Positions 1 to 64,000 of a stretch of 64,000 nt of DNA are shown one piece after another. Below the pieces are notes generated by a model that was not told the DNA's origin, searched no databases, and was given only the letters and a program-made list of their open reading frames with translations. The stretch is from Pelagomonas calceolata (Eukaryota): positions 1,736,001 through 1,800,000 of the forward strand of contig CAKKNE010000004.1 in assembly GCA_918797485.1 (NCBI GenBank). The letters are read 5' to 3'. Position numbers and translations under genes: made by a program. How positions within the stretch are numbered: the first letter of the stretch is position 1; every line of letters starts with the position of its first letter.

Positions 1-3000
1 CGCTCACGCTTGCCGCGCCCCCGCGGCCCACCGTCGCCGGTCCCGGCCCGACGCACAGCCGCCCGCTGTTTCCTGCCTTGCTCGACCCGGAGCTAAAGCA
101 CAGCCGCCCACTCGACCCCCCGGCGCCAGCGTTGGCCGCCGAGATGATTGCGATCCCAGAGCTCGCCGACGCGCTCGCTCCGCTCGTCGCACTCAGGACT
201 CCACCCGACGCAACGTCGCTGCGTCCAGACAACAGGCTCAACGCGCCCCCAAGCCCACTCGTCCCGCTGCCGACGCTCGCGCTCGCGCGTCCGCCCCGGC
301 CGCCGGTCGCCGCGCCGGACCCGACCCGGACGCTCCCGCTGTTGCCAGAGGTCGACGCTCCGGCGCTGAACACTAGTCGCCCGCTCGCGGCGCCCGCGCC
401 AGCGTTAGACGTGCCGATACGCAGCGCCCCGCCGCTGCCCGTCGTCCCCTCCCCGGAGCCCGCGCGGAGGGTACCGCCCGTGAGCGTCGAGCTTCGACCG
501 GACTCCAGGCTCAAGCCACCTCCAGACCCGCTCGTCCCGCTGCCCGCGCCCAGCCGAGTCGCGCCGCCTCGCCCCGACGAGGCCGCGCCAGACCCGACGA
601 GCAGCGCGCCGCTGTTGCCTTCCTTGGACGAGCCTGAGCTGAACACCAGCTGGCTGCTCGCTCCGCCGCCGCCGCCGTTCGCCGTGCGAACGTACACCGC
701 GCCGCCGCTTGTGGCCGTCCCTTCGCCCGTCTCGACGCAGACGCCGCCGCCCGTCGTCCCGGTGCTTCTCCCCGCGCCCAGCGACGTCGAGCCACCCAAA
801 CCGCTCGTTCCACTACCGACGGAGACGCGCGCTACTCCGGCCCGCCCTCCAACGCTCGGTCCAGAGCCGAGGGCAACCGCTCCACTGTTCCCGTCCTTGG
901 ACGACCCGGAGCTAAATGCCAACCGGCCGCCCGACCCACTCGCTCCGCTGTTTGTCGACCCGAGACTGAGATACCCGCTGCTTGAACAGGTGCCCTCGCT
1001 TCCCTCTAGGAAAAGCGCGCCCCCTGATGTCAAGATGCCGCGTCCAGTGCACAAATGGACGGACGAACCACTTTCAGTATCACTACTGCTACCCGCACTG
1101 ATACATACTAGTCCAGCTTGCCCACTTGACGCAGCTCCTGCAGATATGAGTACTGCTCCAATGTTGCCTGATTGAGAAGATCCCGAGCTGAACGTCAGCC
1201 TACCACTCGAACCCTGCACGCCAGAGTTACAGCCCTTGACAGTAACGGCACCACTGCTCACCGAACTGCCTTCCCCTGAAGCTATGTTGGTAAAACCTCC
1301 ACTACTAACGGCGCTTTGACCCGAGTCAATGCGAATGTGAGCTGCTGAACCACTAGAGCCGCTCCCAGCTTCTATACCCATTGTTCCCCCATGACCACCA
1401 GACGCTGTTCCGGTACCAAGTGTGAGCCATCCAGAGTTCCCTGCCATACTAGAACCAGTACTGAAAGTAAGCCTCCCGCTGCTGCCGCCAACACCGCCGT
1501 TTGTGACCTTGACTGTGATAGATCCACTGCTTGTTACGGTGCCTTCTCCTGCACTTACACTGAGCAACCCACCGCTTAATGCGACGGCACGACCAGGGAG
1601 AGCAAGGATGCCTCCCCCTAGCGCGCTGGTGCCAGTTCCGACGCTGATGAAAACATTATTGCCACGCCCCTCGGTCGCAGCCCCGGATCCAATTTCAACT
1701 GCCCCCGTGTTTCCGAGCCCCGCTGAACCTGAGCTATATGCAAGCCGACCACTGATACCCCCAACCCCCCCATTTGTTGTCGACACAAAAATGCTGCCAC
1801 TACTGCTCGTTGCTCCAAATCTACTTGAGATTGACAGGTCGCCACCGCTCTGTAATTGACTCAAACCAGCACACATCTCTAAACTATTCGATTTGCCACT
1901 CATGCTTTTGCCTATATTAACGGACACTATGCCACCTTGGCCATTCTCCACACTCCCAGAGGAACACGCAACAAGGCCACTGTTACCGTTTCGACAGGAT
2001 CCAGTACTAAACAAAATGGAACCTGTACTTGTCTTAGCGTTTGAGCTGGCTAGAACAAGATAACCACTGCTTTGTAGTGAGCCTTCACCAGATGAAATAG
2101 AGATGTGACCTCCCGAGTCAATAGACAACCCTGAAAAGAAATGAAGCGAGTTCGCAATACCATTATGACTGCAGCCCACACTCGCGCGAACGCCGCCTCC
2201 GCAACCTCCTGTCGTCGAGCCAGATCCGACGAGCACCTCGCCGCTGTTTCCTCCGGCGGCCGTTCCCGAGCTGAACACGAGTCGGCCGCTACTTCCGGTC
2301 GCTCCGGCATTGCCGCTTCCCAGGACCAGCATGCCGCTACTCGATGCGGTTCCGTCCCCGCTGTCGACGCTGAAAGCCCCACCGCTGACCGCCGCGCTCC
2401 GACCCGCCGCCGCGATCGCCGATCCCCCAGACCCGCTCGTCCCGCCGCCCGCGCTCACGGCCACGACGCCGGCGCGACCTGCCGTCGACGTGCCGGACCC
2501 CAGGCTCGCCGCCCCTCCGTTCCCGGCCGCCGCGCGCCCCGAGCTGAACGCGAGCCGACCGCTGGCGCCCGCGGTTCCACCGTTTGCCGACGTGATGCGC
2601 ACCAGGCCACTGCTTGCTGCGGTTCCTTCGCCCCCGACGGTCAGCACGCGCCCTCCGCTCGACGCGATGCTGCGCCCGGCCGCAAACGTCAGGCCACCGC
2701 CCGACGCGCTCGTCCCACTTCCCGCGCTCACGCTTGCCGCGCCCCCGCGGCCCACCGTCGCCGGTCCCGGCCCGACGCACAGCCGCCCGCTGTTTCCTGC
2801 CTTGCTGACCCGGAGCTAAAGCACAGCCGCCCACTCGACCCCCGGCGCCAGCGTTGGCCGCCGAGATGATTGCGATCCCAGAGCTCGCCGGCGCTGGCGC
2901 TCCGCTCGTCGCGCTCAGGACTCCACCCGACGCAACGTCGCTGCGTCCAGACAACAGGCTCAACGCGCCCCCAAGCCCCCTCGTCCGCTGCCGACGCTCG

Positions 3001-4402
3001 CTCGCGCGTCCGCCCTGCCGCCGGTCGCCGCGCGCGGACCCGACTCGGACGCTCCCGCTGTTGCCAGAGGTCGACGCTCCGGCGCTGAACACTAGTCGCC
3101 CGCTCGCGGCGCCCGCGCCAGCGTTAGACGTGCCGATACGCAGCGCCCCGCCGCTGCCATCGTCCCCCCCGGAGCCCGCGCGGAGGGTACCGCCCGTGAG
3201 CGTCGAGCTTCGACCGGACTCCAGGCTCAAGCCACCTCCAGACCCGCTCGTCCCGCTGCCCGCGCCCAGCCGAGTCGCGCCGCCTCGCCCCGACGAGGCC
3301 GCGCCAGACCCGACGAGCAGCGCGCCGCTGTTGCCTTCCTTGGACGAGCCTGAGCTGAACACCAGCTGGCTGCTCGCTCCGCCGCCGCCGCCGTTCGCCG
3401 TGCGAACGTACACCGCGCCGCCGCTTGTGGCCGTGCCTTCGCCCGTCTCGACGCAGACGCCGCCGCCCGTCGTCCCGGTGCTTCTCCCCGCGCCCAGCGA
3501 CGTCGAGCCACCCAAACCGCTCGTTCCACTACCGACGGAGACGCGCGCTACTCCGGCCCGCCCTCCAACGCTCGGTCCAGAGCCGAGGGCAACCGCTCCA
3601 CTGTTCCGTCCTTGGACGACCGAGCTAAATGCCAACCGGCCGCCCGACCCACTCGCTCCGCTGTTTGTCGACCCGAGACTGAGATACCCGCTGCTTGAAC
3701 AGGGCCCTCGCTTCCCTCTAGGAAAAGCGCGCCCCTGATGTCAAGATGCCGCGCCCAGTGCACAAATGGACGGACGAACCACTTTCAGTATCACGCTGCT
3801 ACCCGCACTGATACATACTAGTCCAGCTTGCCCACTTGACGCAGCTCCTGCAGATATGAGTACTGCTCCAATGTTGCCTGATTGAGAAGATCCCGAGCTG
3901 AACGTCAGCCTACCACTCGAACCCTGCACGCCAGAGTTACAGCCCTTGACAGTAACGGCACCACTGCTCACCGAACTGCCTTCCCCTGAAGCTATGTTGG
4001 TAAAACCTCCACTACTAACGGCGCTTTGACCCGAGTCAATGCGAATGTGAGCTGCTGAACCACTAGAGCCGCTCCCAGCTTCTATACCCATTGTTCCCCC
4101 ATGACCACCAGACGCTGTTCCGGTACCAAGTGTGAGCCATCCAGAGTTCCCTGCCATACTAGAACCAGTACTGAAAGTAAGCCTCCCGCTGCTGCCGCCA
4201 ACACCGCCGTTTGTGACCTTGACTGTGATAGATCCACTGCTTGTTACGGTGCCTTCTCCTGCACTTACACTGAGCAACCCACCGCTTAATGCGACGGCAC
4301 GACCAGGGAGAGCAAGGATGCCTCCCCCTAGTGCGCTGGTGCCAGTTCCGACGCTGATGAAAACATTATTGCCACGCCCCTCGGTCGCAGCCCCGGATCC
4401 AA
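1..4402. repeat. Near-identical direct duplication: 1-1692 and 2725-4402
   Basis: Direct reading shows the same sequence from cgctcacgcttgcc to ccccggatccaa in both copies. The differences are mostly 1-nt losses in C/G runs in the second copy. Confidence 0.95.
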
Positions 4403-7400
4403 ATGTCAAAATGCCACTATTGCCGCGTCGTGTTGACCCTGTGCTAAACGAGAGCTTTCCGCTTGATCCACTTGCTCCTGTATTTGAGCTTACACACACT
4501 ACAACGCCTCCACTTGATCCTGTGCCTTCACCCGCTTCAGTTATGACATTTCCGCCTGAGTACCCCGATGAACACCCAGAGTCTAGCGAACAACCCCCCC
4601 CTGATACTGAACCACATCCAACAGCAAGAACGATGGATCCGCCACGCGCGGTTGAGGAATAGCAAGAACCAAAGTATACTGATCCACTATTTCCAACTCT
4701 TGTAGTGCCTGAACTAAACGAGAGCCTCCCAGTCACACCATTAGTGCCACCGTTAGCTGCTAACACGCACACAGAGCCGCTGCTACTTGCAGTGCCTTCG
4801 CCACTAAATGCATGCACCGTTCCTCCCGAAGTCGATGCACTACGCCCTGCTGCAGCCCCTAGAATTACACTCATGCCGCTCGTTCCACTCCCAGCGGCAA
4901 TTCGTATTGCTCCACCACTTCCTTGGGTAGCAATTCCTGTGCTCAACGCGACGCGCCCGCTGTTTCCACTTGACGCGGTGCCACTGCTAAACAGTAGCCG
5001 CCCGCCTGAACCCTCACCGCTGTCCATGCCCAATATGCAAACAGAACCGCTACTAAACAAAGCCCCCCCCCCTGCGTTGGCACGAATCATCCCCCCGGTC
5101 GCTAGAATATTGCGGCCGGACAAGGTAGCCACGGGCGTCCCAATGCCACTTGTCCCACTGCCAGCACTCACGATAACCCTGCCACTGCGTCCAGTCCCAG
5201 TTGCGGCACTTGAGCCTATGCATACAAAGCCACTATTTCCGGTCACCGACGAGCCTGAACTAAATCTAAGGAAACCGCTGGCTCCTGAAATACCACTGTT
5301 TATGGAATTAATTTTGATCACGCCACTACTTGTTGCTGTGCCCTCTCCTGCGCTAATGAAAACACAGCCACCACTCGAGCCCGTGCTTTGACCAGCAAGA
5401 AACAATGCACATCCTCCAGATCCACTTGTGCCGCTACCAACAGCCATCCTCACTGCTCCAGCGCGCCCCGCTGTCCCGACACCAGAACTTACACAAAACG
5501 CACCACTGTTCCCAAGCCTGGATGACCCTGAGCTGAACGACAGACGTCCACTACAACCCGTCGCACCTGGGCTTACGCCCTGAACACACATCGCACCAGA
5601 GCTTGATGCCCTGCCTTCGCCACCGGCCATATTTATCGATCCACCAGAACGCAAAGCACTCTGGCCAGAATTCAGACTCAAAAGACCACCGCACCCGCTT
5701 GTGCCGATTCCCACAGTGAAACTGAGAGCTCCGCCGCAACCAACCGAAGCCATGCCGGAACCCAATACAATTTGTCCACTATTTGCTTCGTGTGATATAC
5801 CAGAGCTAAAAACAAGGCGCCCACTTAATCCATCTATCACGCTATTTTGCGAAGACACCAACACTGCACCACTGCTCCCCCCCCCGCCTTCCCCCGTGAG
5901 CATGTTTAACGAGCCACCTACATGTGTAATACTATCTCCCGCGGCAAGACGCGCCTTTCCGCCAGAACCACTATCGCCAGAACCAACGCAGAATTTGATG
6001 GTGCCTCCGAGACCATGTGTAGAAGCACCCGTACCCAAAAGTATGCTTCCTGTATTTCCACACCACGATGAGCCGGAACTGAAGACCAACCGACCGCTAC
6101 ATCCGTATGCACCACCATTGAGGGATGTTGCAAAGATAGAACCACTCGTTGCACCCCTTCCAGCCCCAGAGTATACTTGCACTGCACCACCACTATAGCC
6201 TTCAGCTCTGCCAGAAATTACTGTGGTACAACCGCCAGCTGCACTTCCTCCATTGCCTACATTATATCTGATGTCACCACCAGACCCGCTGATTGCTCCT
6301 GCTGTTCCAAAGCGAACGAGACCGGTATTACTTGAGCTGGTAGTTCCCGAGCTAAACGTCAGCCTACCCGAGGATCCAGAGTCACCACTATTTGAAGAGC
6401 TTATGCTTAAGCTCCCGCTGCTCGACTGAACCCCGGTTGTGGTCTGAATAGTTATGCTTCCACCGCTCATGCTATTTGTTCTTCCTGGTTGAATATGAAG
6501 GAAGCAGTTCTGTCCGCTGGTGCCACTGCCAACAGCTGCACAGAGAAAACCGCCACTACCGCCTGTCGAGGCGCCAATGCCCAAGAGCAATTCACCACTG
6601 TTTCCCCCGGCGGCTGTTCCTGAACTGAAGGTCAGACAGCTGCTACTTCCCACCATTCCCGTATTGCTGCTTCTCATTGATAATTGGCCGCTACTCGACG
6701 CGGTTCCTTCTCCGCTAACAAGGCCCGCCAGACCTCCTGTACCTGCAGTGCTCCGCCCGGCCGCCGTGACCAGAAGCGCCCCTAGCCCACTCGTTCCAAC
6801 TCCAATGCTCACTACTAATCCGCCTCCACGACCTGCTGTTGCCACCCCTGATCCCAGCGTCACCGAGCCACTGTTCCCGGATAAGGCACACCCCGAGCTA
6901 AGCACAAGACGGCCGCTAATGCCTAATCTACCATTATTCGCAGACATCACACTCACAGCCCCACTGCTCGCTGCACTCGCCCCTCCAGCACGAACTGCTG
7001 TATCACCACCGGTGAGTGAGATAGTTTGACCAGCCCAAACCACAATGCTGCCGCCAAGAGCACTGGTGCCGCTTCCAGGACTTATACTAATGGCGCCGGC
7101 CCGCCCGTTGAGCCCGGCACCGCTACCAATGCATACTGCGCCACTGTTGGATATACTAGCGAAGCCAGAGCTAAACAGCAAACGGCCACTACCCCCGTCT
7201 AGACCGGTGTTAACACAGCACAGTGAAATCGCACCTGAACTAGTCGTTGTGCTCTCGCCACCCCAGACATCAATGGAGCCGCCCGTGGAAACATCACATT
7301 GGCCGGAATATAGCCTTGCAGAACCACCAAATCCGCTCGTGCCACTACCGATTGCCATCGATATTGAGCCTGTTGCGCCTCCGGTCGCATAACTCGTCGC

Positions 7401-10400
7401 GAAACTAAGGTGTCCACTGTTGCCACGTTGTGATGCGCCAGCACTAAAGAAGAGGCATCCGGATGACCCTGTCGACCCGACGTTTGATGTAGATGCCAGG
7501 ATCACACCGCTGCTGGTTGTCTGACTGCCATCACTGAACAGGCAAACGACACCACCAGTCGAGCCGCCGTAGCTTTGACCAGAATGCAATGCAACAGAGC
7601 TCCCACTGCCACTGTTACTACTGCCCACAGCTGCTCGAAGACTACCCCCGCGACCTCCAGTCGACCTGCCGGTCCCAACTAACACCGGACCGCTGTTTCC
7701 CCCAAAAGTAGTTTCTCCTGAGCTGAACACGATTCGGCCGCTACTTCCTGCCACTCCCGTGTTCATGCTTATTGCTGATAATCGACCACTACTTGACACA
7801 GTCCCCTCCCCGCTGCCAATGCGTGCTGCACCCCCACTGGCAATCGTGCTCCGCCCAGCTGACGTGGCCAACAGTCCGCCCAGACCGCTTTTTCCACTTC
7901 CGATGCTTACATCCAATGCGCCCGCGCGACCTGCTGTCGCTGCGCTGGACCCAATGGCCACCAACCCACCATTCCCAGCTGCCGTGCGCCCTGAGCTGAA
8001 TGCGAGTCGACCACTTGTCCCTGCATTGCCAGTGTTCCCCGACATAATAATAACGAGGCTGCTGCTTGTCGCGGTTCCTTCTCCCCCAATGATGGGTACA
8101 CGTCCTCCACTCGATATTCTGCTGCGTCCAGCACTGAACGACACGTGACTGCCCGATCCGCTCGTCCCACTTCCTGCGCTCATACTCGCAGTACCTCCCC
8201 GCCCGACTGATGCCGGGCCGGACCCAGCACGCAGGTCACCACCATTTCCTAAATTGGTTGACCCAGAGCTGAAGCACAGTAATCCACTTGACCCAACGAT
8301 GCCAGTATTTACAGTCAGAGCTGATACAATTCCACTGCTATACGATGTCCCCTCCCCGCTGAGCACCCTCAGGGAACCTCCGGAGGCTACGGCGCTGCGA
8401 CCTGACAATATTTGGACGACACCACCACTAGAGCTTGTGCCTCGACCAACAGATATGATAATACAACCGGTAGCTCCTGTGCTAGCGGCGCCTGTGCCAA
8501 ATACACACGCACCCGCATTACCTGCTTCACTCGATCCTGTCGAAAATGTCAAAAGGCCCGATGTTCCGAGATGTTTGGCATTGGTAGATCGAATCGAAAC
8601 ATGGCCACTGCTCGAGATAGTTGTCTCTCCGGTCGATATCGTGCAAGGTCCACCCGTACCCGAGACACTACGGCCGCAGCGAAGACAAATGTTCCCGCCT
8701 GGTCCGCTTGTCCCGCTTCCAGCAGTGATAAACAGAGATCCAGCGTGTCCAGATGCTGCTGCGGTTGCTGCAAGTATACAACCACTATTACCATCGCTGG
8801 CGGTGCCTGAGCTAAATGTGAGGCGACCGGTTGTGCCAGTATATCCTCCGTTGGAAGTGCGTACTACTGTGGTGCCACTGCTAGACGTCGCGCCTGCCCC
8901 ACTCAACTTCGCGCAGTTGCCCCCTGTTGATGTGAGACTTGTGCCAGCACATAGGATTAATGGGCCACTTTGGCGGCTCGTTCCGCTCCCAACAATGAGC
9001 TTGACTACCCCGCCTCTGCCCAGGCTGGATGCGCCACTCCCCGCATGAATGCTTGCGCTGTCGCCTCCAACAGCACTCCCTGAACTAAAGCTAAGTCTTC
9101 CACTGGACCCAGCGACCGCAGCATTAGCAGCTCTCAGTACAATCACACCACCGCTGGACGCGTCACCCTCGCCAGCCGAGGTGTGCACGCCACTTCCGGT
9201 GGCTGTTTTTGCTTGACTCGCTGCCACGAGCATCTGCCCGCCCGTTCCACTGGTTCCACTGCCAACAGCGAGTTTGAGATGGCCGCCACAGCCGCCGCGA
9301 GCAAATGCAGTGGCCAAACTTAGTTGACCTGCATTTCCTTCGGTTGAAACACCGGAACTGAAAGTAATGACTCCAGTTGTTCCCGTCACACTTCCGCCAT
9401 TGGTAGACGTAACTCGCAGAGAGCCACTTGTCGACGTTGTTCCCTCGCCAACATGAAGGCGCAGATCGCCGCCAGTCGTCACAGCCGCATAACCGGCCTG
9501 AAGTACGGTGGCCTCTCCAGCACCACTGTTGCCACTCCCGACGCTCAGGGAAACCGAGCCTCCACGACCTATAGCTGTAGTCCCGGAGCCAATAGAAATT
9601 TGTCCACTATTACCTACGCTAGCAGCTCCCGAACTGAATGAAAGGCGTCCGCTGGACCCACCCGGGCCAGCATTTGCACTTAAGAACGAGACAATACCAC
9701 TGCTGGCTACCGTGCCTTCACCACTTAGCATGTATGCGGAGCCTCCGGTCGCGATGCTTTGACCCGCTTGACCATGAATACACCCACCAAAACCGCTGCT
9801 TCCGCTACCTGCACTCACAGCGATTGAACCTCCACGCCCTGTTGATGAAGCACGACTACCGACTCTAACCTCACCAGCATTTCCTGCGCATGCTGTGCCG
9901 CTGCTGAATGTTAGGCGCCCGGAAGCACCGCCGACACCGCTGTTCGCCGTCCGTACCAAGAAGCTGCCGCTACTGGCAACTGTGCCTTCAGCCACGCCAA
10001 GATCAACCGTTCCGCCAGTTGATTTCAAGCTTCGTCCCGATGCGATTCCGAGAGAGCCACCAATGCCCGATGTACCGCTACCAACCGCGAGGCGCACCGC
10101 CCCGCCACATCCACGCGTGGCTGCGTATGAGCCTAGTGTGATGCTTCCTGAGTTGCCACCCCTCGAGATGCCTGATGAAAAGAGGAGGCATCCGCTTGCA
10201 CCAGATCCGCCTGATGCTGCCCACGACTGGACACGGACATCACCGCTGCTAGACACGGTGCCTTCGCCAGCTCGCGCTGAGACACATCCACCACTTTGCC
10301 CATTACTGCGACCAGATTGGAATAGTGCGCGACCCCCAGATCCCGTTCCTCCGCCAGCCGTCACTATAATGCTACCACCTCGGCCCACCTGCCCAGGACC

Positions 10401-13400
10401 AGATCCCAAAAGAATACAACCCGAATTACTACGGACAGCTGACCCGCTGCTAAACACGAGATGACCACTCGCTCCAGATCTTCCAGCATTTGACGATCGC
10501 ACACAAGCAGCGCCGCTGCTTGCTGTGCTACCTGTCTGGGTCGAAAATGTGAAATGACCCCCCGTGTGCGACACGCCTCTCCCCGCTGCCAAAGAGATGG
10601 CACTGCCTGTTCCAGAGGTCCCGCTACCAGATGATATCACTACATGTCCACCGTGCCCGGCTGTCGTAGAACCTGAACCAAATAGTGCACTCCCAGCGTT
10701 ACCAGCGATTGCACCGTGCGAGCTAAAGATGAGACGACCAGCCGCTGATTTTGAGCTCCCAGCGTTGCTGCTATGTACAACGACCGTGCCCGCAGAAGTC
10801 GTTGCGCCTTCTCCTGCAGTCATTACCACGAAGCCTCCGGTTAACACAGTACTGCGGCCACTGTGTAGGGCGCCAAGACCACCAGCCCCGCTGCCGCTGC
10901 TCCCTACAGCCAAGGTCACGGCACCGCTTCTCCCGCCACTCGCTGAGCCCGTTCCAACGCGCATCATGCCGCTATTTCCGACTGAAGTCGATCCGGAGCT
11001 GAAGAGAAGACTACCAACCGAACCAAAGACGCCGCCATTTGATGTGCGCAACGCAACCGCCCCCGAGCTTGTCGCAGCAACGCAGCCAGAAAACACAGTA
11101 AGTGCGCCGCCTGTCCTCTTCGCTGGTGCCACCGACCGACCCGCCGCTATTACGATCGTCCTCTTTGTACCACTCGAGCCCCTACCCGTGATAAAGGATA
11201 TTGAACCTCCACTACCAGCAGTTGCGTCTCCAGACCCGAGGCAAAGTTTCCCAGAATTGCATGTTTTGGCCGTTCCAGAGCTGAACGCGAGACAACCACT
11301 AGATCCCAAAAAACCACCATTTGCCCCTATAATTGTGATAGACCCACTGCTGGAAGCACCGCTCTCGCCGGCTATCAGCGTAGCCTTCCCTCCTTCCCGA
11401 CAGACCGTGCGACCTGACTGACATACGACGAGGCCTCCCATACCACTCAAGCCTGGACCGGAAGTGACAAGTATTGCGCCTCCAGCGCCACCTGTGACCT
11501 GACCGGTGCCTAGCGACACGCCTCCGCTGTTGCTGCCATTTGGCAAACCTGTGCTAAAGACCAAATAGCCACTAGCTCCAGACGCCCCAGCATTAGCAGA
11601 ACAAACTACCATTTTACCCGAACTTGTTCCGCCAGAACCACCAGCCAATAAACCAACTAATCCCCCGGTTGAATCACATGTGCGCCCTGCAGCTGCTAAA
11701 ACAGCGCCAGCGCGCCCACTCGTTCCGCCACCAACAGAGGCACGAAGTAATCCGCCTGCTCCTCCTGTCGATCCACCCACGCCAACGCTGATCATACCAC
11801 TGTTGCCGCTGTATGCAGTGCCTGCACTGAATTCCAAACGACTGCTGGTACCACCAGCACCAGCATTTACCGATTGTAGGGCAATCGTGCCAGTTGATGC
11901 GGAGATGCCAGAAGCTGCGAGGGCCGCAAGGGAGCCCCCTGTGCGGTAGCCGCTACGTCCAGCTCGTGCAACTAGCTGACCCCCTATGCCGCTATTGCCG
12001 CCACCGGCTACGACTAATATCGAACCACCGCAACCGCCTGTCGCGGCAGCAGACCCTAATCTCAATGCGCCAGCATTGCCATCGTCGCTGCTACCACTAC
12101 TAAAAACAAGAGCACCGCTGGTGCCCGACACGCCACCATTTGTAGTCTGAAGGTGAAATGCACCCGATGTTGTGCCTGCCGCACCACCACCAGCAAGAGC
12201 AAATAACCCTCCTGTTCGTTCAGCCGTGCGTCCAGCAAGGAAAATTTCTGCGCTTCCTACGCCACTTTGGCTACTCCCGACACTAACGTATGTTCTGCCA
12301 GCACGGCCTGCGGAAACCGCACCGCTCCCAATAATTAGAGAACCGGAATTGCCAATATTGGCAGACCCTGAACTGAAGCAGAGACGGGCACTTGCACCAG
12401 CCCTACTCCCGCCGTTTGCGGTTCGAACACGAAACACACCACTAGTTGCTCTGGTCGAGTCTGTAGTCTGCATCAGCAGCTTACCACCGGACGCGGCAGA
12501 GCTTCGACCGGCCACGAGCATGGCAGAACCGCCAGAACCCGAGTCGCCATAGCCGACCGTCACGCTAGTAAAGCCCCCACTACCACCAGTTGCGATGCCA
12601 GAGCCAACCACACAAATGCCAGTGTTCCCAGACGAAGCTGTGCCAGTACTAAACGTCATGCTGCCGCTGACCCCTTCAGGACCACTATTTGCCGTTGCTA
12701 CCCTGACAGAGCCACTTGTGTGGAGCGTCCCTTCAGTGGAAAATAAGTTAACAGAGCCACCTGTACGGCTGCGACTGCGACCAGCATCTACCGTTGCCTC
12801 ACTGCCCGTGGCACTGGTACCGCTACCGGCCGTCAGGCGCACGAGGCCTGCCCGACCGCCAGTCGCTGCCCCTGAACCGGATTCGATGGCGCCCGCATTA
12901 CCATGTGATGCTGATCCTGAGCTAAAACTAAGTGCGGCCGATGAACCTCTCGTCCCTGCATTTGCAACCGTCACGCGAACAAAACCACTGGTTGTGGCTG
13001 CTCCTTCGCCGGTTGCTGATGCGAGGCAGCCTCCTGTTCCACTCCAGGTGCGCCCCGCCACGGTGCAAGCCACGCCACCTGTGTACGCACCGCGACCAAC
13101 GCGAGCAAAAATAGAACCGCCACGGCCGCCAGTCGCCGCGCCCGTACCGAAGACGAGCTCGCCTGAGTTGCCACGGGATGTCGTGCCGGTACTAAACCGG
13201 AGACTCCCACTTGCGCCACGCGTGCCCGCGTTGGGTGTGTATACGCGGACGCTGCCAGAGGAAGATGAAGCACCCCCAGCCGCGTTAAAATAGGCACGAC
13301 CACCGGTGCCTTCGTCGCTTCGGCCCGCCCTGATGGTGATATTGCCGCCGCGGCCGGACGTGCCATCGCCTGCACTCAGGACCAAGGCCCCCCCACGACC

Positions 13401-14410
13401 GCCAGTAGCAGCACCCGATCTGAGATTTATGCGACCAGCATTTCCACAGGTGCCGCAACCTGTCCTCATGTCTGCAAAACCAGAGACACCTCTGTCAGTA
13501 CTCTCTGCCGTCGCCAGAGAAATCTCGCCTGAGGACGTGCCGCGTGCGGAGCCACTGCGTAGATCAATAGAACCTCCAGACGCCGACGCGCCGTCACCCG
13601 CAGCAATAGTCCCGTCTCCGCCCCGTGTGGCAGCACCTGCTGCAACGCTCACGCAGCCGCCACTATTTCTGCGGTCTTCCTCTTCCGCTGCTGTGATGCC
13701 TGCGGTCACACTTATGCCACCCCCAATTCCAGAACGCCCCTGACCTACAATGCAGCACACGAAACCACCAGTCCCTGATGCCGCAGTTCCGGTCTCAAAG
13801 TTGAGTCTACCAGAGTTGCCGCAGGACGCGGTGCCCGATGTAAGTGCCAGCTCACCAGAAGCACCACCGGAACCAGCATCAGTTGTACGGAGCAAAATTG
13901 CCCCGGATGTTGACAGTACGCTCATTCCGCTATAAATATAGAACACGCCGCCAGAATCTGTGCGACCACGTCCTGCGCCACACGTCACACTACCTCCGGC
14001 CCCGAAAGCAACTGCATGGCTCCTCCCTGCCGAAAGTGCCATCAAGCCTCCTTTGTTGGAACTACGAGATGCGCTTCCTGCATATATTGCCGCGTCCCCT
14101 CCGTTTCCACTGTCTCCCACACCAACCGATGCGACAAAAGAGCCGCCTCCGCCACTTTTGGCAACACCTGAACCTAGACAGATCGCGCCAGAATCACCGA
14201 GGCTTGCCGTTCCAGTCGCTAGGAAATGCGCTCCACTTGTGCCTTTGATACCTGCATTTTGTGTCAACACGAGTATTCGACCGCTCTCTCCACTAGCTCC
14301 AGCGCGCCCGGAGCCCGAAACGAAACAAACATTCCCACCTACTGTTGACTTTCCCGTGACAAATGCTGACCGAAGCAGAGATTCGCCAACCTTGAGCACC
14401 AGATCTCCGC
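1..14410 (-). CDS. Giant protein exon 6: regular 91-aa super-repeat region, runs off the window
   Basis: ORF 3741..14399 (3552 aa) plus continuing repeat-coding sequence, e.g. 2190-1 reads ...GHISISSGEGSLQSSGYLVLASSNAKTSTGSILFSTG... The frameshifts at 2725-3800 are absent from the duplicate copy at 1-1692. Confidence 0.75.
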
Positions 14411-17400
14411 CTATAGTGTATGGTGTGTAATCGGTAGCCTGTCTACTTGCAAAAACACAGGTATAGCGCCTGATCCCGAAACAGCAGTGCCTGTCGTCAA
14501 GCTGAGGGCTCCGCTGCTACCTGCGCTCGTCGAACCTGTTTTGAGAGCAACAGCGCCACTTGCTCCGGTGTCCGATCCCGCAGCCGCTGTTGCCATGACG
14601 AGATTACCACTATCGCGGTCTACTCCCTTTCCCGTGGCCACGCGGACGTTGCCACCACTGCCGCACACAGTTCCACCGCCATCTACTGATATCATGCCAG
14701 CACGATCAGAAAGCGCTGCAATCCCGGCTAGAATACGAAACGAACCACCGGCTTGTGCAGCGCCGGTTGCCATGCATAGGCACCTGCGGGAAAATGGCTG
14801 TTAGGCAAGATGGAAGGCAGCATATTCTTATATACTCACCCAGAATCGCCGCGACACGTAGTGCCCGTGGCAAGTTGTAGCGCACCGCTATCGTCCTCGT
14901 CACCTGAATCAGCTGTGCGTAGCACAAGATGTCCGCTACCAGATGAGGTTCCCTGGCCCGTGGTAATATTTACCTATGATGTTCAATTAATCACGCCACA
15001 CGACTCAGATTCCAGATGGAAACACGGCGCTGGTGAGAGACATCGCCCCCTGGGTAACCCGGTCCACCAACGAGCGTCAAGGCGCCGCCTTCGTCTCGGT
15101 CGCCGCCAGAAGGGCAACAGAGCGCAATTTCACCTCCACTTGCCCGAGTTCGTGCTGATGTGTCACCGGCTGCAACACACAAGTCTCCAGCTGAGCCACC
15201 GCGCGCAGTTCCGACGCAGAGAGTCAAGCGCCCGCCTGTTGCCCCCTCGCCGTCTCCCGATCGCAAGTTGACAACTCCTGAGTTACCGTTTGACGATGTT
15301 CCGGAACCAAATCGTAGCATCCCTGAGGTACCTTCGCCCTCGACTACATTCGAACTCAGGAGCACTGCACCGGACGTGTCGCCGTCTCCGCCTTTCGCAC
15401 CAAGGTTGCCTCCAATTGCGATTGTCGCGATGCCGCCCGTGACTCTCGCTGCGCCACCAATAGTGCTTGGACTTGCTGAAGCTGTGGATAGCGCTGCTCC
15501 GGCTTCGAGGATCACGATGCCTGCGGCGTTGCCACGGGTCGCTCCAGCTGCAAGACTTGCGTTTGCGCCGTTTCCCTCGTCGCTGTGTCCGGCGGCAAAA
15601 GTAGCAATACCACCCGGGCCCTTGTATCCATTGCCAGCTTTTATCCGTGCCATGCCTCCACGTGCTCCATAGCCCGCCAATGCAATGGCATCTCCAGGAT
15701 GTCCACGGCGACTTGCCACACTGCTTGACCCGATCTCAATTGAACCGCCACCACTTCCCGCTGTGACAAAAGTAGTCCCTCCACGGCCGTCTGCTGGCCC
15801 GCCTGTTCCCAGGCGAGCAGAGCCTGATGATGCGCCTAAAAGTGTATCCGACAAGTCAGCAGAGCCACTAGTCAATTCTGCAGCACCGCTATTTCCGCTA
15901 GCGGCGGCTGCTTTGAATGAAATACTCCCGCTCGCGGCATCTGCACGTCCCGCGCCAGATGCAAATAGGGTGGACCCACCACGGAACGTACCTTTTCCCC
16001 CGGCCATCATAACGCAGCCACCACATGCACCGCCGTCGCCGAGGCACGCACTTGTGCAAGTGCTTTGACCGGCACGAAGAAAAAAGGTGCCCGATGGCGC
16101 TTGCATCTCCGTAGTGTCGCCCGCATTCGCAACAATGCACCCTTTAGCTTCATTCCCCCCCGATGGACTGCGGCGGACTCCCACCCCCCCCGCGCGAGCA
16201 CACGCACTTTTTCTTGCGGACATTGTGATGTGACCGACATCTGAGGCTGCACTAGTCTCAAGAGTAATCGCGCCACCCACAAGTGCAGCTACACCTAGAG
16301 AACCGCTATTTCCCCGCTCACTTTCTCCGCTTACTATGGTCACAACACCACTGACTTGTCTGCCACCGACGCCGCTGACGAGGCTAACAGTCCCACCATT
16401 TGCGCATGAAGATAAACCCGCGCTAAGGCTCGAGGAGCCACCTAAGTCCCCTGCCATTCCAGCATGTACCAGCGCACCCCCCCCCAGATCGCTAGCGCTA
16501 CCTGCTTGACACCCAACCTGGCGACCAGGGGCGCTGCCGCCGCCGCGACCACTAATCCTGACTCGACCGCCGATGGTGCCGCACCCTGCACTAAGTTGCA
16601 AGTCTCCTCCAGACATTGCAGAGCCTCCTTCGATGGTGACATTACCGCTCGAGTCACGAGCACATCCTGCCGCAAGACACAGTGCCCCAGAGGCACCGAG
16701 CAACGGACAGCCTGTGCCGAGGACAGCAGACCCGGAGCTACCCTGCTTTGCCTCGCCGGTCTGTATGGCGCAGTTTCCTGTACCACCACCGCAAGATCCT
16801 GCGGCAGGCGAACGTATGGCAGCGCAGCCGCTCCATGCATTATCACCGCCGCCTGTGCTCAGCACAACATGACCGTCCCCGTCTTGCCCACACTTACCCG
16901 CAGAAATGTTCGAACTACCGCCGTGATAGTTCGACTGGTCACCTCCTAAGAGCAGAATTGCGGAACCGATAGCAGTATGCGCGTTTGACATGCCCGTCAG
17001 AGAGATACTCCCGCCACCTGCGAGGTGACCTGACGTACCCGAACATAGATAGATTCTTCCAGCACGTTGCGCAGCGCCGGTACTGAAGGTACCTACGCCC
17101 GAATTGCCGCCTACGGAGCAGTCACCTGTCGAGACAAAAGCATGGCCGCTCGCAACATTGGCAGCCGTGCTGAGCGCAGCACTCCCTCCAGGCCCGGTCC
17201 CGATGACAAAGTTGCCAGCTGCTGAATCAGTGCTGGCACCAGCATAGAGTCGATGACAGCCCCCGCCTTTGCCTGCACGGAGGGTTGCAGTAGCGCCACT
17301 GCCTTGGGTCGAATGGCCTGCTGAGACTAGCATTCGTCCACTCTGATCGCGGGTAGCTGACCCGCCCATCGCACTGAGATCTCCACTATCTCCCGCGGCT

Positions 17401-20400
17401 TGCCCACTTCTCACGAATACGGCACCGCCTGAACAACCCTTGCCAGCAGCTAGTCCCAGCTTACCACCAATGTCGCCTTCGCCAGAGTCGAACCCCAGGC
17501 AGCCCCCGTTGAGCCCCCAACCGGAGGAAGCCCTGAAGCCTGGACCCCGATCACCCTGGCCCGTGCGAAACGACACGGCGCCAGATGCTTCGCCACTTCC
17601 CTCCGTTGCCCCACTCCGCAACAAACAGCGCCCGCTCTCTGCTTCACCAATGCCAGTTGCGCTCGTCATTAATATTCTCCCACGGCCATGCCCGTTCGCC
17701 ATCGCCCCTCCAGTTCTGACGCACGTAGCTCCACCAACCTTTGCTGACGAGCCTGCCAATAGAGAAATGGACCCACCGTCACCCCGTCCAAGGGCTCCAC
17801 CAGCTAGTGCCACTGCGCTACCGCCACCCTTCTGCGCCTGCCCCGCGCAAGTGACGACAGCACCGCCAGTATCGACGGCCAGTCCAGAGCTTAGCACGAC
17901 GCTGCCTCCTCTCCCGGCTCTACCAGCACCCGTCAGAATGGCCAATCTGCCAGATGCGCCTCCAAAGTCAGTGCCTGTCATCAGGTCTATCTCACCGCTG
18001 CAAAGCGCACGACTCGTTCGCAGGGCAAAATTTCCGCTATGCGCTGTGCCCGCCCCGGCGATCATCTGGATACCGCCACCGTGACCGTCTCCAGAAGCGG
18101 CGCCGGCAGTCATGACGAGCCCCCCGCCGGTCGCCAAGCCCGCGCCCGCAGCAAGTTCCAGTTGGCCACCATGACTTGAGGCTGTCTCTCCGCCAGAAAG
18201 CTGTGCCTGGCCACCCAAACCCGAGGTGGAACTGCCAGCATTAAACGTATTACTCATTGGCTTTGCTACAGTGTTGCCAGCAGTAATTTGGCCATCTCCA
18301 CCGCGAGTCCCTGAACCTGTGCGAGCTAGTAGCATACCCGCACGAGCCGTGGCCATGTCATCACCGAGGCTAGGGTTGTGACCAGCAGCGGCGATCAAGG
18401 GACCTGAGGATATTTTGCTTGGCCCAGAAAAGAACACGATGTCTCCCATACATCCGTTGCTACTTTGGCCCGTGACGCAGCTGATGCCGCCAGAAGAACC
18501 AATGCGGTGGCCAGTGTATATCCCCAGGCACCCGCCATCGTTTGTTGGCGTCGCTGCTGTGCGCATGTGTATGTTGGCGCGATGTGAATTTGCCGTCTGC
18601 GCTCTCGTCCGAACGATGAGCTCGCCACTACCGGGCACGCCGGTCCCTCGACCAGAAACAAGGTCAAACTTTCCACCGTTGTCCATGCCCGTACCTGCAA
18701 AGAGTCGTGCGCTCGTCCCAGTAGATTCTGTGCTGAGCTGGCAAATTTCGGCTTGACTAGACTCGAGACCAACACTACCACCGTCGTTGAGCATCGACGT
18801 GCCCACACTGATGCAAGTTAGGCCGCCACGTCCACTAGCCCCGGCACCAGATGACATGTCGAGCTTGCCCACACTAGGAGCAGCTCCCGTCGAAGTCACT
18901 ATATTCCCGGAAGCCTCGGCCGTAGACGATGTGACACCAAATTGACCGCTCACACCCAAGGTGCCTTGTCCAGCACCCATTACTATTCCTCCTCCAAGTG
19001 CTAAACCTTGCCCAGTCTGCGTGCCTCCTACTATCATCGTTGTACCTCCTTTAACGCCAGATATTTTAGCGCTGCCGCTGACAAGGCAGAGGGCACCACC
19101 GACAGACGCGCTCTTGCCCGCTCGACAAGTGACTCCTCTGGAAACACCAAACGACGTGGGGGGTGAGTGTACTGCGTCAGCACCGATATTCATGTCGCCG
19201 CTAATTGCGCCGTTTCCACTTGAGAATACGCAGCTCCCACCTGTTGAGGCCGCGGCGCCAGAGTAAAGTCCAACGCTTCCTGGGCGCATGTCTGGTCCAC
19301 AAGAACTCCCAGCCTTAAGTGAGACGTTTCCACTGCCGCTACCCGCATATACATCACCAGAACTGATGCGGATTGTGCCGGTCATGCCGCTGGCAGCCGC
19401 TGCTTTGAAGTGCACTGCTCCAGATCCTCGCGTCAGCGTCGATCGTGTCTTGATATTTAGGGCGCCCGTGCCGCCAATTGAACTTCTGCCACTCGAAATG
19501 CCAATAGAGCCACTTACTGTTTCGCCTGTAGCTGCGCTCAGGTGTAGCACCCCACCACGCGACAGCTGGCCGTTGCCAGCCAACAGTCCAACTCGACCGC
19601 CAATGTCAGCCGCACCAGCAGTGACACGTAGCAGCCCCGCGGCCGCGGCGGCACCTCCGGCGTAGATATTGGTGTTTCCACCGGTGATTCCTCCGCTGCT
19701 ACTGCCGCAACCGAGTCCCGCATCGCCGACGATTTGAGCACAACCAATCCCGAGTTTAATCATGCCAGAAGACCCAACAACTGCACATCCCGATTGGCAC
19801 GAAGCTGATCCCGACGTATATGTGGATTTAGATGTAACCGCAGACATGCGCCCTGATTTCGTGGTCCCCTTGCCACTCTGGGCACAAGCACTCGCTCCCG
19901 GTCCGTATGCGGATGAACCGCCGAGTAACTCAATGCGCCCGCCATATTCCCCACCAGAACCGGCTACCATGACAAGCGGGCCAGCTGCCTGAGCAGCGTC
20001 ACCGGTTGCAATCCGCACAGCCCCCCCACTGGACATCAGACTGAGGCCCGCAATGAGCGTGATATTGCCCGCCTTGAGGCTACCCTGTCCGCCGCAAAGG
20101 TGTATCCCCCCGCCCCTATGGGTACCTCCCCCTCCAAACAAAGACGCCGAGCCACCATTCGCACCCGTGCGCGCAGCCAGAGAAAGCCGCACATTGCCAC
20201 CTCCCTTGCCCGTTGCGTGGCCAGCAGAAGCTCGAATGTTACCTGACAATGAAGCTGCCGAGCCTGTGGAGACTCGAATTGCACCCGTATCTGCAACTGT
20301 GGCTTCAGTTACCACTAGAATATCCCCGCTTTTATCCCTGGAGACTCCGCCCGTCGTCAAAGCAGCTGGTGCACCAATCTCACTTCCAGCTCCTGTTTCT

Positions 20401-23400
20401 AGTTCTATCTGTCCCCCGTTTTCAAAACCATTGCCGCTACGCATACATATTGCGCCGCCTCCTCGTCCACCGTTGATTTGGGCATCACCCGCGGCTGAGC
20501 CAGTGCCACCAGTGCCGGTTCTCAACAAGACGCCGCTTGCGGCTGACCCATCACCAGAGCAGAGCATAGTCGGAGGTATCGCATAGTCTGAAGAGGAGGA
20601 ACTTAATTCAAGAAGACCGCCACCACGAGAGACTAAGTCAATGCGTCCTGAACCAACGTTCGATCGACGCGTTTGCAAGAATGCACCAGATTCTTCTCCG
20701 GCTACCGCCCTGAACTCGTCGTCTGCGTATGCCACAGTGGTGCCGCCGTACGGAGCTGAGCCAGTGGCATCATGCCCAATCGTCACACATCCCGTTGCCG
20801 GCGAACCACAACACAAGGACCCACCACCGGTGCCCCCACCTGCCTCGATGCGTGCAGTACCACCTACCAAAGAGCCAACGCCAGCAAATGCTAGCGCTGC
20901 GGCCCCGTGATATTTACCTCCCCCTGCGGCGAAGCACACACGCCCCCCCAGGCCACTGGTGCCCATCCCGCTGCTGCACACCAGATTATTTACACGGTAG
21001 GCATGACCGGTATTCAAAACGCATGCGCCACTGGCGCGTGCTGAGCCAGTGATCATGTAAACGGAACCCGAGTTGCCCTCTGATGATATACCCGTCTTCA
21101 GATCGGCGGTCCCAGAGGCCCACGACGTCGCAGTCCGGGCAGTAAGACTTCCGTCACTGCAACTAGAAGTATAGCACACGTGTTTAGCCTGCAGTGCACC
21201 TATTAGGTCGAGAACTAAACCCTGTTTGTCAACTTTGAACATCTGATCTAGTGAGAAGGCGCCGTCTTCGTAGTTGGACACACCCACGTGAACACCTAAA
21301 GAGTCGACGTGGTGGAGCTCCTGCGCAATCACACCACGAGCTGAATGGCCCCTGTCGATTCCGCGAAGGGATGCCCACGCCTCTGAATACTTGTAAGATG
21401 CTAACGGCACTCTGGTGAAGCCTTCGTACACTGCCCCGAGGTTGACGTTATACCTGCAGCAGCACAATCAAGAAGGTTTAGGAGCATTAATCAGTAAATG
21501 ACCCGCGCTTCGTCCGCATGTTATTCAGGACGCTGGAAATTACGAGATGTCGCGCTTGATGCGGCTGTCAGATGAGTACGTCAATTCTGTCATTCTTAGT
21601 GGAAGACAGGCCACCGCAGAAGCCCCGTCCCCTTCTTGACGAAGGTCAAACTTGGTACCACAAGCTCGATCGTTGATGTGCATTGAAATATGGCTACGAC
21701 TGTCACCGAGTTCAATGCTATTGACGCGGTGATGATTCGACCTCGAAAAAAAACGAGCTCCTTGCAATTGGATTTTCGCATCATCAATAGTCAGCGATGA
21801 CGTCCCTCGCGCGAGGGTGACATGACCCACACCACCACAATGTCCAAGGCCAGAGCGGACGGCGACACACCCGCCTTCGCCACCAGAGAGGATGTCAACA
21901 TTACTGCTGGAGCCCGACTTGCCCGCGCCAACTATGACAGAGCCACCGGTTGAGCTATACGCACGCCCAGCGTCCAACAAAGTTGCGCCATTAGCTGAGT
22001 GGCCGGATCCGGCAGCGACCCAAAATGAACCGCCAGTCTGACCATCGCCACTGTAAAATGTGCAGTCGCCGCCCGCCACGCCACTACCAGCGCAAAGACT
22101 CGACATACCACCTCCCTGGGTATCGGAGCTCCCCGTTAGTATATTACACGCCAAAGCAGTCGCTGCATGCCCCGTGCCCAGGCGCACGGGGCCCGACGTC
22201 CCGCTGGCCGCTTTTCCGCTCGACACGCGAGCGCTACCGCTGTTTCTCATGCCTGTGCCACTGCCGATCGCGACGCTACCACTCGAAGCTGTGCTGCTAG
22301 TGCCCGAGGACATGGCGACGGTTCCCCCTGGAGCCTCCCGACCGTTACCTGCCGCGAGCTTGAGATCTCCGCCTTGACGGCCATGGCCGGCTCCGCCACC
22401 AATACACCCACCTGCGCCACTGTGAGGAGTTCCGCTTCCAGCACGGACCGCGACGCCGCTCCCGTCGACGTCAAACGACGAGCCGCCGCAGAGATTCACC
22501 GCGCCAGCTCTTCCGGCCGCACCACTTCCTAGATGCACACATCCACTCGTAAACGTGGTCGCAGGCTGCGATGCTACGTTTATACGCCCGCTGGTCTGCT
22601 CGGCGTCCTGGAAGACCGTGCACAGTCCAATAGTTCCGCTTCTTTGGCAATTGGCACCGCTCATTGCAATCGCAGCCCCGCCCCTCTTACCTTCGCTTGA
22701 ACCCGCATGGCCGCTCAACGTCGATCCAGAGTCTCCAGATACTAAAAGACAACCAGCTTCGCCATGCAAAGATGTCTCGCCGGCACAGAAGGAGATACTC
22801 CCCGCACGCATCTTTGCCTCAGCCCCAAGCAAATGGATGGCGCCGCCAATACGTCCGCTACCACTTCTCATTTTTATGCTGCGCAAATTGTCGCCTGCTG
22901 TTGAACTCACACGCACGCTTCCCCCCGTGCTCAAGAAGCCCCTCCCTGTAGATAAGCAGCAGCCATTGACATTGGCATCGTCCCTCGAACTACCAGTCGA
23001 AATGCATGTGGGGCCGCTCGAGTGAGACCGACCGCTGCTTACGTACAAATCTCCTGTCTCTCCGACTTTCGTTGAGGATGCTCCACTCAAGACGCCGATA
23101 GTGCCAGAGTCGCCACGAGCGCTCTCGCCGCCACAGATTACCAAGCACGAGCCGATAGCGTCACCGTTCCCCGCACTGGCAATGAAGTTTCCTCCTCGAT
23201 GGGTGCTATGAACCGCCTCTCCAGCGCCAATTCTCACACCACCACCTCCACCGTCTGGGTTTGCACCGCCGCCACGCAGTAGAACAGAACCGCCAGATCT
23301 GGCTGCTCCTGCACACCCGTCAATTTCACCTGGAGTGTAGGCCGTGCTCTCGGTCTTTAGGAATATCATGCCAGGTGCAGTCTGGCTTCGGCCGGAAGAG

Positions 23401-26400
23401 ACAAGCACTGCCTGTGCTGCATTTATAGAGGTAGAACCCCCTGATGACATTTTGCTCCGACCACCCCCCACCACCAACTCGCCACCGGTTTGTGAGTTCC
23501 CAGTCCCCGCGCCCACAAGCAACGGCCCGTCTCTCTGCTGCCCAGAACCAGAACGCAATGAGGGGGCGGCACCAACACCCCCTCGACCAACGAGTGATCC
23601 TCCCGCGCAAATCTGGATGCTTCCTCCAAGGACTGATCCTCGACCTGCTAGTTGCACCAAGGTGCCACCCTTTGCACCAGCACCGCTTGAACCAGCCTCA
23701 ACTCCTACACCGCCTCCCTCGCCCACTAGCGCAGTACCTGCATTCAAGTTTACTTGTCCGCTTCCGCCAATACCACTCGACCCCGTGCTAAAGAAACCGT
23801 GGCCAGATCTATTGTGGCGGTTTTCTCCCTTTGTCTGTATGCAGTAGTCCCCGGACTGGTGCCTTAAGCCGCTTCCTCCTGCTATCTTGATAGCCCCACT
23901 CATGTGACCAGTGGCTGTCTTTATCAGTGCCGTGCCGCTAGCTCCAGTCTCGCTCTTGCCGCTGCAAAGACGCACATCGCCGCCCGCCCCCCGTGTCCCA
24001 CTACCGCTCAACACTCGAGCTCCTCCGCCAGTGGATCCAGCACCAGCAGTAGCCCGGATAAGCCCAGCACTGGCAGCGCCTGATCCTGATCGTAGGCAGA
24101 GTTTCCCCCCAGCGTCGAACCGGGACGCATACATGAAGGCCGTTATCGAGCCTGTTGTCTGGCTGTTGCCACTCTTAAGCTCTAGGGACCCCCCGACCTC
24201 ATTTTGCGGACGGACCTGACCCGACGTAATGCAAATGCCACCGCTTGTCTCATCTTCTTCTCCCCGATAAGTGTTCGTTGTTGTCAATGCAATTGCATCA
24301 TCGCTACTGTCGCGACCAATCCCAAGCAACTTTATGTTACCACCGATTCCGTTTATGCTGTGACCTGACTCGAGTATTAGCATGCCACCCTCACCAGCAT
24401 TGCCGGCCTTCATGCCAATCGAGCCGCCCGCACCGGCGTTGCCCGCGGACGCGCCTCCACTCTCCAGCAATATTACCCCAGGGACAAATTCCGAGGCCCC
24501 TCCATTCAAGAACACGTCCCCGCCAAATTCGCCAGTTCCACCGTGTGCACAGACCTCACCTTTGCCATGAATCCTCATCGCTCCCCCAACAACAGCTGCC
24601 CATGGACTAGTTGTGCTGCCACTTGACTGCCCAACACGCAATGCCATTTGAAAGTTGCCGCCTCCTTGCGACAGACTTGGTTTTGTCTGCAAGCTCACAT
24701 GGCCAGAAGTCTCAGATAGTCCACTGGCCACCAACACCCGCCCACTTTTCTCAATTCCGGGATGGATCTCCGAGCCGCCACTCTTGAAATGCACCTGGCC
24801 ACCTGTGGTACTGGCTGTACTCGAATCTGCTCCGAAGCACACGCCGCCACCCTCGGATATGCTACCTGCACCTCCCCTGACGTAAATATCGCCACCACCA
24901 GACAAACAGCTTTTACCTGCGTGAACATCTGCAGATCCACCGCGCCAACTCCTCCTGGGCCCGCTTCCTGCCGAGGCCACAATCGCCCCCCCCCGACAGC
25001 ATTCGCGTCCAGACACAATGCCAATGTGCCCAGCTTCTCCAAATGGGACATTCCCGGTCTCCATTTTCACTGAGCCCGAGTCTCTGCTTTGATTTGTGAC
25101 AACATTGAGTTCAGCGGAGCAGCCGGCAATTGTCCGAAGCAAGCCACCAGCAAAGGATGCGCTGTTTCCCCCGCGGAGCTGCACATTGCCGCCAGAGCCC
25201 CGACAGCAACTAAAAGCTGCCCAGAGACGAAGGTGACCCGCTGACTTTCCAGGGGCACTGGCGACATAGATATCGCCGCCTTGCGATCCATCAGAAAGAC
25301 CCGCGTCCAGTTTTACCCGCCCCGCAGCGGCCCAGGCCCCAGACCCGCCGCTGACCGATACCATACCGCCAGACAGCCCGCGCCCGCCGAAGACATTTCC
25401 GGTACCACCTTGTCCGTCTGGCGTTTCAAAGCGGGGGATCGAACCAGCGCCCAGAGATAATAATGGAGATGCTCGATCACTGCCGACCCCGCCATCCACG
25501 GTGATTGCCATGCAGCCGGAAGCTCGTGTCGAAACGCCGGTACCCAGGCGCACGGGGCCGGACGTCCCGCTGGCCGCTTTTCCGCTCGACACGCGAGCGC
25601 TGCCGCTGTTTCTCATGCCTGTGCCACTGCCGATCGCGACGCTACCACTCGAAGCTGTGCTGCTAGTGCCCGAGGACATGGCGACGGTTCCCCCTGGAGC
25701 CTCCCGACCGTTACCTGCCGCGAGCTTGAGATCTCCGCCTTGACGGCCATGGCCGGCTCCGCCACCAATACACCCACCTGCGCCACTGTGAGGAGTTCCG
25801 CTTCCAGCACGGACCGCGACGCCGCTCCCGTCGAAGTCAAACGACGAGCCGCCGCAGAGATTCACCGCGCCAGCTCTTCCGGCCGCACCACTTCCTAGAT
25901 GCACACATCCACTCGTAAACGTGGTCGCAGGCTGCGATGCTATGCATACAGCGCTCTTCTTGCCATAGCCATTAATGGCGACTTCACCTCCATGCGTCCC
26001 TCCCGAGACTACTGCGCTGCCACCTGGACCGCACCCTTTCGAATTACCACTCAGGATGGAAAGTGTAGCTTCGGACGGTCGCGAGCAACCTAGGATACTT
26101 ATTGAGCTCGACTCACTCCGATTGTGCGGTTTCGATGCTCGAAGGTAAATTGAGCCCGCCTGTGCATCTTTGGGGGCATCCGCACGCCCGGACGACATGA
26201 GAGTGTTGGCTGCTTTGCTCATAATATCAACATCTTCATTTGCCCGAAGGACTACTTGTGTAGATCTGGATTTTATATGGCCGAAACCGGACCTTAGAGC
26301 AACGTCTCCCGCTCTGGACGTGTGAGAGCAGTGTGACCGTATAACCACAGCACCCGAGTTCAAATTTCCTCGGCCAGAACCTAAGCTTATGTCACCACTT

Positions 26401-29400
26401 TGCAGCGACCCAACCTCAGTACCCAGAGTAACACTGGCGCCAAGGAGGTCGAAAGAACCGCTATTCATCTGGCCGTTTCCAGCCGTAACCGTTGCTTCGC
26501 CGCCGTTGGGAGAGGAACGGCCCGCCGAATATCCAATATCACCACCTGCGCATACTTCAGAACGCCCAGAGCCGCAAACGACGTCACCACCGGTCGCGAC
26601 GTGCCCTCGACCAGATAGCAAAGTCAAAGACGCCCCATTATTCCGCGCACGACCAAGAACCACGCCGCAGTTGTTCAATTCAGCAACTATTCGACTGCTA
26701 CGATAGCCGCCACCAGCATTTAGCGCAAGGCAGTCATTCGCAGAAATGGCCAGGGCCCGTTCGCCAATCCCCGCACAAAGCCTTGCCTCCCCGGCAGTTC
26801 GTGCGTTGTCACTGGTCAACAGATCAATGCTGCCGCCACGTATTCCACTTGCAGCATCGCCAGCACGAAAGTGTATGCCACCAGACGACGCATCTGAGGC
26901 GCAACCTGTCTCAACGGAGAGGTCGCCACTATGGGCGTGATTATCCGAGCGAACTCGCAGGTTCGAAGAGGCGCGATCGCTTCCCATTTCGACTCGATAT
27001 CGTCCAGCCTGTGCCTGAAGGCCGGCAATAGAGTCCAGTGCAAGCGACAATGTATTTATCTGATGAAAGTCTCTCATTTCCATGTCCGTATCGGGTAAGG
27101 AGCACGAGGGAAGTACGTCGACGTGTTCTGGGAAAACGTTGCGTAATTCCTGTGCAATAAGTCCGCGGACCAAGGTTTCGTTGCAGGCATGCATAGAACA
27201 CCACGCGTTAGCATAACCATATGTCTGGAGCCCAACTTTTCCGAGCCGCCTGTGAATGTCATCTATATCAGCGGCAAAAAGATCCTTTTTAATACGTTGG
27301 TCCGATCCATCGGTCGCGTCGGGTGTATTCACGTTCACGTCCGATATCAGTTCTATAATACCACTTTCGTTTTTCTCGAGACGTACACGCTTGGCTCCAA
27401 TTCCAAATCCGATGCATCCATCTAAAGAAATTATTCCAAGCTCGCCTTTTGTACCAGCAATAAGCTCAACGTCACCCTGACTCAAGCACGCTTCCGCTGA
27501 TTTTTCATCCCCTTTCATTCCTTTCATCGAAAGAGTACCCGTGTCGCCAGTGGCGCACAGAGCGTCGCCAGTTGCGCTTGCCTCCGAGTCACGCATTCCC
27601 GTGGCGGTGGCACTGCCATGGCCAGAGCTAGCGCCAGAGCTTGTGCCTGTTTGAAGACTAACTGTGCCACCTTTCCCTGCGGAATTGCCAGTTAATATGC
27701 TGACAATTCCTGTGTCTGCTGACGATAAAGAGTCCGAGGTTGCAACGGTCACAGCTCCCGTGGCACCGCCTTCTGTTTTCCCGGATGACACGTTTACCTC
27801 CGGCGCAGTCGTTTTTTTTCCAGCGCGCATGTCAATGATACCACCGTCGCCAACCCTCAATGTCCCAACGTTATTCGCAGCGCCAGTCATAACGATTATG
27901 CTGTTTCCCGATGCAGCACGGGCCTCCCCGCCGGTGCCGCTCTTGGCTGCGGCCGCTGCAACGCGCACATTGCCGCCTGTGAAAAGCATACTACCGCCGT
28001 GACCTTCCTTTGAAACGTTTGCGCAACACAAACATGCTGCGGCCTCGGTACCACCAGTGATGGCTATATCACCATCAGGACTCGACTCTATCACGGCCGA
28101 CGCACTGGCAGCATCGGACTCGCCCATGGCCATTTTCACGCAGCCACCATGAGTTTCTGCATCACTAGTTCTTAGTGTTGTCCGTCCCTTAGCCCCTGCG
28201 CCGACTCGGACAGCACCAGCTGTCGTAATGATTCGAGCGGCACCGCCTGTCCCGGCACAAGAGCTTCCGCTCGAAACAAGAACTCCGCCGCATGAAGCTA
28301 CACTTACGTTGCCTCTCTTTTCTACCGTGAACTCTATGTCTCCCGCAACACGCGAGCTCCCCGTTTCCACGAAGACGGCACCTGCTCTGCCCGCGGTCCC
28401 GGAGCCCATGCGTAACTTGCCCGTAGCTCCAGATGCTGTCTGAGATTGTATTGAGACGCCGCCGGTCAGAGCCGCATCGCTAGTGCCCGACATGAGCTGA
28501 AGGGCGCCTCCAGTGACCTTTTCTGTGGCCCCGGCGCCCAACGCGATCCCAGCAGCCCCAACGCCCGATTGGCCACATGCAAGGCTTAAACCGCCTGAAA
28601 CGTAAGCAGAATTACCAGTTGCAAGAAGAACCGCCCCGGACCGTTTTTGTCCTGTCCCAGAACGCACAAAGATGCGGCCGGAATTTCCCGTGGTAGGACC
28701 GTTGGACGTCTCAATGTTCACGTCCCCACCAAAATATCCCGATGCACCCGAAGCGGCTGACAGGTGGATAGATCCACCCGAGTCGACGCGTGAAAACCCG
28801 GCAGCGAACGAGGCGCTGCCACCACAAAAAGTTGAGTCATCGCCCCCAGTGACCTGCGAACAACAAGGATAATAAAGAAAAAGGTCAAAGACGCGGCAAA
28901 TCAGGTGGTGACATTATGCGTAGCGCCAGCCGTTACACAAATGGATGCGCCTTGACCTACCTGAGACCGACCAGCAATGAGGGTGAAGTTCCCTCCACAT
29001 GTTCCATTTCCCGTCTCTAGGGAGAAGGTGCCAGAATTTAAAGCTTGCGCGACGTTTGTGCTACTCCCCTTGTCTGTCGCCAGGAAAATATATCCCGACG
29101 TGCCCTCCTCCAAGATCTCACCTTGACACGCACCTGAAATCAAGGCCATACCCTCTGAGGCACCTGCGTTTCCAGTGGCGGAAGCCGGATTCCACAAGCC
29201 TCCGTTAAAGCGAACATTTCCGCCACATGCGCCGAACGTCGTATTGCCTATGCAGACCGCAACCGTTCCCGTCGAAGCAGAGCTCGATGCTCCAGTAGAT
29301 AGAATAGCGTCGCCAGATGTGGGAGGTGTACTGCCAGTTGCACATGCCAGCAAGCCACTCGACGCGGCATCGCCTGTCGAGACCCGTGCGGATGCATTCG

Positions 29401-32400
29401 AGGCCAGGCCGCCCATGGCAGTGAGTTGACCGCCGACGCCACTTGGTGCAACTGAGCCTATAATTGCGACTGTGCCAGAGCAAGAGCCAGAACCAGAGCC
29501 GGAGCATATCGTAATGGCGCCCGCAGCAGCTGCCAAGTCACCGCCCATATTACTAGTGGTAGTCCCGCTCGCAAGAATTAGACTACCTGAGCCAGCACTG
29601 GAGCCGACACACGAAGTATTAAAATATATCACTCCAGTACCTTGGGCAGTGGATGATCCGGTGACTAGAGCGACGGTTCCGGCGACGGCCTCCTGGGTAC
29701 TACCCGATGATAGAGAAAGATTGCCAGAATAGTCTCCGGAACCCGAAGACAGGTTGAGTGAGCCGCCGGGTCCCAGAATGGAGACGGCGCCACCGGGGGT
29801 ACCTCTCCCTGCCTGCAGAGACAAAGCTGCATTAGACTCTGTAAGAGGATTAGTAGTATCCCCGACTCTAAAGCAGATGTCACCACCATCACTTTGTGCA
29901 TTACCTGCTAAAAGTGAAAAGTTGCCAGACGCAGACGCATCTCCAGAGCGCAGGGATATGTCCCCGGCTTCGAGCCGCGCGCTTCCACTCGTCGTACCAC
30001 CGCATCCAGAGCAGATGGATACACCTGCAGCGACCCCGGCCCCCGTTCCGACAGCGACACAGATAGCTGCACCAATACCCGAACCTCCAGAGCCGACGAG
30101 CAAGCTAATCGCACCGCCCTGGTCGCCAGTGATCGCATCACCCGAGCTGAGGCGCAGCATGCCCGAGTTTCCGGTCCCTGTAGGCGCGGTCAAAGCATCG
30201 AGTGCACCTGTTTGGGCGTTTGTGTGCGCCGAGGAGAAACTAGCTGCTCCCGTCTGAGAGGACCGCCCGTCACCGCTGATGCACTTGACATCACCACCCT
30301 GAAGTGTCGAAGACCCGCCCGTGATCACGAACTCTCCACCTTCTGCCGCCGACTCCCGAACCGTTCGAAGTGAAACCGCGCCCCCAGATTGGTGGGCATA
30401 ACCAGCCACAGCGATAAAAGTTGCAGTCTCACCGCAAGCACTCATGTTGATAGCGCCAGCGGTGCCCGTCGTTGCGTTCCCTGATTTAATTACGATTGAT
30501 CCAGAGGTTTCTGACGTAGCGGTGCCACTCTGAAATTCCAGGCTTCCACTCGAACCCGCCTCGCCTCCCGAATTAGCTGATGCTACAAGCACTGCTCCGC
30601 TAAAGTGTGCACTTTCGCCAGAGCGCAGAATCACAGAACCTCCCGTGCAAGTTCCGCTCATTCCACCGGTAAGTGTTGCAGCTGCACCGGCGCCACTGTG
30701 TGCACAACCACAGGTAACGCATATTTCGCCCGGTTGCTTACCTGCACCTGTTGCGACAACTACTGGCCCAGAGTCGCTCGTGGCATTCCCCGTGCAGATA
30801 CTTAGTTGCCCTGTGCAGGCGCCAGTGCTGGATAGGCAACTCACGACCCCGCTCCGAGTTGTTGACCCCCCTGACTCAAGGTTTATGCCCCCACCTTGAG
30901 GACTGCTTCCACCACCGGCGCCTAACAGAACCTCACCGCCCGAATCATCCTTTGCTAGGGTGGCACCGGCCAATACCGCCAAATTTCCAACCAGCTCGCT
31001 TGAATTGCCGGTCTCGAGAACGACTGGGCCGCTACTAGTCTCGGCTGCTCCAGTTGCAATGACATATGTGCCCGTGGCATGACCAGAACCTGTTGATGCG
31101 TTTAGGTTGCCAGAAAGTAGATTTCCGCTCCCGCCCAAAATGGTAGCCGAGCCGCCATTTCCCAAATTTGCAGAGCCCAAGCGCACCTGGACACCACCAC
31201 CATTCCCATTCGTGGCACTGCCGCCGCTCATTATCATATTTCCGCCAAAAAAACCGGCACCACCAGCGGAGCCCACTACCCGACCACCCTGGTCTCCGAT
31301 ACCGGCCATAGCAGACACGCTTCCACCAACTTTTGCATCTCCAGCAGCAAGGCCCACAGCACCGCCGCCTGGCGAGTCTGAAGTGCCGGTCACGAGCCGA
31401 ACCGCACCACTGAATTCCCCGGAAGTCGAGTGTCCAGACAGCCATGTGACGTTTCCAGAGTTGACTGCAGTGTTGGACATGACCTTAATCATTCCGCTGT
31501 CCTTGGCCGTGCCACCCTGTAAGCAGACGCCACTTGCTGAATTGTCCGAACTTCCACCGTCCGCAACTATAGCATTTGTTGCCTGCCCATGCTTGGCGCT
31601 ACCCGCAGAAAGCGTGATACCCCGAGCCAAACTTGATTCGGTTGGTTTTGAGTTTCCCGTGATGAATTCCACAGTTCCTACAATGCCTGACGCTGCGTTT
31701 CCCGTGACAAAGGCGAGTTTCCCTGTCGCATCGGTGCCCCCCTCCACGACGTCAGCTGTTCTAAGACAAGCGAGCCCAGATGTACCAAGAAGACCGAGAC
31801 CAGTTGCGAGGGCCACGGTACCGCCGCTATCCGCACCGCCGCCCGTGGCTACCACGTTCCCCCCCTCAACATCTTGCATGGTTGATAATGCTGCGGCGAT
31901 TGAAAGATCGCCTCCCCTCGCACCACCGTTACCAGCAGTCAAGTTAATGGCACCAGCAGTAAACGATGCCGCGGTTGGGCCCGTGGCCAGAATGACGCTC
32001 CCGCTAGTGACGATATCAGACCCTGCAACAGCGTGGCCGGCGCGGCAGTTTACACCGGCAGATGTCGCTTGAGCTTCACCTACACGTGCCAGGACCTCTC
32101 CAGTACTTCTTACGGTGGCAATTCCGGTGGCGAGTAAGAGTTTTCCACTCGAGGTAGAGGGTACGCATTTGTTGGCAGTGAGTAGAGTAATATTGCCGCT
32201 TGTTGAACCGACGCCGCTCCGGGCTTCAACTGGACCACCGACCGCGTTGGAAGATCTACCTGCTACTGCGGCAATGAAGCCACCGACGGCGTTCGTGTCT
32301 TCTGCCCCGCCTGCATGTATGATGAGGTCACTATCGGCGCTACTTGAGCTGGCATCGCCAGTTGAAAAGCGTATCATCCCAGAGTCCGTTCCTAACGCTG

Positions 32401-35400
32401 CGCCGCTCGCAACGAGAACACTTCCAGACGCGCGAGTGGGTCCGTCGGTTTCGACGCCCAAGTTGCCTGACGACTGACGTATAGCTCCACCAGACACGGC
32501 TGTCGCACTCCCACCGAAACTTCCGGAACCTGCTTCGCCAACCGAAGCGCCTGCTGTTAAATTAATGGCACCACCGGAACCAATGCTACCCGCACCGATG
32601 GCCAGAGCGATATTGCCACTACGCCCGCCTGCGGCGCAGCCAGTGGCTAGTACTGCCTTGCCGGACTCACCAGCAGTAGCAGTCTTTGTGTCGCAAAAGA
32701 TTGTGCCCGAAGTTCCACAGGTCCCAGCATTCTTGGTGTTGAGATTAACGGCGCCGCTGGTGGTAGTCGTCGAGGCACCTGTGGCGATTATGACAGCACC
32801 ACCAGACGAGGTAGGAGCCTCGCTGCTGCCTGCAATCAATTCAGCAGAACCTCCAGATGCGCCGTTTGACCAACCGGCCACCGCAATAGCGCGACCACCG
32901 GCCCCTGTGAAAGGTTTGATATTGTCACCACCTGCTGCACGTACGAAACCACCGTCGGCAAATTCACCCGATGCTGTCCCTCCAGAACAAGATAAGTCAC
33001 CAGCGCTCGCCGAACCAGTTCCAATCAAGAGCATTAAGGAACCAGCAACACCGGTCGCAGTGCCCGTTGAAAGTTCTAGAGACCCAGATCTACTAGAAGC
33101 AGAACTTCCAGTACGACAAAGAATACGACCCGATACCATGTTGGCTGGACACGTCGTGACGTAAATATCGCCAGAGGTTGTTGACAACGACTTTCCAGAA
33201 GATATATAGATAGCCCCGCCGTTGGCGCCGTCATCCCCCTGGCAGCCGCCGCCTGATCTTAGTGTTGCATTGCCACCGGCACCGCTCGTACCGCCCCCCA
33301 CACGAAAATCTATGAACCCTGCGGTACTTTCCAGGGCGTCACCAGACAACAGAGACAGCATGCCCGAATTTCCGCCGCGCGCAGAGCGGGCAGAAGTCGT
33401 GCCTGTAGCAAACCACATGGCACCGGATACACCTGATTTGCCGGCATTTGCAGTGTAGAGCAGAATACTGCCACTAGAACTCTCGCTCCCCCAGCCAGAT
33501 CGTAAATCTATGTCGCCTCCCACCCCTTCCTGCGAAAATCCTCCGTAAAGGCGAGCACTGCCACCGACATCAGTGGCGCCGCATCCCCCTGCTGTTCCTC
33601 CGGAGACATAAATAGCACCGCCCGAGCCGCCTTCTGCGTCGACTGCAGTGCCAGGCCCACCGCGAAGACCGACGTCACCACCGCAAGCAGCAGCGTCTTC
33701 TGTCTCGCCCCCACGGATTGACAAAGCACCGCCTGCTGCCGAGTCGCCGGACCCAACAGCAAGGTCAATATCACCACCAATACCTACAGTCGCAACTCCG
33801 GAACTGACCAATGAGTGACCCGAGTTCCCAAAGGAAGCCGAGCCTGTCCTCGCGATGGTACTTCCAGATGTACCGTCACTACCAGAAGAAGCGGTCGCAA
33901 CACGGAAGATGCCCGAGGATGTTAATGTACCGTATCCAGAAACAAAATTGAATGTGCCGCCCGAAGAGTATGCAGCTGTCCCGCCATACGCACGTACGTT
34001 TCCGCCAACATCATCCTCCTTGCAAAGTCCGGACGCTTGACCCCCACAGACGTAAAGACCACCACCGCTACCACCGCCATAGCCGTACGTACTGCTACCG
34101 TGACCAGCTACGATGCAGACTGCACCGCCGATAGCTTCGTCAGCGGAGCTTTCGCCAGCAAGAGCGAGGACATCACCGCCGTCACCCGAGTTGCCCACGC
34201 CAACAAACATCTCCACTGATCCGCCCATACCTTGCGTGGCCGGTCCCGATGAAGTGATAAATCGGCCTGACGCTCCATCAGAAGTTGTGCCTGTAGCAAA
34301 GTGGATCGATCCTGAAACTCCCGACATACCGGCATTTATGGTATCCAAGGAAAACGTTCCTGATGTTGTCATCGCCGATTGCCCAGATACCACTCGCACG
34401 CCCCCCCCCGTCTTATCTGCAGCTCCACCACCACTGGCCGCAGAGGCGCTCGTACTTGAAATTATCACAACATCTCCCGCAGTACCTGAAGTCCCACTTC
34501 CGACTGCAAGGTGGACGTACCCTGCACGTCCCCGGGTGGCAGTTGATGTGACTACCCGGCACGACCCAGTTGCGCCACCAGCAGCTTCCTCGTCAAGTCC
34601 CGTTGCACCGGTCGAGAGATCAATGGCGCCAGACACACCAGCCTCGCCGGCGTTCGCAGTTGCGAGATCAATAACACCCGAAGACCCTCCTTCACCATAA
34701 CCACTGCGCGTTAGCAAGGAGCCACCACAGCCCGTTCGTGCAAATCCACCAACACAAGAAACACTGCCACCATCGTCGACGAATGCACCGCCTTCTGCAC
34801 CTCCCCCCAGAACACAAATAGCACCACCACAGCCTCCACCGCTTATCTCGTTGTCGGAACTTCCTGCACCGGCAGAGATAGATATGGCGCCGCCCACCAT
34901 GGCGTCTGCGGTGGTCTCACCTGCAATTACAATGACACCACCACCATCACCCGAATCGCCTATACCAACTCGCAGCCAGATATTTCCGGCGGCACTGCCC
35001 GAGGATGAGTCACTTCCACTATTGCAACTGGCTTCGCCTGAATATAGGGAAACACAACCAGAAGCACCATCACTTGCCGTGCCCGTTTCTACATTGATTC
35101 TACCTGAAGTCCCTCTCGCCCCGCCATCCGGAGTCGCCACATCCAGCCGCCCCGAAGTCGTGACCGTAGACGATCCGGCAACAAGCCCCAGGTAACCACC
35201 AGTAGATTCGGCCGAGGTTTGACCAGCTGCTATTTGTCCAGCTCCACCTTCACTTGAGTCCCCTAGACCAACATGTACGAAAATAATGCCACCAGTGCCG
35301 GAGGTAGCTGATCCAGAGGCCAAAAATAGATATCCGCTGCATCCTAAGGCACTTGATCCCGTTGAGAGGGTGATAAGTCCGGAGACACCCTCGTCGGCCA

Positions 35401-38347
35401 CGTTACCTGAGCTCACTAACAAAGGCCCCGACGATGCAGCACAAGCCGCCGTCGTTCCTAAATGAACTGCCCCTCCGTGGCCTGCGTGCGCGCGCCCACC
35501 TTGCGCAATAACGCCACCGCCGAAGTCTGCAGCGCAAGTTCCACAGGCTTCGCCACCAATAACATCTACTTCGCCGCCATCACCACCATCATTGCTCTGT
35601 GAGCCAGTGCCATCACCGGCAAGGACTCGTACGGCTCCACCGCTGTGTGCCCAAGCCGTCGTTCTTCCCCCAGCGAGATCAATCGTACCACCATCTGCAC
35701 GAGAAGAAGTTCCCGTTGAGACAATAATTGCGCCACTGATGCCGCCCACCACTGATCCCGTCCCAACACCAACAATCCCACTTGACGCCCCGCAGCCGCG
35801 GCCTGTAGTCAGCAAGAATCCGCCGCTTGCTGCGATTGCAGAGTTCGTGGCAATAATGGAATCGCCTGTGCCGCTGCCGTGATTGGCCGCTCCAGCGTCG
35901 ACTCTAACTGTGCCGCCGCCGCCTTCAGTTGAACTTCCACCGGAAATGCAAATGGGGCCTCCGCGATCACCAGACGCTTCGCCAAAGGCCGAACCTCCAA
36001 GAACCTTGATGGATCCACCATCGCCGCCAGATGCTGCATCCGAAGAGCAACCGGCTCCACCGATCACGCTGATGTCACCGCCAGTTGCTCGCCCTGCGCC
36101 CGATGCAATGCCGACTGTCGTCCCATCATCGATTGCACTCGTGCCAGCAAGGGCTAGAGCATCACCCGCATTTGCGCCAAATACTCCATCACCGGACCGT
36201 AGCGCGATATTGCCTTCGGTATTCTTCCCGGTGGCGAGGTGAATTTTGCCACTGTGACTATTCAATGCTGTGTTTGTTGTCATCAAGCGGCAGGTACTAT
36301 CCATATCGGTTGCAGAAGCGCTGCTCCTGACCGCCACACGGCCACCCGCAGCGGTACCGTGCCCCCCAATAGCGTGTATGCATCCGCCGCTTGAGGCAAG
36401 GGCGCTACCCGCTGCGGTAAAAATAGAGCAGCTTGGCGACGATGCACCGCCGCCAGCCGCGCAGTTTATTTGCCCGCTACAACCATTTGCGATGGAAAAA
36501 TCAACTGCCCCCCCCACGGACGTACCTCGGCCTGCGCTTAGGGCAATGCGCCCAGCTAGTTCAGCAGCACTTCCAGTTACACAGACAGGGCCGGCATCTG
36601 CGATAGCATTGCCCGTGGCTGCGGCAAGACTTCCCGTCTGCGAGACACCGGAACCGGTCTGCGCGGTAATCCTGGGTCCGTCACGATGTGAGCACGGCGT
36701 GTCAATAATGCAACTACCTGTGGCCTTTCCCGCTGACGTTCCGGTTCCCAGTACAATATCCGCTCCATCTCCACTAGCAAGGCACGTCATTCCGGCCTCT
36801 ATGTGTATACCTGCTGCGGTAATTTGTCCTGAGCCACCTGCGAGGCTGACAGACCCCCCCTTCTTTGTCAGGCTACTACCGGCGGACAGGCTGATTGCAC
36901 CAGACTTATCTCGTGTTGAACTACCAGTGCCCACCACCAGAGAGCCACTCAGTCCGCTGGGACCTGAATTTTTTGTCTCAAGAAACACGTGACCAGACTG
37001 ATTTCCCCCAGTTCCAGTGAGTATTGTAGTAGTTGAAGAGATCATGTCTTCTGTGTAGCCACCCTGTAAGCGAACAAAGCCGCCAGCGCCCATCTCTTCC
37101 GCTGTGGCACCTTGCACAACAACAGCACCGCCCTGTCCCACAAGCGAAGACGAGGCATTTCCCGCCTCCAGCTTGATGTCACCACCGGGGTGACCAGTTC
37201 CCGACTCAATCGCTACGTCAGCTCCAGTGCGGTGATAGGTAGCACCTGTGTCCAAAGCAATGGACCCAGAAGTCTGCGGAGTGCTGCCTGTCTCAATTGA
37301 TATTTCGCCACTGCTCGCAGAGTCTCCACTTTTAATGAAGACGCTGCCAGAATAGCCATCAGTTCTGCTGGTATCTGCCGTGGTAACTGAGAGATCGCCA
37401 GAGTGGCCGGTACTAAATGTAATCTCGCCGGGCGAGGTCCCGCTACGACCGGCTTCTAGTGTCACCTGCCCCCCAGCCCCGGATCCAGATGCCCCGACGG
37501 CTAGAGATGCCGTGCCGGCCGCGCCAGAACTCGCCCCACAAGTTGCAAATTGCACATCACCAGTCGCACGTGAGCTAACTCCAGTGACAAAACTAAGGGT
37601 GCCGCCGCCAGCAGCGTCAAGACGTGCACTACCGCTCACTCCCTGTTGACTGTAGCCTGTTATTAGTGCGACGGCTCCGCCTGTGCCAGTAGATGAAGCA
37701 CCCCCAAGAAATGTAAGCCCACCCCCAGTGCCTTCGCGCGCAGCTCCGCCAGCAACTTGCACTGTGCCAGCAACACCATTCTTTTCAACAAATCTATACC
37801 CTGCGCCACTGCCCGCGGAGAAACTCATGTCACCACCTCCGCCTTGGAGCTCGTCGCCGCTACCTGCTTCGAGGATGAGTGCGCCACCAGCAGCGTTCAC
37901 GCCTTCTACCTCACCAGCAGCTACGGAAACATCACTGGCGGAGCCCAGCTTAATGACCTCGTCGGATACAACGAGTTCAAACGCCGTCCCCGAAGAGTGT
38001 AGCTGGCCACCACCAAAAAGGCCATCTGGTTCCAAGATGAAGTCACCCACAACTCGCGTTTCGGGAACCCAAGTAGTTGGACACGGGGCATCAAAAGTTG
38101 TTCCGTGACATTCGCGTGTAAAAATGGCGCTTACATCCAAACATCGCTGGTCGGATGCACACCAGGCACATGACTCAGCGGCTACGCAACTTCCACAATC
38201 CAAATAATCGTCGCAGGCAGGCTCTTTAGGACAACTCGCTTCTAGCCCAGATACGCCATCCAAGTCCAAGGATTCGCACTCTGCCCACGTCACCAGTGGT
38301 AAGGCATAGCTGAGCACAAGAAGTAGCCCAGTGGAACGCGTCGCCAT
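1..38347 (-). CDS. Giant (>=~12,670 aa, 3'-incomplete) secreted Gly/Ser/Ala/Thr-rich repeat protein with PSI-like domain and two internal peptidase S74/ICA domains; 6 exons
   Basis: ATG at 38347 starts a signal-peptide-like MATRSTGLLLVLSYALPLVTWA. Introns 28854-28912 (GT-AG), 21454-21543 (GT-AG), 14974-15041 (GT-AG), 14784-14839 (GT-AG) and 14411-14469 (GC-AG) each join the flanking repeat-coding frames in phase. Repeat-type coding continues to position 1, apart from small indels at ~2200-3800 that are probably consensus errors. Confidence 0.85.
14470..14973 (-). CDS. Giant protein exons 4 (14840-14973) and 5 (14470-14783)
   Basis: Exon 4 reads VNITTGQGTSSGSGHLVLRTADSGDEDDSGALQLATGTTCRGDSG. 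The intron GTGAGT...CCCGCAG (14784-14839) joins it in frame to ORF 14411..14773. Confidence 0.8.
15042..21453 (-). CDS. Giant protein exon 3: remainder of second S74/ICA domain and Gly-rich repeats
   Basis: The acceptor GCTGCAG|G TAT AAC is in frame with ORF 14991..21467. The donor is GAT|GTCTCT at 15041. Confidence 0.85.
21181..21572 (-). other. Peptidase S74 / ICA autoprocessing chaperone domain 2 (split by intron 21454-21543)
   Basis: The spliced sequence reads SDSRIKRDISYNVNLGAVYEGFTRVPLASYKYSEAW...RGVIAQELHHV...VDKQGLVLDLIGALQAK. Confidence 0.85.
21544..28853 (-). CDS. Giant protein exon 2: Gly-rich repeats, first S74/ICA domain, start of the second
   Basis: The acceptor TTGTTCGCAG|GTCACT at 28854 is in frame with ORF 21540..28721. 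The exon ends at SDSRIKRDI-S with donor TC|GTAATT. Confidence 0.85.
22177..25942. repeat. 400-bp near-identical direct repeat (22177-22576 and 25543-25942) inside exon 2
   Basis: Both copies encode ASQPATTFTSGCVHLGSGAAGRAG...SGPVRLG with only a few substitutions (FDFDG vs FDVDG). Confidence 0.95.
27001..27305 (-). other. Peptidase S74 / ICA autoprocessing chaperone domain 1
   Basis: SDQRIKKDL (Ser and Lys at +5), YGY..AW, RGLIAQELRNVFPEHV, INTLSLALDSIAGLQAQ. Confidence 0.85.
28913..38347 (-). CDS. Giant protein exon 1 (3145 aa): signal peptide, PSI-like domain, Gly-rich repeats
   Basis: Part of ORF 28901..38554. The donor AAT|GTCACC at 28912 precedes the ORF stop. Confidence 0.85.
38078..38215 (-). 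other. PSI (plexin-semaphorin-integrin)-like cysteine-rich domain
   Basis: CDDYLDCGSCVAAESCAWCASDQRC...CHG...CP matches the C-x-C-x2-C-x5-C-x-W-C-x5-C pattern. Confidence 0.75.
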
Positions 38348-38398
38348 GGTATAAAAAGTGATATCCCGGATCCTAACCTTAAACCTTATTACTACTGC

Positions 38399-38422
38399 GG
38401 TACCGTAGGTACCTACGGTACC
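38399..38422. promoter_or_regulatory. 24-bp perfect palindrome GGTACCGTAGGTACCTACGGTACC upstream of the giant gene
   Basis: Lies ~50 bp upstream of ATG 38347. An identical copy is at 57148-57171, upstream of the HTTM-like gene. A regulatory role is inferred only. Confidence 0.4.
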
Positions 38423-39597
38423 TACGGTACATGGCCGCGGCAAGTGGTACAAGTGGTACAAGTGTACAGTGGTACCGTGGTAAAAGGTACTGGAATTACC
38501 CTGGTTCCCTTCCTTGTGGGTTTTCTCTCTCCTAATCCTCCTAGTACTACCCACCTCAGGCTTGAAGCCTGAGCCTGAGCGTAATGAGTCACACTCCCCG
38601 GGCCCGCCGGCCCGCCGCCGGCGGGCCGGGCCGGGGGGGCGGGCCGCCGAGTCTGAGGCTCTCTTTTACACCAACTTGGCATCTTGAAGTCGCCAAACTC
38701 ACCGTGACCGTCACTCATGGTATCGCCGAAAGTACCAAAATCATTATGATTTTGCGGGTATGGATATTTCCTAGGAACTCTGGGGATTGATCCAGCTCGG
38801 TGAGATACGTCGATTTCCGGTCTCAGACTAGATCGACTACAAGACGACTACGAAGGCCTCTGAGGCATCGGACGCAGGTGCTACCCCCCACGCGGTCGAC
38901 CGTGCCCGCCCCGGGACCGTCATGGTGACTCCGGCTAGATACTTATCTATACTTTACAGCCGTAAGACTCCGTAGAAGCAAACTTGAAATTGCCAGTGAT
39001 TTCGGACCGTGACGCGGGTAACAGGGCGGCCGGCCCAGGACGCCACGCGTTCCGAGTCCGACTGAGTCTCAGGCTCCTGGGCCCTGGTCGTACAGGTTCA
39101 GTGTGGATTGCTTGCCATGGGTTTGGGTTTTCAATTTACTACGGCGGTCTCAGGCTGAGCGAAGCCTCAGGCTGCCAGTGAGCCTGAGGATCATAATGAC
39201 TATTTGACCTTCACTGGCAAGCCGCCTGAGGACTAGCTCCGACTCGGAGTCCGCACTGGCAGGAAGAGAGTGCGTTACTTACCTACCAGCGGGGGTAAAC
39301 CCCACCCGATAGTAACTTGAAGCAACCCCGAGTCTCTCTCTCGTGTCCAGCCCGGGGGGGGGGGGGCTGAGGTACGCCTCCATCTACTACCCCCCCTCTA
39401 GTAGGCTCTACCACCCTCTATACCCCCCCAGGCCTGACACTCCGAGTCAGGCTGTATAACTGGCAATTACCCGAGGCGGCTGTATTTCGACCCATGTTGA
39501 CCCACACTAGTTTGGCTGGGCTTAGTAGTTAAGTAGCAGGCAAGAGGATTCGGTTTTGGTTGGGCTTCATATAGGTTGGGCTATCATTATAGAGATC

Positions 39598-40899
39598 TCA
39601 CTCTTCTTCTTCAGTGTTCTCGTTGGGAGATGGGCGTGTGGTGCGGTCCTCCTCTTCGAAAAGTGCGCTAATTTCTTCGTCTACAAGGGCCCATTCTGGC
39701 TGAATACCGGGCGTGGCCGGTATCTTGTACGATACACCTCGAAGAGAGGGACAGCCAAAGCCACAGTAGATATTTGTGAACTTGTTACCAAAGGCGACGG
39801 CATATGCACCGGGCCACTTAAGGCTTTTCACGCATACAGTGCTGTCTGGAGAGTCACCTGTACCAGGGCAGGCAGATATTGTCCACGCCGGACCATCTAC
39901 AACTTCGTCTTCGGCAATAGATCCTAGAATTGGTTGATTCTGAAGCTCCTGCTCGGGTCTGGAGTCCTCATCTTCGTTCATCGGCGGCTGGTTGCATCGT
40001 CCATTCCGATCGATGAGTAACTCGTGGTGAACCCATGAGCTTAACTCTTTAAGCTCGTCGATGGTCCTGTGTTCACTTATTTCCTCGACCTTCTTTATTG
40101 CTTTGATTCCCTCGTCGACGCCATCATCTTCAATATAGAACCCACTGGGCGAAATGCTGCACTCGGCTGTGATCTGTGCAATCTGGGAGCGAAGAAGATG
40201 TGCTTCCGTGCCGCCAGGGAACGGTGGATAGGAGGGCACCGGTGCATTCAAATCTCCGGTAAAGAATCTATTGATATTTCTTCCGACAATAATTGCGTCA
40301 GGCAGCACATTTGGGAGCTTGGTCCATTCCCCGCCTATCTTACTGCAGACCCAAAACGCATACTTGTTCGCCCCCTCCATACCTTCAATGATATTCACCT
40401 CTTCTGCGGGTGGTGGTTCAGGGTTTACCCCTTGAACTACATAGTAATCACTAGATCTTCCGAATATTTTGCCCCAAAACCGAAGGCTGCTTGCTTCGAC
40501 TTTTGCTTTTTGTTTGATTGCGAGGTAAAGCTGGTACACCTCGGTGCGGCCAAAATTCACTCCAGTCCACTCAAATACATTCGCCTCCGTCATTAGATCT
40601 GGATACGAAATCTCAGCTGCCTCGTTTTCAGTTGGAGTAAACAGGTGACACGCAATCCTACACCATTCTAGCTGTGAGATCTTTTCTGCATCGAACGGCT
40701 CCGTATCGAGTTCAGTCAGCAGTGAGGGAGCGTGCTGAGTGATCTCTCGGAGGTCTTGAGATAACTGTTCAAACACGGCGTTGGCATTGTGCGGCTTTTC
40801 AACTATTATCTTTAGCAAAAGTCGCGAAAGATGCTCATATAACGAGGCCCCCTCCTCATCCTTGCCACGCAGATATTGTTTAGCTTCCTCGAACGACAT
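39598..40899 (-). CDS. RSP4/6: Flagellar radial spoke head protein RSP4/6 (RSPH4A/RSPH6A family)
   Basis: Contains SLYEHLSRLLLKI, LRFWGKIFGRSSDYYVVQG, GANKYAFWVC, WTKLPNV, FFTGDLNAPVPSYPPFPG, EAHLLRSQIAQIT, SLKWPGAYAV and NIYCGFG. Intronless, 433 aa. Confidence 0.92.
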   Translation of the reverse strand: MSFEEAKQYLRGKDEEGASLYEHLSRLLLKIIVEKPHNANAVFEQLSQDLREITQHAPSLLTELDTEPFDAEKISQLEWCRIACHLFTPTENEAAEISYPDLMTEANVFEWTGVNFGRTEVYQLYLAIKQKAKVEASSLRFWGKIFGRSSDYYVVQGVNPEPPPAEEVNIIEGMEGANKYAFWVCSKIGGEWTKLPNVLPDAIIVGRNINRFFTGDLNAPVPSYPPFPGGTEAHLLRSQIAQITAECSISPSGFYIEDDGVDEGIKAIKKVEEISEHRTIDELKELSSWVHHELLIDRNGRCNQPPMNEDEDSRPEQELQNQPILGSIAEDEVVDGPAWTISACPGTGDSPDSTVCVKSLKWPGAYAVAFGNKFTNIYCGFGCPSLRGVSYKIPATPGIQPEWALVDEEISALFEEEDRTTRPSPNENTEEEE

Positions 40900-42179
40900 G
40901 GTACCAAAGAGCGTTAGTCAACGTCTGGATATCTATTGATGTATCGATGTATCGATGTATCTTATAGTGTTATACTTGACTCGGACTCGGGTTTTTTTTA
41001 CCGTCACGACGACTGATTGGCGTACCAGCAAGCTTCCGGCTACCACGGACTCGGATTCTGAGTCGTGCTCCGAGCCGCCTGCCAGTGGGTCAGGCCGGTC
41101 ACCGTGACGGTTGCAACTTGAATGTCACAGCGGCCTCAGGCTCCTCAGGCTGAGTGGAACGTGAAGTACACGTCACGGTCACGGTCTCCGACTCAGCGAG
41201 CCAGGCTCAGGCTAGCCTGAGCCTGGCTCTGGCTCGGAGTACTAGTACCCGGCCGTGACTGCCGCGGCGGCGGCGGCCCGGGTAGCCTGAGGATTCCAAC
41301 TTGCCAGTGAATGTAGAAGAGTAGCCTGAGGAGGGACTAGTATGATAGGATTAGGGGGCATATTCCTCGCAAGAGGGTTGCACCCAGCCTCATCGTTATG
41401 GCTGAGCACGTCGGTGATCCAGCCATCATCCTATCATGATACCCTTCCTTTATACACTGGCACTTCAAGTTACACACACCGTGACCAACCACGTAACGTT
41501 GAATGTAACACCTTTACTCCGAGCAAAAACTAGATACTGCAATTTAGGTAGCTCACCGGCGGACTATCCCAGCCGCTGCACTCCGAGAGCCTGAGTCCCA
41601 AACTTGAAGGTGCGCCGTACCCGGGCCCTTTGGTCTCGCGTCATTCGCAGGCCGCGGCCGTTATGGTTTCTCAAGACACTCAGAGGCTCGTCAATCAATG
41701 ACCGGCGACTCGGGCGAGCTAGGCTCAAGGGCGCCTAGAGCCTGAGCGGTCGTGGATCATCATGATGCGGCCGCGGCCTCGAGCCTCCGAGTCCGAGTCG
41801 GCCCCGGGCCGCCCGGCCCGGGGCCGAATCCTCCTAAAATACTAGTGGACTCGGAGCGGCACTCAGCCTGCCAGTGACTTGGAGGCTGGCGGCACTCAGG
41901 CTCAGGCCCTGAGGCTTGCCAGTGAAATCATCATCATGATGATGATCATTGCTCATTGTAGAATTTTTAATTTTGTGTTTAAGTTCACTTTAATCGCTTG
42001 CGAGAGGCGGCCCGCTTGTGGGCGGCGGGGAGATATGCGCTACGTCCGCCCAGAGGTATATCCCTTACGGGCGTATTGCTCAAGCTCTAGATACAAGCTC
42101 GTATATACCGACGTGTTTATTGTACTCATAGCATTATTATCTTTCGAAGCGACGAGGTGTTGCTTGTCTAGTATTAGGC

Positions 42180-43430
42180 ATGACGGCGCTTAGTTCTTCA
42201 CATGCATCGCCATCGCCAGACGAAGAATCCTGGCGCAAAAATCTCAATTTGCCAGCAAAGGACAACAGATACCAGACTGAGGATGTCACTTTGACGCGAG
42301 GGCAGGAATTCGAGGACTATTTTTTGAAGCGCGAACTGCTAATGGGTATCTTTGAGAAGGGTTTTGAGCGGCCTTCCCCCGTTCAAGAGCGGGCAATCCC
42401 CATAATTCTGCAGAATCGAAATGTTCTTGCGCGGGCTAAGAATGGCACCGGCAAGACGGCAGCATTTATCATTCCCTGCCTCGAAAAGACTGACCCCGTT
42501 AAAAAGCACATTCAGGTGCTCATTCTCATTCCGACCAGAGAGTTGGCGCTCCAGACATCAGCAGTTGTCCGTGAGCTAGGAAAGCACATGAAAGTTGAGT
42601 GCATGGTATCAACAGGCGGCACATCACTCAAGGACGACATCATGCGCCTGTACAAGCCAGTCCATGTTCTCGTTGGTACCCCTGGGCGCATTCTCGACCT
42701 CTCGGAAAAGGGTGTGGCAATTCTAACCCAGTGCCATACCCTTATCATGGACGAGGCAGACAAGCTCTTATCTCCAGAGTTTGAACCTTTATTAGAAAAA
42801 CTCGTACTACACTGCTCTCCCGAACGTCAAATTTGCCTCTTTTCTGCAACATTTCCCGTCAGTGTCAAAAAGTTTAAGGACAAGTTTATCCACCACCCTT
42901 ATGAAATCAATTTAATGGATGATCTCACTCTGAAAGGCATAACCCAGTTTTATGCTTTCGTAGAGGAGCGTCAGAAAGTGCATTGCCTACATACACTTTT
43001 TACTAAATTGGAGATAAATCAATCAGTAATATTTTGTAATTCTGTCAACCGAGTTGAGTTGCTTGCTAAAAAGATAACAGAATTGGGCTATTCATGCTTC
43101 TATATCCACGCAAAGATGCAACAGTCTCACCGAAACCGTGTGTTCCATGAATTCCGCAATGGATCCACTCGCCATCTTGTTTCCTCTGACTTGTTTACCC
43201 GTGGTATCGACATTCAGTCCGTTAACGTGGTTATCAATTTCGATTTTCCAAAGACATCAGAGACATACCTTCATCGAATTGGTCGTGCTGGTCGATTTGG
43301 TCACCTGGGGCTTGCTATAAATTTGATCACCTTCGATGATCGATTCAATCTCTATCGCATAGAATCAGAACTGGCCACTGAAATCAAACCAATCCCACCG
43401 ACGATTGACCGTGAACTTTATTGCAAATAG
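42180..43430 (+). CDS. DDX6: DEAD-box RNA helicase DDX6/Dhh1
   Basis: Contains [58 protein letters not shown] and [15 protein letters not shown]. Confidence 0.97.
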
Positions 43431-43991
43431 GACTCACAAGGCGACATGGCGACATGTTTGTGCCTCAGAGATGAGTCAGTTCGAGCACTTAATTCCACGC
43501 AACCTAATCGTGCTGAGAACCGCATCTTGGAGCCGCTGCGTTTTTTTTGTCAGTCTCTAATCTTCCATTCGTCGCGCAGTATGACACTAAAATGCTGCAA
43601 TGGAAATACACGATGATGATTAAAGATGTAGCAAAAATTACACCATTTTCGGGATTTTAGAGGTCAATTAAGCCCTGTTTGCTGCGCTCATAGGAAATCG
43701 ACCTCTAATCTCAAAAATGATGATGATTTCAAGTTTCGTTCCAACCAAAACTTGAAAAATATGACATCACCCCCGCCCCCGGCCCTTCCTTACCGTGACA
43801 AAACTAGAATATACTATAGTCACGGTATACTAGTAGAGTCACGGTATAGATTTTTAGATCATCGTGATGGCAGTGAGTGATTCGAGTTTTTAAATTTATC
43901 ATGATATTTTACATCTCAGGCTTATCTTATCATGATGATGTCATGACAGATTCGGCCTAGACAGAGAGAGTAGGGGGATAGGATCATTGAA

Positions 43992-44581
43992 TTTTGCTCC
44001 GTTGGAGCAAAACCCCATTCCCCAATGAAATAGTCCAATGAAACCGTGGTTGGAGACAGTTCTGAGTGCTATTGGAAGTCCCTCAAAAAACCGATTTTCC
44101 CCAATAAGTACGATTTTTGGTTTTATTAAAATTGATTACGAAACCCCTCCCCCTTTTTGCCCAAAACCCCTTTTTGCCCTTCTCAAACGTTTGGTAAGAG
44201 GCAACGCTGTATTTTCACGACGAAATACGGCATAATCCGGTTGTGCGTTTCATCGCCATGAAGTTCAATCCCCATGTCATTCCAACGACGGAAACGTGGA
44301 CAGCCTGAGAAACCGGATAGAAGGAACAGAGTCCAACCCTTGGAGATCCACTTGAGCTGCGCCATGACGCGCTTGTGGTTCTTGTGGCTCTTCGGGTCGC
44401 GGTTGGGCAAAAAGGGGTTTTGGGCAAAAAGGGGGAGGGGTTTCGTAATCTAAATTAAACCGTACTTATTGGGGAAAATCGGTTTTTTGAGGGACTTCCA
44501 ATAGCACTCAGAACTGTCTCCAACCACGGTTTCATTGGACTATTTCATTGGGGAATGGGGTTTTGCTCCAACGGAGCAAAA
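43992..44581. mobile_element. Non-autonomous long-TIR (MITE/foldback-like) element
   Basis: 43992-~44179 is the reverse complement of ~44405-44581, with one indel region. Each end carries a TTTTGCTCC-nnn-GGAGCAAAA hairpin. An outer 16-bp inverted repeat lies at 43964-43979 and 44610-44625. Confidence 0.75.
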
Positions 44582-45122
44582 CTTGAACTTGAATCCCGGG
44601 CCGCCTATCATCCCCCTACTCTCTCAGAAGCCGGAAATTCCCTTTGAGCCCTATATAAATATGGTACGCTAGGAGGATGGGTCAATTTCTTATTCGAAAA
44701 AAAATTACGGCAAGGGGCGGGGCCTAATGGCACTGGCAGATGAGTATATGTGTGTGGCGCGCGTCCGAGTCACGGTCTAAGTGTCCGCGTCGCGCGTCGG
44801 CGGCGTGTGGCGCGCTTCGCACACGCCTCATAGACAGCGAACCGCAGCGTGGGTACACGTCCGCTCGCGCATCATGATGGGTGCGGAAGCAATGCTACCG
44901 GCGAACTTGAACTCAGTCTCAGGCTGCGGCAGAGCCGCCGAGCCTGAGATCCCCAGAAACGGGCCCCCGCACCGATACTTCCGGCGTGTACGCGGCGCGC
45001 GGCATTCATGCTACCACTGACGCGCCCGGGGGCGGGGGGAAGGGGGATCCTAAAGTGTTTTGGGCTCCCTTAGGCTAAACCCCCCCCCCCGTGGACTAAT
45101 TGAGGCGGATCGAACATTGAAC

Positions 45123-47051
45123 ATGCGTGTGATTGGCATGGTGCTCCTGACGGGAATATCGAGGATAAGGGGTTGGCGAGTTGGTACACGCTCTCCAACT
45201 ATGAGCACCGGGGGAAATACGATAAAGGAACTAGCCGCTTTCGAAAGAGATGGGAGCCCGCGCATGCGGTTTGCTCCATCACCAACCGGTTCACTACACG
45301 TCGGTGGTGCGCGGACCGCGCTGCGCGTTTCCAGTGTCGTCTTTAGCCCTGTGAGTGGCACTTGCTGCGGCAGGTACAATTGGCTTGTTGCACGACAGGA
45401 GCAAAACGGGAAATTCCTCTTACGCATTGAAGATACAGACCTAGCGCGTTCAACAAGGGAGAGCGAGGAGAGCATGCTAGCAGACCTTGAGTGGCTTGGG
45501 CTTGACTGGGACGAAGGGCCTGGGGTTGGTGGACCATGTGGTTCATACCGGCAAAGTGAACGCTCACACATCTACAAGGAGGCGACCGACTTTCTCGTAC
45601 GCGCCGGTCATGCGTACCCGTGCTTTTGTACGGAAGAGGAACTAGAGACGAAGCGTATAGCAGCCAAGATGGCGGGGTCACAGGTTGCATACGATGGGAC
45701 CTGGCGGGGGGCTGATGCCGACGAGGTCCAGCGTCTTCTTGAATCGAATACGCCACATACGTATCGATTTCGTACACCAAAGGGCAAGATTGTGCGTGTC
45801 GATGACCGGGTGCGAGGGCATGTTGAGTGGGACGTGCAGGCTACGATTGGTGATTTCATTCTACTCCGGTCAAATGGCGTGCCTGTATACAATTTCTGCG
45901 TCGCTGTGGATGATGCGCTCATGGGTGTCACAACAGTTGTACGTGCAGAGGAACACTTGACAAACACGGTCCGGCAGCTACTTGTGCTTGAAGCTCTTGG
46001 CTTTAAAGAACCATCCTATGCACACGCGTCACTCATCCTTGGTAGTGATAAATCAAAATTGAGTAAACGACACGGGGCCACATCCTGTGGCCAGTTCCGC
46101 GAACGTGGTTACCTTCCCGACGCTATGATAAATTATCTTGCTCTCCTAGGCTGGAATGACGGCACCGACAAGGAGGTTTATTCACGCGAAGAACTCATCA
46201 AATCCTTCGATTTGTCGCGTGTGACCGCTTCGCCTGCAATGTTTGATGATGCCAAGCTCCGGTGGCTCAATGGCCAACATCTGCGCTCAATGTCGTTGAA
46301 GAGGCTGCTTCCGCTTGCAAGGGAACACTTCAAGGCTGGTGGTCTTCTGGACGATGCAGAAACAAATTCTGCAGCGGTCAATGATTTCATTAAAATCGCA
46401 GCAACTTCAACCCAACCTAAGGCTGAGCTTGTTACTGACATGGTTGACCTGACTCGATCCACTCTCGCTTATCCACTGTTGGAGACAGTCAAAATTCAGG
46501 ATTGCAATGAGGAGGCTTCGGTGCTTGCAAAGACAGTCACCAAGGTACTTGATGATGACTTCATATCATTCTCTAAAGCACTTATTGATTCATACGATGC
46601 ACGCGAGGCACCTCCATTCTGCTACGACGCAGCGTTGGCAGCTGATGCTAATCCATCCTCTGTCCTGGAGTGGCTTGAAGCGCTTGGTGGTAGGCTTGGT
46701 CGCTCTAAAAAAAATCTCCTAATGCCAGCTCGCATTGCGCTTACTGGCAAGACTACTGGTATGGATATTCCCTCACAGCTAAAAATCATCCAATGCGCTA
46801 TACACGCCAATTGTGCCCGCAGTATCTGTGTCTCAATTGACCAGCGCATGGAGATACTTCGGGCCTATGGGGGCAGCGCCCCCTGCTCCTTCGACGGTAA
46901 CACTACGCCCGAGGGAGAACTCGAGCCAAAAAGGAACATGAATCTTGCGACATTCTCTAAGCTGAGGCGGGTCTATGAGTCAAATCGCCGCACTGCCTCA
47001 GATGACATAACCATGTTCGAGATTCTCAGAAACGCCTATGAAGGACTATAA
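45123..47051 (+). CDS. gltX: Glutamyl-tRNA synthetase, organellar (bacterial-type), with N-terminal targeting presequence
   Basis: Contains RFAPSPTGSLHVGGARTA, LRIEDTD, YRQSER, AYPCFCT, VRAEEHLTNT and KLSKRHG. Removing the in-frame 51-nt GC-AG intron 45323-45373 restores GGARTALYNWL. The ATG at 45123 gives a hydrophobic leader. Confidence 0.93.
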   Translation: MRVIGMVLLTGISRIRGWRVGTRSPTMSTGGNTIKELAAFERDGSPRMRFAPSPTGSLHVGGARTALRVSSVVFSPVSGTCCGRYNWLVARQEQNGKFLLRIEDTDLARSTRESEESMLADLEWLGLDWDEGPGVGGPCGSYRQSERSHIYKEATDFLVRAGHAYPCFCTEEELETKRIAAKMAGSQVAYDGTWRGADADEVQRLLESNTPHTYRFRTPKGKIVRVDDRVRGHVEWDVQATIGDFILLRSNGVPVYNFCVAVDDALMGVTTVVRAEEHLTNTVRQLLVLEALGFKEPSYAHASLILGSDKSKLSKRHGATSCGQFRERGYLPDAMINYLALLGWNDGTDKEVYSREELIKSFDLSRVTASPAMFDDAKLRWLNGQHLRSMSLKRLLPLAREHFKAGGLLDDAETNSAAVNDFIKIAATSTQPKAELVTDMVDLTRSTLAYPLLETVKIQDCNEEASVLAKTVTKVLDDDFISFSKALIDSYDAREAPPFCYDAALAADANPSSVLEWLEALGGRLGRSKKNLLMPARIALTGKTTGMDIPSQLKIIQCAIHANCARSICVSIDQRMEILRAYGGSAPCSFDGNTTPEGELEPKRNMNLATFSKLRRVYESNRRTASDDITMFEILRNAYEGL

Positions 47052-47608
47052 CCCAAATTAGGGTCCCTAGACTGACTCCACATAGGATTGACAAATTACC
47101 CCACTGGCGGATCTTTCACTGCGTGCACAGCTTCCACCCTACAAAAAAATAACTTGTTGTGTTGGTACTACCGTCAAGCATTGTCCATCGACGTGCTGAA
47201 GCTGTTCACGGACGCCGTCCTAAGAGTTGACAGGGGTAATTAAGGAAGTATACTATAGGTGTGTGCAGCTCTGAGCGGAACCAGGAGCCGTCCAATTATT
47301 GAGCCGCTGGTTCAAGTTGAAGAATTTTGCTCAGGCTCTTCCGAGTCTAAGCATATTTCGCATATCCCTCAGGCTCATGTCGTTGGACACGCCCCCAATT
47401 GTTGAGCGGCTTATTGAAAGAGGCTGCGCGACTAAACATACGTTGGATATTAGTTACCTCCTTGTACCTCCTTGGACACCGCTGTTCCATTTATCGATAG
47501 CCTGAGGCTGGTTGGAGGATCATGGGATCATTATCTTGCTAGGTCTTACTTGCTAGGTTGAGGTGAGGAACGCTTGGTGAGGATTCGGTTCGAGTTCTAG
47601 GTTCGAGT

Positions 47609-47657
47609 AAGGGTTGGGATTGGGTAGGGTTAGGGCTGGGCGACGGGTTAGAGCGGG
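47609..47657 (+). repeat. Degenerate interstitial telomere-like (TTAGGG-related) tract
   Basis: agggttgggattgggtagggttagggctgggcgacgggttag. Confidence 0.35.
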
Positions 47658-48907
47658 TCCTAGTGTCGGTGGCAGTTTCGCGGCAGCATCGTCTCCGATG
47701 GTCTTGAAAAGGTGCTCATCGGAACGTGGGGGCCGAGAGAATCGTTTTTAGGCGGGTGGAAAGGGCGAGCGGCGAAGAACAGCGTTTCGGCGAGCGGCGC
47801 AAACACACTGGGGCCTGTGAGCCCCGTACAGTTAACGATATGAGCCTGAGGCATCATCATGATGTACAAAAGGTATCTTAGTGCGCTACGAATAGAGCCC
47901 ATTGTCATCTGAAACACGCACTACCCTAGCACATAAAATCTACATCAGACTCGGAGTTTCAAGTTCCAGTGCCGTCGCGTCGTCGCGAAGTAATGGGTAC
48001 ACCCCGTTTTCACCCATCACTCCTTCATGTTGAGCCCTTTTTGAAAGCACGTCTTCATGGCCCTTAAGGGTGTTTAGGAGTTTTCCGATGAGGTTCCGAG
48101 CGGTGTCACGGTTGCACGCTCCTTTGCAGCTATTCCAGCGCTGATAGTCCGCCAGTCGTGCGGTGCTGCCGCGAACGACCCAAACGGGGCCAAAGCGGCC
48201 ACCAGGAGCCCATCCGGCCCCAAAATCGCTTCAAATTGCCATTCGACCTCGTTTCGGTATTAGCCTGAGTATGTTTTTAGATCATCACAGCCCGAGATCC
48301 CGGCGCCTCCCGGTAAAGTATCTCTGTATATGCCTCATAAACCCCACCGGTGCAACAGATGCTAGAACCCGATTGGGTCTCAGGACAAATAGTGCAAACC
48401 TGTAGATAGGAGGTCCGAGGGGCCCAGCGCCGGGTACTAGTGGGGAGCGATGCTACGAGCCGACAGATTCGCCGAGATCACCGACACGGCCCGGGCACGG
48501 CGAAACTCCTGCCGCGCATACGTCGCGGCGCGCGGCGCGTCGGACCCAAGTCATCTCTGGCGGTCGCTCACAGTGGAGAAATCGTCCACACGGGGCGTAT
48601 AGAGGGCTTGTAAACCGCAGGTGGTGGTTGCGTACGCGGACTCATTTTTTAACTCGTACCTACTGGCGAACTAGCAGAGCTCGGTGCGCGACGCGAGCGG
48701 CGCCTCTGCGGAACTCGCGGCCACTAGCCGAGTTTGGCACCCAAAGGTCGGGCCTAAACAAAAAATCGGAGCCATCGGTTTTGCGGCACGTGGGCGCCGG
48801 CACGGAAGGGTGGACGTGGAGCCCACACCCTGAATTACTATCACCCTGTAGGGTATTATTGGTGGAAGACGTGCGCGATCCGCGTAAGACTTTTCATCAT
48901 CAGAAGG

Positions 48908-49659
48908 ATGTTGCTCAAGGTAGTGATCTTGGGTGACTCGGGCGTAGGCAAGGTAATTCTCCACCAGTAGCAAACCAAAACGCAAGAAATGTCTTTTAGA
49001 CTGCTTTATTGAATCAGTTTGTCAATAATCGATTCTCGACGTCCTACAAGGCAACAATCGGAGCTGATTTTCTGACTAAAGAGGCATTTTGCGGTGCAAA
49101 TGCAAGATCAGTTGCTGTAAAGCATTCTTCAGGTCGCGATCGATGAAACCTTGGTAACCTTGCAGATATGGGATACCGCAGGTATCACAAAGCATAAAAC
49201 AACGTACACGTGATGAATGACTATTATATAGGTCAGGAACGCTTCCAGTCTTTAGGGGTAGGGTTCTACCGTGGTGCAGATGTCTGCATTCTGGTGTATG
49301 ACATCACGCAACCCAAGTCTTTTGAAAATCTTGATACGTGGCGCATTGAATTCCTAACTCAAGCATCGCCCTCTGATACCCAAAACTTCCCGTTCGTAGT
49401 CATTGCCAACAAGCTTGATCGAGAGAATGATCGTCGTGTCGCAACACAAAGAGCACAAACTTGGTGCGCTAAAAATTCAACATCAATATTGCCATTTTTT
49501 GAGACTTCGGCGAAAGCAGCTACGGAGGTCGAAGCTGCCTTTCGAAAGGCAGCTCAGCTAGCTTTATCTCAAGGAACTATGCAGGCTGATTTCATTCCAG
49601 AGACCATCAGCTTCAGAGGTTCTCCTGCAAATGGGGATTCCAAGAGCAGCTGCTGCTAG
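48908..49659 (+). CDS. RAB7: Rab7-family small GTPase (4 exons)
   Basis: Reads [15 protein letters not shown] | [28 protein letters not shown] | [17 protein letters not shown] | [16 protein letters not shown]...NKLD...ETSAK...SSCC. Introns are 48953-48999, 49084-49132 (GC-AG) and 49182-49231. The start may lie in an upstream exon. Confidence 0.93.
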
Positions 49660-51266
49660 ACCCAGCAAAGCTTGTGTTGCCCGAAATGGACAAGGGAAGT
49701 GTCCATGTAGGGTTGGTATCTTGCATATTGCACCCAGAATCGATTTCTTACTATACTTTATATTGAGCGTTGTGGTGGCGAGTTCACTGTCCGAACGAGA
49801 ATCACTAATTCGCGTGGTCTCCCAGGATGTCATCAAGGGACTCGTTCATGTGGGTCAACATCAAGATGCATCTGATGGTGCTTCCAAATTGCGTCTATCA
49901 AGGACGACGCCATGGTCTGCAAGTTGAGTCTCACTCTCCATTGCGCCATTGCTTTGTATTTTCTTTGTCCCATTGTGTTTTAATCAAAGTCGCAGACCAT
50001 GACGTGCCAGTGTTAGAACAGATACAAAAAGGAGCAAACACGAGGGGGGGGGGGGCAACCGGACGCCTTTTAGCCCTTGATGTTTACAGATCCTGTCCGG
50101 GCGAAGAAGGAGTGGTTTTGTCACTTCAACTGGTCATCCGACCTGCCTCGTAACCAAAAAGCCCCCCCGAAATTACCGAAAATGCGCAAAATCATTTACG
50201 GGATTCGGACGCCCTTCTAAGGCTTCTTCCCAAGTCCCTAGACCGTGACCTCCTTGTATCATTTGGAATATAGTAAGCAGGGCCCGGGCAATATGCCAGT
50301 GTGTAGTTGAACACTAACAAGCCGGTAGTCATCCCACGCCATACTAGTGCTATAGTACACCCAATTCGCATCATCGCATGGTATCTTCCATCTTACACTT
50401 GCAACTTGAACACATTGCATGTCACAGTCACGACTTATCTCTCATTACCTTCGTCCGACTCTGAGTCAGAGGGGGAAACCAGACTCTGGGTAAGTCTTAA
50501 TCGACCCAAAAGTGCCAGCTTCTTTGCGCATTGGCATAAAATAAAGCCTCCCGACGGAGGTCGGTAGGGCCTCCCTGGGAAGGCAGCGGTCTGTACAGAG
50601 GACCGGAGGACGATTAAAGCGCGAGCGAGGGCTCTTAATTCGTCACAAGCTCGTTTTCATCCGGCCTTGCGGTAGTATATGTGCCGACCGTGCGGCCGAC
50701 GCCAACCCTCGGGGCAGCCAGTGTCAATCTAGCCCCCCAGGGCCGTGCCTTTTTCTTGAAGAGAATAGCGAAATGGCGGCCATAGTCACCAGGTTAGTTA
50801 CCGCCCCAGGGCGAACCGACGTCCCCGTGCGAGCCCCTGACCTCATCCGGCTCTTACAAGGTTCGCACGAGCCCCGGGTCGAATCAGGCTGCTTGGGCGC
50901 TGGTCCCGGGCTTCGCGCAGCCTATCTGCCCGATCAAAAGTCCAGATGATAAGTTCGAGTCCCTACATGCCCACAATACGACGCTAACCCGCCTCGGACA
51001 TGGGCCCCGGGCTAGAGCCCCGGGCCAAAAATGTAGCAGTGCCCGACCCCCAAGTCCGATAAGCCAGCTAGGGGCCGCTGCTCAAATAACGCATGATGCC
51101 CTTTGCAATTATGATGGCAAAGTGGCACTGTCGTTGGAGCTCAGCGCTGGATGAGAGAGAGAGGGAAACTACTGCCTAGTACTCCAGCCTGAAAGCATTA
51201 GGACTTACTCTCCTTTGATCGCTTGGCACTTGCTTCTACTTGCCTTTACATGTTTGGCTTTAGATC

Positions 51267-53256
51267 TTACCTTGAAGCAGGTAGAAGCGGGTCAAGGGGC
51301 AGCTTGCGCTGTGTATTGTTCCCATTACCTCCTGCAGCTTGATGTGCCCATGTCCTCAGTACATTGGGAGTGTTAGCGTGCGTCTCTACTTCGCGCAGCC
51401 TATCACAAGTATGATACGCACGTGCTAATTGACCCTAATACGCACGTTGATAGGAGGAATTCACGATGTTGTTTTGATGAAGAATTCAAAAAAAAGTCCC
51501 TCTGCATTCTTTGATTGCCTTTCTCATCTCTGACACTCTTTGTTGCAAAAACTTTATTCAGGTTTGGCTGATTACTATATGGGTTTAGGGTATGTGCATT
51601 TGAACTTTTATCAAAACCTCCTGGGGGGTGTTGCTGGATCGAACGGAATGAGGTGGCAAGATGGGCAAGAGGATGTCCTTTCTGCAAGTGCGCGCTACTA
51701 ACATCGTTGAAAAAAGATTTTTCTGTGCACATGAATTTTTATTTTTGCTTATGTGAACAATTGCTAAACCCACCTCGTTGGTGAATAATTGCACCGACCG
51801 ATAGTCCATCACTATAGTTTTTACTATCAAAATATGGCGAGCCCGTATTTGCTCCTGGAACACTGTATATTGGAGCCGGTATCGATGGCATCAGAGGCTT
51901 AGCTGTTTGTCTGTTGAGGGTTTTATTACCATTGTTGGCGGCTAAGTTTTTCTGAAGGGCCTCGTCTGTGTTTGTCTTTGTCTTCGCATTTGCTTTTGTA
52001 GTATAGTCGAGCTCACTGTATTTTCGTGAGCTCGCTGCAGTTACAAATTCTGCGTAGACAAGGTAACAATTTTCGCACACAGCTGCACTTTTGTACATAA
52101 AAAGTGGGTCTCGCCGGTATCGTTTGTAAATTTCAGGTGATAATTTTGGATGAATCTGTTTTATTATAGGAGGAATTACAATCCCTGCACCCCTGAGTGG
52201 AATCCCTGCGCAGTCTTTTGCCTTGCCAAACCCCACGCCCCCAGACGCTTCCATGATCAAGGGTTCGGGATAGTACTTCGATGTTTGACTTTTATCCACA
52301 ATTGCAGCAAGAGCTCTTTCAAAATGGGAAATTATAGTTTGATATCGCACCTGATGAAACTTGTCTGAAGTTGCTGATTTCCCACAACTTATACATTGCA
52401 AGCAGTTGAGGGGTTTAAATTCACCTTGAGAATGATTTGGCTTGTCTATGAGCGTAACATCGGCGGGTAGTTGAATAGTTCGGTTGATATCAATCGGTGT
52501 ACATATTCGTGGCAGATCCTGAGACTTTCCACAACTCCTCTCGAGTCTAATAGAATCACTCCAAAGAAACCATATTCGCCCTCTTGAGTCCACCTTGAAG
52601 TTAGCAACCATACGTGCAACACGGCACTTTTGAAAGGAAACTTCAGTGACGTGTGCGACAAGGTTCTCACAAAGTCGCTGGATTTGACTTGGCAAAGCAG
52701 TCCCACGCAGTGGCGAGGCTATACTAAAGTGTTCTGGTCCCTCATATGTCACCGCACGCTCATACAAACCATATCTTTGGTCGTAGAGCTGCTTAGAATT
52801 AACCCGTCTTTCCAAGAGGCAAACCTTTGGTGACCATATCGCTCTAATGATTGCGTTGTGGACACCCTTTGGCTCAACAAAATGCTGGAGGATACCATTA
52901 TTCTCTTTCCATCTGTTGTAGAGAAACTCGTGCAAACCTCTGCGATCAAAGTATTCAATTGCTGTAACTTTCTCCCGGCGACCTTGCACAGCCATCTCAC
53001 TCATGTAGTACGCAACAACTTCACTGTTCCTTTTATTAAAAACTTCTTCAATGCGTACATTGGCTAGATTCTGTTTATTCTTTTTTTTAAGCTTACCACT
53101 TACACTCGTAAAGTACCAGTGGACAGGCTGACCGAATTTATAGACTATTGTGTCTGGCATTCTCAAAGAAGGCCCATAACCTAGTTCGTCTTTTGTGTGG
53201 AGCCAGCTTAGTAGGACATCCGATATCCCGTCCCCTTCAAGCCCCACGACGCTCAT
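51267..53256 (-). CDS. Uncharacterised protein (3 predicted exons)
   Basis: ORF 51739..53265 has globular-looking sequence (MPDTIVYKFGQPVHWYFTS, IEYFD, GILQHFVEPKG, IRAIWSPKVCLLERRVN). GT-AG introns 51723-51773 and 51400-51445 join it in frame to REKSFFND...HPLAHL and HREFLLSTLREVE. Confidence 0.7.
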
Positions 53257-55102
53257 CCCGTCCAAAACCCGTCGATCTACCGCGCTTTACACACAGATAT
53301 ACACACAGATATATATCTAGAAACGGTTGCCAGTCTGGCACTAGTAGTATGTATGTTGCCCGGCGTTTCTAGAAGTGGTTGCCCGGCATTTCTAGCCAAG
53401 GCAAGAACGTCGTCACACAACATGCTCCAAAATGATCTCTAAAGTCTGCGAACTTGAACATGCCAGTGACCGCACCGCCGTTACTCGGACATAGCGTGAC
53501 GGTGGCCTTTCACGCCGGCGGTGCTGGACCATGATGCGCCAAGGCGGCCGTTATTCTAGATGGAGTGCCAGCCTAAGCCTGGGCCCGAGACTCGGAAGCG
53601 CGGCTTCAAGTTGAACGCGGCGGCACGACGTTCGAGGGCCCGGCCAACGTGACCGGGCTCAGGCTGCAAAATCGATGGATCCAAATCGTTTGATGGTGTT
53701 AAGCCACTGGACCAGTTTCTTGGTCGTCACCAAAATAGCGACGCCAACTTTATATTGTTACCCAGTATACTCTTCAAGTTCTAAAGTGAACTTACTTAGG
53801 TTCACCCCGGTGTTTTTACGGCGGCTACTTAACGCCGGGCTTGATCCACTTGGATAAGCAAGAAGATACGGGATATAGGGAAATACCGGCTCCGGGCACG
53901 TGCCGGCTGGCATAGCGTGCTGAGAGGCGAGAGTAACGTAGCCATAGTTCAGGCAATAGGGGGCTATGGCGTTGAAGATATATATCTAGGGGAGTTTTCA
54001 CCTCAGCCTGAGTTCAGAAAGCCGCCAGCCTCAGGCTGCCAGGCTGGTCCGTGCCAAGAGTTTCGCTGCTTGCGACGCTGCAACCCAAAGCCGTCTTAGA
54101 TGATGGTGTCAAGCCGGTTTTTGGTCGCTACCAGCAAAGCGACGCCAACTAGGGTTATCTTCAAGTTTATCCGGCCGTGTTGTCTCCGAGTCCCCCTTTG
54201 TCAAAAGGGTGGGGATGGACGTAAGGCCCAAGGGTCGATTATGATAATAGCCTGGGTTATCATGCCTACGTATGTACGAATTGTGTCATGCCCCCCCCCC
54301 AGCATGTCCCTCCCCGCCAGGTGGGGTGTCGAATCTGGTTTCCCTCCTTTCTTGACGAGGATCGTGGCCCGAGTCAAAGCCGATAGCGCATTAACGACAA
54401 CAGCGCCAATAGGAGCCAAAACGGTGTCTACTAGTACTTGTAAATTAGGACCGCGTACGTATACCGTTTCAACCACAGTGTGACCATTATGTAGGACTAA
54501 CACCCTCGCAGACCATCTAGCATTCTCTGATGCACCTTTATTGTACAGTAATTGGCTGTGCTATTTACGTACATAGTTGCCTAGTACAATTAATGGAGCT
54601 CAAAGACTCAATTCTGACAGCGAGGTCCAGTATGAGGTAGAGCTCATCGCAGCCTTATCTGCCAGTGATAAGTTGCTATGGTAGTTCTACAAGAAGCCCT
54701 ACCATTCTTATTCGGGCACACACTGGCAACGTCCCCGGTTTCTCGGGTTTTGCTTGCGGACAATCTGGAGAGGTCTTTTGCTATACAATCGCTGTCCGTA
54801 CACGACAGTACTAGTCTGTAGACTACATCGCTGATTCTGGCATCCACACTCATCATAGCTTGGCTACAGACCCGGCCCTCGGTTAAATAATATTTCCAAG
54901 TTCACAGCGAGTCTAGTACTGTGAGGACCATGAATGCGGATGGAGTCTCTTCAATTATGATTTGCCTTCGCCTCTCTGGCACACTGCCAAGTATTGAGCT
55001 GTCCAAACTGGTATTGTCATGCTCAAAAGAAATTAGCGAGTCATATTCCTTGTCTTGTCTCTTCCATTTCTGCTGGCGTGCTAGCTCTCTTCATCCAAAA
55101 AA

Positions 55103-56626
55103 CTATTGACGACAAGAATATTGTGGGGCTTCATCATACATGGACTTGTAGGCGTGTTGAATGACGATATCTGAAACCGGAAATCCTAGTGCTAAGATGA
55201 CCTCATTCAACTCAGCTTCGGCTGCCATTTTCGTTTTGCGCGGGTACGGAACGTTTTTGGGGTTGGAGTTTCGCAAAAGACCGTGGCTGCGCTGAGCTGT
55301 GTTAGTAAAGAAGTGCGGATATTCGCGATCTGAGATACGCGAAACCTGCGAAAACTTTGATGTACCAAGTACATTTACAGCGGCAACACGAAACTCCATA
55401 GCAGTAAAGACCGGGCTTCGGCCAGAGTCGGAGTTTTGGGATTTGCCAAGGCCCAAAGTCTGGCGTGCCAAAATGACAGATTCTGGGCACAGTGCTGGTG
55501 CGCGAATCAGACACTCTGGAAGCATACTTGCATGCACCACACGCCACGGCGTCCATTTTTGCAACAGCCCCGAGTTCAGTGGGAGAGCATGGTGAGTGCG
55601 TCCTGTTTTGAGTGCGAGTGCGTTTTTGTTTGGCGCATTATAAGCACATGGTTGATTGAGGACTAAATCTCGTTGCTGTAGAATATATCTCTGGATAGGG
55701 TATCCATTATTTGAAGGCTGTGACCAGGAAATGCGCAAACGACAATCGCTAGCTTTTAATGTTGGTCTTTCATCCATTGTGTAGTTCATGAGGCTACATA
55801 GACTCCGCGCAGTCGCAGGTAGAGCAACTAAGGGGTCATAATTGGGCATCTGTTTCTTGCCATTGGCACAAGTCTGCTCTTGGATAATCCTTGGCTTAGG
55901 TGTAGGCATGTCAGGAATTCCACATCTGGTGGAAACTAGCACGGGAGGACCGAATGCAGCGAATTTTCCACAACAGGACACACGTAAGCGCATGTAGTAC
56001 CATGTTGCGGGCCGTAAGTCTATCACTCGAACGCCACCCACGCCGTCAACAGCCTTAAGAGGAAAGAATGCCGTCGTCGTGTTATTCCCGCTTGTCCTCC
56101 GTGCGTCGAATATCCGTTGTTGATACCTTTCAGAACTTGTCAGTCTTAGCTTTTGCTGTTGCACTCGAGCTGGCTGCCAAGCTGGTCCCTCCCTTACTTC
56201 GACCTGGAAAGCCGCACCAACATAGAGATCCCTTCGACAGCCTTCGATTTTTGGCCATCCAAGCACTACCTCCCGCGCGGCGGTGCTCAAAACATTGGGT
56301 TCACCAGGGTCACTTAGCCACATAATATCACGCGGGCCAACAACATTCCCTGCAGGGCTCTGTTGCGCATGCGAAGAACTGATTATGCTACAGTACTCAA
56401 CTCGGTATATCTGACTACAGAGTGGTGCTGGCGACAAGGAGGCGATCCAAGTAAGGTCTAGTTGTTTCGACGGTCCTCTGTAAATAGTTACCCACTCTTC
56501 TTTCGACGATAACGCCAAGATAGTGATCCATTGATCGCGTCGCAAGTCTCCAAGCAGCTCTCCAATGAGTTTTGTACGTGCTGATTTTAGACAGCGAATA
56601 TCGTTTCCAATAATCTCCGGGTCCAT
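55103..56626 (-). CDS. Fibronectin type III domain-containing protein
   Basis: FN3 signatures IDLRPATWYYMRLRV, ISWSQPSNNGYPIQRYILQ and EFRVAAVNVLGTSKFS. The start and the 3' end (possible extra exon) are uncertain. Confidence 0.7.
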   Translation of the reverse strand: MDPEIIGNDIRCLKSARTKLIGELLGDLRRDQWITILALSSKEEWVTIYRGPSKQLDLTWIASLSPAPLCSQIYRVEYCSIISSSHAQQSPAGNVVGPRDIMWLSDPGEPNVLSTAAREVVLGWPKIEGCRRDLYVGAAFQVEVREGPAWQPARVQQQKLRLTSSERYQQRIFDARRTSGNNTTTAFFPLKAVDGVGGVRVIDLRPATWYYMRLRVSCCGKFAAFGPPVLVSTRCGIPDMPTPKPRIIQEQTCANGKKQMPNYDPLVALPATARSLCSLMNYTMDERPTLKASDCRLRISWSQPSNNGYPIQRYILQQRDLVLNQPCAYNAPNKNALALKTGRTHHALPLNSGLLQKWTPWRVVHASMLPECLIRAPALCPESVILARQTLGLGKSQNSDSGRSPVFTAMEFRVAAVNVLGTSKFSQVSRISDREYPHFFTNTAQRSHGLLRNSNPKNVPYPRKTKMAAEAELNEVILALGFPVSDIVIQHAYKSMYDEAPQYSCRQ

Positions 56627-57290
56627 ATGCAGCGCAGTTGTTTTTTTAGGATACAAAATCTTATGCTTGTATATGCAGTGGGAGGGAGGTAGGTCACAGG
56701 GTAGGGGGGGTACCCGCCTAGACCAGCCGGCCTAGCGCCAGATATTTGGTACTCTCAATCCGGATACGAGGCGTGTGACCTGAAGGGTCCTTGAGGCGTC
56801 GGCATGTGTAGAGCGATTGTGCTATCATGATGATCCAGTGCCAGTGAAGTGAACTTACTTTAGGTTCATTGGCGCGGAGGCCGCCAGACAGCCTGGGCAG
56901 TCTAGCGAACTGAAAAGGACCACTAAGTCTCCCGAGTCCTAGGAACCCCCCCGACGAGTCCCCTCGCTCCCGTCACTGGCACGGTCTACTAGTATGCAGG
57001 GGCACCGTGACTCAGCTGATCAGGCTGGCTCAGCTGAGTACCCCGACTCGTGCCACCATAAGACTCTGACATAAAACGTCTAATCGCGGGTTATTACCTT
57101 GCGTCCTCTGTCCTCGATGTGCGCCAGGTAACTTATTTGTGACCTACGGTACCGTAGGTACCTACGGTACCTTACGGTATGCAAATAGGCTGCCTGGCCA
57201 CTGGGGGCAATGATGATGAAAAAAATACGGAATCTCTGCGGTACCATATTTCTTGGTTTCTGCCTGTGGTGGTTGCCAAATGGAAATCGG

Positions 57291-59324
57291 ATGAAGGACG
57301 GTGCAAGCCAACAGCTGGCCCGTGTGACATGTGCTGCCTTTTTGCTCCTTCTCTGTATGTCAGATTTCTCACTCCGAAATAGAGGCAACCAGACAACCCT
57401 CTTCTTTGAACGTTACGTTGGTCCTGCATCTGCACGTTCGCTTGCAGCTATGCGCATATCATGCTCGGTCCTGTTATTGACTTTCACATCGGATCACATG
57501 ACATCTCCACTCGCGGCAACTGCACAGGTCCCCCGATGGATGTGTCGACCTACGGGCATAATTCGACTGCTCAACGAGTGTGGTGTACTCGGCGGGCTCT
57601 TCGAGGATGCACGTTCACTCTGGCGGCTTGAGCAGCTCACACGGGCAGCACTAGGCTGCGTCGCGATGGGTCTAGGGACGCCTGTTGTTGCTCCATGCGC
57701 TTCCATACTTTGGCTTTTCTATGGCGGTGTGTTGCGAGCGTACAACACATGGCGTGGACACTCCTTTATCGCTGCATGGTGGACTCTGGTTGTTTTGGCA
57801 TGGCGCGGTGGCGCTGCCGACGCAGCTTCACTTGACTCTTGCCTGTGTGCCTTGTACGAAGACGCAAAGCTTGCAAATGTTGCACGAGGCCGATGGTGGA
57901 CCGCCGGGAGGCCTTCCCATTGGAACAGGCGATTCAGCAGGCCTTTACCGCACACACATGCAACTGAGTTGGCACGTGCCGCTGACCGTGGCTGGACGCG
58001 ATTTCTGGTCACGCTGATTTTTGCAAACAATTATCTTATGGCAGGTTTGTCCAAGCTCTGTGCTTCGGGAGTTGCATGGGCCTCCGGAGATAATCTAAAA
58101 GCAAAACTACTGCAAACAACGCTCACGCAAACGTCCTTTGGATGCTACCTTACACTTTTCTGTAGGCGCTTTCCCGACACCTTTTTTGGTGCTCTCGGTG
58201 CATGTGGCCTTTACGGGGAGATAGCCATGGGCCTTGTGCCGTTTTTCTCATTTGCCAAGCTACTCCTCCCTATAGCTATGTGGGGGATGCACGTGAGCAT
58301 CGCTGCATTGCAACACATCATTTTTGTTGACCTGCTCTTCTTCATCCCAGCCTGGTATATTTGGCACGTGATAGATCGTAATCCAGGCAAGTTGAGGCCT
58401 CTTGCGCACGCGCAACATCCTTGGGATTGGACCCAGTGGGTCGACGATATTCATGCCTGTTGGCTTAAAGCGCGTGCTTTCAGCCAGGGACCCCGTTTAT
58501 TCCAGGCCACCCCCCGCGAGTCCGCGGCCATATTAGATAACAACCACCTTAAAGATAAAAAACTGCCTGACTTGCCCGAGGACCTGCCAACTCCCAAAGC
58601 AGTAGTGCTTGATGCCAATCCATCTCTTCCCCATGAGGATATAATCCACGCGGGTGCGAGACAAACGCTGCTCTTTATGCTTGTGTTCCTTGGCGTGTGG
58701 ACGCGGGGGGCTGAATGGTTTCCATATAATGCGTTTCGCATGTTTGCTGGCTGGACATCCAGGCCCATCCTTTATGAGCGCTACATTGCACTCGGTGGTG
58801 ACGGCTCTCGAATACGTAATTTTCACTACCATGAGATCCACCCGGCACTCAACCGAAAACGCCTCGTTGAGGCCTTTAATCGCTGCGCTGATGAGCCCGA
58901 GTCGGCTGATTGCTGTGTATAAGTCAACCAATGACGTGGATGCCCGAAACCCTCAAAATTCTCCATCTCGGCCAGGACGATGTCGTTTGGCTGGTCATGG
59001 TTAATATGACAAAGTCAGAGATTACCTCCGAAACGACTCGAACTGCAGGGTCCATAAAATTTGATTTCCGCACAGGCTGACTGCGCTACATTCCTCGACT
59101 TTGCGATACCACGTGGTGCGGAAATGCGCGACCATCCGGCTGCTCTCGTCATTCAGACGCGATCTTGGGATTTTGTCGAAGATATCGACCAGACATACTA
59201 TTGTGACACCATGAACATCGTTGCTCTTGATATTGGAGCGCGCGTGGTCGACAAGCGGACCAACCTGCCGTGCGATGCGCTCGACCTTCGTGCCTGTTGT
59301 GCCTCCACCCTTGGTACCATCTAA
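57291..59324 (+). CDS. Multi-pass membrane protein, HTTM-domain-like
   Basis: Several hydrophobic segments and the motifs SLAAMRI, GHSF, D-SLD, YLMAGLSKL..SG.AW.SGDNL, MHVSIAALQHIIF and WFPYNAFRMFA. Intron 58905-59075 joins it in frame to ORF 59061..59324. Confidence 0.65.
58905..59083 (+). mobile_element. Introner-like element (GC-AG intron 58905-59075)
   Basis: 8-bp target-site duplication gctgattg/gctgactg. Termini are CTGTGTATAAGTCA...TGATTTCCGCACAG. Splicing restores the frame. Confidence 0.8.
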
Positions 59325-60388
59325 AGTAGTCAAATGACGGGGCCCGTAATCCTCAGCGATATAAGCTTTGGTGGGTGTGTGAAATGCCAAAAAAGGTATG
59401 AACATCTTCACCGTCACCAATTCCGTCACATGCCCGGAGGGCCTGGGCAGGTACTAGTAACGGTGGGGGAGTTCAACACCTGTTGTGGTGGTGGTCGTGG
59501 GAAGGGGGGGGGGGCTACTCCGCAAAGGTAAAAATCCGAGTCGAAAAATCGGACGTGGGGAGCGTCCGTACGGGTTTAAGACTTTCTTTAAGTTTATCAT
59601 ATGATAAAGTTACGGGTTTCGTGGACATTCCAGAGTTTTTCGTGGCGGAAAGTGCGGAGCATTCGGCTAACGAACGGAACGTTGATTTTCTCGCGGTGAA
59701 ACTTGCTGACGGAACGTCAGTACGCTTTGCGGCAAAGTTTGACACTTTGCACCAAGCGACTCGTGGCGAGGGCTTCCTATTCCTTTGAATCTATTTCAAA
59801 GAAATCGACGAGCTCCTGCCATTTTTCACACCACCTTCGCTTTGCCTTCCGGGGCTCCTCAGCAACAATTATCATTCACAGGGGTTAATCGTACCCTCGA
59901 CGCCTCGAGCCTCAGGCTGAGGCCCTTTGTTTGGTCGTTTGAGTGCCTTTAGTCGACTGCGAGACGGTCCCGACCGCGACACATAATACGACACTATCTC
60001 CAGCTTCTCGAGCGCTCGAACGCGACCGCAGTGTCCGGGTACCCCACGCATGTACCCGACTCGGACCCTTGCTTCTTTCGGGCATGCCGTCTAGCGATTT
60101 CTGCTACGACGCGCCGCGGGGCGGTACGCCGCACATGATCTCAGCGACGGAATGGCGCGAGGATGGATAAATCCCGACCCCTTACAATGAGGTCATAATT
60201 TTTACGCGCCGTTTCCAGTATCTCAATGAGCAAGTTGAGATACATCCTTGAGTAGAAGAGGCTTCTAATGGACGGGGGGTAGAGCCTCTAGCTAGATATA
60301 TACCCTGGGGCTGGATGCAAGAACGACCGTCGTATGTTAGTACCCGTCGTTTCATAGTCACCCCCAGTGGCTAGCCCGACGGGCACGG

Positions 60389-63300
60389 ATGCGGGTTGCA
60401 ATCATGCTCGCGGTGGCCATATTTGTGCGAGCAGATCTGCAGCAGGCAGCAGAGACTGCTAAGTTAGAGATTGTCGGTGGTTCGAGAGACGATGTAGCGT
60501 ACCGCTTCGAAGAGTCGCTGGAAGGATGGGCGCTCGCCTCGTCGTCAGAGATGCATCTCGATGTGGCAGCTCGTGGTGGAAACCTAGTCGGAACCATAGT
60601 GGGTGAAGCTACTTCGGATCCCCATTTTGATTCGCCGCTGCTCGAACTCCAATCCGCAGGGCGGCAGACAGTAGTCATCCGAATGAAATACCAGAGTGGC
60701 AGTTTCCGGGACGCACGGCTCGTTGCTCAATATGGTGCTCACTGGGTGGGGTCGCAGCAGCAACACAGGAGCAATGTCAATCTCTGTGTGGAAATCAACC
60801 CCTCTACGCCATCGAGCAGACCCAGTTACTGGGACGACATCGCGTCGATGATGTGATTTCCACACAGGTCGACTGGACCCCGCGACGACCACCGGTGCCT
60901 ATCACTGCTAGCGGCATCCCTTCAGGCTCTCCAATCAATGATGACAATGCAGGTACTGTGTGGAAAGGAGCAGTCGGCGAGGGGCAGTGTGCAAATCGGG
61001 GTTCACGGCTCCTTCAAACTGGAAGAACCTCCACGCCATCGACGCGACTTTGTGTGATAGCATCTGCTCGATGGCGTAGAGGACGACGCCAGTACCCTCC
61101 GGACCGCCAGCAATCTCGGTCGCGCTGTTCGTCGACACGATTCATCTGGATAACCTAATTCACTGGTTGCTTTGCACACAGGCGAGGGGGTGACGTTTGC
61201 CTTCTGGTCAGCGAGGGAACTCGCCATCCGGCAAGGCACCTCCACGGGCCACGCCATCACAGATCTTGAAGTCCGATGCGTCGTTGGCTTCTGTCCAATG
61301 TCGCTCGACCTACGGGTTGGCACAACAAACAAGACTGTTTTCTCGGCTACCGTTCTAAACGAAAGTCGTTTGCAATACTTCTCGACGTCTCTTTCATCCA
61401 ATGAGCGACACCATCATTGGCGAGTTGTTTTTCTTAGTAGCTACGGGGGACGAGATGTCCGCATACGCGAGCTCCGACTTCTCCCCGCTGTGCTCGAGGC
61501 TCATTTTGGGATTTCACCAAATCCCGACTACAAGTCGTACATCATTCCAATTTGGCGTAAAGCTGCGACTGCAAAGCTCGGTGGCGACGAGCGGACATCT
61601 TATAATTCACCGCTCCTACTGACGCGCCTTCGGATCTACTTTGGCGGCGTCGTGCTGGCGCCCAGCGAGAAGCGCAACTATGACGCAAGTGCAAACTCAG
61701 CCTGTGCAGACTGGCAAAAAAATGAACAAGCTGGCTTTGGTAAAATAGCATGGGCTGCATTATTTTGGCGCCTGCGACTCGACCACGAGCGCGTTGGTCC
61801 CTGGGTAGTTTCTGAACTTACCATGCAAATTGCCGGTGTTAGAAAATTTGTTGATCTTCAACGCAATTCCACGGCTCAGGTATGAGGATCGTGCTTGCTC
61901 GGAACAAGCATCGCTGATTCACATCGACGAGGGCTATGTAACATCTTCCAATGGCGCCATTGCATCAGTATGGTCGGGTGGCGCAGGTGGTTGGGTGCTG
62001 CGGGATGGCGAGTGTCTCGTGGGAAATCAGGAGGTTCGCGAGAATGCTGGCGGCGAAACAGGACGAGTCTATGTCTCTGGGGCTGCCATTGGGGGTGAAG
62101 AGACTACAGTCAGCACGTGGTTAGGTTATGCTTTTGAGCAACCTGTGGCAGTGAGGTGCGTTATTATCTGTCAGAGCGAAGACATTGCGACACGTGCCGA
62201 GACAGCTTTCCTAGAACGGAGCCATGATGGCGAGCGTTGGATTCCGCATGCAACACTAGCGCTATCAGCGGCTGCGAATGTGATCCAGGCGAATCCATGC
62301 AAATTAAAGTACGAAAGTGAGGACTTGGATCAGAAGCAAAAAAAAGCTTATCATTGGTCAGCGGGGGCTTTTGGGGGGGCACATCAGACTCTTGGCACCA
62401 ACACAGCACGTGATGCCTTCTTAATTGATTCGATTGTCATCGCGTATCCGCCGCTTGTTAGATCTGTGACTGGATGCATAGATATATTTTGGCCTGCACA
62501 GGAGCCAAAGCCTGGGGCAGCGCCCATACTAGACCATCAAACTGCCGTGGCACAGATGGAAGATGCAAAGCAATTGGAGAATGGCTACCTTGGGCGTGGG
62601 TTTGCGAGGTTTGACGGTAGACCTCTAATGAACAACACTAAAAAAATGAGCGTTTATGCAAATACCTACGCCTGTCCTATTGTCGGTAACCTCCGCATAA
62701 CACTGAGGGGTGAGCGCCTAGGATCATCGGAAAGACCCACGACTATCGTTGTCGGCGGCCGACCATGCCTGAATGTTACGTACCACAGTTCAGGCGCCGG
62801 CGACTCGCAGTACAGCCGAGCCAATTCAGACGAGGTCAGCTGCAAACTACCGGCTGGGGTTCCATCAGTCAGCGGTAAGCCTGTGGACGTCGTAGTGGCA
62901 CGTGGTGACACTCCGGGGCTGCGAGACACAGTTCAGTACCTCGCATACCAGGGTCCACCGACACGGGCGGCCATTCCTCGCATCTCCAACATAGCGGCAA
63001 GGTCAGTCGACCTGTGCTGGGTACCACCGGCTCTTAAAGGTTCGCAAGTGGGATCGTCATCTGGGCTTTTAGGTGCACTACAGACGACTGGTTACATTAT
63101 TACTTATCATGTCGTCTCCGACCAGCAAGCAACTGACGCAAAGACGGAAGAAATCAAGCAGAAGCTCCAAGCGCGCCATGATAACGCCCGGATTATACAC
63201 AACGTCACTCTGGGAAATGTAACAGCAACTACAATTATTGGCCTGAAGCCAGACACTCGCTATGTGTTTGCCGTTGCTGCTGTCGTCGAAGACCGCTTTA

Positions 63301-64000
63301 GTGACCAATTATTTATTGACACCGTCGACCTCTATGGTCGGCGGTCGCATCTACCGGGCGCTTTCGTTGGCCCTTTTTCTGATTTCACTAACGCAACAGC
63401 CACACTTCAATACGATGTTAGCTTTAACATCTTCAACGCTAACGCGACTGTGCAGCACGGGCCGGCAGACGAGCGAGCGACGCTTGGGCCCACGGGTCTC
63501 TTTGGTGGCGAGGGAAGTTACGGTCTCCTTCTCGTTGGTAGTGCAAATATAGAAAATTGCAATGCATCAACCGCGTGCTGTGATGGCTTCAATGTCCACC
63601 AATACGAGGCTGTGGGGGATGGCTGCGGAGGAAAGCACCTTATTTGTGTCGAAATGGCGACACCTAATTTTCACAAAGCCGAACCCGAGACAGCCCTTCG
63701 CAAGCCTGCCATCAATGATCCACAATTTCCTCAAAACGATCGCGTCGAAAAGCGCATTGTTCTGGTTGAAGAGATTAGCTCGCTTGCACTCACTCTGCCC
63801 CTCCAACCAACCGCAAGTTGCGGACCAGCTATCCGATTAACGCCATCGCTTCCCCGCCACGCTGGAGCCATGTGGTACGCACGCCGTCTCAACGTCCGAG
63901 AGGGCTTTGATACTACCATTGTGTTTCGTACGTCAAACCCATCACAGCGATGTAATCTCATGGATGATGTTTACACTTCCTGTCAATCACGTGGTGGCGA
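60389..64000 (+). CDS. Secreted multidomain protein with IPT/TIG-like, FN3 and legume(L)-lectin-like domains (3'-incomplete)
   Basis: Signal peptide MRVAIMLAVAIFVRA. Introns 60776-60867, 60977-61181 and 61825-61879 join the frames, and the frame from 61880 is open to the window end. It contains ITLRGERLG...VVGGRPC (IPT), SNIAARSVDLCWVPP...IIGLKPDTRYVFAVAA (FN3) and IRLTPSLPRHAGAMWYARRLNVREGFDTTIVF (L-lectin). Confidence 0.8.
60776..60875 (+). mobile_element. Introner-like element (GT-AG intron 60776-60867)
   Basis: Perfect 14-bp terminal inverted repeat CTGTGTGGAAATCA (60784-60797) / TGATTTCCACACAG (60854-60867). The 8-bp target-site duplication is degenerate (gtcaatct/gtcgactg). Splicing is in frame. 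Confidence 0.8.
60977..61189 (+). mobile_element. Introner-like element (GC-AG intron 60977-61181)
   Basis: Perfect 8-bp target-site duplication gcgagggg (60977-60984 and 61182-61189). Terminal inverted repeat CAGTGTGCAAA / TTTGCACACAG. Splicing is in frame. Confidence 0.88.

What the first reader, a model, noticed from the sequence alone, without database searches (positions are those of the whole stretch)
1..38347. A >12,600-aa secreted, self-cleaving, phage-tail-fibre-like polyprotein in a eukaryotic alga
Seen: the four giant minus-strand ORFs are exons of one gene, because five 56-90 nt introns join them in phase. The architecture is signal peptide, PSI-like domain, Gly-rich repeats, S74/ICA domain (Ser at about residue 3662), repeats, second S74/ICA domain (Ser at about residue 5573), then more than 7,000 aa of repeats. 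Known: S74/ICA domains trimerise, chaperone folding of the upstream triple beta-helix and self-cleave at the Ser of SDxRxK. They do this at the C-terminus of phage tailspikes such as K1F endosialidase and in the eukaryotic factor MYRF. Inference: this is a secreted polyprotein that assembles as a trimer and cuts itself into pieces of ~3,660, ~1,910 and >7,000 aa. These could form very long extracellular fibres, such as theca or cell-covering material, an adhesin, an extrusome or a virus decoy. I do not know of a described system with this architecture.
Basis: partly seen in the sequence, partly recalled or inferred. Interest (0 to 1): 0.95.

Follow-up and report, generated by a model that had tools for sequence, protein, structure and literature searches.

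The report
Giant multi-segment self-cutting algal fibre
A marine microbial eukaryote has a spliced, transcribed gene for a protein of over 12,600 residues, made of glycine-rich repeats with two internal phage-type folding domains; it likely forms a secreted three-stranded fibre that likely cuts itself into segments, and water moulds carry related genes with the same inner layout.

Summary
All five introns (56-90 nt, one GC-AG) are spliced in RNA contigs and unspliced in DNA contigs. The serines lie at 3662 and 5573. dN/dS is about 0.3 against a 90%-identical relative. The frameshifts at 2.8-3.8 kb look like assembly errors in a repeat array, and the gene runs off the window. Both S74/ICA domains are real and closest to the MYRF ICA structure. 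They belong to a family of internal ICAs that also occurs in oomycetes, and one homologue has three copies. Best reading: a secreted triple beta-helix fibre folded in sections by internal ICAs and probably cut there. Trimer formation and cleavage were not tested. Against simple cleavage: the MYRF zipper is missing, ICA2 has lost its FPE motif, and some homologous copies lack the serine. Several internal ICAs in one protein is the new part. Where the fibre ends up is unresolved. Interest 0.7.

The parts
28913..38347 (-). Exon 1 from the ATG at 38347 (residues 1-3145): signal-peptide-like N-terminus, PSI-like domain, ~15-residue Gly-rich repeats
   Evidence: RNA contigs begin at 38313-38371
38282..38347 (-). 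Predicted signal peptide, residues 1-22 (read by eye; no predictor run)
   Evidence: sequence
38123..38215 (-). PSI-like Cys-rich domain, residues 45-75
   Evidence: PF01437 E 1.3e-5, 25.8 bits, above cut-off 23.1; only weak plexin matches in PDB, E 1.1 and 3.6
28854..28912 (-). Intron 1, 59 nt, GT-AG
   Evidence: skipped in X4, X7, X16; unspliced in X3; kept in L001-L005
21544..28853 (-). Exon 2: repeats, ICA1, repeats, start of ICA2
27003..27305 (-). ICA/S74 domain 1, catalytic Ser3662 and Lys, FPE motif intact
22171..25942 (-). Two 406-nt copies, 98.8% identical (22171-22576 and 25537-25942), 3366 nt apart, inside segment 2
   Evidence: contigs break here; L001 and L004 lack the part between the copies
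21183..21572 (-). ICA/S74 domain 2, Ser5573 and Lys kept, FPE lost, split by intron 2
21454..21543 (-). Intron 2, 90 nt, GT-AG, inside ICA2
   Evidence: skipped in X4, X6, X15
15042..21453 (-). Exon 3: rest of ICA2, then repeats
14974..15041 (-). Intron 3, 68 nt
14840..14973 (-). Exon 4 (134 nt)
14784..14839 (-). Intron 4, 56 nt
14470..14783 (-). Exon 5 (314 nt)
14411..14469 (-). Intron 5, 59 nt, GC-AG
1..14410 (-). Exon 6, runs off the window; from about 13,214 down it is a 91-aa super-repeat made of six ~15-mers
1..4446 (-). Recently duplicated repeat block (1-1736 is 97% like 2725-4446); the copy at 2806-3795 carries indels that look like assembly errors; 2169-3703 is probably a collapsed tandem array
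   Evidence: tables 4, 7 and 8 (contig depth 87-112 against 14.8 in DNA run X1)

Best explanation
This is a spliced, transcribed host gene for a protein of over 12,600 residues with two internal ICA domains, which likely enters the secretory pathway, is predicted to fold as a three-chain beta-helical fibre, and likely cuts itself at one or both ICA serines. Mechanism, all inferred from ICA biology: three chains meet in the ER. Each ICA trimerises and nucleates folding of the repeats upstream of it, so a fibre too long for a single terminal chaperone is folded in sections. Once a section is folded, the Ser-Lys dyad would cut just before the Ser. That would give a PSI-capped segment of about 3,640 aa, a 1,911-aa segment capped by ICA1, and a segment of over 7,100 aa capped by ICA2. 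The last segment should need its own nucleator beyond the window edge. At the TLP-12 rise of 4.8 A per strand, with two strands per 15-mer, the segments would be roughly 230, 120 and over 450 nm long (half that with one strand per 15-mer). The 20-25% Ser/Thr content would allow a glycan coat. The product is likely a fine extracellular filament of the flagellated cell. Shown: gene, splicing, selection, domains, dyad, family. Inferred: secretion, trimer, cleavage, glycosylation, location.
For: Splicing. dN/dS 0.27-0.30 over 3,483-4,981 codons against L003-L005, with no stops, and 14 of 14 indels in multiples of three in L003 and in L005. The family profile hits the MYRF ICA structure 7DC3 at E 1.8e-17. 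The AlphaFold model has the ICA at pLDDT 84-97, and Foldseek finds 7DC3 (E 1.3e-6, rmsd 2.6), then K1F 3GW6, T5 4UW8 and GA-1 3GUD. A beta-strand motif G-x-h-x-h-x-small occurs 4.1-4.4 times per 100 aa in all segments, 4-6 times the shuffled count, with modal spacing 15. The same motif density (3.0-5.2) holds in 9 of 9 family proteins checked, against 0.2-0.5 in 3 of 3 outgroup proteins. Of 36 ICA domains with 100 or more residues after them, 34 continue into Gly-rich sequence. P0003 has three S74 domains. ICA domains trimerise and self-cleave via the Ser/Lys dyad, also in an internal position (PMC3742443 passages). TLP-12 precedent.
Against: The helix after ICA1 is about 18 residues; the positions of the MYRF zipper (L683-L690, needed for processing) are occupied by resumed repeats. 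ICA2 lacks FPE and sits on a long branch. Nine of 96 family domains with a readable motif lack the Ser, including copies 2 and 3 of P0003. The repeats match no Pfam family, no PHROG and no PDB sequence, so their fold rests on the ICA and on the sequence pattern. No single RNA molecule spans the gene: contigs break at the 406-nt repeat and at the 3' array. The C-terminus is unseen and could hold a membrane anchor.
Confidence: 0.6

Rival explanations
1. The internal ICAs are folding registers only. The trimeric fibre stays one continuous filament of about 0.8 micrometre or more, uncut or cut but still stacked, at one or both sites.
For: Non-Ser copies in multi-ICA homologues P0003 and P0004 and in five further domains; short helix without the MYRF zipper; FPE loss in ICA2.
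Against: 87 of 96 readable family motifs keep the Ser. Both window copies keep Ser, Asp, Arg and Lys, and L002 keeps both motifs, L003 and L005 the first.
Confidence: 0.27
2. On location (compatible with either mechanism above): the segments are the fine filaments of the stramenopile flagellum, either terminal or lateral filaments of tubular hairs, or the thin non-tubular hairs.
For: All 3 species-named homologues among 30 looked up are zoospore-forming oomycetes (zoospore habit recalled). A radial-spoke gene next door shows a flagellated organism. Filaments of distinct sizes are described (PMC2108286 abstract), and non-tubular hairs are 10 nm or thinner and 0.5-1.8 micrometres long. PITG_01491 is detected in 16 of 22 sporangia samples and in 1 of 39 other samples.
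Against: The expression signal is confounded with batch: all 16 positives come from one later set of runs, and the 4 older sporangia samples are zero. MAS1 is on in cleaving sporangia, where PITG_01491 is zero. PITG_01491 is not in the oomycete flagellar gene list. No S74 term was found in two zoospore proteome supplements. The N-terminus is PSI-like and matches no mastigoneme chain in the PDB copy. Earlier AI notes report other fibre genes fused to the mastigoneme EGF module, which are better candidates.
Confidence: 0.2
3. On location: cell-coat, mucilage, adhesive or extrusome fibril, such as the fibrillar layer of a perforated theca.
For: Signal-peptide-like start, PSI cap, high Ser/Thr. 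TLP-12-type glycofibrils occur free in water. Pelagophyte thecae have fibrillar layers (PMC12168098 passages).
Against: The perforated theca is class-specific, while the family spans oomycetes. The organism's lineage was not tested. There are no localisation data.
Confidence: 0.4
4. An endogenised viral fibre gene, a decaying gene, or an assembly artefact.
For: ICA folds are common in viruses (213 BFVD hits at E<=0.001). One Atlas feature hit for the repeats is a virus cluster, with weak recognition. The assembly has frameshifts.
Against: Five spliced introns, purifying selection and housekeeping neighbours. No relative was found in phage records or viral contigs. The internal-ICA rows form a 103-of-111-row group set apart from the terminal-ICA rows by a long branch (SH-aLRT 93, quick tree).
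Confidence: 0.03

Closest known systems
TLP-12 glycofibril and candidate Amoebophrya protein A0A8J1ZHD7 (bioRxiv 10.1101/2025.09.30.679562, section 7 read in full)
   Same: Eukaryotic giant (19,853 aa) repeat protein with an ICA domain, proposed to fold as a glycosylated triple beta-helix fibril; function unknown.
   Different: 12-residue GSxxSx7 repeat, alveolates, one C-terminal ICA as described. Here: ~15-mer and 91-mer Gly-rich repeats, a PSI cap, at least two internal ICAs with thousands of repeat residues after them, and stramenopile relatives. Its supplement (Fig. S5) could not be read.
MYRF ICA domain (PDB 7DC3; PMC3742443)
   Same: Closest solved ICA by sequence profile and by fold. 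Internal position, Ser/Lys dyad, C-terminal fragment stays as a trimer.
   Different: MYRF has one ICA, followed by a leucine zipper and a TM helix, and releases a transcription factor. Here the helix is short and fibre repeats resume directly.
Phage tailspike and tail-fibre C-terminal chaperones, Peptidase_S74 PF13884 (K1F 3GW6, T5 4UW8, GA-1 3GUD, 6F45)
   Same: Same fold and SDxRxK motif, downstream of a beta-rich shaft.
   Different: Single, terminal and discarded after cleavage. The shaft repeats here match no PHROG and no phage record.
Uncharacterised oomycete 'Peptidase S74 domain-containing' proteins: PITG_01491 (Phytophthora infestans), OQR97563.1 (Achlya hypogyna), CAK4417441.1 (Aphanomyces euteiches)
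   Same: Same ICA subfamily with Gly-rich repeats on the flanks.
   Different: Short gene models of 392-859 aa, probably fragments; no function in the library searched.
Tubular mastigoneme shaft proteins (Ocm1-4, PnMas1-3, Sig)
   Same: Secreted, stramenopile proteins of flagellated stages.
   Different: They are EGF-like shaft subunits. No such module was detected here.

Membership tests
Peptidase_S74 / ICA domain | Profile match above the family cut-off | tested here: met
   ICA1 32.3 bits against cut-off 22. ICA2: downstream half alone 16.2 bits, below cut-off; whole spliced domain E 8.7e-34 against a family profile; hhalign 99.4%.
Peptidase_S74 / ICA domain | Ser-Lys dyad in SDxRxK | tested here: met
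   Ser3662 and Ser5573
Peptidase_S74 / ICA domain | ICA fold | tested here: met
   ICA1 model matches 7DC3, 3GW6, 4UW8, 3GUD. ICA2 was not modelled.
Peptidase_S74 / ICA domain | G-x-IAQ-E...FPE motif | tested here: inconclusive
   Met in ICA1; ICA2 keeps GVIAQE but lacks FPE
Peptidase_S74 / ICA domain | Homotrimerisation | not tested
Peptidase_S74 / ICA domain | Folding-dependent self-cleavage | not testable with these tools
   needs protein work
Phage tail fibre / tailspike with C-terminal chaperone | Single ICA at the C-terminus | tested here: not met
   two internal ICAs, over 7,100 aa after the second
Phage tail fibre / tailspike with C-terminal chaperone | Viral gene context | tested here: not met
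   introns and housekeeping neighbours
MYRF family | Ndt80 DNA-binding domain before, and zipper plus TM helix after, the ICA | tested here: not met
   no such Pfam match in the stretches scanned; short helix followed by repeats
TLP-12-type glycofibril protein | 12-residue GSxxSx7 repeat | tested here: not met
   periods are 15 and 91
TLP-12-type glycofibril protein | Triple beta-helix core | tested here: inconclusive
   the strand pattern fits; the single-chain model has pLDDT 42.6 and is uninformative
TLP-12-type glycofibril protein | Dense O-glycan coat | not testable with these tools
   Ser+Thr 20-25%
Tubular mastigoneme shaft proteins (Ocm/Mas/Sig) | EGF-like module | tested here: not met
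   the N-terminus is PSI-like, with no EGF or mastigoneme match; I did not verify that mastigoneme chains are in the PDB copy searched

The most novel reading that the evidence does not exclude
One gene works as a ruler polyprotein. Internal ICA domains fold a near-micrometre triple beta-helix in sections and cut it into filaments of fixed, unequal lengths, and these are the still-unidentified fine filaments of the stramenopile flagellum, conserved from oomycetes to algae.
Probability: 0.15. Interest if true: 0.92.

Novelty: new variant of a known kind. Interest (0 to 1): 0.7.

Why it matters
ICA domains are known as single terminal chaperones, or as MYRF's one internal switch. A family of eukaryotic giant proteins that uses several of them internally, some catalytic and some not, suggests a way to fold and size fibres hundreds of nanometres long. 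It makes sharp predictions: two neo-N-termini, three filament lengths, and a further nucleator at the unseen C-terminus. It also gives a candidate gene for unassigned extracellular filaments in stramenopiles and for orphan cryo-EM glycofibrils. The gene is found in marine metagenomes from at least five studies and metatranscriptomes from four, so the fibre may be common in seawater. Databases hold the oomycete relatives only as short uncharacterised models.

Tried and rejected
No genome was held, so the C-terminus and paralogues could not be read; a search by locus handles was not possible. The single-chain fold of three 91-mers gave pLDDT 42.6 and was not searched further. Single-sequence PDB searches found nothing for the ICA region, the repeats or the N-terminus (one search gave only weak hits). 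Phage records: no match. Viral contigs: no relative. Prokaryote genomes: one 21-residue match to the tail of P0012 outside the ICA, rejected; P0012's database label 'archaeon' stays untested. Word-based homologue searches were crowded by low complexity: 1, 0 and 6 hits. Atlas: the repeat hits score 0.97 but recognition is 1021, which is weak; the N-terminus scored below 0.9. RNA contig depth was not used to rank expression against neighbours, as the tool advises. The P. infestans life-stage table in PMC5322657 is cut before PITG_01491; PMC3734169 supplements do not list it. The sporangia pattern in PMC12054190 is batch-confounded and counts as weak. The shorter ICA1-ICA2 spacer in L001 and L004 equals the 3366-nt repeat spacing; I read it as likely assembly collapse, not as a natural variant. 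Plus-strand ORFs over the gene were treated as antisense shadows and not studied. The tree is a quick one; the careful search did not finish. It used 111 of 123 extracted domains (110 residues or longer). Literature searches that bear on novelty found no description of a multi-ICA eukaryotic fibre. Searches were poorly targeted, and subscription papers and bioRxiv supplements were not visible.
Full report
Observation. The minus strand of 1-38,347 holds four ORFs of 2,158-3,591 aa and an open-ended 938-aa ORF, all about 23% Gly, 15% Ser and 12% Ala. Laying public contigs on the window confirmed all five proposed introns. The four 3' introns (21454-21543, 14974-15041, 14784-14839, 14411-14469) are skipped in runs X4 and X6 (4 of 4 each) and in metatranscriptome X15 (2 of 4), while DNA run X1 crosses them unspliced on one 18,559-nt contig. 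Intron 1 (28854-28912) is skipped in 3 of 3 RNA runs and not in DNA run X3. X4, X6 and X7 are only guessed to be RNA by the tool; the skipped introns show that they are. The last intron is GC-AG. In X4 the transcript is covered by contigs of 12,342, 382, 3,044 and 17,579 nt that break at a 406-nt internal duplicate. This fits one mRNA, but no single molecule spans the gene. The spliced frame is open for 11,424 codons, with SDxRxK at exactly 3662 and 5573.

The left end. As assembled, the frame stops at 3741. The region 2725-4446 is a 97% copy of 1-1736 that differs mostly by small deletions. Of the 12 indel rows shown for it (5 more were not shown), 10 are contradicted by all four runs. These contigs merge several copies, so a real damaged copy is not strictly excluded, but long-read error is the simpler reading. 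Contigs over 2169-3703 have depth 87-112 in DNA run X1, against 14.8 for the single-copy contig, and loose ends at both borders; the one I read by hand (2169) continues in repeat register. This hints at a collapsed array of roughly six units of about 1.6 kb, which would add over 2,000 residues; depth is not a firm copy number. The length to the window edge is about 12,676 codons, and the C-terminus is unseen because no genome is held.

It is a functional host gene. Against relatives L003-L005 (90% nucleotide identity) dN/dS is 0.27-0.30 over 3,483-4,981 codons with no stops, intron 1 is kept, and 14 of 14 indels are multiples of three in L003 and in L005. The neighbours are a radial spoke protein, a DEAD-box helicase, a glutamyl-tRNA synthetase and a Rab GTPase. 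The best holders are cultures of one organism and marine metagenomes. I infer a flagellated marine stramenopile, probably a plastid-bearing one; the lineage was not tested.

Domains. PSI (residues 45-75) and the first S74 pass Pfam cut-offs. The second S74 is split by intron 2 and is confirmed by a family profile (E 8.7e-34) and by hhalign (99.4%). A 74-sequence profile hits the MYRF ICA structure 7DC3 at E 1.8e-17, far above phage chains (E 0.004-0.1). The AlphaFold model of ICA1 is confident over the domain and matches 7DC3, 3GW6, 4UW8 and 3GUD. The rest is a ~15-residue repeat: a G-x-h-x-h-x-small strand occurs 4.1-4.4 times per 100 aa, 4-6 times the shuffled count, with modal spacing 15. 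From about residue 7,800 it is organised as a 91-mer of six such units. These repeats match no Pfam family, PHROG or PDB sequence, and a single chain of them did not fold with confidence.

Family. A search of 1.84 billion representatives gave 128 relatives; 80 of 128 carry [ST]DxRxK. With a profile built partly from these same proteins, 140 domains were found in 134 of 135 sequences. Of these, 87 have Ser, 9 another residue and 44 no readable motif (many are fragments). Of the 36 with at least 100 residues after them, 34 run on into Gly-rich sequence. So the internal position is the family rule. P0003 has three S74 domains about 370-390 aa apart, of which the second and third lack the Ser; P0004 has two, the second without Ser. 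An intron-rich locus (L006, 39% identity) has the same repeat-ICA-repeat layout. Of 30 proteins looked up, 3 carry species names, all oomycetes (Phytophthora infestans, Achlya hypogyna, Aphanomyces euteiches); one is labelled 'archaeon', untested; the others carry no species. The taxonomic range therefore rests on few names. In a quick tree, 103 of 111 domains, including both window copies and the oomycete ones, sit apart from terminal-ICA rows on a long branch (SH-aLRT 93, not starred). No close relative was found in phage records, viral contigs or prokaryote genomes.

How it most likely works. ICA domains trimerise, help the upstream chain fold, and cut before the Ser with a Ser-Lys dyad; in MYRF they do so internally and stay on the C-terminal piece (PMC3742443, passages). 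I infer a secreted homotrimeric beta-helix folded in sections, each nucleated by the ICA at its C-terminal end, and likely cut into pieces of about 3,640, 1,911 and over 7,100 residues (confidence 0.6). The fibre itself I put at about 0.85. Cleavage at ICA1 is more likely than at ICA2. Against cleavage: the helix after ICA1 is only about 18 residues and lacks the zipper whose mutation blocks MYRF processing; ICA2 lacks FPE, which is present in 98 of 109 motif matches; and non-catalytic copies exist in the family. The uncut or partly cut fibre is therefore a real rival (0.27).

Where it goes. This is unresolved. A flagellar-filament role fits the named taxa and the published dimensions (PMC2108286 abstract; bioRxiv 10.64898/2026.09.11.750887 passages). 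PITG_01491 is detected in 16 of 22 sporangia samples and in 1 of 39 others (PMC12054190 supplementary rows and Table S1). However, all positives come from one later batch, the 4 older sporangia samples are zero, and MAS1 is on in cleaving sporangia where this gene is off, so the evidence is weak. It is absent from the flagellar gene list of PMC3471859 (supplement search). No S74 term occurs in the supplements of PMC12221091 or PMC12223298. The N-terminus has no mastigoneme EGF module. I give flagellar filament 0.2 and coat, mucilage, adhesive or extrusome fibril 0.4, with the rest unassigned.

Comparison and novelty. The TLP-12 preprint (10.1101/2025.09.30.679562; section 7 read in full and other passages) reports a glycosylated triple beta-helix fibril and ~20,000-aa Amoebophrya candidates with a C-terminal ICA. 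A giant eukaryotic ICA fibre is thus a known kind. Its supplement was closed and might show internal ICAs. What appears undescribed, in searches of an open-access library, is a eukaryotic family with several internal ICAs, catalytic and non-catalytic, within a 15-mer shaft. Other papers seen: PMC5322657 (one supplement row), PMC3734169 (supplement search, empty), PMC12168098, PMC6492006, 10.64898/2026.10.13.758971 (passages) and PMC12220804 (reference-list passages only). Earlier AI notes from this scan report related protist S74 fibres and internal S74 domains in a phage and a CPR bacterium; they are leads, not support. Verdict: real, expressed and conserved; a new variant of a known kind; interest 0.7.

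Noticed in passing
window 3303-3335 and 5171-5443 (tables 5c, 7, 8): Contigs of other loci share short stretches of the 91-mer, so paralogues with the same repeat exist in this genome; one is a 2,720-nt contig at single-copy depth in DNA run X1.
   Followed up: no
window 1-2815 against 4403-38347: GC at third codon positions is 0.62-0.66 in the terminal repeat array and 0.46-0.52 in the rest of the gene, which suggests recent homogenisation of the array.
   Followed up: partly
window 61809-63998 (+) and 60341-61885: An open-ended gene with IPT/TIG and fibronectin III matches. The CryoSeek preprint also describes an IPT-domain glycofibril; no link was tested.
   Followed up: no
window 38398-38486, 57142-57179: Short 9-nt tandem repeats built on GGTAC/GGTA words, just upstream of the gene and between genes; they are multi-copy in DNA run X3.
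   Followed up: no
window 43992-44581: A 188-nt inverted repeat, 93% identical (43992-44179 and 44405-44581), possibly a MITE-like element.
   Followed up: no
window 45054-47051 (+): Glutamyl-tRNA synthetase with an N-terminal extension that resembles a bipartite plastid-targeting signal (pattern recalled), and an apparent in-frame intron near the HIGH motif.
   Followed up: no
window 51739-53286, 55103-56731, 57189-58922: Three long ORFs with no Pfam match above cut-off; the last looks membrane-bound.
   Followed up: no
L014 4079-9067; L015 1730-10753; L017 3-8581: Tandem arrays of terminal-ICA fibre genes in a bacterium-like contig and in giant-virus-like contigs.
   Followed up: no
P0096: An outgroup protein with two ICA domains in direct tandem and no Gly-rich shaft.
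   Followed up: no
L001 4050-7301; L004 7168-11190: The ICA1-ICA2 spacer is shorter by about the 3366-nt repeat spacing; assembly collapse is likely, but a natural length variant is not excluded.
   Followed up: partly
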